NCBI GenBank assembly: GCA_030867685.1
Contig: JAQOWU010000008.1
Coordinates: forward strand, 372,001 to 436,000
Direction of reading: 5' to 3'
Length of the DNA: 64,000 nucleotides
Source: Wickerhamiella versatilis
Taxonomy: Eukaryota
In this document: one piece after another, positions 1 to 64,000 of the stretch
Layout: each line of letters opens with the position of its first letter
Position numbering within the stretch: the stretch's first letter is position 1
Notes under the pieces: model-generated
The model's input: the letters and a program-made list of their open reading frames with translations, nothing else
What the model was told of the DNA's origin: nothing
Databases searched by the model: none
Position numbers and translations under genes: made by a program

Positions 1-1016
1 TTCGCATTCACTTTTATGACAGGTCCATCATTGATCCTAGGTTTATGATTTCCCTCATGTTTAGCTGCATAGTTAGGATGAACGGCGTGAGAGACATCAG
101 AGGATAGGAGGAATGACTTTGCCAGAGACTCATAAAAGTTTCCTGGTGCTAGTCGAGAAATTACAGCCTCCAAAAAGTTAGAAGCTGCGCCATGAGATGA
201 AGCACTGCCAACCTCTTCGTGGTCGAACAGCGATACTATAGACCCAGATGTATCATCCGAATTCATTTGAGCCCCTACTAACGCCTCCACAGCACAGAAA
301 CTTGAGTTAATATTGTCAAGTCGCCCCCCAAATACGAATTCATCATTGATACCTCCAATTTGGGCAGGCTGAGTATCATAAAGTACGAGCTCAAAGTCCT
401 CAATAGATTCAGGCACTGTATTGAGTTCCGACGAGAGAAGTTTAAGAAGTTCTGGTGCATGATCCTCATCTGCTGTCATGTTTCCAAGCCCTAGTAATGG
501 TTTTAGCTGGTCTTCTTTGTTGAATTCTAGTTTTGTCGATTGATCTCTTTGAAGATGTATGGCCAACGTTGGAATTCGCATCAATGGTTTCTCAATATGA
601 ACCAATCTGGACTTGTGGCTATTTCCAGAGCGAACTATAACTTTTCCAGCTAAGCTTAAATCGCGATCAAACCATGTTGGCCAGAGACCACCCCCGTAAA
701 TTTCAACACCGACTTGAAGGTAGCCGTTATTTCCGCAATTACTCTTAGGCTTCAATCTTAGTACAGGAGAGTCTGTATGTGCACCTAAGATACTGAATCC
801 ATTCCCAGGGGTCCATTTAGGACCCAAGGCAAAAGCTATGATGCTTGAACCATTGCGCACGACATAATGTTTGGTACTTGGTTTTATTGCCCATTTGTCC
901 CCCTCTTTGAGTTCCGTGAACCCATGCTTTTGTAAAATATCAACGACATTAGCAACTACATGGTAAGGTGAAGGTGAGGCATTAAGGAAGTCACGAAATT
1001 TCAGCACACTCTGCAT
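1..1016 (-). CDS. APE4: Aspartyl aminopeptidase (peptidase M18), 3' end runs off the window
   Basis: Translated by hand because it is missing from the ORF track. ATG at 1016 gives MQSVLKFRDFLNASPSPYHVV...RNGSSIIAF...GAHTDSPVLRL...VGVEIYGGGLWPTWFDRDLSLAG...IPTLAIHL...RLDN...LFDHEEVGS, which are M18 family motifs. Confidence 0.9.
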   Translation of the reverse strand, partial: MQSVLKFRDFLNASPSPYHVVANVVDILQKHGFTELKEGDKWAIKPSTKHYVVRNGSSIIAFALGPKWTPGNGFSILGAHTDSPVLRLKPKSNCGNNGYLQVGVEIYGGGLWPTWFDRDLSLAGKVIVRSGNSHKSRLVHIEKPLMRIPTLAIHLQRDQSTKLEFNKEDQLKPLLGLGNMTADEDHAPELLKLLSSELNTVPESIEDFELVLYDTQPAQIGGINDEFVFGGRLDNINSSFCAVEALVGAQMNSDDTSGSIVSLFDHEEVGSASSHGAASNFLEAVISRLAPGNFYESLAKSFLLSSDVSHAVHPNYAAKHEGNHKPRINDGPVIKVNA

Positions 1017-1510
1017 CTGCGATTACTCAATCAGCCTTTCATTCGACTGTTAACTTTTAATGTAAAATTAATCGCAAAAAATATAATTGAAATTTTCTAG
1101 TATTCAATATCTAGTCTTAAAGATGCATATTTGTAAAAACTCAGCCAGAACTGCATAAGCGATTTGGTTCAACTGATTTCAAGTGAGGTGTTGAAAGGCT
1201 CGCATTAGCGACTAGATGCAAGTAGTCTGATTGCTCATTCTTACTGTGACGAACCTAATAAAAAGATTTTTCAGATCATATGTTTATTTATCATGATCAA
1301 ATTAGAACGCCTCTGGTATAGTATTTATCATTAGGCTGTGACCCAACCGAGACAGAATTATGCTATATGCTTTACCTCAATTTCAAGCCAACCTATTTAC
1401 GTTAAATAGAGGATGATATGGCATTATACCTCAAAAATGACATTATCAGTGATCCTCACGCTCGTGTGACATGAACTTAGTTCCTGATCAAACTAACCGG
1501 AGTAGTAAGC

Positions 1511-2776
1511 ATGGCACTAATAAAAATATTTGTGAATGTTGTAACAGGGAATCAGGTTACAACATTCCAAGAACAATGTGCCGGTACTGGTGCAAATCGA
1601 GTGGTTCGTCCCTCACTGAGACAAGCTCGCTTTCTTCATCTGGTAAATCCAGAGGTCACCATTGCCAGTCTACATTCTGACCTCGAAAAACAGGCCAGTG
1701 TCACCAGTTCCCAGCTCATGGAAAAAAATTTTTGTCTAATACCAGGAGAATATTCAGTTGGTGATTGTGTCTCTAATGAATCAGAGGTATATCTGGTAAT
1801 TCCTACCAGTGCTCATCATAAAAGAGCTGAGAAACGTGTTCGAAGGAGGAAAAATCGGGTAACAGATGAAAATTCGGAAAACCAACCAGATTATGTTCCA
1901 GAAGAAAACTCCACAGAGGTATCTGAACCTCCTCTTAAGCGGGGCAAAAAAAACTCTTCTGCAACCACAACTCCTTTAAGTACTCCTAAAAAGGGAAATC
2001 AACGGACACATAACGCAGCAAAAGAAAAGTCTAATGGAAATTCTATAAGTTTCCAAAATGCATCCAACGAACGGTCGAAATCGGCTTCGGGTACCACCAC
2101 CTCGAGTGCATCACCAAAGCCTACAGCAAAAATAGCCACAGATCAATCAGAGAAATTGCCCGAGATCAAAGATAAAAGTCCTAGCAACAAAGAGACTCAT
2201 CTTTCACCAGAGGACGGACGAGATGGTCATACTAACGAAGGGGAAGGGCAGGCCCATCCCGGGAAAGAAGACGATGAGGAAGTGGGATCTTCCTCATCTT
2301 TACACAGTTCAGACTCAGATACAGATATGGAAGAACTAGAGCGTTCTCTAAGACGCAAGGCTGTCACTGCTCCTCGTAGTGCTAGTGCCACGCCAACGGC
2401 CTCAGCCTCAGCCTCACCAAGACCTTCCATTTCTACTCAAAAAGAATCAGCAGAAAGTTATCCGGGCCAGACCAATACCACTCCTGATATACCAAAGCAG
2501 GGTTCAGATGAAACCACAAAAAATACAAATTCTGTAAGAGGGCTTGCTCGTCTGCAGGAGCTATCTATTCCAGATGTACACGATTCTGTTCAGTCGCGTA
2601 ATAACGTCAAACTCAATAAAGAGAAGCCACCGTCTGACGTAGAGTCTGCCGAATCTAGCAGCTCCGTCAGTGGTACGAGCGAGAGCTCATCCTCCGAAGA
2701 GGAAGAAGAATCAGCTACAAATAAAAGAGCTGGCTCTGCGGGTAAGAGTGCACTCCGAAGTCTATTAAAAAAGTAA
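1511..2776 (+). CDS. Net1/Tof2/Dnt1-like nucleolar protein (Cdc14-binding N-terminal domain plus low-complexity S/E/K tail)
   Basis: N-terminal RFLHLVNPEVTIASL...GEYSVGDCVSNESEVYLVI resembles the Cytokin_check_N domain (KFLH...DF.V.DVF...VRVI). The rest is disordered and contains basic NLS-like patches. Confidence 0.55.
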   Translation: MALIKIFVNVVTGNQVTTFQEQCAGTGANRVVRPSLRQARFLHLVNPEVTIASLHSDLEKQASVTSSQLMEKNFCLIPGEYSVGDCVSNESEVYLVIPTSAHHKRAEKRVRRRKNRVTDENSENQPDYVPEENSTEVSEPPLKRGKKNSSATTTPLSTPKKGNQRTHNAAKEKSNGNSISFQNASNERSKSASGTTTSSASPKPTAKIATDQSEKLPEIKDKSPSNKETHLSPEDGRDGHTNEGEGQAHPGKEDDEEVGSSSSLHSSDSDTDMEELERSLRRKAVTAPRSASATPTASASASPRPSISTQKESAESYPGQTNTTPDIPKQGSDETTKNTNSVRGLARLQELSIPDVHDSVQSRNNVKLNKEKPPSDVESAESSSSVSGTSESSSSEEEEESATNKRAGSAGKSALRSLLKK

Positions 2777-2853
2777 GCTATTTTAATATGTATAAATAAA
2801 AACAACTATCTTTCTGCTTATAAATTCTACTACTGGGCTGGGTTCAAGCCAAT

Positions 2854-4194
2854 ATGTCCAGCAGTATGAATTATATACCGCCTTGGAGGGAGCCATATTT
2901 TATCGGCATAACTGGCTGCTCGGGTAGTGGAAAGACCACAATGACATCTAATCTTATCCGCCGACTTAACGTTCCTTGGACGGTTTTACTGTCGATGGAT
3001 AATTTTTACAGGCCTTTGTCTGCTGAAGACAGAGAACAAGCTTTTCAATCCAAATTTGATTTTGATTGCCCAGATTGTATAGATTTCAACTTGTTATACG
3101 ATGTGTTAATTCGCTTGAAGCGTGGAGAGAAGACTGATATCCCAATATATGACTTTAAGGAACATGATCGTACTAAAAAAGTTTCAACCCTGTATGGTGC
3201 CAATGTGGTGGTGGTAGAAGGAATTTATGCGTTGTATGATCCTAGGATACTCAATATTCTCGACCTGAAAATATTTGTACAGGAGGATTATGACGTTTGT
3301 ATGGCCCGCCGTCTACATCGGGATATACTCTATAGGGGCCGACAACTAGATTTGAGTATTCAACAGTGGGAACAGTTTGTGAAGCCTAATTATTTGACTC
3401 ACATATTACCCACCCAGAAGCGAGCTGATATGCTTATACCTCGTGGCATCGAGAACCAAGTTGCACTTGACGTCTTGTATTTACATGTGAAACAAATGCT
3501 TCAGCGAAAGTCACGGCAGCACCTCGAAGAATTGAGAAGACTCGGAATCTTATCAGGCGTTAAGCCCTTGGTCACTCAACTTGAACAGTCAAACCAAGTG
3601 ACAGCACTCGTAACCATGATTAAGAGTAGATTCACTTCCCGTGAAGATTTTGTTTTCGCAGTTGATCGAATAGCAAATCGACTAGTCAGTTTGGCCCTAG
3701 ATGAAAGCTTTTCTGATTTGGCCACTACTTCCCCCATGGTCACACCACAGGGGTATGATTACACCGGAACAAATTTACCTTTCGATCATATCTGTGCTGT
3801 AACGATGGTTCGTGGCGGGGAATGCTTTGAACACGCATTGAAGGCCAGTATACCTACAATATTCCTAGGAAGGCTGCTAATTCAATCAGATAATCACACA
3901 GGAGAGCCGAAGCTTCACACCGCTCGTCTTCCGCGGTGGATGGGCCGCGAGTCCAGGCATAAAGTACTTATAACGGAAGCACAGATTCTCTCAGGTGCAG
4001 CAATGGTTATGGCACTGGCTGTACTCGTGGACCATGGAATTCGTCAAGATGATATCGTAATGATCACCCTTTGGGCTTCCGAAATTGCTGTACGTCGCAT
4101 AAGTGCCGCTTTCCCGCACGTACATCAAATTGTGGGGTGTCTCGAGCCAGGAATGTCGTCTCTTGAACTGGATACACGGTACTTTGGTACGTAA
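2854..4194 (+). CDS. URK1: Uridine kinase with C-terminal UPRTase-like domain
   Basis: YIPPW.EPY.IGITGCSGSGKTT P-loop, SMDNFY, YGANVVVVEGIYAL, QWEQFVKP, followed by a UPRTase-like domain. Confidence 0.93.
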   Translation: MSSSMNYIPPWREPYFIGITGCSGSGKTTMTSNLIRRLNVPWTVLLSMDNFYRPLSAEDREQAFQSKFDFDCPDCIDFNLLYDVLIRLKRGEKTDIPIYDFKEHDRTKKVSTLYGANVVVVEGIYALYDPRILNILDLKIFVQEDYDVCMARRLHRDILYRGRQLDLSIQQWEQFVKPNYLTHILPTQKRADMLIPRGIENQVALDVLYLHVKQMLQRKSRQHLEELRRLGILSGVKPLVTQLEQSNQVTALVTMIKSRFTSREDFVFAVDRIANRLVSLALDESFSDLATTSPMVTPQGYDYTGTNLPFDHICAVTMVRGGECFEHALKASIPTIFLGRLLIQSDNHTGEPKLHTARLPRWMGRESRHKVLITEAQILSGAAMVMALAVLVDHGIRQDDIVMITLWASEIAVRRISAAFPHVHQIVGCLEPGMSSLELDTRYFGT

Positions 4195-4237
4195 GTGTTA
4201 GATGCATACATTAAAAATTCAGTCAGACTATTTATTG

Positions 4238-5740
4238 TCAGTATTCGAAAAGATCCTTAATATCAGGATCATGCACTGAAGATAATTTTGGCTCTCTTGC
4301 CTTAGCGACCCAATCTAGCTTCTGTAGTTCTTGAATAGTAATTCTTTGCTCGCGACGTTGCAGGCATTTTTCTACAATTTCTTTTCCGCCTTGCCACTCC
4401 GGCTCAACTGTTGAGCGTTTGTACCAAGTCCAGCATATTCGAGCGATGCGATGCTTAGCTCGGCTCCTAATCCTTGGTCCACTACTATTTGGTGACGAAG
4501 GAGGTGGATCAAATGGCAGTCTCCCTTCCAGCATTGCATAGAGTAAAACACCAAGCGCCCAACAGTCTGTTTCACGGCCATCATAAGGCCTTCCCATGAG
4601 CAATTCGGGAGATACGTAGTCTTCAGATCCGCAGCGAGTTGTAAGTAAGGGGTTCAGTGAGTCAATGCGGCGTGCTAGCCCCAGGTCTGTTAATACTGCA
4701 ATTGGATGAGATAAGTGTATAGGATCCTCAAGTTTTAAAAGGTTCTGGACATCAATATCCAGCAACACATTTTCGAGTTTGATATCACGATGTACCACGA
4801 GGTTTTCATGCAAGTATGCAACTGCATCGACAATGTCAGCAAAAATACGTCTGATTAGGTTACAACTAAGTCTTGAACGAAACTTGGCAATAAGATCGAA
4901 AAGGTCACCACCAGGGCAATATGGTAATACACTGAGAGCTCTTTCGCCATCAATATTGAACGCCAGTAATCGCATTATGCAAGGGTGAGGCGGAAGATCT
5001 ACTAGAAGCTCAATGTCACGTCTTAAGGCCTCCTCAAGCTGAAGACGTTGGGGGGAACCAGGATCACCCCTTAATGTCGTAGTTTTTACTGCGACCAGCA
5101 TATTAAGAGCTTTTGTCATGTTGACCGGCCTTACATGGGAAAGCACGGGTCTTGCCAAGACAACATCACTAAAGCTCCCTTTACCCAAAAAGCTAACACG
5201 CTCCCATGTACTTAGATGCATATCTCGATCAAATGCTAAGTATATATCATTCTCTTTGCTTTGACCTGGGAATACTACTGGGTTTGGAGTTGGGGGGAGC
5301 AATTCTCGGTGAAGACGGGTAGAGCTCTGGCGATTCAAGTCCATTGACGGGACATCTCGAGGCATTCCGCGTTTCGGTATCTTGATATTTGCATCAAGTG
5401 GAATTTGTATCGTTTGAGGTCTTACAACTCTACGTGGGATGTCCTCATTATTATTGTCTTCATCTGCCTCAATGGGGCTAGCAAGGATCATTTTGTGCAT
5501 ACGAGCACTGGGGGGTCGAATAGCTAAACTACTAGGATAACGCACGGAGCCATTGAAAGATTCGAATATCCCATTATCAGCGGATTGTAGCAATGGGGTT
5601 GGGAGAGTGGAAACTTCTCCAAGTGGCGGAGAGCTGTCCCCCAAGTCAGTTATTAGCTGTAGCTGGGGTAAAGTTCCATTTTTTTTCGCTTCTTTATCAT
5701 CTGGTTGCTCATTTGAAGCACCCAAACCTTCATGAACCAT
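4238..5740 (-). CDS. PRR1: Ser/Thr protein kinase, Prr1-like
   Basis: LGKGSFS, VAVK, HRDIKLEN, TDLGLA, RCGSEDYVSPELLMG..YDG, RLPFDPPP are typical of Prr1. Confidence 0.75.
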   Translation of the reverse strand: MVHEGLGASNEQPDDKEAKKNGTLPQLQLITDLGDSSPPLGEVSTLPTPLLQSADNGIFESFNGSVRYPSSLAIRPPSARMHKMILASPIEADEDNNNEDIPRRVVRPQTIQIPLDANIKIPKRGMPRDVPSMDLNRQSSTRLHRELLPPTPNPVVFPGQSKENDIYLAFDRDMHLSTWERVSFLGKGSFSDVVLARPVLSHVRPVNMTKALNMLVAVKTTTLRGDPGSPQRLQLEEALRRDIELLVDLPPHPCIMRLLAFNIDGERALSVLPYCPGGDLFDLIAKFRSRLSCNLIRRIFADIVDAVAYLHENLVVHRDIKLENVLLDIDVQNLLKLEDPIHLSHPIAVLTDLGLARRIDSLNPLLTTRCGSEDYVSPELLMGRPYDGRETDCWALGVLLYAMLEGRLPFDPPPSSPNSSGPRIRSRAKHRIARICWTWYKRSTVEPEWQGGKEIVEKCLQRREQRITIQELQKLDWVAKAREPKLSSVHDPDIKDLFEY

Positions 5741-6117
5741 CTCACTTTACTAATACAGGATAACTGAGAAAGATGTCAACAAAAGATTGGGTTGGATATC
5801 TGGTTTGCTTTATGAATGAATCACATAATGGACTCTTTTTACCCACAGAAATTAAAATCTAGATATCTGTGTTATCTTTTGGAATAAATTTACATTTTTT
5901 ATATGATATACGCGCGCAGCCTAGGCCTGTGATCTCATCACACTATCCGCTGACAAGACGTTGGACAAAATATCTCTGGGAGCTTAGCCTTTTGTCAATG
6001 ATGTCGTTGCATCTAATGCTCAACAACAAGCGAAAATAACCAGTTTAATATATATTGATAGATATAAGAATTTTTGGGCTAATAAAATATATATTTATAC
6101 ATGCGTTCACATTGCAC

Positions 6118-6564
6118 TTAGTTTTTCTTATGAGAACTAGAACTCGTGATTCTCCGGCCCAAGCTTTTAAATTTCTTCCCAAAAGACGGACCCTTTGACT
6201 CGCCGGATGGAGTACGACTACTTGTAGGGCTACTCGGGACCGGGGATCGTGTTGAGCCTGTGCTGGCGGTGACCTTCGAATCCTGAGGCTCAACGGTGGC
6301 TGCTGGTCCCTTTGATGCCTTCTCAGGACCAGGAGCGGAAGCAGGCTGTGGTGATTTTGAAGGTTCCTGAGTTACCGATGATGCTCGTGGTCCCATTACA
6401 GGTGCCTTTCGTGCATCACTCTCAGGCTTTGGGGAGGGCTTTTCCAGATATTGCCCAGAGAACTCTAGATGGTTTGTCTTGTCTCCAGCATGATCAAGTG
6501 AGGCCAAGTCCCCTTGCACAAAGCTTTGTACAAAGTCATCTACGTCCTGATCCTCAGACGCCAT
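6118..6564 (-). CDS. Hypothetical 148-aa S/P/K-rich protein
   Basis: ATG-initiated ORF filling an otherwise empty gap. It has an acidic N-terminus, a disordered middle and a basic amphipathic C-terminus (SFGKKFKSLGRRI). Confidence 0.6.
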   Translation of the reverse strand: MASEDQDVDDFVQSFVQGDLASLDHAGDKTNHLEFSGQYLEKPSPKPESDARKAPVMGPRASSVTQEPSKSPQPASAPGPEKASKGPAATVEPQDSKVTASTGSTRSPVPSSPTSSRTPSGESKGPSFGKKFKSLGRRITSSSSHKKN

Positions 6565-6915
6565 AAAGAAACTACCTTAAAGGAAAGCGTTAATCGAAGG
6601 GATGGATCAGATGACAAATTGAGTTTCATAGTCGTCCAAAAGTCATAGCCTGACCTAGTTAAAAAGCTTGGAAAGTGATGCAATAATTCAGGATTAAGAA
6701 TTGTTCCTTACATCGTTTATGCTGGCACGGTGGCGGCCACGATTCAAGACGTCATATACCTTTTCCGTTCGGAAAAAGGTTACTGAAGAACAAGAATTCT
6801 ATTCTCTAATAAAAATGATACATAACTTCGAGTCTCGCTCTACTCGAGAAAGGAAATTCTCAGGGAGCTAAAGCTCATGTATGCAGGAAGAACATCCATT
6901 ACATAATTAAACTTG

Positions 6916-7725
6916 ATGGAGGAAGTGTCGGCATCTCAGCGAAGGGATAAGCGGAGAAATAACATTGCAGCTCGCTTGCGTAGCCTGAATGAAGTTTTCG
7001 AACAAGACAGAAACCAGCAATATAGCGAGCTTCTTGATAGCCTCAGGCGATCTCTATACGCACTCCATGCAGGGTCAGACACGGAATATCTGGAGAAACT
7101 TGGAGACCTGCAAGAATTCAGGGATAACAGACTAATGGAACTCTATCTCTGGGCTCAATATCAGACTGAGCAGGCAGAAAATCAATATAATGAAGATGTT
7201 GAGCAGGCCACTTCAAACTATGAATCAATGCTTCATACAGCGAAAGATAAGCTTCGTGCACGACTAGAACAGCAGCGTAAAAGGCTTTTTGATGATCGTA
7301 GCTTGTTGGACATTTCAACAGACCATTCCTTTTTTGCGGCTGCAGCGAACCCCGGTGCTGCAGGTAATCATCATACACCTTCTACAAGGGCAGCCGTAGC
7401 AGCGGTGTCTTCTGGCCTAACGGCTGCAGAACGTAGAAACCTTAGGAGGAGAGATTATGCTGATGAACTATCAGGGGTAAGTGGTAATGAGGGATCGAGT
7501 CCGTCCAGACGGGGAGTTCGGGGCGTTGGAGGCTCTGATACAGATACTGCTGGTGCGGCAACTGATCGTGAAATTGATGCTGTTTTTAAGGATTTTGACA
7601 CAACAAGACCCCGTCATGCAACAAAGAGCTACCAGGGTGTGAAAACCCTAAAATACGAAGAAGGCTTACAGGACATCGCTGCAATTCACGATGAGCGCCG
7701 AAAGTTGAATCGAATGCTGCGATAG
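6916..7725 (+). CDS. SDS3: Sds3-like Rpd3L/Sin3 HDAC complex subunit
   Basis: SQRRDKRR...F...R...Y...L..L..LH.G...EY, then a long coiled coil and RRNLRRR. First ATG is 6916; the track start at 6913 is TTG. Confidence 0.75.
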   Translation: MEEVSASQRRDKRRNNIAARLRSLNEVFEQDRNQQYSELLDSLRRSLYALHAGSDTEYLEKLGDLQEFRDNRLMELYLWAQYQTEQAENQYNEDVEQATSNYESMLHTAKDKLRARLEQQRKRLFDDRSLLDISTDHSFFAAAANPGAAGNHHTPSTRAAVAAVSSGLTAAERRNLRRRDYADELSGVSGNEGSSPSRRGVRGVGGSDTDTAGAATDREIDAVFKDFDTTRPRHATKSYQGVKTLKYEEGLQDIAAIHDERRKLNRMLR

Positions 7726-7791
7726 TTTTGTTGATGTGGTATAATTTAAGACCTATTTTTTCGAATCTCTAGGAAACCGGTTCGATTTGTA

Positions 7792-9495
7792 ATGGTTAGG
7801 ATGGCTGCGGCGGATAGGGACCAGGAGTTAAAGCATGCCGTTGAACAATGGCTGGCGTGGGATCCAGACCCATCAAGCAGAGAAAATGTTATAGCGATGA
7901 GTCCCGAGTGTCTTCGGCGAGCAATGATTCCACGTATTGCTTTTGGAACTGCGGGCTTACGTGCCGAAATGGGTCCTGGTTTTGCGAGGATGAACGATGT
8001 GACAGTCCTTCAGGCGGCGCAGGGACTAGCACAGTATGTATTAAATACAATACCAAATGCTCAGAAAAAGGGGATTGTAATTGGACATGACCATAGGCAT
8101 CATTCGAAACGCTTTGCAGAGCTTACAGCTACCGTCTTTGTGCTTCGACAATTCAGAATCATATATCTTGGTCTAGTGGTCACGCCTTTGGTCCCTTTTG
8201 CCATAAATCTTGAGCATGCTTCTTGCGGTGTGGCAGTTACAGCATCCCATAATCCTGCGAAAGACAATGGATACAAAGTGTACTGGAGTAACGGTTGCCA
8301 AATAATCCCTCCTCATGATACAGGAATTGCATCTGAAATAAACTCAAACCTCACTCCGTGGACATGGGATACTAGAATTGCCAGTGATATACTTAAGGAT
8401 GTGTACAGAGTGGATGATAAGTATTTTGAGCAACCATTTTGGCGGCGGCTTGTCAATGTACAGATGAATCCCACCTGCGTTTATACTCCTATGCATGGAA
8501 CTGGCCTGCCTTATGCTTTGAAGGCCTTGTCACTACTTGGTGTAACCCCTAAAGTTGTTGCTTCTCAAGCAAATCCTGATCCTGATTTCTGCACGGTGAA
8601 ATTCCCCAACCCTGAAGAAGACGGGGCACTAGATATCGCATACGAATTTGCTGATAAAAATGGCGCAGAGGTTGTGTTAGCTAACGACCCTGATGCTGAT
8701 AGGTTTTGCTGCGCGATCAAGGAGGATGGGTTCTGGCAGAAACTCACTGGTGATGAGGTCGGATTGCTCTTAGCTGACTTTATAATTCAAGGATCACATT
8801 CCAGTAACCAGGCAGTTTTGAATTCTACTGTCTCCAGCCAATCTTTGAAATACCTAGCGCAAAAATATGGCATCCATTACGAGGAAGCATTGACTGGGTT
8901 TAAATGGTTGGGAAATAGAGCTCTTGATTTGAGTAAAGAAGGTTATGATGTTGTATTTGCCTATGAAGAAGCGTTGGGTTATATGTGCAACCCGTACATA
9001 TTGGACAAAGATGGAATAAGTGCGCTTTATGATTTTGTCCGGGTTCTTCAGAGTATTTCAATTAAGGGATCAACGGTAAGAAAGGAACTGGAGCGCCTGG
9101 AATCCAGTATTGGGCACTTTACGACTCATAATTCATACTATGTCGTAGCAGAAGCTCAGAAAGTGAGTGAAACCTTCAGCTGCATCAGACAGGCTGGGGT
9201 CCCCAAACATATTGGAGATAATTTTCAGGTAACTGCTTGGCGTGACCTCACAACTGGGTATGACAGCACGACTCCAGATCGGAAACCCAGGTTACCAGTA
9301 TCACGATCATCTGATATGATTACAGTTGAGGGGACGCTCAATGGGTCCGAAGTTAGATTTACCACTAGAGGTTCAGGAACAGAACCTAAGCTCAAAGTTT
9401 ACATTGAAGCTCGCTCTTCGAGCCGTGAAGCTGCACAGAATGCTGCAGATGCGGTATGGAATTTACTTGGGGACACGTGGTTCAAATCCCTGTAA
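7792..9495 (+). CDS. PRM15: Phosphoribomutase / phosphoglucomutase (PGM2-type)
   Basis: FGTAGLR, catalytic TASHNP, metal loop DPDADR, LTGFKW, YEEALG, RGSGTEPKLKVYIE. Confidence 0.9.
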   Translation: MVRMAAADRDQELKHAVEQWLAWDPDPSSRENVIAMSPECLRRAMIPRIAFGTAGLRAEMGPGFARMNDVTVLQAAQGLAQYVLNTIPNAQKKGIVIGHDHRHHSKRFAELTATVFVLRQFRIIYLGLVVTPLVPFAINLEHASCGVAVTASHNPAKDNGYKVYWSNGCQIIPPHDTGIASEINSNLTPWTWDTRIASDILKDVYRVDDKYFEQPFWRRLVNVQMNPTCVYTPMHGTGLPYALKALSLLGVTPKVVASQANPDPDFCTVKFPNPEEDGALDIAYEFADKNGAEVVLANDPDADRFCCAIKEDGFWQKLTGDEVGLLLADFIIQGSHSSNQAVLNSTVSSQSLKYLAQKYGIHYEEALTGFKWLGNRALDLSKEGYDVVFAYEEALGYMCNPYILDKDGISALYDFVRVLQSISIKGSTVRKELERLESSIGHFTTHNSYYVVAEAQKVSETFSCIRQAGVPKHIGDNFQVTAWRDLTTGYDSTTPDRKPRLPVSRSSDMITVEGTLNGSEVRFTTRGSGTEPKLKVYIEARSSSREAAQNAADAVWNLLGDTWFKSL

Positions 9496-9679
9496 TATGA
9501 ATAGTTATATATGCGATATCATATATTGAAGTGACAAGAAATTGGCTACATATGATAGAATTAACTACACCCTTTTTATGCTAGACTTTCTTCGCACAAG
9601 TAGACAAGTACCTTTTCCTCCGAGATCCTGACTAATCAAGGCAACACGGAAGTGAGGTTAGCTAGCTACGGTAAAGCCC

Positions 9680-10891
9680 ATGCACAGTGCCTTGCTACCT
9701 ATTCATGAAAAGTATTTGCCACGGGAGCAACCAGATCAGCTGGTGCTGCCTCGTGAAGCCAGACGTCGTTTTGACAGGGCTTTAACCTTAATGAGAATAC
9801 GTGGGCGTAAATTCGCTCCTTTACGTATTCTGGCGGTTGTTGTAGCTTTCTTATTCCTTCTGAATATGTTATATCGCTCTGGAGACCAGCTTGAAACTGT
9901 TAAAAGTCTCTCTTCCAGTATCTCCTTATCGGAAAAAAATTCATTCTACGACTTTTCTAAACAGTCTTGTAGCGGCAATGAAGCAGCGGAAAAGAAAGAA
10001 CACGTCTTGATATGCATTCCCCTTCGTAATTCAGCTGATGTTATGGATTTACTCTTCGATCACTTACACAATTTAACATACCCTCACTCGCTGATTGATC
10101 TGGCATTTCTCATTAGCGATTCAACAGATAATACTGAGGGAAAACTATTGGCTAATGCTATTGAGGCGACTAAAAAGTGGTCCAAAAAAAACCAATTTGC
10201 ATCTCTAGATATATTTTCTCGAGATCTTGGTGCAAAAATAGGACAAGATGTGAGCCAACGCCACGGAGTGTTCGTTCAAGCAGAGAGGCGAAAGCTTATG
10301 GGCCGTGCACGTAATTGGCTTTTGACCGTAGCGCTGAAGCCACATCATTCATGGGTCTACTGGAGGGATGCTGATATCGAAGTTGCACCGAAAACGATTC
10401 TAGAAGATTTAATGCGTTTCGACAAAGACGTCATTGTGCCAAATGTCTGGAGACCTCTCCCTAAATGGCTAGGTGGTGAACAGCCGTATGATCTTAACTC
10501 ATGGGTAGAGAGTCCTCCGGCGCTTGAGCTTGCCAGTAGCCTTCCTGAAGACGATGTTATCGTTGAAGGATATGCAGAATATCCAACTTGGCGTGTCCAT
10601 CTGGCATATCTGCGCAACGAGAATGAGAATCCTGATGATATATTAGAGCTTGATGGAATTGGGGGTGTTTCAATTCTATCTAAAGCCCACGTGTTTCGCG
10701 CTGGCGCGATGTTTCCTGGTTTCGCATTCGAGAATCATGCTGAAACTGAAGGGTTTGGTAAACTATGCCGTCGTATGGGCTTCTCTGTCGCTGGATTGAC
10801 CCAATACACCGTATGGCATAAGTATGAGCCAAGTACTGACGACATAGAGCAGATGAAAGAGAGGGTTGCTAATGGGCTATCTATTGACTGA
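9680..10891 (+). CDS. VAN1: Mannan polymerase I subunit, Anp1/Van1 family (GT62)
   Basis: Type II TM anchor, RARNWL, WVYWRDAD (DxD), VPNVWRPLP, PYDLNSW and YPTWRVHLAY, the last matching Van1 better than Anp1. Confidence 0.8.
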   Translation: MHSALLPIHEKYLPREQPDQLVLPREARRRFDRALTLMRIRGRKFAPLRILAVVVAFLFLLNMLYRSGDQLETVKSLSSSISLSEKNSFYDFSKQSCSGNEAAEKKEHVLICIPLRNSADVMDLLFDHLHNLTYPHSLIDLAFLISDSTDNTEGKLLANAIEATKKWSKKNQFASLDIFSRDLGAKIGQDVSQRHGVFVQAERRKLMGRARNWLLTVALKPHHSWVYWRDADIEVAPKTILEDLMRFDKDVIVPNVWRPLPKWLGGEQPYDLNSWVESPPALELASSLPEDDVIVEGYAEYPTWRVHLAYLRNENENPDDILELDGIGGVSILSKAHVFRAGAMFPGFAFENHAETEGFGKLCRRMGFSVAGLTQYTVWHKYEPSTDDIEQMKERVANGLSID

Positions 10892-11041
10892 TTAGAATCA
10901 TTGACTCCTAGGCTATTGAACAAATTGGTGGAAAATCGTATTGTACACCCTCTTCAAGCATCACAAAACGAGAAAGCAAGAAACTCTTCAAAGCATCAAA
11001 TGAGTAAATATCGCAGTTTAGTTATCATATTAGTAATTCCA

Positions 11042-11737
11042 ATGACACCGTCTCCGCAGCCATCTGAGGATGCTCTGAAGCAAAGGATTTTGTCACATAT
11101 GAGCCGTGACCATAAACTCGCATTGAAAGACTATCTTGCGTACTATGGTGGGATTTGGCTAGGGTCCCGTGGATCACTTGAATTGGTGGATATATCTGTT
11201 TCGAAGCTTATGTTGAATTACTATCGAATTCCCACCCAAATTCATACAACCACCATCCCTATCAATCCAGTACTGGCCAACCTTGGGGAGGCTCGTGATC
11301 GTCTAATCCGCATGGCTTTCGAGGCTGCAGATGGACTGCATCTCTCACCTTACAGCATTTCAAAATGGCCTGTACCTAAATCTCCATTGTCTTACATTTT
11401 TGCAACTTTGTTAGCAGCACTTTCAATTGCTTCGATTGCCCCATCATCTGTTACCAAGCTGCTCGGAACCAGGTATCCGGGGTTTTTGCGCTTCATTCTT
11501 ACCCATTCGCGTTGGATCACGGCATTTACTTTACTGGCTCATGCTTCTGAATACTTCCTATTGCTTCGACCGAAACTAGACTTCTACCGTGTTGGTGGCT
11601 ATGTACGCTGGGCTTGGTTTACTAGTTGCATATTTGAAGGCTTTCCCTCGCTGCAGCGATTCAATAAGGAAGCAGAGAAACTCACCATTCGTCGGCAGGA
11701 AATAGAATCTAAACTCAAGAAAGACCATGTAGACTAA
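11042..11737 (+). CDS. DUF2470-domain membrane protein
   Basis: RILSHMSRDH.LAL.DYL..Y (DUF2470-like), then hydrophobic helices and AHASE...W....FEGFPSLQRF. ATG 11042 preferred; the track start is TTG and an in-frame ATG at 11000 is possible. Confidence 0.7.
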   Translation: MTPSPQPSEDALKQRILSHMSRDHKLALKDYLAYYGGIWLGSRGSLELVDISVSKLMLNYYRIPTQIHTTTIPINPVLANLGEARDRLIRMAFEAADGLHLSPYSISKWPVPKSPLSYIFATLLAALSIASIAPSSVTKLLGTRYPGFLRFILTHSRWITAFTLLAHASEYFLLLRPKLDFYRVGGYVRWAWFTSCIFEGFPSLQRFNKEAEKLTIRRQEIESKLKKDHVD

Positions 11738-11754
11738 ATCCGTAAAAAAAAATT

Positions 11755-12396
11755 CTAAAAGCTAATATAACTCTCTCCTGCCAGCCCAATCACATTGACT
11801 AGGAAAAGGCTAGCACTAAGACCTGATACGACATGCGAATAAATTGCATACTTATCCTGAATAGCTGTTTGATGAACATCTCTATTTGTGGAAGAATAGC
11901 TCGCACTCGGAATATGTTCATATACGCTCTCACTTAAATCACTTGGCTCTTCACCCGCTTTGGACTGCTCATCTTCCGCTATACCATCGGACTTCTTCAA
12001 TTGCATGAAAAGCTCATGACCACCATAGAGCTGCAATCCTCCCACCAAAGGAACGCCCAACGCGAGATAGAGCAAGTAAGGGTGTCTGCCTGATGCGGGT
12101 GCTAAAAGAAAAGACGCGGCATGCACGATCAATGCTAAGCAAGAGAGGCTACTGAGATGAATTCCACGCACCACCAATTCTTTCAGACCCGGAATAGTGT
12201 GTGTTGCTGGTGTGCAACTGCATTCTGATGGGCGCAGTTTCTCTCTCAATCCAGTCTTGACAAGAAAGGCATTGTAAGCCTTGCAGATTGCATCGTTTAA
12301 CGGTGTATCACCACGGATAAGCGAAGCATTATAACCTGCCCAGAGCCCGACTGTGAAAGTACCTATGGTCTTTGCTGTGAAAACAGTGGCAGACAT
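11755..12396 (-). CDS. Atg33/Scm4-family mitochondrial outer-membrane protein
   Basis: KTIGT.TVGL.AG, LAP..GRHPYLLY, four hydrophobic segments and a C-terminal VIGL.GE. Confidence 0.7.
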   Translation of the reverse strand: MSATVFTAKTIGTFTVGLWAGYNASLIRGDTPLNDAICKAYNAFLVKTGLREKLRPSECSCTPATHTIPGLKELVVRGIHLSSLSCLALIVHAASFLLAPASGRHPYLLYLALGVPLVGGLQLYGGHELFMQLKKSDGIAEDEQSKAGEEPSDLSESVYEHIPSASYSSTNRDVHQTAIQDKYAIYSHVVSGLSASLFLVNVIGLAGESYISF

Positions 12397-12678
12397 ATAC
12401 TAATATGACAAATATCTGACACACTCTCAGCAGATCACCTACTCGTCAGGAGACCACGCGATACTATCGCGGAAAACTTATATCTACTAGGAATTGAATA
12501 ATTTTAAATAGCAAGGATCCAGATATTCTGAAATAAAAAGTATGAAAGTGGTTGCCCTGACGCAAATGGGATGTGAAGGCCTCACCGAGCAGGAATAGCT
12601 GTAGAAGTCTTGAGTTCTTGTATACGATTTATAGTTGATAGAAGTTTACATTCTGTTGATATAAATAAGAGACCTGAG

Positions 12679-13458
12679 CTACTGGTTACTAGGAAGCTCA
12701 ATCCCACTACCATACCAGCATGCGCCATAAAGTAGTTTGACATCGCCGGGATTTATAGTCCACTCAAGATTCGGAAGGCAAAACGCTAGCTTGGAAAGCT
12801 CATCAATAAGCCCTAGAGGTATATCATTGCAATTACATGCAAATCGAGCGATAGTACAATGTGCCGATAAGTTTGCGTACCGCATCACAGGCCGAAATCC
12901 TGCTACTTTACAGGCTTCCAACAGGTCTCCTCGTAGCTTCAAATGATTGTATACCGTTCCATCACTCCCGATAACGTTGAAAGGAATCCAACTTACCGCA
13001 ATAGCATTCCGATCAAAACTAAGTCTTGGCTTTCCAAGACGTATATCATTCCTAATCCTACCGTGAATTGAATGCAGAAATGGCTTTAGAGACTCTACAA
13101 GAGTTAATAAATGATTCTCAGATTCGTTCGAAGTGATCTCCAGAAGACTTATGTGGAATTTTTCTGGTTCCGAAATCCATAGCGCATTTATCAGGTTATA
13201 GCGTTCAAAAATATTTTGCAACCTCCTTTGGACCCACTGAAACATGCTAGAAATATTATGAGGAGGGCGTGCTATAAGAACTGCACCATAGCGAGTATCA
13301 ACGAAGCTGCGGTCGTCTATAAGACTTCGAAGCATATTATCTTTACAAAACTGCCGATTAGACTTTAACGCTGCCAGCTGTATACCAAATCTTTCTTTCC
13401 ATGTTCTCTCATATGCAATTTCGGGGTCTTCCGCATATTTCTCCAATAATTCTTCCAT
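12679..13458 (-). CDS. 2H phosphoesterase superfamily protein (RNA ligase / cyclic phosphodiesterase-like)
   Basis: Two H-x-[ST]-hydrophobic motifs (FHISLLEI, AHCTIARF) and a C-terminal G..WYG.G. First ATG is 13458. Confidence 0.65.
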   Translation of the reverse strand: MEELLEKYAEDPEIAYERTWKERFGIQLAALKSNRQFCKDNMLRSLIDDRSFVDTRYGAVLIARPPHNISSMFQWVQRRLQNIFERYNLINALWISEPEKFHISLLEITSNESENHLLTLVESLKPFLHSIHGRIRNDIRLGKPRLSFDRNAIAVSWIPFNVIGSDGTVYNHLKLRGDLLEACKVAGFRPVMRYANLSAHCTIARFACNCNDIPLGLIDELSKLAFCLPNLEWTINPGDVKLLYGACWYGSGIELPSNQ

Positions 13459-13718
13459 TGAATAGCTCTTGATCACCGACTCGACGAAATGTATGTAATG
13501 TCTTATTAACTATAACAGCAGTTTCTGAGAAGACGATGTGAAGTAGTGAGATAAAATAGTAACTTTCTCTGTCAGAAGAATTTTGTATTCGATATAAAAC
13601 ATAGTAATGTCATATATACTTTACAGCTAGCCTGCAAATGATTGGATAGAGTTTTTTGCGGCAGGTACTTATCTGGCCAATCACCCGGCACATGTTTATT
13701 CGTAAGCTATCCATCAAC

Positions 13719-15167
13719 ATGCTTGAGCGGTCGGCCTCAAGGACGGTGCTGCTAACTCGACGGGCGTTGAGCACGTCTCGTGTGGCTGCTCACGGTGGCC
13801 TGAAGGACCAGGATCGTGTATTTCAGAATCTTTACAACAACTACGGCAAAGATCTAAAGTCGGCTAAGAGAATGGGTGACTGGTACAAGACCAAGGAGAT
13901 AGTTCTGAAGGGCGACAAATGGCTCATTGACGAAGCTAAGAAAAGTGGACTTCGTGGCCGTGGAGGTGCCGGATTCCCTGCAGGAATGAAGTGGAGTTTC
14001 ATGAACCCTCCTGGATGGGAAAAGAATATAGGTCCCCGTTACCTCGTAGTTAATGCAGATGAAGGTGAACCTGGAACATGTAAAGATCGTGAAATCATGA
14101 GGAAGGACCCTCATAAGCTGATTGAGGGTTGCTTGGTAGTCGGCAGAGCAATGAATGCCACTGCCGCGTATATATATATTCGTGGCGAGTTCTATTACGA
14201 GGCTGAATGTCTGCAGCATGCTATTAACGAAGCATATGCCGATGGGCTTATTGGTAGAAATGCGTGTGGCTCGGGATATGATTTCGACGTGTTTGTCCAC
14301 AGAGGTATGGGCGCTTATATCTGTGGTGAGGAGACGGCACTCATCGAGAGTCTGGAGGGTAAGCAAGGCAAGCCCCGTATGAAGCCCCCGTTTCCCGCAG
14401 GAATCGGTGTTTTTGGGCGACCATCCACTGTTACCAATGTTGAAACTGTTGCAGTTGTGCCTACTATTATGCGCCGAGGTCCGGAGTGGTATCTGCAATT
14501 CGGTCGTGAGCGTAATTCAGGAACAAAGCTCTTCGCAATTTCTGGCCATGTAAATGAGCCATGTGTTGTTGAGGAAGAAATGTCTATTCCCCTTAAGGAA
14601 CTTATCGAGCGTCATTGTGGTGGTGTCCGTGGTGGATGGGATAATCTTCTTGGTGTGATTCCTGGTGGATCTTCATGCCCTATTATCCCCGGTGATCAAT
14701 GCACTGATACTATTATGGACTACGATGGTCTTAAGGATAAAGGAAGTGGTCTAGGAACAGCAGCTGTTATCGTCTTTGATAAATCAACTGACATCATCCG
14801 AGCCATTCAACGCTTGAGTGCTTTCTATAGACATGAGTCCTGTGGGCAGTGCACCCCTTGCAGAGAGGGAACTAAGTGGCTTTTGCAAGTAATGACACGT
14901 CTCAAGGCGGGTCAGGCACATCCGCGCGAAATAGACATGCTTTTTGAATTCTCCAAGGAGATTGAAGGTCACACTATCTGTGGTCTTGGTGATGCAAGTG
15001 CGTGGCCAGTCCAGGCTTTGATCAAAAACTTCCGACCTGTTCTTGAAGAACGCATAAGACAATTCGCGGAGAATGCTGGTGAAGTTAGAACAGGTGGATG
15101 GACTGCAGGTACCGGAATTGAAAAGGGTCATGTTTATGGATCACCGACGAACCAGAATATCCATTGA
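13719..15167 (+). CDS. NUO51: NADH:ubiquinone oxidoreductase 51 kDa flavoprotein subunit (NDUFV1/NUBM)
   Basis: [49 protein letters not shown]...HTICGLGD Fe-S motif, mitochondrial presequence. Alternative ATG at 13692. Confidence 0.97.
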
Positions 15168-15339
15168 ATTGCTAGAGAGATCTTGATCATGGGCTTAAAA
15201 GTAATCGCAATACATAGCTGTGTGCACTGTAGAGGCTTTTAGGCCGGAATTTATCGGCAAACTTATTAAAACTAGCGCATTTGCAACCAAAAGCACATGG
15301 ATGTTTAACAATATATATAAATCACAAGTGATGATAAGA

Positions 15340-17211
15340 TTACGGTAGTATGGATGAGACCGAGACAGAAACTTGTTCAGGCTCGTCCCTCCCTATTTCA
15401 GTGATGATAAGTTCCACAGCGAGATCTGCGTGAAGATTATGCAAAGTCAGTTCATTACCACGGGGAACCCGGCAAGCCATACCTCTGTTAAGCACGTACG
15501 CCTCCGAATTCACATTAATCCTGAGACGTCCTGCCCAAACAATAAAGGTAAATGCTCTCTCTCGGAGAAGGGCATAATTAACTTTGCCACCACCCTTGAT
15601 CCTCATTATTAGTAGCTCAACTGGTATGCCAGGCGGAGGGTCGAATAAGCCCGCAACTTCCACAAGATCGTTGCCAGGATAAGGTTCAAACTCAAAATCA
15701 GTCAAAGGCTTTGCCAATATTTCCTCGTGAAGGGTATTACCTGGGCCAGTATAGATAGGAGCCCGCCATTCATTCTGAGGTGGAATCTCGGTGATCTCAT
15801 ACTGCCTTGGATGAGGCACCGAAGATCTGGTAGTGTAACGTCCACGCCGGTGATAGGGCCGCTTCTGCGGCTCAGGCACCTCCACCTCCAATACATCTGT
15901 TGCTGTAGCAATTCCCTTAGAATCATAGTCATAAATTATTTGTTCTCCCTTCCACCATTCTAACGTTGGAACACGTGTACGCATGGGCTGCTGTCGTCTC
16001 GTAGGGACCCTATTTGCCAATTCAGCGAGTGTCGTATCGTCTGGTGCATATTCCTCATCTTCTGACGATAACTCGGCACTTGGATCTGAATCGGACTCAG
16101 ACGAGCTTGTGGGATGTGCACTTCCCTCGCCATCAGAACTATCTGTATCAGGAACAATCATCTCCTTTACAGAATCGTTTTCAGACCAATCATCCTCAGA
16201 CATAGAGTCAGCATCAGGAATATTTACATTGACTGTTGGTCCATCCATTTCGTAGTCCGCTGGTTCAAGTTCGTTCACGGGTACAGTTTTCACAACGGGT
16301 ATGGGCGGCTCAAAATGATCTTTAATTCTGGGAATGGTCTTAACACGACCATTAGAGACATCATCATCATTATCTGTTGAAAACGACTCCACACTATTCC
16401 GTCGTCTCACTTTATTTCTTTTATTACCTTGAGGTGATGAGTCCCTTGGGTTCCTAACTGGTCGCTTTGAGGGACTTCTTCTGCCATGTGGACTCGATGC
16501 CAGTTCTCCTAGATCCCCTTCATTAGGATCAATATGCCCTCCATCATAAATTCCAATTGACCCCATGTCAGGATAGTCTATTGGTTCCTCCCCGGGGTGT
16601 GGAGGTGATGGCTCGCGCTCAGGTATAGGGCTTAAATCTCTCAAAATCGTAGAATTACCTTGACGAGGTATATTTTGCCTAAATGTCAGGTCGTTTGTCG
16701 AATCCAAAGACATCTTTCGAGGAGGCAGCATCTGGCGACGTGCCAATCGGGGAAATAAGTTTTCCGTTCTTGCATCTTGTCGGAAGGACAGTTCACTACG
16801 ACTGTCCTGCCGCGGTGCTGGGAACTCGGAGATAGAGAGTTGGTCTCTGAAAGGTATGGTATTTTGCCCTGGATGCGGAACTATAGTGTGCATTGACTGC
16901 TGAAAAGTTAGAGACGAACTTGATTCGGATGGCGGTTCAGGCATGAACTCATGCTGGACTGATGGTGGGGAGGCCGAGTCATCTTGCGCTTCGCTTAATG
17001 ATTGCTGGTATGTAAGTGCCGTCTGGTTGGCAATATTTGTACTGCTTGACTGGTTATTATTGACTGGGCGTGCAACTTGACTTGACGGCGATTGACGATA
17101 CAAGGAACCACTTGATGCTGGCGAATTAGGCACTGCCACCCTATTATTGCCTTGAGCTACCTTAGTTTCTTCTTGCCAAAACTCGAGGTCATCTTCCGGG
17201 TCTTCAGCCAT
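15340..17211 (-). CDS. MIF2: Inner kinetochore protein CENP-C/Mif2
   Basis: CENP-C motif RTRVPTLEWWKGEQIIY, acidic stretch, and C-terminal cupin (FIVWAGRLRINVN...CRVPRGN..TLHN). Confidence 0.85.
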   Translation of the reverse strand: MAEDPEDDLEFWQEETKVAQGNNRVAVPNSPASSGSLYRQSPSSQVARPVNNNQSSSTNIANQTALTYQQSLSEAQDDSASPPSVQHEFMPEPPSESSSSLTFQQSMHTIVPHPGQNTIPFRDQLSISEFPAPRQDSRSELSFRQDARTENLFPRLARRQMLPPRKMSLDSTNDLTFRQNIPRQGNSTILRDLSPIPEREPSPPHPGEEPIDYPDMGSIGIYDGGHIDPNEGDLGELASSPHGRRSPSKRPVRNPRDSSPQGNKRNKVRRRNSVESFSTDNDDDVSNGRVKTIPRIKDHFEPPIPVVKTVPVNELEPADYEMDGPTVNVNIPDADSMSEDDWSENDSVKEMIVPDTDSSDGEGSAHPTSSSESDSDPSAELSSEDEEYAPDDTTLAELANRVPTRRQQPMRTRVPTLEWWKGEQIIYDYDSKGIATATDVLEVEVPEPQKRPYHRRGRYTTRSSVPHPRQYEITEIPPQNEWRAPIYTGPGNTLHEEILAKPLTDFEFEPYPGNDLVEVAGLFDPPPGIPVELLIMRIKGGGKVNYALLRERAFTFIVWAGRLRINVNSEAYVLNRGMACRVPRGNELTLHNLHADLAVELIITEIGRDEPEQVSVSVSSILP

Positions 17212-17213
17212 GG

Positions 17214-17230
17214 ACGCGCTTTAGGCGCGT
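17214..17230. promoter_or_regulatory. Inverted pair of MCB-like ACGCG cores upstream of MIF2
   Basis: ACGCGC-tttag-GCGCGT, starting 2 bp from the ATG. Confidence 0.5.
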
Positions 17231-17288
17231 TGTCTTAGTAATAACATGACTATTTTCCATTCATAGACTAAGATGATACTATTCTACA

Positions 17289-18638
17289 CTAGTGCTCAAT
17301 ATCCTCGATTTCCTTAAGACAATCCTCTGTTAGCACCTCGTTTGTTGTCTTGCCTACTACCACATTGTCCTCGATACGGATCCCGATGCCCTGGTAGTGC
17401 TTCGGGAAACGATCATCGCGGGGTATGTACACACCTGGCTCGACAGTAATAACCATATTGCTGCGCAATGGCTCTATTCGGGATGATGGTGCTGCAATAT
17501 CATGTACATCGAGACCAAGATGATGGCCAATCATGTGAGGATATATCTCAGAGACAAGACTCGGGCTCAAGTCAAGACCAGCATTCTTGAGTTCAGAGCG
17601 CATCTGTTTCTCACTGAATCTATGGAGATCATGCAATGAAAACCCTGAATCCACAACACATTTTCCAATACATTGTTTTTCCACCGCTAGTACTGCTTCA
17701 TAGAGATCTCGCTGTGGTGAAGATAAGCTTCCAGAAACGGGCCAGGTTCTGCTTATATCCGCACAGTATCCTCCATATCTACCGGCAGCGTCCACAAGAA
17801 CAAGATCCTCTGGTTTGAGTATGTCATCGTTACGGACGTAATGGATAGTGAGCGCATGTTCACCTCCAGCGACCACCGCGCGGTAAGCGTCAGATTCACA
17901 GCCACCATGTCGGAACATAAAGTCTAAAAACGCATGTAGTTGGTGTTCGCTAACGAAATCCCTTTTATAGGCAGCATTATAGGCGCCAGCGCTTATTTCT
18001 GCTGCCACACGCATAGCGTCAATTTCATTTTCACTTTTGATCACCCTTAGGGAATCAACCAAAGGCTGTAGTGATGAAACATCCTTTCCAGATAAAATAG
18101 ATTTTAAGTGGTGGTCGAAAAAGGGGCCTTGGCGCACAGTTATTTTAGGGTCCAGATCGGCGTAAACAAAATCAGCGGTTTTCACCAGCTCGGTAACCAA
18201 GGTCTGAAGCTCAGTGTTCGAGATAGCATGATCGACACCAAAAATTTCCGCTGCTAGTTCGGAACCTGTTCTCTCACCTTCCCATTTTTCAGCATGTGGT
18301 TCCTTTTCCGGTACAACCAGTATAGATTGTGTCGTTCGGTCAGATTTATACAACAAAAGGGAGCTGTCTGGTTCCAAGAAGCCAGATAGATATTGCATCT
18401 GAGGATCTTGTCGGAAGGAGTGAAAAACTGATTGAGAAGCAAAGCTTACCTGGTTTCCGGCCACGATCGCCAAACTCTTTGGTTTCATGAGATTTGCAAG
18501 TTTAAGGCGGCGTTCCTTGAACTCCGAAGCAGGGATCAAAGGAGTTAGGCATTTCGAATCTACGAGATGTGGCCTATTTGCATGAAGCGCCTGACCAAAT
18601 GTGCGTGCAGTACGTAGTACATTTCTTGTAGCACGCAT
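17289..18638 (-). CDS. ICP55: Mitochondrial intermediate cleaving peptidase (aminopeptidase P family)
   Basis: RPHL...LTP.I...EF..RR, DISRTWP, HHLGLDVHD, TVEPGVY, GIRIEDNV, plus a presequence. Confidence 0.9.
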   Translation of the reverse strand: MRATRNVLRTARTFGQALHANRPHLVDSKCLTPLIPASEFKERRLKLANLMKPKSLAIVAGNQVSFASQSVFHSFRQDPQMQYLSGFLEPDSSLLLYKSDRTTQSILVVPEKEPHAEKWEGERTGSELAAEIFGVDHAISNTELQTLVTELVKTADFVYADLDPKITVRQGPFFDHHLKSILSGKDVSSLQPLVDSLRVIKSENEIDAMRVAAEISAGAYNAAYKRDFVSEHQLHAFLDFMFRHGGCESDAYRAVVAGGEHALTIHYVRNDDILKPEDLVLVDAAGRYGGYCADISRTWPVSGSLSSPQRDLYEAVLAVEKQCIGKCVVDSGFSLHDLHRFSEKQMRSELKNAGLDLSPSLVSEIYPHMIGHHLGLDVHDIAAPSSRIEPLRSNMVITVEPGVYIPRDDRFPKHYQGIGIRIEDNVVVGKTTNEVLTEDCLKEIEDIEH

Positions 18639-19041
18639 CGGTGACCCTAACCTTCGATTGTGGTCTGACTTATTTCACTCGACTGACTGAGATCAAGCGC
18701 CAAACGCTTGTCCTCTTACCACAAGTCAACTTAATCGACACCATTTACGTGGATCAGTTGAAGTTTCAAGTAATATGTAGCTCCTCCTGAAAGAAATAGA
18801 AAGCTTTACGTCAATTTTAGCCATAGAATATAGCAAGTTCTAGTGTTATCCTAGCCTACGCGTAACAATATATCATCATCGGCGCAACAGACATATAGCT
18901 ATAAGGTACCCTGCATTCTTATTCAGGTTGATTGTCACCGATTGTGGGGGACTCTAACATGCCCACGAATGCTTTCGATAGGACATATTTAGTTGATAAC
19001 TGTGCGAGAATAACTAAGTCAATACGAAAGAAGTTTCAGAC

Positions 19042-19530
19042 TCAATTAGAGCTATAATAGACATTGGTAATTTCTCCAGCATCAATCTCCTCCTTAAAAT
19101 GCTCATCAGCGTAGCAAGTGCCACAGTATACACATCCATGAATACCTGGCTTGTCAACGTTAATAAAAACCTTGGGGTGTCCCTCGACCCCTCCATGCTT
19201 CCCGTCATAGTTTCCGTCGCACACTGCTATGTGATGGACATAGTTGACAGGCTGTTTGTAGATTAGGTCAATAGCAGCCAGTGGCTGCGGCTGAGTCTCT
19301 AGATCCATGCCCTCAAAACGCGGTCCTCTCATGGCATCTGCACGCGGGCGTTGACTTGGTGCCCATGGAGTGTCGCGATTCGGGGCTTGCTTGACCTTCA
19401 GAGCAGTTTGATCCTTGTTGTAGAAGATGTGGACATCTTCAGGGGCTACACCCTTTTTTTCAACAAGCGTCGTTTTAAGCCTGCGACCCAGTTGTTGAGC
19501 TCTAAACCCACGAAGTCGAAAGCGAAACAT
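19042..19530 (-). CDS. Complex I 13 kDa zinc-binding subunit (NDUFS6/NUMM)
   Basis: QAPNR..PW.PSQRPR..AM.GPRFEG.DL..QP.PLAAIDLI, CDG...GHPKVFIN.DKP....C.YCG. ATG at 19530 begins an Arg-rich presequence. Confidence 0.92.
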   Translation of the reverse strand: MFRFRLRGFRAQQLGRRLKTTLVEKKGVAPEDVHIFYNKDQTALKVKQAPNRDTPWAPSQRPRADAMRGPRFEGMDLETQPQPLAAIDLIYKQPVNYVHHIAVCDGNYDGKHGGVEGHPKVFINVDKPGIHGCVYCGTCYADEHFKEEIDAGEITNVYYSSN

Positions 19531-19631
19531 ACGCACTGCGATAGGCTCACTCAGATGAGGTTAGTCAGAAGCCCACCTACACTTTTGAGATATTAGTCAA
19601 TAGTAAATCCATACCTACAAAATAGAATAAT

Positions 19632-22226
19632 TTACAAGGTTCTTAGGTATGAGACAACCCCTAGACAATATTGTAGCTCTTGCTGAACTCTATTAGTTAC
19701 AGAAAGCTCGGACTTTTGCCACATATCGAGGTCTTCAGGTCTCAAAGATTCAGAATGAACACGCAGAATTGTCTTCACCCAGGCTTGAATTAATTCAAAA
19801 TATCGACCTTTTTCAAGCTCTGATGCAAATGCATTGAGAAGTTGTGGAAGCTCAACGGGCTGCACCAATCTCAATTCCACATCAGTCGCGGCAGGGCCTA
19901 ATTTGGCTAGCTCCTTTACGAGCTCTTCAGGGTTATCCAATGACTGAGATATTAACGATTTTTTTGCTTCTCCAATAAGATGCGAGTGACCAGACTCAGG
20001 TGTGATAAGCTCATCTGAGCCATCTGGGCGACTCATAGCAGTATCTTCATTAGTGCTAGGCCCATTAAGGAAAAATGGTGCATGCTTTGGTTTCTCAACA
20101 GGCTTCACAGGCTTATTGCGTTCATGAAATACATCTATGTTTACAATTGCACCGAACTTCGCCCGAGGCTGACCACTGAATGTCACAAGACCGGAAGCCA
20201 GTTGATCTGATGTCTTCCATTCTGTGTCCACCTCTAACTCATCAATGTCAACGTCATCATTCGCGGTAGCACCATAATCCAAATGCCTACCGGCGACAGA
20301 TGGCATATCAACGTGTTTGATTGATGTTACTTTATGCGTCACTATTCCAGATTTGATCGCCCATAAATTGATTCCCGTAATGTTGACATGCGAAGTGGCC
20401 AACCAGTAGCCATCTGGACTTAGTCTGAGACAAGTCACGGGCTCAGGAACTTCAATCGCATCAATGCACAATCCCGATGGGATATCCCATGTACGAATAG
20501 TATTGTCGAGACCGGCAGATACAACCCAACGACTATCACGACTAAAGTCAAGAGATGTGACGCGGTTACCATGGCCCCAAAATTCACGAACAACTTTACG
20601 TGTTGACAAGTCGAGTACGAAGACTGCCAAATCATCAGTAGTTACAGCGAGAAGACCTCGATGAAGCTTCAAGTTTGTAACAGGTGACTTCAAATCGACA
20701 GCATCGAGGGTCTTGCCATTACGAAAATCCGTAAAACGTACAAATCCATCTAATCCCGTAGTAACAAGTATGGTATTGACAGCATTAATAGCTATAGCGC
20801 TCAACGCAGCCTGGTGTAGGAAGGGAAACTTTTTATAGAGGCGTCCACTCTGCATATTATACACAGCTGTTGAGCCACCTGCAGACCCTACTAACCCGAA
20901 GTTGCCACATGACGATATAGAAACACACTTCACAAAAGAATCATCAGCAGTGGACAGCATGTTAGAGCCCAGGATACCGCGTCTACCAGACCAGCTGCGA
21001 GCGAACTTCTCTCCCTTGTGTGCCGTCAGAATATTATCCCACTCAGCTTGTTTATCTGCCTGATATGCCAAGTCATTGATAGGGGGTAGTTCACCCACTT
21101 TCGAGGAGCTAAAGCGATAACTCTGGCTATCCTTACGCAAGCTGAATGCCCAAAGACTCCGATCGACAGACGCACTTAAAATGAAATGCGATTCTTCATC
21201 AGTAAATGACATTACAGTTGGTGGTTGGGCGTGACCACCTCGGCGACGTAAAATTCTTGGAGGAGGGGAAACACCACTAGACGGTGGATCAAATACCAGC
21301 TCGATCAACTGGTTGTCGGCACCACTAGTGACCGCGACAGGCTGATTAGCGAGAAAAGTGACAGCGCTAACCTTTTTTTGAGAATGAAGCTCTCGCATGC
21401 TGAATACACGGCGACCCTTGTCCAGATTATAGAAGAACACATCGCCATCATCTGTACCAACACCAAGGAACGGGATACCATCTGTTCTGAAAGACAGAGA
21501 ACTTACGGGTTTGCCAACACTGAGGCGAAGTACTATCTTGGCCAATCGAATATCCTCTAAAATAATATTCCCTCCGGGAGTTATCACTGCAACAATATCT
21601 AATGCAGTTGGACAAAGCTCCAGGGACGATATACCTTCGGGGATTTCGTCATAGGTATGTATCATTTTACCCGTTTTCACATTGTAAAGAACTAAACAGG
21701 ATGAAGTTGCAATAATTATTTTGTTCAGATAAGTGGGAGGATGTACCAAGCCTACAATGTTACCGAGAACTTTGGGTGGGTTCAACTCAGTATATCGCTC
21801 AAGAGTATTCTCCTTTTCATTAAATTTCAAAATGTAAACAATTTCCTGAGTAGAAACACAAACATATTGGCCGAAAACCTCGATATTGATGATCGCAGAC
21901 GAATCGTTAAGATCCATTCGGCATACTTCACGAGCACGTAGATAAACGGCAATAGTAGAACCATATGCAACAAAGACATGCTTAAAGTGTGCCTTTAGGC
22001 TTCGAATAGGACGAGGACAAGGAGGCTGAGAGACAAATAAAAGATTAAGGTTCGATGCATCGAACAGCTGAAAAGACCTGCCAACAGATGTTGCTACGAC
22101 AAATGACTGCCCTAATGGTGTCACAGAGCATGGCACGTGGTCACATACAACCCCAAGAGTTCTAAAAGGGCTATACAAACGGGATCCGACCCTCTCTGGA
22201 GCCTGAACTTTCTGCCGTTTGATCAT
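19632..22226 (-). CDS. UTP21: SSU processome WD40 protein Utp21
   Basis: SRLYSPFRTLG, HPPTYLNK, R.RGGH..PP, multiple WD repeats, RNKP..P.EKP..APFFL. Confidence 0.93.
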   Translation of the reverse strand: MIKRQKVQAPERVGSRLYSPFRTLGVVCDHVPCSVTPLGQSFVVATSVGRSFQLFDASNLNLLFVSQPPCPRPIRSLKAHFKHVFVAYGSTIAVYLRAREVCRMDLNDSSAIINIEVFGQYVCVSTQEIVYILKFNEKENTLERYTELNPPKVLGNIVGLVHPPTYLNKIIIATSSCLVLYNVKTGKMIHTYDEIPEGISSLELCPTALDIVAVITPGGNIILEDIRLAKIVLRLSVGKPVSSLSFRTDGIPFLGVGTDDGDVFFYNLDKGRRVFSMRELHSQKKVSAVTFLANQPVAVTSGADNQLIELVFDPPSSGVSPPPRILRRRGGHAQPPTVMSFTDEESHFILSASVDRSLWAFSLRKDSQSYRFSSSKVGELPPINDLAYQADKQAEWDNILTAHKGEKFARSWSGRRGILGSNMLSTADDSFVKCVSISSCGNFGLVGSAGGSTAVYNMQSGRLYKKFPFLHQAALSAIAINAVNTILVTTGLDGFVRFTDFRNGKTLDAVDLKSPVTNLKLHRGLLAVTTDDLAVFVLDLSTRKVVREFWGHGNRVTSLDFSRDSRWVVSAGLDNTIRTWDIPSGLCIDAIEVPEPVTCLRLSPDGYWLATSHVNITGINLWAIKSGIVTHKVTSIKHVDMPSVAGRHLDYGATANDDVDIDELEVDTEWKTSDQLASGLVTFSGQPRAKFGAIVNIDVFHERNKPVKPVEKPKHAPFFLNGPSTNEDTAMSRPDGSDELITPESGHSHLIGEAKKSLISQSLDNPEELVKELAKLGPAATDVELRLVQPVELPQLLNAFASELEKGRYFELIQAWVKTILRVHSESLRPEDLDMWQKSELSVTNRVQQELQYCLGVVSYLRTL

Positions 22227-22706
22227 AGAAAAATATTATATAATACGGTAGGCTCCCTTTTTTAGCAGTGTGATTCAAAATAATAATGAAGAAAACCATG
22301 GAGTATTTTTAAATTCCACATTTGTCTAAGGGTATATAAAAATGTTTGATGTAGCAATAATCGTATTCCTTATTTACAGAGTTAGGCCGTGACTGACGAC
22401 TATGCAGGACAGCCATTCCCTCCTCCCATATATTTTCTTATTATTTTTTGAGGCAAGAGAGTTAGTGTCTAGGAGTACAAGTAACTGCTGAGCGCAAGAA
22501 TGCTTTAACCACGTGCACTACTCTAAGAAAAAATTACTCAGGTATCTATATATCTAATAGAACGGATAAGAGACTGAAAGATACATCTATTCTACATACA
22601 AAGTATTTGAAAATATCTTCTCGCAGAGCGGATCACTGGGTATATTGGCTTCTGCGTCTCTTTAACGCTGCTAATCACTTGCTGACCTAATAGCCACTGG
22701 TCAACA

Positions 22707-25457
22707 ATGACAGCAGAGAGAACTGTCGAGCCGAAGGTTGGAAGAATTGGTGTTTGTGCCATGGAGCACAAGGCACGCTCTAAGCCTTGCCGGGCTATTT
22801 TGAATAACCTCCAGCAGACCGGGGACTTTGAGATTGTCATGTTTAATGATAAGGCCATTCTGGATGAACCTATTGAGTCTTGGCCCACCTGTGATTTTCT
22901 TATTAGTTTTTTCAGCACTGGTTTTCCTTTGCAGAAGGCAATTGACTATGTCAATCTACGTAGGCCTTTTCTTCTGAATGATCTTGAGCTTCAAAAGGTA
23001 CTATGGGATCGACGGTTAGTCCTGCGTCTTCTCGAGGCTGCTCATGTACCAACACCAGAGCGGCTAACCATATCAAGGGACGGTGGTCCGAAGACAGATC
23101 CAGTAGTACGCCAAAAGCTCCTAGAACATGGTGTAGAACTCCATTACCCTGAGCGGGAAATGAAATTCCGCATGGTTGATTATGATACTTTGGAGCTAGA
23201 AGACGGTAGACGGCTCACAAAACCATTTGTGGAGAAGCCAGTTGATGGAGAGAATCACAATGTATTTGTTTATTACAATGAAAAAAGCGGCGGAGGCGGT
23301 CGACGTCTTTTCCGGAAAGTTGGTAACAAGAGTAGTGAGTTTGATCCAAATTTAGTATCCCCAAGAACTGAAGGCTCATATATATATGAAAAGTTCATGG
23401 ATACAGATAACTTTGAGGATGTCAAAGCTTATAGTGTGGGTAGTAATTACTGTCACGCCGAAACACGCAAGTCTCCCGTGGTTGATGGTATCGTTCGCCG
23501 TAACACACATGGAAAAGAGTTGCGCTTTGTGACGAAATTAAGTGCAGAAGAAGTAAGAATGGCAACTGCAATTAGTCGAGCGTTCGAGCAAAATGTATGT
23601 GGTTTTGACCTTCTGAGAGTGCGCGATAAGAGCTTCGTGATTGATGTCAATGGATTTTCTTTTGTGAAAGATAATCAGAAATATTATGATGATTGTTCAC
23701 GAATTCTCCGAGATATATTTGTTCAAGCGAAGGCTCAGCGGACTCTTACTGCACCTTCATCAACATCTTTTGTGACGTCGCAGGCAGCCTCTAACACTAG
23801 CTCCGGTAGTGGATCAGAGCAAAAGTGGATTCTTAAGGACGAAGTCTGTGTTGTCAGGCATGCAGACCGGACTCCTAAGCAGAAGTTCAAGTTCAGCTTC
23901 AAGAGCAATTTGTTCCTGGATTTACTCCAAGGTCATAGAACGGAGGTAATAATTCGTGATAAAGCGCATCTCTGCTGGGTTTTAGAAGTTACAAATGAAG
24001 CAATTGCTGCCAAGGCTGAGGATATGAAAAAGTTGGAACAATTGAAACGCGCTTTGGAGAAAAAACTGCATTTGCCAGGTACCAAAGTTCAAATAAAGCC
24101 GGGATTTCGTGATAAGGTAGCTGGAACTGGACTGGAAAAGGTTCAACTAATCATCAAGTGGGGTGGAGAGCCAACCCATTCTTCACGCTACCAAAGTTGT
24201 GATCTTGGCGAACAGGTTCGTAAAGATATGTTGCTGCTAAATCCAAAGACTCTTGACCATGTCCAGATTTTCACTAGTAGTGAACGACGTGTTGTTGCAA
24301 CGGCTGAAATGTTCGCCTTAACAATGCTGCAGACAGATAAGGTGGGACAGTCTCAGCTGCATGTTGTTGAAAGTCTTTTAGATGATTCCAATGCTGCAAA
24401 AGTTCTCATGGACCAAGTCAAAAAGCGCTTGAAACTGATGCTGAGGAAGGGTCTAAGCCCTCCGTCACAGTTTACATGGCCCGAGCGCGTTCCCCAACCA
24501 TTCGTTGTTCTTAGTCGCGTGGTCGATCTAATGCAGTACCATCGCAAAATTATGCAGTGGCATTTCGAAAATGAGGATGTAAATACCTTCCAATCTCGCT
24601 GGTGTTGTTCAGAAGATCCTTCCCTTTTCAAAGAAAGATGGGAGAAACTATACAACGAGTTTGTGAGTGTTGAAAAGGTAGACCCTTCGAAGATCAGTGA
24701 GCTTTACGACACAATAAAGTATGATGCCCTTCATAATAGGTCTTTCTTAGAGCGAGTTTTTGAGCCCCCTGAATCCATTGAACCTCTTCCAGAAGAGGAG
24801 GGGATGCCTAAAGTGATGCCCGATGAGAAGGAGTACAGCGGTAAGTTCAAGTTTGCCAAGGCACCAATGACACTATTCGACAGACCTGAATATGCGCGCC
24901 TTCGCGAATTATACTTGCTGGCCAAAATCCTCTTTGATTATATATGTCCTCAGGAGTATGGAATAACCAATGACGAAAAATTGGACATTGGACTTTTAAC
25001 TTCCATGCCTCTTCTACGGCAAATATGCAACGATTTGCGGGAAAACATCTCGTCGCCGGAGGGACGATCGCGTTTCTATTTCACGAAGGAATCGCACATG
25101 TATACACTACTTAACATCTTGTTTGGAAGCGACTTGCCTACTAAACTACGACGCAACTCTCTCCCAGAGCTCGACTACCTTGCTCAAATCTGTTTTGAAC
25201 ATTATGAATGCGTTACTCCATCTGAGACCAAACATCAAGTTCGTATAACCATATCACCAGGCTGCAATTCTCTTTCTCCACTTGACGTTCAGCTTGACTC
25301 AAAGCACTGTATATCTTGTGTTCCACGAAGGTCTCTTACCCAATACATGGAAATAGAAGATATGCTTGGACGCTTAACCTCTAAATTTTCCCGCGTCAAC
25401 ATGCCTAACAAGTTTTTGCCAGTGAACTTCAAAGCAGAGGAAGAACTTCTCAGTTGA
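22707..25457 (+). CDS. VIP1: Inositol hexakisphosphate/PP-IP5 kinase with histidine-phosphatase domain
   Basis: IGVCAM..K..SKP, ATP-grasp kinase domain (EKPVDGE, RKSPVVDG, VIDVNGFSFVK), RHADRTPKQK phosphatase motif, FTKESH. Confidence 0.95.
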   Translation: MTAERTVEPKVGRIGVCAMEHKARSKPCRAILNNLQQTGDFEIVMFNDKAILDEPIESWPTCDFLISFFSTGFPLQKAIDYVNLRRPFLLNDLELQKVLWDRRLVLRLLEAAHVPTPERLTISRDGGPKTDPVVRQKLLEHGVELHYPEREMKFRMVDYDTLELEDGRRLTKPFVEKPVDGENHNVFVYYNEKSGGGGRRLFRKVGNKSSEFDPNLVSPRTEGSYIYEKFMDTDNFEDVKAYSVGSNYCHAETRKSPVVDGIVRRNTHGKELRFVTKLSAEEVRMATAISRAFEQNVCGFDLLRVRDKSFVIDVNGFSFVKDNQKYYDDCSRILRDIFVQAKAQRTLTAPSSTSFVTSQAASNTSSGSGSEQKWILKDEVCVVRHADRTPKQKFKFSFKSNLFLDLLQGHRTEVIIRDKAHLCWVLEVTNEAIAAKAEDMKKLEQLKRALEKKLHLPGTKVQIKPGFRDKVAGTGLEKVQLIIKWGGEPTHSSRYQSCDLGEQVRKDMLLLNPKTLDHVQIFTSSERRVVATAEMFALTMLQTDKVGQSQLHVVESLLDDSNAAKVLMDQVKKRLKLMLRKGLSPPSQFTWPERVPQPFVVLSRVVDLMQYHRKIMQWHFENEDVNTFQSRWCCSEDPSLFKERWEKLYNEFVSVEKVDPSKISELYDTIKYDALHNRSFLERVFEPPESIEPLPEEEGMPKVMPDEKEYSGKFKFAKAPMTLFDRPEYARLRELYLLAKILFDYICPQEYGITNDEKLDIGLLTSMPLLRQICNDLRENISSPEGRSRFYFTKESHMYTLLNILFGSDLPTKLRRNSLPELDYLAQICFEHYECVTPSETKHQVRITISPGCNSLSPLDVQLDSKHCISCVPRRSLTQYMEIEDMLGRLTSKFSRVNMPNKFLPVNFKAEEELLS

Positions 25458-25630
25458 ACGAAGTTAATCTCCTAATACTAGCCCAGATTTATAATTAAAA
25501 AAAATGTACATTCTGTTCTATATACCAATTTACTTTGAGGGGAATAAGCAAGTCAATGACTATAAAGAGGCTTTTCCCAAGTCTAACTACAGAATGCATA
25601 AAATATCTCTGAATCTACTAGCTTTTCCAC

Positions 25631-26923
25631 TTATATGATAGCTAGTTGTTCGAATAAGTTGGAGATAGACTCACCGTTGTGGTTGCGCCTAATACACTCA
25701 GCTAAAATAGCTGAAATATCTATGACCCTGAGCTTCGGAACATTCTTATAGATAGGGTAGGTGTTAGTGACGACAATACGGTGAATAAAAGGAGAAGCTT
25801 CTAGAATGTCCAAGGAGTCTGCACCGAAAACACCATGAGTTGCGATCACATATACCGTTTTTGCACCACAGTTGAGTACGCAATGCTCTGCAGCAGCGAT
25901 ATACGAGTCAGGACGATCAATCATATCGTCTAGAATAATGGCAGGTCTTCCATATACATCACCAGCCAGCGCGATAACTTGTTCCTTAGAATAATCGATC
26001 TCTTCGTCGTCACTTCCATCTGCTTCTTGGGTTCCTCCGAGAAGGATTCTCTGTGCATTATCAGTCGCAGGCTCGGTGCTTACAGATTCTTCTACACCTG
26101 TCTCCTCAAGTTCCTCTGGCACAACTTGCGACGAGTCTTGTTCTTCCTGGTGAACAACGTGACCCTTAAGAACTCTCGCAATATGAACCTTCGTGCGCTC
26201 ATCGCCATAGCCCGCATTCGCATCCCCAAATGAGGATACGGACGAGGTCGCCGAAAATTGATCTTCCCTGCTTTGATCGTCGCGTGGTGAAGGCTCTGTA
26301 GGAAAATTCTTTCTAAGTCCTCCTTTCTGACGTCGGCGATCTGTATGTATCATTGCGAAGTTCACCTTGAGAGCATCTGCTAAGGCGGTAACTCGCTTGG
26401 TTCCTCCAGGATTCTTGGATACTATGACAGAAGAGCGATAATCCGGCACATTGTCTCGAATCCAGCGTGCCAGCGTTGGTCCCGCACTTAAGTTATCCAC
26501 TGGCCTTTTGAAGAAGCCCTGCATTTGGCTGGCATGTAGATCCATAGTAATAACATGGTCCGCACCCGCCTTCGTGACAAGATTTGCAAGCATTCTTGCT
26601 GTAATAGAGCCACGATGTTTCTTCATCTTACTCTGTTTAGAATACGGGAACATCGGGATAACGCAAGTAATCTTGGACGCAGAGCCCCCACGGCAGCCAC
26701 TAACTAGTACAAGAAGTTCCATAATACGGTCATTGATAAGATCTGCTGAGCCTATTATGATGATTGCATGTGTATCTCGTACGGACACGCCTATGTCGCA
26801 TGCTGTCTCACCGTTGCTGAACTTGCTCACACGACAAGGAGCTGGTGCAAGTCCAAGCTTCTCGCAGATCAACTGTCCAAGCTCTGGATGACTTGAACCA
26901 ACGAAGATCTGGCACTTGCGCAT
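25631..26923 (-). CDS. PRS1: Ribose-phosphate pyrophosphokinase subunit 1, with non-homologous insertion
   Basis: MRKC.IFVG.SHPELG, MDLHASQMQGFF, SKNPGGTKRVTALAD, FAMIHTDRRR, an acidic insertion, then LDDMIDRP. This matches Prs1 architecture. Confidence 0.92.
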   Translation of the reverse strand: MRKCQIFVGSSHPELGQLICEKLGLAPAPCRVSKFSNGETACDIGVSVRDTHAIIIIGSADLINDRIMELLVLVSGCRGGSASKITCVIPMFPYSKQSKMKKHRGSITARMLANLVTKAGADHVITMDLHASQMQGFFKRPVDNLSAGPTLARWIRDNVPDYRSSVIVSKNPGGTKRVTALADALKVNFAMIHTDRRRQKGGLRKNFPTEPSPRDDQSREDQFSATSSVSSFGDANAGYGDERTKVHIARVLKGHVVHQEEQDSSQVVPEELEETGVEESVSTEPATDNAQRILLGGTQEADGSDDEEIDYSKEQVIALAGDVYGRPAIILDDMIDRPDSYIAAAEHCVLNCGAKTVYVIATHGVFGADSLDILEASPFIHRIVVTNTYPIYKNVPKLRVIDISAILAECIRRNHNGESISNLFEQLAII

Positions 26924-26959
26924 TGTCTTTCCCGGGGGATTATGAAAAGTAATCTGCTC

Positions 26960-26966
26960 TGACTAA
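26960..26966 (+). promoter_or_regulatory. TGACTAA element in the 64-bp PRS1/deaminase divergent spacer (one example of a recurrent start-proximal motif)
   Basis: Exact AP-1/Yap-type heptamer 21 nt before the deaminase ATG. The same motif recurs near many starts (see findings). Confidence 0.45.
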
Positions 26967-26987
26967 TACCGATAGCTTGATTAACTC

Positions 26988-27464
26988 ATGTCGGTCGGAG
27001 CGAGAGAGAATGACATACGTCACTTAAAAGAAGCCCAATTAGTTGCCCAAAAGGCTTTGGAGGCAGGTAAGCACCCTTTTGGAGCAATACTTGTAAATCC
27101 GGATGGGAGCATAATATTAGATTCCCAGGGTAATATCGATACGGTCAATCATGCAGAATCGACACTGGCTCGTCGAGCCGCTGCCAATTATGATCCGACA
27201 TATTTATGGAATTGTACCATATACACTACAGTTGAGCCCTGTTGTATGTGTTCTGGAACTATATATTGGGCAAACATTGGAAGAGTTGTGTACGGATTAA
27301 CCGAAGACGCACTGCTGGGTATAACGGGAAATCATGAAGAAAATCCCACAATGTCCCTTTCATGTGAGGAAGTTTTTTCACATGGTCAAAAGCCTATCGA
27401 AGTTGTATACATTTCTAGTATGGCTTCAACGATAGCTGATGCGCACCTAGACTTCTGGTCCTAA
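26988..27464 (+). CDS. Zn-dependent nucleoside/cytidine deaminase-like protein (CDA superfamily), bacterial-like
   Basis: HPFGA, NHAE and EPCCMC Zn motifs, IYWANIGRVVYG, GNHEENPT. Confidence 0.9.
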   Translation: MSVGARENDIRHLKEAQLVAQKALEAGKHPFGAILVNPDGSIILDSQGNIDTVNHAESTLARRAAANYDPTYLWNCTIYTTVEPCCMCSGTIYWANIGRVVYGLTEDALLGITGNHEENPTMSLSCEEVFSHGQKPIEVVYISSMASTIADAHLDFWS

Positions 27465-27539
27465 CTATAAAATCAATTATTACTCAGCGTAGTTCTGGGC
27501 TTCATCCAGAATTATATACCGTTGAACAGTGCGGAAGGG

Positions 27540-27549
27540 AATTTTTTCA
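27540..27549. promoter_or_regulatory. RRPE-like element upstream of RIB2
   Basis: AATTTTTTCA (reverse complement TGAAAAAATT) lies 9 bp before the ATG of an RNA-modification gene. Confidence 0.3.
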
Positions 27550-27558
27550 CTGCGGGCA

Positions 27559-29184
27559 ATGAGTGGCTTCCGACCAAAGAAGAATACTATGTTGCGTAAG
27601 GTTCTCGGTGACCCAAATAGGGAAGCAGCGATCAAAGACGAAATCGAAGAGGGTGCAAAATATGTTATCGATGGTGGGATCCGTCGTGTTCCTCCATATT
27701 ACTTCACGTATTTAACTTTTTGCAAGCAAAGGTGGATTGGTCGTCAAATCTATGACGTATTTTGCTCTGAATTTCGGGACAGGGAACCAGAATATTACAA
27801 AAGAGCGATAGAAAGTGGGAGTGTCCTCGTCAATGATAAGCCTGCGTCGCTTAATACCGAACTGCAAAATGGCAACCTTATAAGCCACCGTACACATAAG
27901 CATGAGCAGCCCGTTTCCTCTGAACCGATCCGGGTAGTCCACGAAGATGACAATTTACTTGTAATTAACAAACCTAGTGGAGTACCTGCCCACCCAACCG
28001 GAAGATTCAAATTTAATACTGTGGTGAGCATACTTAAATATGAGCAAAATATTCCAGAAGCACACCCCTGTAATCGGCTAGATCGACTCACAAGTGGCCT
28101 GATGTTTCTGGCAAAGACCCCGGCTGGTGCAGAAATTGTTGGAAAACAAATTCGGCAACGTGAAGTTCGAAAAGAATATTTAGCTATGGTTAAAGGGAAA
28201 TTCCCACTGGGTATTCATGTTTGTGATGTGCCACTTGGTACGGTAAATCCGAAGGTGGCCCTGAATATGGTTGATTGGGAGGGAGGCAAAGAAAGCCGGA
28301 CCAGCTTTCAGCGGATATCCTGGCACCCTCATGAAAATCTGAGCATAGTCAAATGTAGACCATTGACAGGACGTACACATCAGATTCGAGTGCACTTACA
28401 ATATTTGGGATATCCTATCGCAAATGATCCTATCTACTCCAATCCCGAAGTTTGGGGTCCAAAACTAGGAGAAGGTGCTTCAGTACAAACTGTCGATGTT
28501 AACGCTATCGTGGAAAAACTGGATAATATCGGGAAAGGAACAATAGCAAAGAGTTGGGCAACTCCAGAACCGAAATCCGGAGAGCGTCTAAAGGGGGATA
28601 ATTGCAAGATATGTGACACACCACTATACACTGATCCGGGGGTATGTGACTTGAACTTATGGTTACATTCCATCCGCTACGCTGCCGCAGATAATAGCTG
28701 GCAATATGAAACGGGTACCCCTTCGTGGGCTGTTGAACGCGAAATGCCTTACATGCACTTAGCACTCGAAGAGGCAAGGAAATGCCCCCCCTTAGAAGCG
28801 GCCTTTTGTGTAGGTGCCGTATTGGTAAAAGATGAAGAAATCTTGGAGACAGGGTATACACGCGAGCTGGAGGGAAACACCCATGCGGAACAATGCGCAC
28901 TGGAAAAGTACCGGCAAAAAACAGGAGAAGATGTTCCTGAGGGTACTGTTCTATATACTACTATGGAACCTTGCTCCTATCGCCTGAGCGGTAATACTCC
29001 CTGCGCAGATCGTATCTTGTCATCAAATATAAAAACTGTTTTTGTCGGCGTTCTAGAACCTACAACATTTGTTTCTGAAAATCTAGGGCGCACAAAATTA
29101 GAAGCCAAAAATGTATCATACGTCCATTTGCCAGGAATTGAGGAAGAAGCGTTGGCCGTTGCTAAAAAAGGCCACTCTGACTAA
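27559..29184 (+). CDS. RIB2: Bifunctional tRNA pseudouridine-32 synthase / DRAP deaminase
   Basis: S4-like domain, NKPSG.P.HP, RLDRLTSG, GRTHQIRVHL, C-terminal HAEQC...MEPCS.RLSG..PC deaminase. First ATG is 27559. Confidence 0.92.
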   Translation: MSGFRPKKNTMLRKVLGDPNREAAIKDEIEEGAKYVIDGGIRRVPPYYFTYLTFCKQRWIGRQIYDVFCSEFRDREPEYYKRAIESGSVLVNDKPASLNTELQNGNLISHRTHKHEQPVSSEPIRVVHEDDNLLVINKPSGVPAHPTGRFKFNTVVSILKYEQNIPEAHPCNRLDRLTSGLMFLAKTPAGAEIVGKQIRQREVRKEYLAMVKGKFPLGIHVCDVPLGTVNPKVALNMVDWEGGKESRTSFQRISWHPHENLSIVKCRPLTGRTHQIRVHLQYLGYPIANDPIYSNPEVWGPKLGEGASVQTVDVNAIVEKLDNIGKGTIAKSWATPEPKSGERLKGDNCKICDTPLYTDPGVCDLNLWLHSIRYAAADNSWQYETGTPSWAVEREMPYMHLALEEARKCPPLEAAFCVGAVLVKDEEILETGYTRELEGNTHAEQCALEKYRQKTGEDVPEGTVLYTTMEPCSYRLSGNTPCADRILSSNIKTVFVGVLEPTTFVSENLGRTKLEAKNVSYVHLPGIEEEALAVAKKGHSD

Positions 29185-29400
29185 TTAATAGTACAGGACA
29201 AACTGTCTAAAATCTACTATACTCTATATGTAGATAAGAATGCATTTTTTTTCCTTACAACTGCTCAAAAAGAGCCCTATTATTCTTCCAAATATCATAA
29301 ATTAAAACCAGCAAAAGCTAGTTTAAACGAGATATAACGAGTAGGTCCATGTCGGGACCTGTAGTGAAATTTGTCAGTCAGGTGGAAAAGCGGGTGTAAG

Positions 29401-31749
29401 ATGAGACTGCCTGCGTTCAGTAAAAGAGACATCGACACATTTCAAACAGCTCTTCAGCTCTATGAGAAAAAGGACTATAAAGGTTCTCTCAAGCACACCG
29501 AACAGCTGCTGAAAAAGTCTAAGAATCACGGCGAAGCTCTATGTCTTAAGGGCTTGCTCCTGTATCATTTGAAGCACCCTGAAGACGAGGTAGCTGCATG
29601 CTTTAAGGAAGGACTTGAAATTGTTCCACAAAGCCCTATCTCGTGGCATATGGCAGGAATATGGCACAAGCTAAGCACAGATTACGCTGAGTCGTATGAT
29701 GCGTATTTGCATAGCTTCCGTCTAAATCAAGATAATCCTAGCGTTCAGCAAGATCTCAGCATGCTTGCTGCTCATCAGCGAGAATTTGGTGTACTTGTCG
29801 AGGTCCGAAAAGCTATGTTAGCTAGCCGTCCATCTGTCCGTATGGTTTGGGTTGGTCTAGCCATAGCACAGTACTTATTAGGCAACTACGGTGATGCCGA
29901 GCGGACAATCGAATTGTGGAATAACTTCCATAAGAGCATCCCGCTCGGGAATCAATCCAAACAGACCCCACAACAGATCGTGGCTGACAAGATTGACGCA
30001 TCTGAGCTTCTTCTGCTAAAGAATAAAGCGATTGCAGCTTCTGGAAATCTAAATCGAGCTATTGAAGAACTTAAGGCTGACGAGCCCCAAATTCTCGATA
30101 AGCTCACGGTGTCAGAGCGTCTTGCTTCGTACTACTCAGCTACGGATAAAATGCAGGCTATTTCAGCTTGGCAGAAACTCATAGAACGTAATCCAGACTG
30201 TCAGAGGTATTATGAGGAGTTTGAAAAGGTTTTACCAGAAACTGTGCAGCTCAAAAAGGCGTACAAGCTCTTGGAAGCTAAATACCCTCGGGCTGAGCCC
30301 CCCAAACTTCGCCCAATGCAGTGGTTGGAGGGAGATGAACTTTCATCCCACATATCATCATTCATTGATGAAAAATTGGCGCGCGATGTGCCCTCCACTT
30401 TTATGTTTGTGAAATTTCTCTACAAGACAAACCCCGAAGTAATGGATACTGTGGTTTCACAACGAAATTGGAATATTGGGGCTTTGAGCGACCGCCTGTT
30501 TCTTGCGAAGCACTGGTCTTATCGAGATAATCATTCGAAAGCTCTTGAGCTTGTGAACGAAATTCCTGATGCCGAAAGTAATCCTGATATAGCTTTGGTA
30601 AAGGCCAAGGTATACAGCCGCGCCGGCGATTATGTTGGGGCATTTAAAATACTCTCTGAAGCATCTAAAGCTGATATTGGTGATCGTTCAGTAAACACTA
30701 AAGCAGCAAAATATGCCCTCCGAGCTGGGAAAATTGAAGAGGGCATCGAGCTGGCTTGTTTCTTCCCTAAGTCGGGTGGTCACCTCAAGGATAAAGATGG
30801 TATCTCTCATCTTATTGAAATGGAATCAGTGGATATGCTCACTTATTTGGCAACAGCGTATGCTAGAGCCCGTGATCATGGAATGGCCTTGAAGAGAGCA
30901 ATGGATGTAGTTAATATTTTTGCATCATACACTCGTGATCAATATGACTTCCATTATTACGGGCCGAGGAGAGGTACTGCACTTGCGTATCTAGAGCTCC
31001 TGAGCTGGGAGGACCGCATATATGGTCACCCGCGTTACTTCGAAGTGGCAAAAATAGCTATCAATGAATACTTGGCCGCTGCCCTAGAGCTAGACGACGG
31101 GCTGAGTGATTCTGAGCGTAAACAAGCGAAAAAGCAGAGGTACAAGCGAGCACAGGCAATGGCTACTAACCCAACCGCAGGCGAGGGTACGGAACCAGAC
31201 AACGACCCGTTTGGGTTAGAGCTTTTGGCCACAAAGACCCCCTTAGATGAGGCATTCAAGCTATGGAAGCCGCTGGAAAAGTCAAGAGCCAATGACCCTG
31301 CAACCTGGAAGCTGGGTTTTGATATTTATCTTGCACAGCACAAGTATGTCGTAGCTCTTCAGACACTCAAGCGAGCAAGAGAACATGGCGCATCGGAGGA
31401 CTGGATCGCTGGTGCCGGCATTCGGCTCCTGAAAACCGTCAATGAAGACACTAAAACCCCGGAAGTAATAAGATCGCTTCAGTTGAAAGTACTACCGACA
31501 ATTGTTCCGAATGTCTCTACTGACTCGATGTTTGTGGACTCACAAATCACTGACTTAGTAGAATGGGTCCGTATCAGGAGCACACTTGGTATTCTTGACG
31601 ACAATGCTGAAAAGCGTCTTGTCCATGACATCGATACAATGAATGTCAAGCAATGTGAGGAAATTGTGCATCTACTTCATAGAGCGCGTCGAGGTAGCAT
31701 ATTCGCGTCTGCCGTTAAGAGTAAATGGCCACAATCGACCTTTGTCTAA
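29401..31749 (+). CDS. NAT1: NatA N-acetyltransferase auxiliary subunit (NAA15)
   Basis: TPR protein: F..ALQLYE.K.YK..LK, HGE.L..KGL, DR.VNTKAAKY.LR, DQYDFH.Y..R.GT...Y, D.DP.G..L. ATG at 29401. Confidence 0.9.
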   Translation: MRLPAFSKRDIDTFQTALQLYEKKDYKGSLKHTEQLLKKSKNHGEALCLKGLLLYHLKHPEDEVAACFKEGLEIVPQSPISWHMAGIWHKLSTDYAESYDAYLHSFRLNQDNPSVQQDLSMLAAHQREFGVLVEVRKAMLASRPSVRMVWVGLAIAQYLLGNYGDAERTIELWNNFHKSIPLGNQSKQTPQQIVADKIDASELLLLKNKAIAASGNLNRAIEELKADEPQILDKLTVSERLASYYSATDKMQAISAWQKLIERNPDCQRYYEEFEKVLPETVQLKKAYKLLEAKYPRAEPPKLRPMQWLEGDELSSHISSFIDEKLARDVPSTFMFVKFLYKTNPEVMDTVVSQRNWNIGALSDRLFLAKHWSYRDNHSKALELVNEIPDAESNPDIALVKAKVYSRAGDYVGAFKILSEASKADIGDRSVNTKAAKYALRAGKIEEGIELACFFPKSGGHLKDKDGISHLIEMESVDMLTYLATAYARARDHGMALKRAMDVVNIFASYTRDQYDFHYYGPRRGTALAYLELLSWEDRIYGHPRYFEVAKIAINEYLAAALELDDGLSDSERKQAKKQRYKRAQAMATNPTAGEGTEPDNDPFGLELLATKTPLDEAFKLWKPLEKSRANDPATWKLGFDIYLAQHKYVVALQTLKRAREHGASEDWIAGAGIRLLKTVNEDTKTPEVIRSLQLKVLPTIVPNVSTDSMFVDSQITDLVEWVRIRSTLGILDDNAEKRLVHDIDTMNVKQCEEIVHLLHRARRGSIFASAVKSKWPQSTFV

Positions 31750-31840
31750 ATAAGCTGCCAGCAGTAGCCACATATGACGCTTTAGAGGCTCCTATCAATA
31801 TAGTTTTTCTTTTGCTAAACTAAGTAATGTAAGAAGACGC

Positions 31841-32290
31841 TTAAAGTCTAGAGAGTTTCTCAGTTATTTCCTTGTGAACCTCAGCAAGACTTTCTTTGTC
31901 CGCTGCATCAGCTGATTGTGGCCAGCCAACCACTAGACCGGTGTTCTCATCCCGTTTGGGAATCATGTGAACATGAACGTGTGATACGACTTGGTGTGCT
32001 ATACGGCCATTGTTTTGCAGGATGTTATATCCAGCACCATCTAATCCATGTTGGTCAAGCCCACTTGCAATAGCGATTTTTTTGGCAAGCGGAAGTAATT
32101 CCACCAAATAATCATCAGGAATGTCATGAAGTTTCTCACCGCAATATTTGGGGACAACTAGAGCATGACCACGAGCTGTGGGGCCAATATCAAGAAACGC
32201 ATAAGCTTTACTAGTTTCTGCAAGCTTAAACGATGGAATTTCGCCGCGGATAATCTTGCAGAAAATGCAGTTAGGACTGAGTTTGGACAT
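31841..32290 (-). CDS. HNT1: HIT-family adenosine monophosphoramidase
   Basis: CIFCKII.GEIPS, AFLDI.P, NNGRIAHQVV.HVHVHMIPK histidine triad. Confidence 0.95.
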   Translation of the reverse strand: MSKLSPNCIFCKIIRGEIPSFKLAETSKAYAFLDIGPTARGHALVVPKYCGEKLHDIPDDYLVELLPLAKKIAIASGLDQHGLDGAGYNILQNNGRIAHQVVSHVHVHMIPKRDENTGLVVGWPQSADAADKESLAEVHKEITEKLSRL

Positions 32291-32438
32291 GATTGATTGG
32301 TCGTGTGATGTTAGGGTTTTTTGTTGCTTCCATGGTATTGGAGTGTATATTGACAGGATACAGCTGATGGGACTTAATTTATTCTAGCCATAAATAAAGC
32401 CCTGATCTAATGATACAGGAATATAAAAGGTTGCGAAA

Positions 32439-33053
32439 CTACGAATTTATCCAGGATGTCATTTGCCGTGCGCCAATACGTGAAGCAAATTTCAATGACT
32501 GCGTTCCCATCGGGAAATAAGATACTGTATACCACAATGCAGCGATAAGCTGCATGATTACAGCTATAAGTGTCAAAATTGCCGATCGAAATCCGAGACT
32601 GAATATTAATGTTAATATGATAGAGCCGAAGTACATTATGGTAAATAGCAGGCGCCCAGGGCTAATCAGATGCATAGCATAGTTAACTGGCCCTTGCAAG
32701 ACACCGAAGCTGATAACAAATAATATCGATGCCAGGGACCAAATTGTGGCAAACTTTCGGGGCTTGACCGCAAGCACTGGGAAGAGAGCAAAACATAGAA
32801 CAAAGAAAAGCACTGATGCAGTTAAACAAGCCCCAAATACCAGGATCCGGTCCCATCGTGAGAGCGTAAACCAGGCAGGCTCCTCTATGGGTTCATCTTC
32901 AGGCCGTTCAGTGAGAGGTAGACGCAACCGACTTTGTTGAAATGGGCTGATACTGCTCAAAAATCCACCTGTGTCATTTGCGACACTTCGCGAGAGCTCA
33001 CTCGCACTATTTCTCCACGACGAGAGTTGCTCTCGAAACACATTTTCTGGCAT
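32439..33053 (-). CDS. SFT2: Golgi tetraspan vesicle-transport protein Sft2
   Basis: LSRWDR...F, KPRKFA..WSL.S, SYFPMG...L, four TM helices. Confidence 0.9.
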   Translation of the reverse strand: MPENVFREQLSSWRNSASELSRSVANDTGGFLSSISPFQQSRLRLPLTERPEDEPIEEPAWFTLSRWDRILVFGACLTASVLFFVLCFALFPVLAVKPRKFATIWSLASILFVISFGVLQGPVNYAMHLISPGRLLFTIMYFGSIILTLIFSLGFRSAILTLIAVIMQLIAALWYTVSYFPMGTQSLKFASRIGARQMTSWINS

Positions 33054-33105
33054 GTGTCAGCTAATCTAAAGAATCTCAGTAAACATATATATGTACATAG
33101 GCAAT

Positions 33106-33531
33106 CTATAGGTCAGGCATTTGCATAACATTGTCATGAGGTCGCTGAGCAATGGCCTTGCGCAACTTCTGCATGACAGGCAGCTTCTCAATATCTTCTG
33201 GACATGGCAAGACCGCGCCCTCGGTCTCGGTAGCCCAATAATATAAATCCCAGTCATTGCAATCCATAAGTCTTTCCAATTGATCAAGTTCAGACCTTGT
33301 CATTGTTGGGATATGTTCTTTCGTGAAATTGCTCAAAATTAAGCATGTCTCAAGTATACCGCGCTTCCGGGACTGGTAGAAAAGACGTGCTCGTTTTACT
33401 TCGGTATCCTCATTCTCCCTTCTTTTTGGTTCCAAGTTAACATTGACTGTGATAGGACCTTGCTTGGGTACTGTCGAATAACTAAACTTTGGTGCGAACC
33501 TAGCACTGCGACCTCTCAACAGTCGAAGCAT
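33106..33531 (-). CDS. SDH5: Succinate dehydrogenase assembly factor 2 (flavinylation factor)
   Basis: KRARL.YQSRKRGILET.L.LS.F, NDWDLYYWAT. Confidence 0.93.
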   Translation of the reverse strand: MLRLLRGRSARFAPKFSYSTVPKQGPITVNVNLEPKRRENEDTEVKRARLFYQSRKRGILETCLILSNFTKEHIPTMTRSELDQLERLMDCNDWDLYYWATETEGAVLPCPEDIEKLPVMQKLRKAIAQRPHDNVMQMPDL

Positions 33532-34092
33532 AGCCCGTGGCGAAAAATCTGAATAAGCAGCAGCGACAGCGATGTTTAACTGCGAACTTAGAAGTCACAG
33601 GAATGAATTTTGGTTGGCAGATGTAGCATAAAAAGACACATGTCATTGATTTTGGTCACAGTCCCTTTAGGTATTTGTACTGACAGCCTATATCGTACTT
33701 TCAATTTCACATTTTTTGACTAATTTCGATTTAACCTACAGCTTATGCTGCTAGTGTTAAGACACCCTTCACGAAGCCTTTATTCTGCAATTGCTGATTA
33801 TAGCGTTTTGTCGTAGATCCCTATTTTAGTCTAATCAGGATCGATTCGTAATTGGAAACACCAAATGTCAGTTTACCCTCTCCGTAGTATACTGACAAGT
33901 TAGAGTCTCGTATAATTCCAAGCCCTTAAACTGCATCCACCATTTATCTTTTAATTATGGCTACTCGTATACGTATTTTATATACAGGCTTCGAACTCGA
34001 TTTGTGTGGGTCGCGTTCCGAAAACCAGCCACCCTAGTGAAGGCTTACTTGAGAATATACATTTGGCGTCGAACAAGTTTTGCTAAGCACCT

Positions 34093-35205
34093 ATGGAGTC
34101 TGAGGATAGTGAGTCCTCCAGAAATAGTAGCATATGGTCGCAGATGCCCACGCCTGAGTTGAGCACCGCTGCTGCAGTGCCAGTGGCTCGCACTGATGCT
34201 GCTAAGCAAGTCCAGATACAGCGGGTCAGAGATTCCATTACGGAGATGAGCAATATACTTTCTGAGCTTCGTGCTATGCGAGAGCAGCAATGGTCTCCCC
34301 TTGCACAAAGTGATATGCCCGAATCGCCTGCAGTAACAGCCGATGAGACGGTATACCTAGACGCATATGAACAACCGCCACAAAGTGAGGATGCTGGGAG
34401 CTCAAAACACAATAGACGAGCATCATATAGTGCCCGGAGTACTAGTGGCCACCCGGAGAGAAAGCATAGGCAGACATTATCTGCCTCGACTGGCACTAGT
34501 CTTGATAAACCATTCCGTCCCCGTCCGTCTACCGAATTCGAGCGTAGATTCGCTCATAACGTGTCATCTCTACCAGAATCCTCGAAATCAACATCTCAAC
34601 CACCGCTTCCTGTCTCAGCACCACCGCCATTCTCGTCGCGCATCACACCTCGAGTGCAAGCACAATCAACATCGATGGACAGACCAGAGGCAGAAGATAT
34701 ATCTAAAAATGCAAAGGAAAAAATCTTAGCCAGTGGATCTAATGCTGCGCGATCATCTGATGCGGGTCAGACTGCTGGGGGAGAGAGACAAATAGCCTCG
34801 GTACAGGAACAGCCACTGGCGGATAACAATCAAAAACCTAAACAAAGGCACAGGCACAGACACAAACATAAAAGTAGGGAACATCAGGGTCAGAACCTCT
34901 ACCAGGCAGATGCTCACAACCAGGGCCAGGATCCCGCTCAGAAACCCGACGCTAATGTTAGGACGAAAACAGCAGACAAGACACGTCGATCATTTGCCAA
35001 AACGAGCATTGAATCACTTCTTGCACATAGCCCGGCATATGAATTGGAGGAGATTGATTTACCGGCACCTGAACGTCGTTTAATGGAAAAGTTCATTGAC
35101 TCCCTCAGTAAACTGAGTATTGAGGTGCAAATGGATGAAGCGAAACGGAAAGAAGGCCGAAGAAGACTTAACAATGCACTTCGTGCCCTTGAAGGTTGGA
35201 TTTAA
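34093..35205 (+). CDS. Disordered protein with Nba1-like conserved C-terminal helical motif
   Basis: C-terminal LP..E.RLMEKFIDSLSKL...EG.RRLNNALRALEGW resembles the yeast Nba1 C-terminus as I recall it (unverified). The remainder is low complexity. Confidence 0.55.
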   Translation: MESEDSESSRNSSIWSQMPTPELSTAAAVPVARTDAAKQVQIQRVRDSITEMSNILSELRAMREQQWSPLAQSDMPESPAVTADETVYLDAYEQPPQSEDAGSSKHNRRASYSARSTSGHPERKHRQTLSASTGTSLDKPFRPRPSTEFERRFAHNVSSLPESSKSTSQPPLPVSAPPPFSSRITPRVQAQSTSMDRPEAEDISKNAKEKILASGSNAARSSDAGQTAGGERQIASVQEQPLADNNQKPKQRHRHRHKHKSREHQGQNLYQADAHNQGQDPAQKPDANVRTKTADKTRRSFAKTSIESLLAHSPAYELEEIDLPAPERRLMEKFIDSLSKLSIEVQMDEAKRKEGRRRLNNALRALEGWI

Positions 35206-35295
35206 TCTTTACTTATTATGGAAATATTTAATTAATTTTTATTTAGCCTCTCATTATTTACCCATGAAATAGTCGACGATTGGACGTCACTACTT

Positions 35296-36951
35296 TCAAT
35301 CAAGACTAGTTGGAGCAGATTCATTATCAATGCCAGTGCTGGCTTCTTCTTGTTTAAAGGATTCTGCTTGATTTTCTTCTTCGGGCTCCCCAACTTTTTC
35401 CTGCGTAACTTCCGGAGTGGATGCGTCAGATTCATCCAATTCCACACTCTTGTCTTCAGGATCTATAAAATTAAAGTAGCCATCATCAGATACAATATTT
35501 CCAACCCTACCTTCAGATATTGGAAATTCATTGAAAGGGAGCTTGGGATCTCTCTTGGCCATATCGTGTTTAAAAGGCCAATTGAGCTTAGCGCTTAGCA
35601 ACTCCACCACATCATCACAACTCCCAAAGAAGCACATTTCAAAGGTACAATGCAATGCTGGGGTGCGCGAGATATACAATTGTGGGGCCTCAGGGTCAAT
35701 TACTTTGACAACTTCGCTTACAGGCGCAACTTTAAGCGACGTACCCATACATATCAATAGGTCACAATTTGCGGCATCTCTTTCCTCAAAAAGCATTTGT
35801 TCAAATCTCTTAGGAAGGCCTTCGCCAAAAAAAGTTATATCTGGCTTTATCACACCAAAGCTGGCATCATCAAATTCATCATCGTTCTTTGGTGGCTTGC
35901 AGAGAGGACATCGTGGTATCTTACCCTCACGAATATCATCGAATATTGACGAGCCTGTTACTTCCCTGCCACATGTAATACAATGTGCTGTGCCAAAGGA
36001 CCCATGGCATTGCACTATCTTGTCACTATGAATACCCGCCGAGTGCTCAAGGTTGTCAATGTTTTGAGTATAATTGCGAAGAAGTTTTCCCCTATCCTGA
36101 AGCATCTTTATAAAATGATGGGCTGGGCTGAACCGCTTCTGATCTGGTAATAGTTTTCGAGCCACAGAGTAAAATATTGATGGGTCATCTCGAAAGAGTC
36201 GGATATCAAAGACCTCCTGAGGATCCGATAATCCAAGATAAGAAAGCTGGGCATATAATCCATCATCAGACCTAAAATCAGGAATACCAAGACTGGTGGA
36301 TATTCCCGCCCCGGTCAAGACCACAATGTTAGATGCACGTTCAATAGCCTCAGCTAATTCATCAAGAGTACGAGGTGATGGAAGTCGTTGGCGTTTGCTC
36401 GAGACATGACGCATAGCTATCTGAAGACCTAATTCAAGTAGCTGTGTTGAAAACCTGTCTAAAATCTCCAGAGGAAGAGGAAAGCCCAAAGCCGACATCA
36501 ACTCAGGTGCAGAGTACATCTGTGATTCCAGTCTATATTTATTCAACCAAAATAGCGCTCCCCCGCTGAACAGATCTCTCCGAATATCCCGCGCTATTTC
36601 GTCTGGTAACGTTACTAAAGGTCTTCCTACTGGATCAGAATTTCCCTGGTAGTCAATACTTTTTTCCAACTCATCAACGAGCATTTCCAGCTCTAGCTCT
36701 ACGATATTTTCTTCATCAGACTCTGGAATCTCATCAGAAGATCCGATTTCATCAGAGGAGACATTTTCAGCAGGCACATCCTCTAGAACTGGTTCAATTG
36801 CATTCCCTTCTTCAGGCTCAGTAATGTCATTGGATTCTTGTGGGACCACACTGGATTCATTGGGCTGACCACTTATAGCCACATTTTCTTCAACCTGTAT
36901 ACTGTTGTGACTATCCAGACGGGGCCGTTTTGCGTCTCGTTCGTCGACCAT
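35296..36951 (-). CDS. SIR2: NAD-dependent histone deacetylase Sir2/Hst1
   Basis: GAGISTSLGIPDFRS, NYTQNIDNLE, QCHGSF, two CxxC, KPDITFFGE, GTSLKVAPVSE. Confidence 0.92.
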   Translation of the reverse strand: MVDERDAKRPRLDSHNSIQVEENVAISGQPNESSVVPQESNDITEPEEGNAIEPVLEDVPAENVSSDEIGSSDEIPESDEENIVELELEMLVDELEKSIDYQGNSDPVGRPLVTLPDEIARDIRRDLFSGGALFWLNKYRLESQMYSAPELMSALGFPLPLEILDRFSTQLLELGLQIAMRHVSSKRQRLPSPRTLDELAEAIERASNIVVLTGAGISTSLGIPDFRSDDGLYAQLSYLGLSDPQEVFDIRLFRDDPSIFYSVARKLLPDQKRFSPAHHFIKMLQDRGKLLRNYTQNIDNLEHSAGIHSDKIVQCHGSFGTAHCITCGREVTGSSIFDDIREGKIPRCPLCKPPKNDDEFDDASFGVIKPDITFFGEGLPKRFEQMLFEERDAANCDLLICMGTSLKVAPVSEVVKVIDPEAPQLYISRTPALHCTFEMCFFGSCDDVVELLSAKLNWPFKHDMAKRDPKLPFNEFPISEGRVGNIVSDDGYFNFIDPEDKSVELDESDASTPEVTQEKVGEPEEENQAESFKQEEASTGIDNESAPTSLD

Positions 36952-37089
36952 TAGATAAGAGAGAATCGTCAGTGTCTGGTAGGACTAAGATTTACGATAA
37001 AGGTGAAGTCTCTAAATGAGTGATATCCTAAGTTTCTAAAATACTAATATACCGGTTTAATGATTCAAAATAAATAAATAAGCCATCTG

Positions 37090-37542
37090 CTATTTATCGT
37101 CCCTATTAATTTTGTGTTTTTTTATTGGCAATTCAACCTCTCCTGGAGAGCTTGTATGGGATGATCCAATACCAGCCAAATTATTGCGACGAGGCAGACT
37201 ATCTGAAATTCCGTAAGAAGCACTTGAATGACGTTGCTTGTCCTTAACACCCCGCCGTAACGCCGCTGCAAATTCACTCACTGGAATCTCTTCATACTCA
37301 GCAGATGTTGGTTGCTCGGGTAAGTGTTCCTCTTTCAATGGACTGTCGCTAATAGTAGTTCTAGCCCCCAATTCAATAACCTTTTCCCTACGCGGTGGAC
37401 TCAACACTTCCGTAACGGTGGTGGGTCCCTCCGGTGCACTCTCGCCGGTGGAATTTTCAGTTTGTCCAAGTTCGATCTTTTTATCCAATGAAGGGCTCTG
37501 CTTCGCAACTGGCTTAATGCTAAAACCTATGCCGGTACCCAT
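37090..37542 (-). CDS. SPP2: Spp2-like spliceosomal G-patch cofactor (degenerate)
   Basis: EYEEIPVSEFAAALRRG resembles the Spp2 motif Y..VPVEEFG.A.LRGMGW, and RRNNLAGIGS resembles RP..LGIGA. ATG at 37542; the track start is TTG. Confidence 0.65.
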   Translation of the reverse strand: MGTGIGFSIKPVAKQSPSLDKKIELGQTENSTGESAPEGPTTVTEVLSPPRREKVIELGARTTISDSPLKEEHLPEQPTSAEYEEIPVSEFAAALRRGVKDKQRHSSASYGISDSLPRRNNLAGIGSSHTSSPGEVELPIKKHKINRDDK

Positions 37543-37593
37543 GCCATCCACGGATTCAACTTCTTGTGTGTACGTGCTTACTTGAGATAGTTT

Positions 37594-38499
37594 ATGCTCG
37601 CCCGACAACTAGCACGAGGGCACGTTGGGCTGAGAATATTACCTATCCGGTTATGCAGAGCTTCTCATACCCACCACAACCCATCTGAGAATACCTCTCG
37701 GGACGGGAAATCCCCAAATCCGCCCAAAGACACGCCAATACCACACAAAAAGTCGTGGCAACACCATTTAGACAACATTCTAATGAACGCAGTAACCTAC
37801 GTCAGAAAATTCCACGATATCACAGGATATAGCGAAATTGAGCGCTTAAAATCGGAAATATCTACGACAGAGAAATTGACTGCAGAAGCTAGAAGGCGTA
37901 TGAAAGACTGCCGAGACAATTACACGGATGCAGTAACAGCACGTACTGTGTCGCAGCGAGAAATGAATGAGCTTCTTCAGCGGAAGTCCCATTGGGATAC
38001 AAATGACCTTAATCGCTTCACCCAGCTTATTAGGGAAGACCATGCAATTGAGCAAAGGGTAGAGCTAACTAAAGTGGATTCAACACAGGCTGAAATACGA
38101 TTGGATGAGTTGCAAAGCTCACTTGGTCGTCTGATTGGTGCTAGGTATCGTGAGGAACAGATTTGGAGCGACAAAATCCGTCAGGCATCAACATGGGGCA
38201 CGTGGGTGCTAATGGGGATCAATCTTCTGCTCTTCATCGTGGTTCAACTAATATTTGAACCTTGGAAAAGGCGAAGGCTGGTTCGTTCATTTGAAGCGAA
38301 GGTTAGAGATATAGTTGACGAGATGCCAGCTCCCGAAGTTCAGGTGCTGCCCTCTCCACCCCAGCCCGCACCAGCATTGACGTTGCAAAACGAGGACATG
38401 AATTGGGAAAACCTCCAGTACCGTGTTCGGCCAGTTGAGCTAGCAGCTGTCGCAGCTTTTTGTTCACTATCCCTACTAATTTCCTTGGCTATGCGCTAG
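37594..38499 (+). CDS. SHE9: Mitochondrial inner-membrane coiled-coil protein She9/Mdm33
   Basis: TGYS.IE.LK, SQRE.NELLQRK..W...DL.RFT.L, RYREEQIWSDKIRQASTWGTW.LMG.N, EPWKRRRLV. Confidence 0.93.
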   Translation: MLARQLARGHVGLRILPIRLCRASHTHHNPSENTSRDGKSPNPPKDTPIPHKKSWQHHLDNILMNAVTYVRKFHDITGYSEIERLKSEISTTEKLTAEARRRMKDCRDNYTDAVTARTVSQREMNELLQRKSHWDTNDLNRFTQLIREDHAIEQRVELTKVDSTQAEIRLDELQSSLGRLIGARYREEQIWSDKIRQASTWGTWVLMGINLLLFIVVQLIFEPWKRRRLVRSFEAKVRDIVDEMPAPEVQVLPSPPQPAPALTLQNEDMNWENLQYRVRPVELAAVAAFCSLSLLISLAMR

Positions 38500-38552
38500 A
38501 TGTAGTTACGATTCCTGAAATGAACATGTTTGATTAGTAATTGAATCATACA

Positions 38553-38840
38553 ATGACATCCTTGTCGAAAAAGTCGTTGCCCAGGGTTCCGTTCCTTCGG
38601 GTGAAGGACACAAGGGTTGACGGAAAGCAAGGAACATGTGTAGTTGCGGTCACAAATCTACTTAATTGTTGGGCATCCTATGAAGAAGGAGCTGAGCCTT
38701 GCAAAGGTCTCGAGAACGAGCTAAAGGATTGCATGATGGTTAGTGCTAGCGCGAAGCGCCGCGGAAAGCCACAACGCCTTAACGTCAACTATCATCCAAA
38801 TCGACTTCTAAAGAAGATCAACCCACCACCGCACGACTAG
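38553..38840 (+). CDS. MRP10: Mitoribosomal small-subunit protein mS37 (twin CX9C)
   Basis: LPR.P.LRVK, CX9C..CX9C (CVVAVTNLLNCWAS...CKGLENELKDCM), NYH..RL. ATG at 38553. Confidence 0.85.
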   Translation: MTSLSKKSLPRVPFLRVKDTRVDGKQGTCVVAVTNLLNCWASYEEGAEPCKGLENELKDCMMVSASAKRRGKPQRLNVNYHPNRLLKKINPPPHD

Positions 38841-39185
38841 GATGTCTAAACTGTATATAGTGCCATGAATTTATAGATGTACCCAGCCCTTACAAAATTC
38901 TCCTATTCGACCATAGTTGGTTGTAGAAGGTGAGGAAAAAGTAATAAATTGGGTCAATATGACTCTAAAGGTTGATAGGCCACTTTTATGCTCGGGGCGG
39001 TTGGCGTGCAAAAAAGGACATGACAAATTATAATGCTTTATATATGCAATAAACAATTATTTACTCATGGTAACATTAAATCCTTTCGATCGGACTGTTA
39101 AACCGACCCGCAACCAGCAGGTTGGAATGTACTGAATGGGACAGGCTATGTTTTGCTGAGTAAACAGGTACACGGGCCTACTGTC

Positions 39186-42100
39186 ATGAGTGCTGGAGAT
39201 CCGTCGGTGGAGGCGGGCGTCCAGCGCATGATAAAGCGCGAACAGGAAATTTTAGACGGATTCCGGCGCATGCGGCAGTCAGCTCGAAACCCAACTGTGC
39301 GTGACCAGTGCGAGTCTCAGATTAGCGAAGCATCTCGCAACATAGCGTACTTGGAGGACCGGCTCCGCAAGCTAACGATACCCTCGAATGCTGAAGATGA
39401 TGGGAAACCACCAGATAAAGTTGGTAGACTTGATTTATTGCGGTTTGATGACCCCCACATGGGGGCACGGATCCAGGTGATGCTACCTCAACTTGAATAC
39501 AAGCTGAGCATCGAGCGTCAGTATTTGAAAGGCACTCAAAAATTAATGCGACTATATACTGCTAATGGTGATGGCGATAGCCGCGCTGAAGCTGAATCGA
39601 ATCTCGCTGACAGCCAGGCTAAGATTGCCCTTCTCACACGATCTTTGAAGCGATATTCAGACATGCATTTGGCCCAAATTGAAGACATAGATAAGGGTGT
39701 TGTTGACGATTCTGACACCGTGACTTCTCCTAATGTTCGCAGGCCTCTTAGTGGTACGTTACATGTAAGTATCGGGCGGGTCGAAAATGTCGACCATACG
39801 CTAAGCTGGAAGGGTGCACTTCCTGATGTGTGGGTTACTTGCAAAGTTGACTCGGCACCTGATTCTGGTGTACGCACTGCCCCAACTCGCTCTTCCCTAT
39901 TTAATGCTAGCTTCAGCCTTGAGGTTGATAAAGGCAATGAGGTTGAACTTGCTGTTTGGGACCAAGCCGTAGATGCGAGCGACTCAGAACACCCTGCATT
40001 AGTCGCTGTTATGTGGATTCGGCTCAGTGACTTAGCTGAGGCAATTCGACGAAAGCGAGTTCAGCGTGATATGGCAAGTGGATGGGCCTCTGCTGCTCAG
40101 GTCCAGGCCGCGGCATCCAAAGGTCACCATCCCATTAATACGGGCAGTATTCCTCCTGCTAGCCAAGCACAAAGTCATAATGCTCCTGCACCGCCGGCGT
40201 CATATGCAGGTACTTCTCAGAATTCGGTGATAAATGAAACCAGTGATCCTAAAGTCAGTGGCTGGTTTACACTAGAGCCTGCAGGTAAAATCTATTTAAC
40301 CCTTGGCTTTGACAAAGGGAGCAAAAGTAATCAAGGACAGCGACTGGATAGGCTTGGTCGCCATAATGCTATTCGAAAACACGAAGAGGTTTCGGAAGTG
40401 CACGGACATGAACTGGTTCATCGCCAGGCGTATAATATTGTGAAATGTTCAATTTGCGGGGACTTTACCACTTCACATTATCAGTGTACGGATTGCAAAC
40501 TGTCAGTGGATCGCAAATGTCTTGGTCGCATAGTTACGAAATGTATGGCACTCAAAGGTGGTGACCCCGATGAGGAGCTCAGGCACCGTATTCCTCATCA
40601 TCTTGAGGCAGCTACGAATCTTAAGGCCAATTGGTGTTCGCTATGTGGGTATATATTACCATTGGGCAAGAAGGCGGTGCGTAAGTGTTCTGAATGTAGT
40701 ATTCTGTGTCATGTCGGCTGTGCACCCTTCATGCCTAATATATGTGGTATGACTATGGAGATGGCCTCGCAAATTGTGTCGGAAATACAATCTACTCGGA
40801 TCCGGCAGGCTACGAAAGCTGCTGCGGCAGAATCAGCCTCGACGCTGGCATCGTCACAAGCTTCAACGCAATCCACAGTGGTCTCCAAACCTTCTTCGCA
40901 AACCCCTTCGGTTCAGAAGCCTCAAACACATCCACCAGTGCCTCCAACGCCAAGAAATGCGTCCCCTTATGGAGCTGCTTTTAATCCTCGACCTCCACCG
41001 CCTTCAGTTCCAGTCAAACAGCGCAAAGAACCCATTAGACGCAAAGAGGTGGGGTCTGCACCAGTGAACCCATCAGCTGCTGGCGCCTGGTGGTCCGCGC
41101 ATCCTGCTGGTAACTCGTCACCCGTGACTACTTCCTCTCAGTCGGATAATCAGGGTACCCCAGCATCGATACCGCCTCAACAGACTTCAGAGGTACATAG
41201 GAGATATGCCACTCCGGATATTCCAGAACCTGCTCAGGCCAGCACAAACATTTATCCTGAAATGGCCTTAGCCTCAAAGGTATCTGCTGATAACTCGCCT
41301 GCTATGCCCCCGGTTGAGTCCCTTTCCACTACCGTTACTGCCAGCAACGTATCTGTTGGCGCGGATAATCAGGTGCCAACTGTGCTTCACCAGGCGCACC
41401 ATAAATATTCACATTCCACTGCTTCTCGCTCGGCTCAGGCCCATGCAGTACCCCAGCCGAAACGTAAACGTCGTAAGGTTGGACTTGATGACTTTTCCTT
41501 CCTTGCAGTCCTCGGAAAAGGTAATTTTGGTAAGGTCATGCTCGCTGAAAGTAAGCATACTGGGCACCTATATGCCGTCAAAGTTCTGAAAAAGAGTTTC
41601 ATCATTGAAAATCGAGAGGTGGAGTCTACCCGCAGTGAAAAGAGGGTATTTCTCATTGCTAATCGTGAACATCATCCTTTCTTGGTCAATTTATTGGCAT
41701 GCTTCCAAACTGAGAACCGCATCTACTTTGTAATGGACTATATATCGGGAGGCGATTTAATGTATCATATCCAGAAGGATCTTTTCAGTCCCCGCCGTGC
41801 TCAGTTTTACGCTGCGGAGGTGCTCTTGGCGCTTAAGCACTTTCATGATAATGACGTTATATATCGTGACCTGAAGTTGGACAATATTCTCCTTACTCTG
41901 GATGGCCACATAAAGGTTGCCGACTATGGGCTATGCAAGGAGGATATGGGTTATGGTAAAACTACAGGAACTTTCTGTGGCACACCCGACTTCATTGCGC
42001 CGGAGATCCTGCTCGATCAGAAATATGACCGAAGTGTTGACTGGTGGGCACTAGGCGTCTTGATGTATCAAATGCTTCTCGGAAAATCTCCCTTCCACGG

Positions 42101-42476
42101 GTCCGACGAAGATGAAGTCTATGATGCTATTCTTAGCGATGAGCCGCTCTATCCTATTCATATGCCCCGCGATAGTGTTTCTATTCTCCAGCAATTGCTG
42201 TGTCGCGATCCACAGAAACGCTTAGGGAGTGGGCCTCGTGATGCTTTGGATATCATGGAACATCCGTACTTTGACAATATTGACTTTGATGCCCTAGTTA
42301 ACCTGCAGGTGGAGGCACCGTACAAGCCGGAGGTCGAATCTGCCACCGATGTACGCTACTTTGACCGAGAGTTCACAAGTGAAATGCCTGCGCTCACCCC
42401 AATGAACTCTGTACTTACCCCTGGAAACCAGGAGCAATTCCGTGGCTTTTCGTATGCGTCCAGTGAACAAATCTAA
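39186..42476 (+). CDS. PKC1: Protein kinase C
   Basis: Two HR1 repeats, C2 domain, pseudosubstrate (LGRHNAIR), two C1 domains, kinase LGKGNFGKV/YRDLKLDN/TFCGTP, AGC tail FRGFSY. ATG at 39186. Confidence 0.97.
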   Translation: MSAGDPSVEAGVQRMIKREQEILDGFRRMRQSARNPTVRDQCESQISEASRNIAYLEDRLRKLTIPSNAEDDGKPPDKVGRLDLLRFDDPHMGARIQVMLPQLEYKLSIERQYLKGTQKLMRLYTANGDGDSRAEAESNLADSQAKIALLTRSLKRYSDMHLAQIEDIDKGVVDDSDTVTSPNVRRPLSGTLHVSIGRVENVDHTLSWKGALPDVWVTCKVDSAPDSGVRTAPTRSSLFNASFSLEVDKGNEVELAVWDQAVDASDSEHPALVAVMWIRLSDLAEAIRRKRVQRDMASGWASAAQVQAAASKGHHPINTGSIPPASQAQSHNAPAPPASYAGTSQNSVINETSDPKVSGWFTLEPAGKIYLTLGFDKGSKSNQGQRLDRLGRHNAIRKHEEVSEVHGHELVHRQAYNIVKCSICGDFTTSHYQCTDCKLSVDRKCLGRIVTKCMALKGGDPDEELRHRIPHHLEAATNLKANWCSLCGYILPLGKKAVRKCSECSILCHVGCAPFMPNICGMTMEMASQIVSEIQSTRIRQATKAAAAESASTLASSQASTQSTVVSKPSSQTPSVQKPQTHPPVPPTPRNASPYGAAFNPRPPPPSVPVKQRKEPIRRKEVGSAPVNPSAAGAWWSAHPAGNSSPVTTSSQSDNQGTPASIPPQQTSEVHRRYATPDIPEPAQASTNIYPEMALASKVSADNSPAMPPVESLSTTVTASNVSVGADNQVPTVLHQAHHKYSHSTASRSAQAHAVPQPKRKRRKVGLDDFSFLAVLGKGNFGKVMLAESKHTGHLYAVKVLKKSFIIENREVESTRSEKRVFLIANREHHPFLVNLLACFQTENRIYFVMDYISGGDLMYHIQKDLFSPRRAQFYAAEVLLALKHFHDNDVIYRDLKLDNILLTLDGHIKVADYGLCKEDMGYGKTTGTFCGTPDFIAPEILLDQKYDRSVDWWALGVLMYQMLLGKSPFHGSDEDEVYDAILSDEPLYPIHMPRDSVSILQQLLCRDPQKRLGSGPRDALDIMEHPYFDNIDFDALVNLQVEAPYKPEVESATDVRYFDREFTSEMPALTPMNSVLTPGNQEQFRGFSYASSEQI

Positions 42477-42830
42477 GTCGTTATTATGCATTCTTTTTCC
42501 ATTATTTTTTTTTCTGCATTCATTCCTTCTTCTCACCCATGTTCTGACATAGTTCTGCGACATTTTGTTTTGCATCATTCGTTCACTAATTCTTCGATAC
42601 TAGTCTAGCATACGATAAACAGCTATTAGTTATGTGATTCAAAGATTCTAATTAGTTCGCCATAGCGATCGACTGTCGATCGTTGGTCCGTTGAACATAG
42701 CTGATTTGTAATTCGTTCTCCCCAATTCTACACGCTCATTTATACCCTAACCTCGTTGGGAGACTGTTGGGGGGGATCTGACAAAAACAGGTTATCTGGC
42801 TGGCTAAGTGAGCTGATCACATACATCAGC

Positions 42831-45800
42831 ATGTCCACCGGAGTAACGACACCTGTTTCGGCAGCCTCCCTGAGGCCGCTGACACTGGCAGTCGATAGTT
42901 TGGAGCATGTAATACCCGTTCCGACTGCTCTATTCAGTAGCGGTGTAGCGCTACGTGATAGATTTCTTCGTGACGTTGCAGCGGACAAAGAGGACGAAAC
43001 AACGGCTTCCTTTGAGTCGACTGATGAACTCATGGCAGCATTTCTGGGCAAGATTGCTGAGCTTTCCGAAGAGGCTGATGATCCGAGCATTGTAGATTTT
43101 TTGGAAGTTGTGCTGTCGGAATTTGAAACACGCTTCCTGTGTGGAAACGACGTACACACGCTTGCCGCCTCTCTCGAGAATCCAGATGCCGTGGTGCGCA
43201 GTTATTTCCTTGCCCGTCAAGTGGCTAACAAGCCCATAAGGGCCCATGCGTCGGCGCTACTGCGTACTGTTGAGGAGGGCCATGCCAAGATTGCAGCGAT
43301 CTTCGGCGGTCAAGGTACATCAGAGGAGTATTTTGATGAGCTTAGTTCGGTGTACAATACATACGGTGGCATGGTACGCCCTCTAATTGCTAAGGCATCC
43401 AAACTCCTCCAAAACCTTGTTGTTTCGACCCCAACAGCGTCCAAGGTGTATACTGAGGGCTTGGATCCTTTGAGTTGGATTGAAAAGCCAGAGACTCGGC
43501 CTAGTAATGATTATCTGGTTATGGCGCCTGTCAGTGTTCCAGTGATAGGTATTATCCAGCTAGTACACTTTGAGGTAACTTGCCGAGTCCTTGGTCTCAC
43601 ACCTGGTCAGCTTCGAAAGTTCGTCTCTGGTGCCACTGGTCATTCTCAAGGTCTAGTCGTTGCATTGGCGATTGCTGCCGCGGATTCCTGGACCGACTAT
43701 GACACAGTAGCAACAAAGGCCTTGAAGACATTGTTCTTTATTGGTTTCCGCTGCCAGCAGGCCTTCCCCATCACCTCACTTTTACCGTCTGTACTCAAGG
43801 ATTCCATTGATAATAATGAAGGGGCACCGACCCCCATGCTCGCTGTTCGCGACCTTAGTCTGGAAAGGGTGCAGAAATTTATCGACCAGACGAATAAATT
43901 TTTGCCGAGCGACCAGCACATAGCTATCAGTCTGATTAATGGTCCTCGCTCATTCGTTATAAGTGGACCACCAATGTCTTTGTATGGCTTCAACAGAGCT
44001 GTTCGGAAGATCAAGGGCCCCGTAGAGCCGCGAACTCCATATAGTCAAAGGCCGGCGAAGGTAACCAACCGCTTCCTCCCCATCACCGTGCCTTTCCACT
44101 CGTACTTACTCAAGAGTCGCACGCAGCAGATAGTTGATGATGTTCTTGCTCATGATGCCGCGTTCAAGACTTCTGACTTAAGTTTCGCAGTCTATGACAC
44201 ATTCCGCGGTAAGGACTTGCGTGAGTCTGAGAGCGTAGATGCCCTTACGTTTGAGTTGATCAAGCTCATTACTGAAGAGCCGGTGCATTGGGTCACAGCT
44301 ACAGAATTTGATAGTGACCTAACTCATATTCTCGATTTTGGCCCTGGTGGCACATCTGGTATGGCCTTGCTAACTCATCGCATCAAAGACGGACGTGGTG
44401 TTCGCGTAATTGTCGCAGGAGTCACAAATGGTCATCCTATTTATGATGAATTGGGATACAAGCAAGAAATTTTCGACCGCAGCTGGAATAGTGTCTGCTA
44501 TGGCGTGGACTGGGTGAAATCTTTCGGTCCGCGACTAGCCAAAACACAAAAGGGTGACGTGATTGTCGACACAAAGTTCAGCCGTCTGCTCGGACGTCCA
44601 CCTATCATGGTGCCTGCAATGACCCCTTGTACTGTCAAACCAGAAGTTGTCGCAGCAACCTTGAATTCAGGGTACCATATCGAATTGGCTGGAGGTGGTT
44701 ACTTCCTTCCTGGTCAAATGCGCACTGCTTTGGAACGTGTTAGGGAGTTGACTCCTCCTGGGGTTGGTATCTCCATAAACGTACTTTATGTCAATCCAAT
44801 GATGCTTCAATGGGCAATCCCATTGGTGAGACAGCTGCGTTCGGAAGGATTCCCTATCGAGGGTATGTCTGTAGGTGCCGGTGTACCAAGTTTGGATGTC
44901 GCCAATGAGTATATCCGCACCCTTGGCTTGAAACATCTGAGTTTCAAGCCAGGAACAGTGGAAAGCATTCGCCAATCTGTTCAGATAGCTGCTGCCAATC
45001 CTGATTTCCCTGTTTTGATCCAATGGACTGGTGGACGTGGTGGTGGTCATCATAGTTACGAGGATTTCCATCAACCTATTTTGAGTACTTACAGTCAAAT
45101 CAGGAAGCAGGGTAATATTATTTTGGTCGCAGGATCTGGTTTTGGTGATGCAGAGGGTACGTATCCATATCTCACTGGTGAGTGGTCCACGAAATACGGC
45201 TACCCGCCCATGCCTTTTGATGGCTTCCTTATGGGTTCACGCACCATGGTTGCGAAGGAATTCTTTACATCTTATGATGCGAAACAAGCAATTGTTGCTG
45301 CACCAGGTGTCCCTGATTCTCAGTGGGAAGGAACGTACAAGAAGCCTACCGGTGGTATCTTGACAGTGATGTCTGAGATGGGTGAGCCCATCCACAAACT
45401 GGCTACCCGCGGTGTACTCCTCTGGAAGGACCTTGATGATACAATTTTCTCTTTGCCTCGTAACAAGCGCGTTGCTGCGTTGGCTGCGAGGAAACCAACA
45501 ATCATTAAGCGGCTCAACGATGATTTCCAGAAGCCTTGGTTTGGTCGTAAGTCAGATGGACGAGTAGTAGATCTTGACGACATGACATATCTCGAAATCG
45601 TAGAGCGTATGGTTTCTCTTATGTTTGTTAAATCACAGAATCGTTGGATAGATGTAAGCCTGCGTGACCTGACGGCGAAATTCGTTCGTCGTCTTGAAGA
45701 GCGTCTGGCAAGCGGAGTCCGCTCATCTGTCCTTCAATCTGCTGTGCAATTGGATTCTCCTGAAGAGTTTATTAAGACACTAGTGAAGGAATACCCCACT

Positions 45801-48800
45801 GCGGCAACACAAGTTGTAAATGCTCAAGATAAGGATTACTTCTTGAACATTTGTCTTGAACGCAATCATAAGCCTGTCCCCTTTGTACCAGCACTTGATG
45901 AAAACTTCGAGTACTACTTCAAGAAGGATTCTCTCTGGCAGTCTGAGGACCTAGATGCGGTAATTGGAAAAGATGTGGGTCGTACTTGTATCTTGCAAGG
46001 TCCTGTTGCTGCTAAATTCAGTGATAAGGTAAACGAACCAATTGGTGAAATGCTGGACAGAATCCATAATGGCCACATTCAACGCCTGGAAGCGGATGGC
46101 ATCAAACCTTCAGAAGTCGAATGCTTTGGAAGCCCCGAAGGGTCACATGATGATATTGAGTTCCTTTACCCTAGCGTACGTGTCTTGCGCGATGGCGATA
46201 CTAGAACACTTTCTATCGACGAGGTTGGAGCTGTTCCAGCTTTGAAGGATTGGCTCACGGCAATTGCTGGTAATCATGGCTGGATGAAGGCGCTTCTTCT
46301 ATCCTCGCGTATAACGCAGGATAAGAAGCAAATCCCTAATGCTCTCCAAGAAGTTTTTGAACCTGTACGTGGCATCTCTGTTCGTACCACTCCTTCCTCT
46401 ATCGAATTGGTCGATGGAAAGTCTGTGGTTGTTTCCGTATCTTACGAAAACCCAAATATTTCCGTATCGCTCAGTGCTCCTGGTGCACAAGGCAAAACCT
46501 ATTACTTGCCGCTTAAGTATGTCTATCATCCTGAGACAGGATATGCTCCTATTTCTGAATCCACAGAGGGCAGGAATAACCGGATCAAGGAGTTCTATTG
46601 GCAGCTTTGGTTCGGTAGTCTTGACGGTGTAGAGGCAGCGCTTGGCACCAAGGATCTAACTTCGTCATGGGAGTCGGACGAACCGGTCCGCATAACTCGT
46701 CAGTCAATACTCGACTTTGTCCACGCCGTGAACAATAGAGGCGAAGCCTACATAGACCTGCCCAATCGCTCGAAGGTCCAAGCTCCTATGGACTTTGCCA
46801 TTGTCTTGGGCTGGAAGGCAATCATCCGGGCAATTTTCCCCGAGCTTGTGGATGGTGACTTGCTCAAGCTTGTTCATCTTTCCAATGGCTTTAATATGCG
46901 GACTGGCGTAGAGTCGCTTTCTGAGGGAGACGAGGTATCCACGACCGCTCGTATTACCTCGGTCTCCATTGCTCCGGCAGGAAAGACCATTACGGTCACT
47001 GGCACTTTATTGCGCAATGGAGAGGCAGTAATGGATGTCAACTCGCAGTTTTTGTACCGTGGAAACTTTACTGACTATGAGTCTACATTCCGTATTATGG
47101 AAGAGCAACCAGTCCAGTTGAAGTTGGAGACTGCTAAAGATGTGGCGATTCTACGTTCCAAAGAATGGTTCCATCCGTCCACTGAGGATTTGATTGGCAA
47201 GAAACTGACAGTGCGATGCCGTTCAACTGTCCATTATAAGACAGCCAACAAATTTAGAGAGATTGAAACTACTGGTGAAGTTCTCCATGTCTTGCCTACC
47301 AAGGAAGTCATTGAGGTGGGCCGTGTCTCTTATACTGCTGGTGAAAGTGTTGGGAATCCAGTTGTTGACTACCTTGAGCGCGTTGGAAAGCCCATCGAAC
47401 AGCCTGTTGCGTTTGAACGACCCATTCCATTGAGTGTGGAGCCATTGGTAACCCGAGCTCCTGCATCAAATGAGCTCTACGCATCTGTTTCGGGTGATTA
47501 TAACCCTATCCATGTGTCCCGTGCATTTGCGAACTACGTTGGTCTCCCTGGTACTATTACGCATGGAATGTATAGCTCAGCTTCCGTACGTGCGTTGGTC
47601 GAGGTTTGGGCCGCGGAAAACCATAATGAACGTGTACGTGCTTTTACTTGCCAGTTCGTTGGTATGGTATTGCCAAACGATGTATTACAGACCTATCTCG
47701 AGCACTGGGGTATGGTCGCTGGACGAAAGATTATAAAAATACGTACAGTGAAGAAGTTGGCAGACGGTGGCGACGAACCAGTTTTGACAGGGGAAGCTGA
47801 AGTTGAGCAGCCTACCACTGCTTATGTCTTCACAGGACAGGGTTCCCAGGAACAAGGAATGGGTATGGAGCTCTATAATTCTTCTGAGGTTGCTCGTGAA
47901 GTTTGGGATCGCGCTGACCGTCACTTTGTATCAAGCTATGGCATTTCAATCCTGGACATCGTGCGTAATAACCCTAAAGAGCTCACAGTGCACTTTGGTG
48001 GTGCCCAGGGTAAGCGCATCCGCGATAACTATAAGAGTATGGTGTTCGAGACTATTGACGATGCTACTGGTGAAATCAAATCAGAGCGCATCTTCAAATC
48101 CATCACAGATGAGACCGACTCTTACACTTACGTCTCGGATACTGGAGTTCTTAGTATGACACAATTTACACAGCCAGCCCTCACACTTCTGGAGAAGGCA
48201 GCATTTGAGGACATGCGATCCCGTGGACTTGTTGATTCGATGAGCTGTTTCGCAGGACATTCTCTCGGAGAATACAGTGCTTTAGCATCGATGGCTGATG
48301 TCATGTCCATTGAGAGTCTGGTTGATGTTGTATTCTATCGGGGTATGACAATGCAGGTTGCTGTGCCGCGAGACTCACAGGGGCGCTCTAACTATAGTAT
48401 GTGTGCTGTGAATCCAAGCCGTGTCTCGCCAACTTTCAGTGAGGAGGCTCTTCGTCTGGTTGTAAGTGAATGCTCACGTGTGACTGGTTGGTTGCTTGAA
48501 ATTGTGAATTTCAATGTTGCTAATCAGCAATACGTGACTGCTGGTGATCTACGGGGTTTGGATACTCTCACAAATGTCCTCAATGTGATCAAACTCCAAA
48601 AGATCGACATTGACAAGCTTCAACAGCTTATGAGTTTGGACGAAGTAAAGGCCCATTTGAGTGAAATCATCCAAGAGTGCGCAGCTAAGTCTGTCGCAAA
48701 ACCTCAGCCAATTGCTCTAGAGCGCGGCTTTGCTGTTATTCCTCTCCCCGGTATTTCAGTCCCCTTCCATTCTAGTTATTTGCGCTCAGGGGTTAAACCC

Positions 48801-48995
48801 TTTAAGACATTCCTTGCGAAGCGTGTCCCGAGAAATGCGGTCAAACCGGCGGCTTTGGTATCGAAGTACATCCCTAATCTCACTGCGAAACCTTTTGAAG
48901 TCACTAAAGAGTATTTCCAGGAGGTCTATGATCTCACGAAGTCCGATGAGATCAAACGCATTCTCGACAATTGGGATGAGATCACTGGTCAATAA
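42831..48995 (+). CDS. FAS1: Fatty acid synthase beta subunit (AT-ER-DH-MPT)
   Basis: FGGQG, GHSQG (AT), QWTGGRGGGHHS (ER), SGDYNPIH..GTITHGMY (DH), FTGQGSQ and GHSLGEY (MPT). ATG at 42831. Confidence 0.98.
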   Translation: MSTGVTTPVSAASLRPLTLAVDSLEHVIPVPTALFSSGVALRDRFLRDVAADKEDETTASFESTDELMAAFLGKIAELSEEADDPSIVDFLEVVLSEFETRFLCGNDVHTLAASLENPDAVVRSYFLARQVANKPIRAHASALLRTVEEGHAKIAAIFGGQGTSEEYFDELSSVYNTYGGMVRPLIAKASKLLQNLVVSTPTASKVYTEGLDPLSWIEKPETRPSNDYLVMAPVSVPVIGIIQLVHFEVTCRVLGLTPGQLRKFVSGATGHSQGLVVALAIAAADSWTDYDTVATKALKTLFFIGFRCQQAFPITSLLPSVLKDSIDNNEGAPTPMLAVRDLSLERVQKFIDQTNKFLPSDQHIAISLINGPRSFVISGPPMSLYGFNRAVRKIKGPVEPRTPYSQRPAKVTNRFLPITVPFHSYLLKSRTQQIVDDVLAHDAAFKTSDLSFAVYDTFRGKDLRESESVDALTFELIKLITEEPVHWVTATEFDSDLTHILDFGPGGTSGMALLTHRIKDGRGVRVIVAGVTNGHPIYDELGYKQEIFDRSWNSVCYGVDWVKSFGPRLAKTQKGDVIVDTKFSRLLGRPPIMVPAMTPCTVKPEVVAATLNSGYHIELAGGGYFLPGQMRTALERVRELTPPGVGISINVLYVNPMMLQWAIPLVRQLRSEGFPIEGMSVGAGVPSLDVANEYIRTLGLKHLSFKPGTVESIRQSVQIAAANPDFPVLIQWTGGRGGGHHSYEDFHQPILSTYSQIRKQGNIILVAGSGFGDAEGTYPYLTGEWSTKYGYPPMPFDGFLMGSRTMVAKEFFTSYDAKQAIVAAPGVPDSQWEGTYKKPTGGILTVMSEMGEPIHKLATRGVLLWKDLDDTIFSLPRNKRVAALAARKPTIIKRLNDDFQKPWFGRKSDGRVVDLDDMTYLEIVERMVSLMFVKSQNRWIDVSLRDLTAKFVRRLEERLASGVRSSVLQSAVQLDSPEEFIKTLVKEYPTAATQVVNAQDKDYFLNICLERNHKPVPFVPALDENFEYYFKKDSLWQSEDLDAVIGKDVGRTCILQGPVAAKFSDKVNEPIGEMLDRIHNGHIQRLEADGIKPSEVECFGSPEGSHDDIEFLYPSVRVLRDGDTRTLSIDEVGAVPALKDWLTAIAGNHGWMKALLLSSRITQDKKQIPNALQEVFEPVRGISVRTTPSSIELVDGKSVVVSVSYENPNISVSLSAPGAQGKTYYLPLKYVYHPETGYAPISESTEGRNNRIKEFYWQLWFGSLDGVEAALGTKDLTSSWESDEPVRITRQSILDFVHAVNNRGEAYIDLPNRSKVQAPMDFAIVLGWKAIIRAIFPELVDGDLLKLVHLSNGFNMRTGVESLSEGDEVSTTARITSVSIAPAGKTITVTGTLLRNGEAVMDVNSQFLYRGNFTDYESTFRIMEEQPVQLKLETAKDVAILRSKEWFHPSTEDLIGKKLTVRCRSTVHYKTANKFREIETTGEVLHVLPTKEVIEVGRVSYTAGESVGNPVVDYLERVGKPIEQPVAFERPIPLSVEPLVTRAPASNELYASVSGDYNPIHVSRAFANYVGLPGTITHGMYSSASVRALVEVWAAENHNERVRAFTCQFVGMVLPNDVLQTYLEHWGMVAGRKIIKIRTVKKLADGGDEPVLTGEAEVEQPTTAYVFTGQGSQEQGMGMELYNSSEVAREVWDRADRHFVSSYGISILDIVRNNPKELTVHFGGAQGKRIRDNYKSMVFETIDDATGEIKSERIFKSITDETDSYTYVSDTGVLSMTQFTQPALTLLEKAAFEDMRSRGLVDSMSCFAGHSLGEYSALASMADVMSIESLVDVVFYRGMTMQVAVPRDSQGRSNYSMCAVNPSRVSPTFSEEALRLVVSECSRVTGWLLEIVNFNVANQQYVTAGDLRGLDTLTNVLNVIKLQKIDIDKLQQLMSLDEVKAHLSEIIQECAAKSVAKPQPIALERGFAVIPLPGISVPFHSSYLRSGVKPFKTFLAKRVPRNAVKPAALVSKYIPNLTAKPFEVTKEYFQEVYDLTKSDEIKRILDNWDEITGQ

Positions 48996-49399
48996 TCTTA
49001 AAGCTGCTAACCTACTACTTTCTAGCGTTATATCTCAAGGATAGCTTAATATAAATTTTCAGTGTAAAATTCTGAAATATGGATATATTTAAGGGCATTC
49101 GATCTTAGTCAATACTCGGTTTGATGTGTCACCACTGAAAAGCGATTCTAGGTATGTTGATCTAGCTGAACCAGGCATACTCTGACTAGTCTAGTCTTTT
49201 TCTACTTACATTTGGCCAGTCTCATATTCCTGGGTAGTGAACTATCATCTATAGGACCTGTCACTACAAAATCCTTTTAGCACCTCTTTCACTGACGTAA
49301 AATCTACTTATCAGTCAAAATTAGCCTTACTAATATAATCATATTTCAAGCGGTTCGTAAGGGTACCACGGATATTACATCATTTCAAGGAATTTCCAA

Positions 49400-49837
49400 A
49401 TGGCCAGTCGTGAGGAATGCTTGGAACTGTGGCATCATATTGACATAGTAGTTACTCGACTGGAGAAGCTATCTACTAATCTACACAATGCAGTAATCTT
49501 GTACTACGCGGACAGTGTTAGAAGCTGCAATGCTGCCCCACCAGACAGTGGGTCGGTCGTGCATCAATGCGTAAAAATTGTGTTCGAGGCGAGCAATCTC
49601 AGTATAAATTTGCGTGATCAGCTTTCAACACTAAATATGCTAGAAAGACTAGCTATGGATCATGTTAGGAACCCAAGTGGTTGCGATCGTGATGCCCAGT
49701 CGCTCCGAGAAGTCCTAGGCTGTCTTGAAGGATTTCTCTTGCTAACGAATAGGCTTCTCGGAGATCCCTGGCTATCGATAGATGCGCTAGCAGCAGCATC
49801 TATCAGAATGCAAGTGTTGTCTCGATTGCCACTGTGA
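49400..49837 (+). CDS. Hypothetical 145-aa helical protein
   Basis: ATG ORF with a good context (ccaaATGG) occupying a gap, with amphipathic-helix periodicity. No family recognised. Confidence 0.55.
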   Translation: MASREECLELWHHIDIVVTRLEKLSTNLHNAVILYYADSVRSCNAAPPDSGSVVHQCVKIVFEASNLSINLRDQLSTLNMLERLAMDHVRNPSGCDRDAQSLREVLGCLEGFLLLTNRLLGDPWLSIDALAAASIRMQVLSRLPL

Positions 49838-50097
49838 CGAACATGAACGTTACACTATAAAACAAAACTCAGGCTCAGGTGTAATTACTACTATCTGGCA
49901 GCATGGATTTAATCGTATTCCACGACGAAGAGCATGGTGCAAGCAGCGGAGCCAAGATGCAGGTGGCCGTTTAAAAAAGAAAAGCCTCTTGATACAATTC
50001 TCAGCCACTGGTCACAAGCAGCACGCAAGCTAGTGGTCATGTGAACGGCAGGAAGAGGTGAAACATCATAACAAAAATCTTAGAAGCCAGCCATTCT

Positions 50098-51702
50098 TCA
50101 TCTCTTGGGGGGCTTCTTATAATAATATTGCTTGTGGCTCCTGCGGCAGCTCCGAAGGGTTCTATGACCCTTGGCATCCTCAACTAGCTCACGGCGGACT
50201 TGGTTCGGATCATTCTCAATCATATAGTAGTATTCAGCTTCAAGTGGCTTTCCTAGAGCATCTTTGCCCTCACGAGGAATTATTCCAACAGACGGAGTCT
50301 CAGCTAAAATGCGTTCGACTTCAACGCGTGGAATACGCTGCAAGTTCCTAGAGGAGTCGATGATATCTGAAAGGGGAGTTGAAGTTAAGCGAGAGAATGC
50401 AACATGGTTAATAACAATGTTGCGAACTTCTTCATCATTATGGGATGGCGTAACCTTCTTTACTGGTGATGGAGGGAGGAGAGTGAGTGCCTCGGAACGA
50501 TGACGCTTGTGAGAACGCTTGTGTTTGTGTGCTGCGACCTGATCGCTAGAGGCAGGCTGCTCTTCTTCCTTACTTACAAGAGGACTTCCATGGATCTCCT
50601 CGTTGGATCCCGAGGGTTGAGGTAGAGTACTTTCAGCCTCATTGGTCTCTTGCATTACCGTATCCACTGGATTTGAAGACAAAATAGACTCATTTAGTGA
50701 AGTCTTTCCCGATTCGTCTTGGCTTTCCGATATGGATTCTTTGACTTGACCAAGAAGCTTCGGATGCGCTTGTTCAGTATTATTATTATTATTCAATTTT
50801 CCGGGCGAGCTAGCATTCTCAATACTTACCTGATCACTTGAATTTGTCGGTCTGTTTTCTTGCTCCTTATTGCTAGAGTCCGGAGTAATCTCTACGGCTT
50901 TCTCTGGAGATATCCCAATGGGCTCAGTAATTTCTAGGTTTGAAGAACTCTTCAAATCAGGTTCAGTTGACGTGACTGTCTCGTTTTCAGGCCTCTCTTC
51001 AGGCGGTGCTGGTGAGTTATGAAGAGACTCGAGTACATCTGCTGCAAACTTTTCAGCTGCTGACGATGAAGGCATCATCATTTGAGCTGGAGACGAGGGA
51101 ACATCAAAGTTTTGTTCTGCGTTTTCGTCATAAGAAAGATCTTCTGTAAGATCAGAATCTGTGCTAGGTTCGTATTCAATCAAAGCTCGATCTCCAGCTA
51201 CTTCTAGAAAAATACCATCAACTTTTTCTATCCAAATCTGCTGGTTGAAGACAACATCGTAGCTCTCGGGCTCGCCATTGCTGCCAGGCACGTACACAAC
51301 AAGCCCATTGTAACCTAAGCATTCAATAACAACAAAATCACCTTTTGCATACCATATTTTAGCATGAACTCGAGAGGCAAGTTTATTTGTAGCCTTCAAG
51401 GCAAAGTTGCTTGATTTTGAGCTACGGCCAATTGTAACGGGCTGTCCGGTGAGCGGCAAGCGAATAACAAGCATTTGTTGAAGGGGAGGACGCGCCAGCT
51501 CATTTGACTTCTTTTTCACTGGAGTAGAAGGAGCTGAAGAAGAATGAACGCCAACTGAAGAGGTAGGTGCCGGTGAGGGATAGGCCACTGCATCGCGAAA
51601 GATTTCTATTTCTTTACCACCATCGAAACCAGGAAGCAGGCCCTGTGTGCTTTTCGCGTTCTTCAGTACTCTACGCGAGGGCGACGACGACAGTTGGTGC
51701 AT
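50098..51702 (-). CDS. TOS4: FHA-domain G1/S transcription regulator Tos4/Plm2
   Basis: YPSP.PTSS, FHA domain (IGRSS.S...SRVHA...CLGYNG), C-terminal NHVAFSRL.STP...I.REGKDA.GKPLE.EYYY...D...LRSCRR.HKQY. Confidence 0.85.
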   Translation of the reverse strand: MHQLSSSPSRRVLKNAKSTQGLLPGFDGGKEIEIFRDAVAYPSPAPTSSVGVHSSSAPSTPVKKKSNELARPPLQQMLVIRLPLTGQPVTIGRSSKSSNFALKATNKLASRVHAKIWYAKGDFVVIECLGYNGLVVYVPGSNGEPESYDVVFNQQIWIEKVDGIFLEVAGDRALIEYEPSTDSDLTEDLSYDENAEQNFDVPSSPAQMMMPSSSAAEKFAADVLESLHNSPAPPEERPENETVTSTEPDLKSSSNLEITEPIGISPEKAVEITPDSSNKEQENRPTNSSDQVSIENASSPGKLNNNNNTEQAHPKLLGQVKESISESQDESGKTSLNESILSSNPVDTVMQETNEAESTLPQPSGSNEEIHGSPLVSKEEEQPASSDQVAAHKHKRSHKRHRSEALTLLPPSPVKKVTPSHNDEEVRNIVINHVAFSRLTSTPLSDIIDSSRNLQRIPRVEVERILAETPSVGIIPREGKDALGKPLEAEYYYMIENDPNQVRRELVEDAKGHRTLRSCRRSHKQYYYKKPPKR

Positions 51703-51862
51703 CCTGGACGCGGTGGGAGCTCTGAGCAGGTGAAGTAATATTTGTATGAGGCTGCTTATATTAGGGTTCTGAGGTAAAAACCACGTAGAGTGCCATTTTC
51801 AAATGAGAATCTAGCTGATAGAGAGCGCTTTTTTAAATATTTTGCCATTAAATATAAAAAAC

Positions 51863-51938
51863 ACGCGTACAAGTATGATTGCGGTCTCGCGTCTCGGAAT
51901 GTGGGTTAAGGGTAATGTATGTCATCTGCAGCACGCGT
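51863..51938. promoter_or_regulatory. MCB cluster upstream of TOS4
   Basis: ACGCGT 51863-51868, TCGCGT 51887-51892, ACGCGT 51933-51938, plus ACGCGG 51708-51713. TOS4 is a known G1/S gene. Confidence 0.7.
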
Positions 51939-52276
51939 CATACGACCCGTATACCAAGATTCACAGGCATGGAAAGAGGTTAAATATCAAAATAATTATG
52001 GTACTGATGTCAATAGTCTTAAAATTGGTAAAAAATGGGAGCTCTGTATGATGTTTTGTCGGTAGACATTTACAAGTGTTAATTGGCCTTCTCAGGTAAA
52101 GAACTCGCCAGTTGCCTTGATATACAAGAAGCAAGATAATTTGACTACAAAAATCATGCTAACAGTCATGTTACTCTTTTTATTCTATTTACAACACTAA
52201 AAAAGAGAAAACACACCAATAAATAAGATTATTAATAAATGTGGGACCTTGTGGGTCAGGTACCACTGATAATGAA

Positions 52277-54994
52277 TCAACTTCCAAACTTGCGTAATTC
52301 GGCTCCGGTAGCCATACGACGCTTTTTACTCCTTAATTGCAAGTGTTCCAAAGTTTCATTCTTCCTTTTTGTGGCATCAGTTGCGACTGTGAAAACTGTA
52401 GGTGCGGCATCAATCAACCATGACGGCTTAATCCCAGAGACAATATGCATGAATTCTCTAGAAGTTAGGACAATTGAGTGATATATTACGTATGTGGGCA
52501 ATGGCTGACGGCAGGCGAGTACTGACTGCGGATGGATGACTATAGCTTGTTCATTCACGGCACCTGTCACTTTGTGATAACTGCTGCCAACTAAACGAGC
52601 ACTGTTCTGAAAATATCCCGCAGTAAGAACTCGCAGCACTAGTTCAGGGTTTACAGATGACGCGATGGTATCTCCCTGATTGACCATAATATGACTGAGC
52701 TGGTTACGAATATCCCTTGCACGCCACATCGAGCGCTCATCGATGAAATTTTGAACACACCAGTTCTTACTGCGATTCTTCTTTGCGAACCACTCGTTGT
52801 AAAGCTTTATGAATGTAAGATGATCCCCACGATGGTCCTGCAGTCGCGTGTGCGCTCTCCGGGCCTCGGCACGTTCTTTTTTGTCTGTAGGAGTTCTCCA
52901 TACAGTATTAGATACCTCCAGCATAGCCGCAAATGTCAAAACTTCAGCAGTACATCTCTCTTTGGATGAAATGATTAGTGTCTTTGCTAGGACCGGGTCC
53001 ATCGGGTACTGAGCCATTTTCATCCCCTGTTCGGTCAAATCACCCTCATCATCAAGTGCACCAAGATTATACAAGTCTTGCAAAGAAGATATTAAAGACG
53101 TTCTTGCAGGTGGATCCATGAACTCGAAGTTTACTACGTCACGAATCCCCATAGCCTTTAGAAGTAATACAACATTAGCAAGATTATACCGCTGAATTTC
53201 AGGAGCTTGATGCGCTGCCATTTCTCTCTCATATGTCTCCTTGGTATAGAGCCGTAAACATTTTCCAGGCCCAGTACGACCTGCACGGCCTGCCCTCTGG
53301 TCGGCCTGTGCACGAGAAATCCGGTTGAGTTGAAGTGAATAGAATCCATGCGATGTACTCCATGAATTAGTTTTGGCAAATCCAGGATCAACTACGTAGC
53401 GGATTCCTTCAATAGTAAGACTCGTCTCAGCGATATTGGTAGCTAGAACTACTTTACGTCCTCCAACCGGGGCCACATCAAAGATTTTCGCTTGTTTCTC
53501 AATAGGCATAACTGCGTAAATCATTCTTATCAATAGAGTAGGTGCTTTGGGATAAAGCTTGAGTCGATGCTCGAGCGCATTTGCAGCTGCCTCAATTTCT
53601 TCCTTGCCAGTTAAGAACACTAGTATATCTCCTGGTGCTTCTTCCATGTGAATTGTGGTAATAGCTTTTAGCATCGCCGATAAATAATCCATCTCGGGGT
53701 TCAGGCTATACTTGATATCAACAGGATACTTTCGTCCCGGTATTTGTAGTACTGGCGCATTTCGAAAAAAAGCAGAAAACTTACCTGCATCCAAAGTAGC
53801 TGAAGCCACTAGTACACGAAGATCCGGTCGCCTAGCGACAGCGTTTTTCAATAGCGTGAATAATATGTCCGTGGCAACAGTGCGCTCATGTGCTTCGTCA
53901 AGCATCAACACTGAATACTTAGAAAAAAGTGGATCACTGATTGCCTCCCGTTGTAATAACCCATCAGTAACAAATTTGATTTTAGTATTGGATGATGATT
54001 TCTCTTCAAATCTTACCGCATAACCAACCACATCCCCTATTTTAGTCTTTCTTTCCATGGCAACCCGCTTAGCAAGGGATATTGCTGCAACTCTCCTTGG
54101 CTGCGTGCATGCGATACGATAGCCTTGTTCCAATAGAAATTGCGGTATCTTCGTAGACTTTCCACTTCCTGTATCACCCACAATCACGACAACCGGATTA
54201 TGGCGAACCGCAGAAATCACTTGACTTTTGAAACCCATTACCGGCAGATCATCATCAATAATTGACCGAGGTTTCGCAACGGGCCATGCTCCAGAATGTC
54301 TACCTTCAGCATCAGCCTCTTCTAGTGGCTCATTAACCGCTGTTTCATCAACAACGTATTTTTTGACATCATGATTTTCCACCGACTGACTCGTTAAAAT
54401 TTCATTGGACAAAAACTTTGGTGTGCTATTTACACACTCGATGTCAATATTTTCGTCATTATCCTCATCTTGATACTCCAAGTTAGTAGCCACATTTCCC
54501 TGCGATGTCAAACTTCCTACCTGTCGATCATTTGATAAATCTTTTAATTTGGCAATGTCAGAGTTCATAGACAAGTTAACTCGGGAACCTGAAATCTTTG
54601 AAATTGTGGCTTTTACTTCATCCCCCGGCCTGAGATTTTGCCTTCCCATCTCTGAGATGTGGATGAGTCCATCTGTGCGTGGAGAAACACCAACTAGCGT
54701 TGCAAATGCTCCAAAGTTTACGATCTTAGTAACTTTTATCACTCTCTGCATTCCCTCACGAAGTTGATCACGGTTCAAAGCACCAGATGCCCCATAGAGC
54801 TGATGTTTCTCGGAGCATATCAAGGCCAATTTGTCGACGAACTCGGGAGGGAAATCTGATAGTTCTGTGCGAAACATCATAGGATCACTCTTATACAATT
54901 CCAATATATAGTCAGCTAACATAGGATCCCGAGTGCTCATAAACCCTTCTAGCTCGGTCATGAGCTCCTCCAGAATTTGAGTCCTGGAAGCCAT
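52277..54994 (-). CDS. PRP22: DEAH-box splicing helicase with S1 domain, Prp22-like (short)
   Basis: S1 domain (NFGAF...DGLIHISEM), GDTGSGKST, QPRRVAA, DEAHERT, SAT, TNIAETSLT, QRAGRAGRTGPG, HA2/OB tail. Confidence 0.85.
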   Translation of the reverse strand: MASRTQILEELMTELEGFMSTRDPMLADYILELYKSDPMMFRTELSDFPPEFVDKLALICSEKHQLYGASGALNRDQLREGMQRVIKVTKIVNFGAFATLVGVSPRTDGLIHISEMGRQNLRPGDEVKATISKISGSRVNLSMNSDIAKLKDLSNDRQVGSLTSQGNVATNLEYQDEDNDENIDIECVNSTPKFLSNEILTSQSVENHDVKKYVVDETAVNEPLEEADAEGRHSGAWPVAKPRSIIDDDLPVMGFKSQVISAVRHNPVVVIVGDTGSGKSTKIPQFLLEQGYRIACTQPRRVAAISLAKRVAMERKTKIGDVVGYAVRFEEKSSSNTKIKFVTDGLLQREAISDPLFSKYSVLMLDEAHERTVATDILFTLLKNAVARRPDLRVLVASATLDAGKFSAFFRNAPVLQIPGRKYPVDIKYSLNPEMDYLSAMLKAITTIHMEEAPGDILVFLTGKEEIEAAANALEHRLKLYPKAPTLLIRMIYAVMPIEKQAKIFDVAPVGGRKVVLATNIAETSLTIEGIRYVVDPGFAKTNSWSTSHGFYSLQLNRISRAQADQRAGRAGRTGPGKCLRLYTKETYEREMAAHQAPEIQRYNLANVVLLLKAMGIRDVVNFEFMDPPARTSLISSLQDLYNLGALDDEGDLTEQGMKMAQYPMDPVLAKTLIISSKERCTAEVLTFAAMLEVSNTVWRTPTDKKERAEARRAHTRLQDHRGDHLTFIKLYNEWFAKKNRSKNWCVQNFIDERSMWRARDIRNQLSHIMVNQGDTIASSVNPELVLRVLTAGYFQNSARLVGSSYHKVTGAVNEQAIVIHPQSVLACRQPLPTYVIYHSIVLTSREFMHIVSGIKPSWLIDAAPTVFTVATDATKRKNETLEHLQLRSKKRRMATGAELRKFGS

Positions 54995-55088
54995 GTAGCT
55001 AGCTTTGACGTATATTATGTAACATCACTTGAAACGTTAAAGTAAATTGGCATGTTTATGCTAGCCCAGCTAGCTATACTATTCGTGA

Positions 55089-55736
55089 TTAAGTACTAAT
55101 AGAGCCCTCTAATGCACTGATCTGTTGTGAGTTTCCTTGAGATTCAACTGGCTGCGCAGAATGTTGTGTCAGGCCATCTTTCGATATGATATGAATATCC
55201 ACTCCCTTGAAATCTATTGGCATTCTTGCTTGTACTTCATCAACACATCGATTAGCCAGGCTTATGGCATCCTCGGTGGACATACCTGGCTTCCAGTATC
55301 TATCCAAGGTTGACAACACATAAAACTGTGCATAGCCGTGAGCCGCGTATGGTAGTTCCACATTAGTTCCCAAATAATCGATCCAGTTCAGAGATACTTT
55401 GGATAGATTGGGATCATAACCAGCCACCAACACATTGACTTGGAACGGCTTCCGCGACCTAATGGACTTCGCCAGCTCAGTCCTCGTGAATGCTGCTACA
55501 GCATGAGGAGACATTTCAATACCATGACGATAGCCATAGAGCTGCACATTAGCCTTTATGAACTCGACAAAATTGATTGTATCCCCTGCTTCGCCAGAAA
55601 AAGCCAACGCGGAGTGTTTATTGACTGGAGAAACTTTACAGTCGTTCGTACTCATCACAGAAATACCTCTTGACAGCGCCTTCGATGTGACAAGGATGGC
55701 TGCGTCCTTAGACTGAAGACCGAGAAGGATATCCAT
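55089..55736 (-). CDS. PRE1: 20S proteasome beta-4 subunit
   Basis: MDILLG...RGISV, GEAGDT.NF.E.I.AN.QLY, SIRSR.P.QVN.L, IDYLGT..ELPYAAHGY, RMPIDFKG. ATG at 55736. Confidence 0.95.
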   Translation of the reverse strand: MDILLGLQSKDAAILVTSKALSRGISVMSTNDCKVSPVNKHSALAFSGEAGDTINFVEFIKANVQLYGYRHGIEMSPHAVAAFTRTELAKSIRSRKPFQVNVLVAGYDPNLSKVSLNWIDYLGTNVELPYAAHGYAQFYVLSTLDRYWKPGMSTEDAISLANRCVDEVQARMPIDFKGVDIHIISKDGLTQHSAQPVESQGNSQQISALEGSIST

Positions 55737-56166
55737 GTGGCGTGAAGTGTGCTTAGTCAAGCACCTAGTAGTATAGGAAGTCAATAGGCATGACTGATAT
55801 ATTTACACCGTGATAAGCTGGTATTACTCTGGGTTATATTAAAATTAAATTGCGAAATGCATGTAGCTTCCTATCTTATGCAGATATCAACAGCACCCCG
55901 TTGTTGCTTAGAATCAAGCAATCGAAGTGAGTGCTAACTGGGACTTCAAGAGGAAACTGTCTAAGTTTCAAAGGCCTGAAAGCAAGAAATATCACCATCA
56001 GCATGATTAGGTGAAGTCCTCATAGCAGTAAAGATAAGATGATAGTTGCAATGACGTAAATAGTAAATGAACATAACGCCATTTTAGCATTGTGCCAGAT
56101 GTAAACATAGGAAAAAGAGGAACTCAGAGAGGCATTACAGGGGACACATCATAGGCCAAATTATGC

Positions 56167-56943
56167 CTATGAAAGGATGCTGACGGCGACAAGCACCGTA
56201 ATCACCAGTATAATAAGCAGGAATATACATGACCATTTACCACGGTTTCGTTGATGTGCCTCTGCTTTATTAAGTTCTCGGGACGCGCTTGCTGTTTGGC
56301 CAGCTAGGTTGGTAATATTCTCTTCGATAGTATCAAGCTGCTGACCTTGCTCCGTAACAAGCACTCCCAAATCTTGAAATAGCGTATTGATCTCGCGAAT
56401 TCCCCGGTGAACATCGGCAATTTCACGTTCTCTTTCATCAACGAGCGAAGTGTGTATATTTAACGCCTCTTCACCAACTTCATCTAAGACTTGCACTTGC
56501 TGTTGGCGCTCGAGTAAAGGTGTTTGCTCATTTGCAGTACGCTTATCATCATTCAATGCAACTGATCCTTGCTCACCACCACCACCATCAACGTGAGTGG
56601 CCGTATTTTGCACAGCAGAGGATACCTCGGCTTGGACGCTCGTGACCTCACGCAATAATACATCATATTGGGATGCAATGCTCTGACTCTGCTGTTTCTG
56701 CCGCAAGCTAAGGATTGTAGGGTCCCACGAAGACAAGTCAACCACCAATCGATTTGAGGTTGTACAAGAATCGGTCACGGTATTGACCTCCCGCATTAAA
56801 TTCTCCTGGGACGTTCTGACTTCATGCCCACGTGATAACCTTTTTATAAGAATACGCGTCCTTTTCAGATGTGAATTGAGGTCGTAGAGACTGTCAGATG
56901 CTTTCTGAGCTAGCGCTTCGAAGGACAGGCTCTCAACATCCAT
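56167..56943 (-). CDS. Endosomal/vacuolar syntaxin (Pep12/Vam3-like Qa-SNARE)
   Basis: EQTPLL dileucine motif, SNARE domain (EREREI..I.EIN.LFQDL..LV.EQG..LD.IEEN), C-terminal TM. Confidence 0.88.
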   Translation of the reverse strand: MDVESLSFEALAQKASDSLYDLNSHLKRTRILIKRLSRGHEVRTSQENLMREVNTVTDSCTTSNRLVVDLSSWDPTILSLRQKQQSQSIASQYDVLLREVTSVQAEVSSAVQNTATHVDGGGGEQGSVALNDDKRTANEQTPLLERQQQVQVLDEVGEEALNIHTSLVDEREREIADVHRGIREINTLFQDLGVLVTEQGQQLDTIEENITNLAGQTASASRELNKAEAHQRNRGKWSCIFLLIILVITVLVAVSILS

Positions 56944-57268
56944 TAGTCATCAGATTTAGTGCTCACGATCCTTTGGCGATAAAAAATTGTATACGAGTAT
57001 GAATTAAATTTAATTATTCCAGTGAGAATATACCTATCATTAAAAATTCAAGAAAGAACCTACTTCGCATTAGACCTGAATGTACATTCTTTCTCCTAGC
57101 ATTTTCTGCACTTGCCTCGATATTCACTCTAATCCGATAATCTAGATTTCGCCACCTATTATCGACTAAAAACTTGCACCTCCCAGAATATTTCGAGGGC
57201 TATGGTATAAATCACGGCACAAATTAATATTACAAACCCTTATCCACTTGTCGACCAACTCTCCCAAG

Positions 57269-57279
57269 ACGCGTCGCGT
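57269..57279. promoter_or_regulatory. Tandem MCB (MluI cell-cycle box) elements of POL1
   Basis: ACGCGTCGCGT ending 21 bp before the POL1 ATG. POL1 is a classic MBF target. Confidence 0.75.
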
Positions 57280-57300
57280 TCTCCATCTAACTGCTGCTAA

Positions 57301-60300
57301 ATGTCGAGGCTTGCTAAGTTGGCGGAACTTAAACGTCTTAGAAATGAGGGAGTAACGCGTGAAACACAGTACAGTGATAGTGATGAGGATAAAGAACTCA
57401 GTGATTGTGGCATACCTGATGCGGATTTTGTGGTGGACGATATAGGTGATGGTGAATATATATATGGAGAGACCGAAGAGCCTCCCCCAAAGCGAAATTC
57501 GCGAAATGAGTCTAAAACTACCACGCCTAGGGATAGGAACGGGCGTCGCGATGGGGATATAGGGTCTTTCTTTCGAAGACCATTGCCAACAAGTAAACCG
57601 AGTTTCCGTGGTATGGGCCAACTTCCTAATTTAGCCAAGACAGAGAGTGCAGGCACTCAAGAGCTTGATGATATTATCAGTAGTGTTGGAAGCAGTCGCA
57701 AACGTACCAGGAGCCGGCCTTCCGTCGACACACCAACACCCGCCCCTCGAATTTCCCGACCGCGACCATTCGCCATACCGAGAATGATGCCTCCGCAGCT
57801 TCCCACGGAGCCGCAGCCAAATGTTGAGGATCAGCAGACCTTAGATACCGAAGAAGCTGCACTCAATGATCCACAGGTAATTGAGCCGCCTATCCAAGAA
57901 GCAGCAGACACAGAGAATTTGCGTGTTCCTGAGCCTATTCTTGACTCGGAGCCTCCTAGTGGACCGAGCATTGAGTCGAATGATGATCTTCCTAGCGGCA
58001 CTCCTCTCACACCCGCTCCTAGTGATGACCGAAATGGTCTTGACGAGGAAATCATGGGAACCGGTTCATACGGAAGTGCAAGCTGGCGTACGAACTTAGT
58101 TTCAGAGCCCACTCAAATCAATCAGAACCAGCAGGCGCCAACTGAATTCGAGGATGGGGGAGAGCTTCAGTTTTATTGGCTAGATTATGCAGAGGTCGGC
58201 ACCTCACTTGTGCTATTTGGACGAACCAGTGCTGGTGAGTCTGTTTCACTTGCTATACGAGGTCTTATGCAGGATGTTTATTTCTTGCCAAGACCTGGAA
58301 AAACGCCTCATGATGTTCAGGCAGAGATTCGACCTCGTCTCAACCTGCCTGTGTTTCGATCTAAGCCTGTTCAGCGCAGATATTGCTTTGGCGATCCCAA
58401 TGTCCCACGTGGTGAGTCCACATATCTTAGCGTACTTGTGCCTCATGGTCATAATTTTAACCTGCAAAGCGAAGGTGAGACTTACTCTCATATATTTGGC
58501 AGAACAGAAACACTCTTTGAGTCGTTTGTTCTTTCGAGAAATGTGATGGGACCTTGCTGGTTGACAGTAACGCAAGTTAAGAGAATGCAGAATGCAACCT
58601 GGAGCCGCATTGATGTCGAATGCCAGAGCCCATCGTGCGTTACGCCAAAAGAAAACGACACGATGCCTCAGCTCACTCTTATGAGTATTTCACTCCGAAC
58701 CGCATATGTGCAATCGGTAAAAAACAAGCCAGCGCATCATGAGATCGTAGCTATCAGTGCTCGTATATATAGAACCGATCATGACACTACTACATCTCCA
58801 ACTGAGCTCCCAAATACACTGATCACAGGTGTCCGTCCTCCACCTGGAGAGGTAATGCCGCCGGGTTTCAAAGATCTTTTGGCTGAACATAACAGTAAAG
58901 TCAAGACTGTGTTTGAGCATCGAAGTGAGAGACAGCTGATCGGGTGGTTCATGGCTAAATTGCAACAACTCGATCCAGATGTATTTTTGGCTCACTCATC
59001 CACGAACATTCACCTAGCCATTTTATTACAGAGAGCGCTGGATCTTGAGGAGCGTTCATGGAGTCGACTTGGACGCTTGAGACTTGCGCGAAAACCGAAA
59101 CAAGTGACACAGTGGAGCGTCCAGCAGGTCTGCGCGGGTAGGTTGATTTGCGATTTGAACAATACATTTGGACAGGAACTTACTCGTGGTAGTTGCTCTA
59201 GTTTCACTCTAGATGAAATGACTCGTGTGTTTCTTGACCAGGCCCGTGTTTCCCATGATTATAACGTGACAAGCTCTCCATGGTTGGCCCAGGGTGCCGC
59301 TGGGATCATGAAAATAATACGGCACAATGAAGCAGATACACTTTATACTATTGCTATTGTGATCAAATTACAGATGCTAGCCTTGAGTCGGAATCTCACC
59401 TCGCTAGCGGGTAATTCATGGGCCCGCACATTGGCTGGTACACGATCAGGTCGTAACGACTTCTTGCTGATGCATGAATTCACGCGTAACCAGTACATTG
59501 TTCCCGATAGACCGTCACGTGAAAACGCTAATTCTGGCGATAAGCACGAGAAGTATCAGGGTGGTGCCGTATTTGAGCCAGAGAAAGGTCTTTATCGAAC
59601 CCCAGTGCTGGTTATGGACTTTAATAGTCTGTATCCTTCTCTTATTCAAGAGTATAATATTTGTTTTACGACTATAACAGATGCGGAGGCGGAGCTCACC
59701 ACTAAGGAAGCTTCCCATAAACCGCAGGGAATCCTACCAAAAGTGATTCAAGCACTGGTGCAACGACGACAGCAAGTGAAAAAGCTAATGAAGGACCCTA
59801 AAGCAACCAAGGAGCAATTGGCTCAATGGGATACCCGCCAACAAGCTTTAAAGCTTACTGCAAACTCCATGTATGGATGTCTGGGATTGGCAGGATCGAG
59901 ATTTGCTGCCAGATCTCTTGCTATGCTCGTAACAGCGAAAGGTCGGGAAACATTGCAACGAACGCGTGACCTGGCCGAACAGAATCATCTCCAAGTTGTG
60001 TATGGTGATACTGACTCGGTCATGATTCATACTGCTGCTAGTGAGTATAATGAGGCTATCCAAATTGGCAATAAATTCAAGAGGCTGGTAAATGAGCAAT
60101 ATCGTGCAATGGAAATTGATATTGATAATGTCTTCGGGTCGCTCTTGCTGTATGCTAAAAAGAAGTATGCGGCTATGAACATGGTGCCCATGCCTGATGG
60201 TAGCATTAAACAGGAACTGCAAATTAAGGGTCTTGATCTGCGTAGGCGAGAATATTCTCAAGTATGCAAGGATGCATCAATGAAAACTCTTGAATTATTG

Positions 60301-61293
60301 TTTAACTCTGGAGATGACTCTTTTGAAACGATAATTTCTTATCTGGAAAAGCTAGGGAATGACATGCGTACTGGCAAAATAGGTCTGAGCAAGTATGTTA
60401 TACGAAACCAGTTGTCCAAAGAAGTAGCAGATTATCCCGAACATCAGCGCTTACCACAACTCAAAGTAGCCCGTGATCGTATCGCAGCGGGTGACGTCGT
60501 CCGTGCCAAAGATGTAGTCGCGTACGTTATAGCGGCAGGTACCGCACCGCCTGCGGAACGTGCATACACTTTATCAAGTCTCCGCAAAGATGGCCTTGAG
60601 CTCGATATAGGATGGTATCTGGAGCATCAAATCTTACAGCCTGTGGAGCGCCTATGCTTGTATGTTCCAGGATTTGATGCTGTTAGACTCGCTGAGGCTT
60701 TAGGTGTGAGTCGTAAAGCAGCGATCACCAATGGTGCAGCTCATTCATCCTATCAAGGTCTTGAAACTGCTGTTGATGATACTGAAAGGTTTGCCGATTG
60801 CAAGCCTTTGGAGCTTCGAAGCACATGTGGTAATTTATTTCATTACACAGGCTTGGAAGATACCAAGCTCACTAATAATGGCATTATCTGCCCTCAGTGC
60901 TCCAATTGTCTTTCCCCTGAATCTGTGATTGTCCAGCTTGAAAAAGCTGTGCGTTCCGAAATATCCAGATATTATCAAAACTGGTTAGTGTGTGAAGAGC
61001 ATGACTGTGGACATCGTACACGGCAAATAAGTGTCTATGGTCGCCGATGTTGTCAACCTCATTGCCGTGGAACGGTCCGGTATGAATACACTGATAAGCA
61101 GCTTTACAACCAACTAAGCTACTATGCTGCCCTCTTTGATGGAAAGCGGGCTGATCCCAAGCAAATGCGGCAGGCGGCTCTGGCTCAGCATAATCGACTA
61201 CTATTTTACCGTGCCGGAATGTCCGTTGATAAATACTTGAAGCAAAATGGTCGCCGATATGTGGACATGGGGAGCATATTTGCACGTGTTTGA
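57301..61293 (+). CDS. POL1: DNA polymerase alpha catalytic subunit
   Basis: DFVVDD.G.GEY, FYWLDY, MGPCWL, KYQGG.VFEPEKG, MDFNSLYPS, QQALKLTANSMYGCLG, YGDTDS, C-terminal Cys-rich domain. Confidence 0.97.
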   Translation: MSRLAKLAELKRLRNEGVTRETQYSDSDEDKELSDCGIPDADFVVDDIGDGEYIYGETEEPPPKRNSRNESKTTTPRDRNGRRDGDIGSFFRRPLPTSKPSFRGMGQLPNLAKTESAGTQELDDIISSVGSSRKRTRSRPSVDTPTPAPRISRPRPFAIPRMMPPQLPTEPQPNVEDQQTLDTEEAALNDPQVIEPPIQEAADTENLRVPEPILDSEPPSGPSIESNDDLPSGTPLTPAPSDDRNGLDEEIMGTGSYGSASWRTNLVSEPTQINQNQQAPTEFEDGGELQFYWLDYAEVGTSLVLFGRTSAGESVSLAIRGLMQDVYFLPRPGKTPHDVQAEIRPRLNLPVFRSKPVQRRYCFGDPNVPRGESTYLSVLVPHGHNFNLQSEGETYSHIFGRTETLFESFVLSRNVMGPCWLTVTQVKRMQNATWSRIDVECQSPSCVTPKENDTMPQLTLMSISLRTAYVQSVKNKPAHHEIVAISARIYRTDHDTTTSPTELPNTLITGVRPPPGEVMPPGFKDLLAEHNSKVKTVFEHRSERQLIGWFMAKLQQLDPDVFLAHSSTNIHLAILLQRALDLEERSWSRLGRLRLARKPKQVTQWSVQQVCAGRLICDLNNTFGQELTRGSCSSFTLDEMTRVFLDQARVSHDYNVTSSPWLAQGAAGIMKIIRHNEADTLYTIAIVIKLQMLALSRNLTSLAGNSWARTLAGTRSGRNDFLLMHEFTRNQYIVPDRPSRENANSGDKHEKYQGGAVFEPEKGLYRTPVLVMDFNSLYPSLIQEYNICFTTITDAEAELTTKEASHKPQGILPKVIQALVQRRQQVKKLMKDPKATKEQLAQWDTRQQALKLTANSMYGCLGLAGSRFAARSLAMLVTAKGRETLQRTRDLAEQNHLQVVYGDTDSVMIHTAASEYNEAIQIGNKFKRLVNEQYRAMEIDIDNVFGSLLLYAKKKYAAMNMVPMPDGSIKQELQIKGLDLRRREYSQVCKDASMKTLELLFNSGDDSFETIISYLEKLGNDMRTGKIGLSKYVIRNQLSKEVADYPEHQRLPQLKVARDRIAAGDVVRAKDVVAYVIAAGTAPPAERAYTLSSLRKDGLELDIGWYLEHQILQPVERLCLYVPGFDAVRLAEALGVSRKAAITNGAAHSSYQGLETAVDDTERFADCKPLELRSTCGNLFHYTGLEDTKLTNNGIICPQCSNCLSPESVIVQLEKAVRSEISRYYQNWLVCEEHDCGHRTRQISVYGRRCCQPHCRGTVRYEYTDKQLYNQLSYYAALFDGKRADPKQMRQAALAQHNRLLFYRAGMSVDKYLKQNGRRYVDMGSIFARV

Positions 61294-61341
61294 AAATAAA
61301 GATACTCTAGTGTTTTTTAGCCTACTAGACATATATTTAAT

Positions 61342-62343
61342 TTAGCGTCCTTCGGGAGGTATCCATACGCTATCCTCGTAGTCTTCCTCCCAGGAGCTCG
61401 CGGGGATAGAAATAGGACCAAGCTTATTTGCCTCCTCAAATGCAGAAATCATTCCAAAATTTACATCCTTTGGCTGCTCAAATGCCGGAGATACCCTTGC
61501 TGAACTAGAAGATGCATAAGGATCAATGTTACCACCTTGTGAGCCATTCCCAACGCCAGGAGGCTTTGTATCGAGGTCTGGGGACACCCCCTCGGTTTGA
61601 TTACCATGGCCTGCTAATGGATCAAAGACCTCACCGCTCGCATCAACAAAATCTTTTTCTGTTGCAGTTACCTCACGAGAACGAAGCTTCTCCATGAGTG
61701 ATAAAAACTTAGACTGCTTCAGCTTTGAGCTGATACCAGAATCTACCTGGTTAGAGGAGACTGTAGTAATAACTTCGTGAGCAATTTCACTCAAATCTGT
61801 ATCCTTATCACTGACATCAGTTTCGATTTTATTAGCTTGATTTTCTGCCGAAGCGAATGCCCTATCAAATGCCACAGGATCAAACTGAGGTGCTTGAGGA
61901 ATCGACGTCGGCGGTTTGTTGACCATTCGTGGATGAATATATGCTAGTGATGCAGGTGCCATAGTTGGCTGTGGATGACTATATCCCATTGTTGGCGCCA
62001 ATGGCCTTTGATATGCATTGGGTATTTGATTTTGCTGGGGTCCATGCCGAGACTGATCTAACGAAAGTCGACTGAACTCCGCCGACCAGTCTGTCTGTGG
62101 TGTAAGATGAACTGGTGCACGTTGTGGTGCCTGGTGTATTGGTGCCTGTTGATTGATTTGTGTAGGTGCGGTGGCAAGTTGTTCGAAAGATCTACTATAA
62201 TCCTCGGCTGACAGGCTGTAACTCGCGCGTAAATCCCTGGGACCATTCTGAGAAATAACACGATCCCTCTGAATACTCCTATCATTAGAAGCAACCTTCC
62301 CCAAATGCGAAAGAGGATTATTTTGTCCTCCGCAAGTAGCCAT
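61342..62343 (-). CDS. PEX20: PTS2 co-receptor Pex20 (Pex18/21 family)
   Basis: N-terminal ubiquitinated Cys motif (MATCGGQNNPL), WxxxF (DWSAEF), Pex7-binding K...SKFL.LM.KL, and no TPR domain. Confidence 0.8.
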   Translation of the reverse strand: MATCGGQNNPLSHLGKVASNDRSIQRDRVISQNGPRDLRASYSLSAEDYSRSFEQLATAPTQINQQAPIHQAPQRAPVHLTPQTDWSAEFSRLSLDQSRHGPQQNQIPNAYQRPLAPTMGYSHPQPTMAPASLAYIHPRMVNKPPTSIPQAPQFDPVAFDRAFASAENQANKIETDVSDKDTDLSEIAHEVITTVSSNQVDSGISSKLKQSKFLSLMEKLRSREVTATEKDFVDASGEVFDPLAGHGNQTEGVSPDLDTKPPGVGNGSQGGNIDPYASSSSARVSPAFEQPKDVNFGMISAFEEANKLGPISIPASSWEEDYEDSVWIPPEGR

Positions 62344-62594
62344 GTGGTTCTGCGGGGTAGTAATTGCTATTGTAAGGGTACTTGTAATCCTGAGTTCAAG
62401 TGCATCATTGTCATGATCACGTGATATAGAAATGTCTTAATTCGTCTTTTTTGCGAGATATAGCGTGCCCACATGACGATCTCTTCACAATTTCCTTCTT
62501 GTGATAGCTTGGGCGCATCTCTGTGTGAACCTCAATTCGTCGCTATCGACGAATCGCAGAGCGTGTTTACCTCAGCACGCAATCCAGTCTGGGT

Positions 62595-63344
62595 ATGTAC
62601 AGAAGGCTTGCATTTGTGGCGGGAGGTGTTGCTGCTAGCGGACTGACAGTTCCTGTGGTACTTGCAGAAACCAATAAGAAATACAAGGCCATCTACGATG
62701 ATGATGTGAGCCCGGTGAAACCTTTGCCTGGCACTATAGAACCCTCCACCCGGGCTGAAAACGGTGTCACGCGCGTAGAGACTCGATTTGGGGAACTCCT
62801 TGACGTCGAAACAATTAGTGATGAAGATAACGGCGTTGTTGTTCATGTAAGTAAGGTCTTGAGCAGTTACGTTGAAGTGGCGCGACAATATCTTAATACG
62901 GGAGTTGATGAAACAACGAGGATTTCCGGAGACCTTTTTGAGCGGTTTATTCGAGACGAGCGTGGTGCTGCTAAAACCATAGCATCTCTGAAAGATGAGC
63001 ATGAGGATGTCTTGCCCGCTGCTATTTATGTTCTTATTGCTGGCCTCACCGGTAGTATTCTGAGTCGTCGCCGAAATATTCTGTTTCGAGGTCTAGCGCC
63101 AATTATTTTTGGCACCGGTGCTTTTGCTTACTTGCTGCCAAGAACTTTTGATAATACAAGATCGTTAGCCTGGAAACTTGAGAAGGAGCAGGTACCTGAA
63201 CTGGCCGAAAAACAGATTGAGGCACAGAAACAAGTCACTGATCTCCAAAAGAAGGCACAGGACTTTTATGATGACGGTGAAAAGGAAGTTCAAAAGGGTT
63301 GGAAATCAACTCGGCAGACAATTAAAGATTGGACTGGTTGGTAG
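62595..63344 (+). CDS. MICOS subunit Mic26/Mic27 (apolipoprotein O family)
   Basis: K.IYDD, E..LP..IYVLIAGLTGSILSRRRNI.FR..AP, Y.LP.TF.NT. Confidence 0.85.
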   Translation: MYRRLAFVAGGVAASGLTVPVVLAETNKKYKAIYDDDVSPVKPLPGTIEPSTRAENGVTRVETRFGELLDVETISDEDNGVVVHVSKVLSSYVEVARQYLNTGVDETTRISGDLFERFIRDERGAAKTIASLKDEHEDVLPAAIYVLIAGLTGSILSRRRNILFRGLAPIIFGTGAFAYLLPRTFDNTRSLAWKLEKEQVPELAEKQIEAQKQVTDLQKKAQDFYDDGEKEVQKGWKSTRQTIKDWTGW

Positions 63345-63645
63345 AACAATTAAATTTAGACCTTACCGCATAAAATATGGTTTTACACACGTTATCCAAC
63401 ATCAACCCCCTGTTTGGAGTTTGATTTTGTTATGCTGTGTCGCCACTATATTCTAGTATATAAATCAGCTAGTTGCAAGATGAACTGTGATTTTTGTTCG
63501 TCAATCAAGTTATAATATATATGAAATGTCGAAACATCCCGTTCCAAGAATAACTAAGGCGATTCAGATAGCCCACTATTTTTCCACAATTATCAGGGAG
63601 TGCAATTATTAGTAATCATTGTCGCGTGGGTTCGTGGGTGTAGGA

Positions 63646-64000
63646 ATGGATGGGCCGAAACTGCTGTCAAGTCAGGTTTTAAGTCTGAAAAAAGATGGCA
63701 CGCCAGACCCAGAAATATACAATCTTGTTAGTACTGTAACGGGGTCCAAGGAGGACATTAAGGTGGATAGTCTGAAAGGAGGCATCACAAACCAACTATT
63801 TATGGCTCACCAAAATGGGTTGAAACTTCTCATAAGGGCCTATGGCAAAGGAACTTCTGCATTTATTAATCGAGACCGTGAATTCGCTGTGCATACTCAA
63901 CTCACGAATCTTGGACTGGCACCACGTCTCTTCGCACGCTTTGGGAATGGTCTAGTGTATGCTTATATACCTGGTCGCACTGCTCATTATCGCGAACTAA
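63646..64000 (+). CDS. Ethanolamine/choline kinase, 5' part (runs off the window)
   Basis: Translated by hand from ATG 63646: MDGPKLL...LKGGITNQLF...LLIRAYGKGTSAFINRDREF...GLAPRLFARFGNGLVYAYIPGR, an ETNK-type N-lobe. Confidence 0.88.
   Translation, partial: MDGPKLLSSQVLSLKKDGTPDPEIYNLVSTVTGSKEDIKVDSLKGGITNQLFMAHQNGLKLLIRAYGKGTSAFINRDREFAVHTQLTNLGLAPRLFARFGNGLVYAYIPGRTAHYREL

Follow-up and report, generated by a model that had tools for sequence, protein, structure and literature searches.

A Yap/AP-1-type heptamer beside the start codons of unrelated genes suggests an unusual promoter signal in Wickerhamiella versatilis

Yap1 was discovered through TGACTAA, the SV40 AP-1 element, and TGACTAA, TTAGTCA and TTACTAA are among the Yap1 sites given in PMC6545440. 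The S. cerevisiae examples cited there come from stress regulons and are found hundreds of nucleotides upstream, at -414 and -508/-516 (PMC6545440). Here we analyze T[TG]A[CG]TAA in one 64-kb window, by which we mean the whole stretch of Wickerhamiella versatilis DNA under study (contig JAQOWU010000008.1, positions 372,001 to 436,000), in which a first-pass annotation had noticed the heptamer close to many start codons, had equated it with the bZIP AP-1/Yap response element, and had proposed it as a lineage-specific core-promoter or leader element. The equation with a bZIP site holds at the level of sequence: all 15 copies in Table 1 were scored as agreeing with the Yap1/Pap1 response element (YRE) as taken from PMC6545440 (TTA(C/G)TAA or TGACTAA/TTAGTCA), and the likeness extends to the dyad logic and the C/G centre. 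The setting differs. Whereas a YRE is an orientation-independent upstream activating site, typically at 100-500 nt, and in S. cerevisiae is mostly far upstream and tied to stress regulons, the copies here lie 0-50 nt from the ATG, are oriented 8:1, drop to background density beyond 110 nt, and are found at 12 of 40 unrelated genes.

All 12 copies listed in the first-pass annotation were recovered with their coordinates, strands and gaps to the ATG, the start of the DUF2470 gene being ambiguous. The first in-frame ATG of this gene is at 11000, and the annotated start at 11042 is favoured by a 71%-identical relative: the conserved Met matches 11042, and upstream of it the two sequences diverge. 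Genes bearing the heptamer make up about 30% of those in the window and are unrelated, with Pfam assignments to an aminopeptidase, kinases, a mannosyltransferase subunit, CENP-C, a complex I subunit, a deaminase, a proteasome subunit, a SNARE and a lipid kinase. No recognizable regulon was found in this Pfam content, including one for oxidative stress or drug response.

Table 1. Copies of T[TG]A[CG]TAA near start codons in the window (positions are those of the window)
Heptamer	Coordinates	Strand	Position relative to ATG	Gene	Spacer and remarks
TGAGTAA	1023..1029	-	6 nt 5' of ATG 1016	M18 aminopeptidase (APE4)	divergent, 494 nt
TTAGTAA	5747..5753	-	6 nt 5' of ATG 5740	protein kinase (PRR1)	tandem, 377 nt
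TGACTAA	9629..9635	+	44 nt 5' of ATG 9680	Anp1/Van1 family (VAN1)	
TGAGTAA	11001..11007	+	34 nt 5' of probable start 11042	DUF2470	overlaps upstream ATG 11000; absent from the first-pass list
TTAGTAA	11030..11036	+	5 nt 5' of ATG 11042	DUF2470	within the ORF if start is 11000
TTACTAA	17235..17241	-	23 nt 5' of ATG 17211	Mif2/CENP-C	tandem, 77 nt
TGACTAA	19561..19567	-	30 nt 5' of ATG 19530	zf-CHCC (NDUFS6-like)	tandem, 101 nt
TGACTAA	19593..19599	-	62 nt 5' of ATG 19530	zf-CHCC (NDUFS6-like)	second copy in the same spacer
TGACTAA	26960..26966	+	21 nt 5' of ATG 26988	cytidine/dCMP deaminase	divergent, 64 nt, common to PRS1, for which it reads TTAGTCA
TTAGTAA	38534..38540	+	12 nt 5' of ATG 38553	95-aa ORF (MRP10 in the first-pass annotation)	tandem, 53 nt
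TGAGTAA	39157..39163	+	22 nt 5' of ATG 39186	PKC1-type kinase	tandem, 345 nt
TTACTAA	49327..49333	+	66 nt 5' of ATG 49400	145-aa ORF	marginal copy, beyond the 55-nt zone
TGACTAA	55753..55759	-	16 nt 5' of ATG 55736	proteasome beta-4 (PRE1)	tandem, 430 nt
TGACTAA	56943..56949	-	last A is the A of ATG 56943	syntaxin/SNARE	divergent, 357 nt
TTAGTAA	63609..63615	+	30 nt 5' of ATG 63646	choline/ethanolamine kinase	tandem, 301 nt

In the window's genes, T[TG]A[CG]TAA is a sharply defined and real promoter-proximal element of this yeast, whose genome appears to be very compact. A first-order Markov model predicts 0.86 copies in the sense-strand zones from -55 to +1 of the 40 genes, and 11 were observed. 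The prediction bears out the earlier hand estimate of about one chance hit, and the observed count rises to 13 if the DUF2470 start is 11042. Among the ~774,000 patterns of equal complexity (all 7-mers with two two-fold degenerate positions, the class to which the family-wise test is limited), the heptamer was the top scorer at zone lengths of 40, 55 and 75 nt. A set of 800 dinucleotide shuffles matched its p-value twice, and a set of 150 never did. TGACTAA on its own was present 5 times (0.19 expected), one-base variants of the heptamer stayed at background (13 vs 12.6 expected), and canonical TGASTCA gave 0 hits. Farther out, at 55-110 and 110-165 nt, the best patterns reached only ~2e-6. 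Other measures were less favourable: the heptamer was not significant in a cruder discovery scan using a seed plus one mismatch, where the null was not exceeded; it ranked 13th by a purely positional statistic on intergenic DNA (10/22, p 7.6e-5), with 12 other patterns equal or better; and 1 of 150 shuffles reached 11 hits for some pattern. No excess was seen in 99 zones from genes of distant yeasts used as an outgroup (2 hits vs 2.17 expected), in line with a lineage-specific element as first proposed.

The excess is purely positional, and the motif is locked to the start-codon side whatever the length of the spacer. Heptamer density was 5.0 per kb at 0-55 nt from the ATG, 1.15 at 55-110 nt and at most 0.6 farther out, and the total over the whole window was at chance (33 strand hits vs 34.15 expected). 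Crowding in short spacers is not the cause, since six long spacers (300-494 nt) also had the motif starting at -6 to -37. Overall the proximal copies start at -6 to -51, with gaps to the ATG of -1 to 44 nt. For three copies the distance to the ATG is 0-6 nt, which would leave almost no room for a leader if transcription started at or after the motif.

Asymmetric copies near start codons showed the strand-specific orientation of a core promoter element, with 8 in sense and 1 in antisense (p 0.039, a bias resting on these nine copies). The annotation had all seven of its asymmetric copies in the sense orientation, with the deaminase copy flagged as shared with PRS1; the bias to one orientation is supported. 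Distal intergenic copies (5 TGASTAA sites) followed no rule of orientation. The TGA and TTA forms alike had C or G as their centre base, which fits a dyad site read on duplex DNA, and presence of the heptamer bore no relation to that of TATAWAW (4 of 12 motif genes, 8 of 28 others). Upstream ATGs were depleted only within ~20 nt of start codons generally (0.25 per 100 nt vs a background of 1.8), in keeping with short leaders; in the motif genes, the 25 nt preceding the motif held 11 ATGs and the 215 nt from motif to start codon held none. Upstream ATGs therefore end at the motif, which would put it at the start of the leader, and an ATG-free leader beginning there would suit a motif that coincides with the transcription start site (TSS) or lies directly upstream of it.

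The explanation we favour, with a probability of roughly 45%, is that the heptamer is a Yap1/Pap1-type bZIP site serving as a TSS-adjacent proximal promoter element; we infer the protein, the TSS and the effect on transcription from sequence. The element pairs two Yap1/Pap1-type bZIP half-sites, a TGA or TTA and a TAA, around a central C or G, and is most likely read by a bZIP dimer as double-stranded DNA. Placed 0-50 nt from the ATG, with its TAA half toward the gene, it would coincide with the TSS or lie directly upstream of it. Given this placement and orientation, and its presence at ~30% of unrelated housekeeping genes, the heptamer would probably act as a proximal activator or TSS-positioning site in short, mostly TATA-less promoters. 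Binding alone does not account for the orientation bias, since a bZIP dimer normally recognizes its site either way round.

Strand bias and tight placement near the ATG, an ATG-free leader beginning at the motif, and independence from TATAWAW would also be expected of an initiator-like core promoter element, recognized by the general transcription machinery rather than by a bZIP protein, with transcription starting within the motif or just after it, for example at a T-A step. Relatives such as Y. lipolytica are described in PMC7849388 as initiating in the classic, non-scanning mode, a further point in its favour. We consider such an element unlikely here, as the C/G centre combined with TGA/TTA alternation is dyad bZIP logic unlike any known initiator, spacing to the ATG is variable, and the distal TGASTAA sites lack an orientation rule. 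Sense orientation near the ATG could also reflect a signal in the RNA, either a site for an RNA-binding protein or a stop-codon cassette that closes two frames (TGA/TAG plus TAA) before the main ATG, such that ribosomes from upstream ATGs terminate and reinitiate. Upstream ATGs do cluster just before the motif, 6 of the 16 within 60 nt terminate at a stop inside it, and other STOP-N-STOP heptamers are slightly raised (11 vs 6.2). Yet among the 36 STOP-N-STOP heptamers only TGA[CG]TAA stands out (TGAATAA 0, TGATTAA 1), TTACTAA closes just one frame, and termination in the motif is within chance (roughly 6 of 8, where by our own estimate frame alone predicts 4). That C and G are interchangeable at the centre is moreover natural for recognition of duplex DNA and not of RNA. 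The stop cassette, one of the alternatives in the first-pass annotation, is thus disfavoured, and we rate an RNA-level role of either kind as quite unlikely. The third of its alternatives, in which introns in the 5'-UTR or the 5'-proximal region use [TG]ACTAA copies as branch sites, was rejected and is in our view highly improbable. Some copies do read GACTAAC or TACTAAT followed by YAG, and the marginal copy at 49327 sits 175 nt after a GTATGT; but a relaxed 5' splice-site hexamer is present upstream in the spacer for just 3 of 12 genes, the stretch from motif to ATG is free of YAG in 6 of the 12, 6 of the 14 proximal copies are AGTAA forms that do not suit a CTRAY branch site, and several spacers total only 53-101 nt.

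A DNA-bound factor at the motif might instead act as a roadblock or insulator that halts read-through polymerases coming from the upstream gene and thereby shields the promoter that follows, in a genome with spacers of 50-400 nt. Motif genes are commoner in tandem (9/22) than in divergent (3/18) arrangement, and the position is locked to the downstream gene while the upstream stop codon is 33-408 nt away. That difference is not significant (p 0.17), three copies lie in divergent spacers with no upstream gene reading in, and a roadblock has no need of an orientation bias, all of which makes this function improbable. A role as an upstream terminator is likewise disfavoured. Chance, with a degenerate heptamer fitted post hoc to a sample of only 40 genes, is favoured by the window-wide count at expectation, by the seed scan, by the 12 patterns that did as well or better positionally and by the shuffle that reached 11 hits. 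We hold it to be improbable too, in view of the rarity of its p-value in the family-wise shuffles, its first rank at three zone lengths against weak neighbouring zones, the excess of TGACTAA alone, and the agreement of independent features (orientation and the boundary of upstream ATGs). The first-pass interpretation as a whole is partly supported.

The presence of a bZIP-type heptamer beside the ATG in about a third of the window's genes suggests an unusual promoter signal. A bolder and more doubtful proposal is that this lineage recruited a Yap/AP-1-type site as an oriented, TSS-selecting core promoter element for about one third of all its genes, with the bZIP protein nucleating or positioning the pre-initiation complex in ultra-short TATA-less promoters, as a functional counterpart of the HomolD box system of fission yeast. 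If the pattern extends genome-wide, a highly compacted eukaryotic genome would have turned the site of a stress factor into a general promoter element locked in position and strand. The known turnover of general promoter factors among yeasts would then gain a bZIP-type member, promoter function in spacers of 50-100 nt would become easier to approach, and the annotation of start codons and TSSs would benefit, as would minimal-promoter design for industrial relatives (Starmerella, Wickerhamiella).

Among described promoter systems, the sites of general regulatory factors (GRFs) in budding yeasts (Reb1, Abf1, Cbf1) are likewise short, sharp and found in many unrelated promoters, and the heptamer, at 12 of the window's 40 genes, resembles them in occupying a large share of unrelated promoters. 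The GRF repertoire shifts between yeast lineages, and novel motifs specific to Y. lipolytica are described, with no bZIP-type heptamer named as a GRF site in the text consulted (PMC2897762). The heptamer lies nearer to the ATG than GRF sites do. The initiator (Inr) and the S. pombe HomolD box are strand-specific, TSS-locked and TATA-independent, and occur in a subset of housekeeping genes. The heptamer is like them in strand specificity, TATA independence and use by a subset of housekeeping genes, may share their position near the TSS, and differs in its sequence and its variable gap to the ATG. Microsporidia, with extremely compact genomes, have promoter motifs near the ATG and very short leaders. 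Their motifs are packed against start codons much as the heptamer is, although the organisms are unrelated and the motifs differ, making the analogy functional only.

All 12 copies of the heptamer T[TG]A[CG]TAA that the first-pass annotation had listed close to start codons, read on the sense strand of the downstream gene, were verified, both in their coordinates and in their gaps to the ATG. All statistics were based on 40 genes, called as long ORFs that do not overlap; two of them are cut by the window ends. In the sense zones from -55 to +1 of these genes the motif occurred 11 times versus 0.86 expected under a first-order Markov model (Poisson 2.2e-9), in line with the earlier estimate of about one chance match. 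It was the best single pattern among approximately 774,000 (all 7-mers with exactly two two-fold degenerate positions), and a p-value as low as this arose in 0 of 150 and in 2 of 800 shuffles that preserved dinucleotide composition. The same pattern ranked top in 40-nt zones (10 matches) and in 75-nt zones (13 matches); in the zones 55-110 and 110-165 nt from the start codon the best patterns reached only about 2e-6, as is usual under the null. Over the whole window there was no motif excess (33 strand matches versus 34.15 expected from shuffles), with depletion in coding sequence and 22 strand matches in intergenic DNA. The excess is positional, and the analysis of this window bears out the original observation.

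The motif is sharply defined. In the sense zones TGACTAA was found 5 times (0.19 expected), TTAGTAA 3 times (0.23), TGAGTAA twice (0.17) and TTACTAA once (0.27), while one-base variants, pooled, were at background (13 versus 12.6) and the canonical AP-1/Gcn4 site TGASTCA was absent from all intergenic DNA of the window. Sense density was 5.0 per kb in the first 55 nt upstream of the ATG, dropped to 1.15 at 55-110 nt and was at most 0.6 farther out. In six long spacers (494, 377, 345, 430, 357 and 301 nt) the motif starts at -13, -13, -29, -23, -6 and -37, so that compression by short spacers does not explain its position. The distance to the stop codon of the upstream gene varies from 33 to 408 nt, which indicates that the motif is anchored to the downstream gene. 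Flank preferences were weak (7 of the 12 copies have T at +8 and 6 have C at +9), and since no longer sequence is common to the copies, they are not repeats. The sense-strand orientation previously reported for the asymmetric copies also held (8 sense, 1 antisense, p 0.039), the sole exception being the site shared by the deaminase gene and the divergent PRS1. The five distal intergenic TGASTAA copies followed no orientation rule, and no ORF was found after the distal copies. No link with TATAWAW was observed (4 of 12 motif genes versus 8 of 28 others).

The window has a GC content of about 45% and is very compact, with ORFs covering 86.5% and intergenic DNA 13.5% (8,614 nt in 39 spacers). In run X1 the stretch lies on a 164-kb contig. 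The promoters or terminators of the three extremely short spacers listed in the table must overlap the adjoining genes. Pfam bore out the earlier gene labels in substance, the motif genes being assigned to M18 aminopeptidase, kinases, Anp1, DUF2470, Mif2, zf-CHCC/NDUFS6, deaminase, PKC1-type kinase, proteasome beta subunit, SNARE and choline/ethanolamine kinase. The best named relatives of the proteasome subunit were in Wickerhamiella sorbophila (57%) and Starmerella bacillaris (58%), and those of PRS1 in Sugiyamaella and Blastobotrys (54-55%). These matches probably place the yeast within or close to the Wickerhamiella/Starmerella clade. A tRNA scan and an Rfam scan of the window gave no match. 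For the DUF2470 gene, which has two rival start codons, a relative with 71% identity matches from the Met at the downstream ATG onward and diverges before it, where the first 14 codons of the longer ORF are AT-rich and not conserved. The downstream ATG used in the first-pass annotation is therefore probably the real start; it exposes a second sense copy of the motif and brings the total to 13 copies in 12 of the 40 genes.

Coordinates of the features discussed in the text
Feature	Position	Strand	Remark
Divergent spacer	37543-37593		51 nt
Divergent spacer	26924-26987		64 nt
Convergent spacer	11738-11754		17 nt
Segment omitted from X14 contig	712-1453		742 nt; 711 fused to 1454
Non-conserved DUF2470 codons	11000-11041		first 14 codons of longer ORF
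Probable DUF2470 start codon	11042		
Second sense motif copy, DUF2470	11001	+	
Candidate 5'-UTR intron (weak)	49152-49349	+	followed by ATG 49400
Marginal motif copy	49327	+	
TCGCAG	1017-1022	-	
TCGCAG	11011-11016	+	
TCGCAG	19536-19541	-	
TCGCAG	22621-22626	+	
TCGCAG	33580-33585	-	
TCGCAG	62554-62559	+	
ATG after TAAGCAC or AGT[AG]AGC	34093	+	
ATG after TAAGCAC or AGT[AG]AGC	37542	-	
ATG after TAAGCAC or AGT[AG]AGC	55736	-	
ATG after TAAGCAC or AGT[AG]AGC	1511	+	
ATG after TAAGCAC or AGT[AG]AGC	19530	-	
ATG after TAAGCAC or AGT[AG]AGC	42831	+	

Other words also recur near start codons. TCGCAG (three times as ATCGCAG) was found there in sense orientation, two copies lying directly after TGAGTAA copies, and all three intergenic ATCGCAG copies fall in sense zones; TCGCAG is common in coding sequence, with 35 in the window. 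TCGCAG could serve as a second word of proximal promoters. TAAGCAC has three sense copies near start codons (at -9, -38 and -19) and AGT[AG]AGC has four within 40 nt of an ATG, neither being significant singly.

The distribution of upstream ATGs bears on where the leaders begin. Across the 40 upstream regions, only 2 ATGs occurred in the 800 nt lying less than 20 nt from start codons (0.25 per 100 nt versus 1.8 in intergenic DNA), the density rising to 1.25 at 20-40 nt and to background farther out. Strong depletion limited to about 20 nt suggests that the 5' leaders of this yeast are unusually short. Among the 12 genes with the motif, the 25 nt directly before it contain 11 ATGs, and the 215 nt that separate it from the start codons contain none (probability 0.003, rising to 0.014 once in-frame ATGs that the ORF definition rules out are taken into account). 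The GC content of the motif-to-ATG segments is 54% versus 40% in the 25 nt upstream. The motif thus marks where a leader devoid of ATGs begins. This would follow from transcription starting at or shortly downstream of it, or from its stop codons neutralizing upstream ATGs. Contigs from a strain about 2% diverged (X14), guessed to be RNA, break mostly within spacers, but two of the ends, tipped with adapter, fall within clear coding sequence, which makes these contigs uninformative on the transcription start. One of them omits a segment with non-canonical ends (AC..AT). Lost with this segment are the M18 aminopeptidase gene's first ~100 codons and TGAGTAA copy, together with the greater part of the divergent spacer; the gap may stem from a deletion in this strain or from misassembly.

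We consider it possible, with a probability of roughly 0.45, that the motif is a lineage-specific, promoter-proximal, putative Yap-type site, at which a bZIP dimer would bind the heptamer as duplex DNA at or just upstream of the transcription start. That C and G are interchangeable at the center of both the TGA and TTA forms, as expected of a dyad in duplex DNA, makes this DNA-level reading preferable. Recognition of the motif as an initiator by the general transcription machinery is an unlikely account of the same placement. A signal acting in the leader RNA, or a stop-codon cassette as the first-pass annotation had also proposed, is a somewhat poorer prospect: within 60 nt, 6 of 16 upstream ATGs terminate in the motif, which is within chance given the frames closed, and among the 36 STOP-N-STOP heptamers TGA[CG]TAA alone stands out, the remainder being not comparably enriched when pooled (11 versus 6.2).

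A roadblock shielding the downstream promoter is improbable; the motif is carried by 9 of 22 tandem and 3 of 18 divergent genes (p 0.17). A terminator of the upstream gene is unlikely given three copies in divergent spacers and the variable distance to the upstream stop codon. Chance is as improbable as the roadblock in view of the excess, although several results weaken the case. Motif discovery by seed plus one mismatch did not exceed the null, a purely positional statistic over intergenic DNA ranked the motif 13th (10 of 22, p 7.6e-5), and 1 of 150 shuffles had 11 matches for some pattern; furthermore, the family-wise test was limited to a single class of patterns and so understates the look-elsewhere penalty somewhat. 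The suggestion of an intron branch point is rejected as scarcely credible, since a relaxed 5' splice-site hexamer lies upstream in only 3 of 12 spacers, no YAG precedes the ATG in 6 of 12, and AGTAA forms make up 6 of 14 proximal copies. No convincing intron was found in the window; a weak candidate in a 5'-UTR may be formed by a GTATGT 175 nt upstream of a marginal TTACTAAT copy with an AAG 14 nt after it.

As an outgroup control, and not for footprinting, we used 12 loci from a single metagenome scan, in which all matches were to distant yeasts (PRS1 identity 34-58% over the whole match; 75% in one 201-residue segment of locus L010). Their 99 upstream zones held 2 sense matches versus 2.17 expected, hence the excess is not generic to yeast leaders. 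In a sister species, whose proteins are 71-89% identical and encoded on an 82.5-kb contig, the PRE1 relative uses the same ATG as its start and so gave no upstream sequence through an N-terminal extension. Full-text searches of the literature found no description, for Wickerhamiella/Starmerella yeasts, of a Yap-type element close to the ATG, which does not disprove that one exists. General regulatory factors turn over among yeasts, including novel motifs specific to Y. lipolytica (PMC2897762), and Y. lipolytica is reported to initiate in the classic, non-scanning mode, its TATA lying about 30 bp from the transcription start (PMC7849388). If this lineage initiates similarly, a proximal positioned element would be plausible. 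The Yap1 sites named in the review PMC6545440 include TGACTAA, TTAGTCA and TTACTAA, the first being the AP-1 element of SV40 through which Yap1 was discovered, so that the Yap1/Pap1 response element and the motif share the same heptamer sequence. However, the example Yap1 sites there lie at -414 and -508/-516 from the ATG, whereas the motif lies 0-50 nt from it, shows an orientation bias and is frequent in unrelated housekeeping genes.
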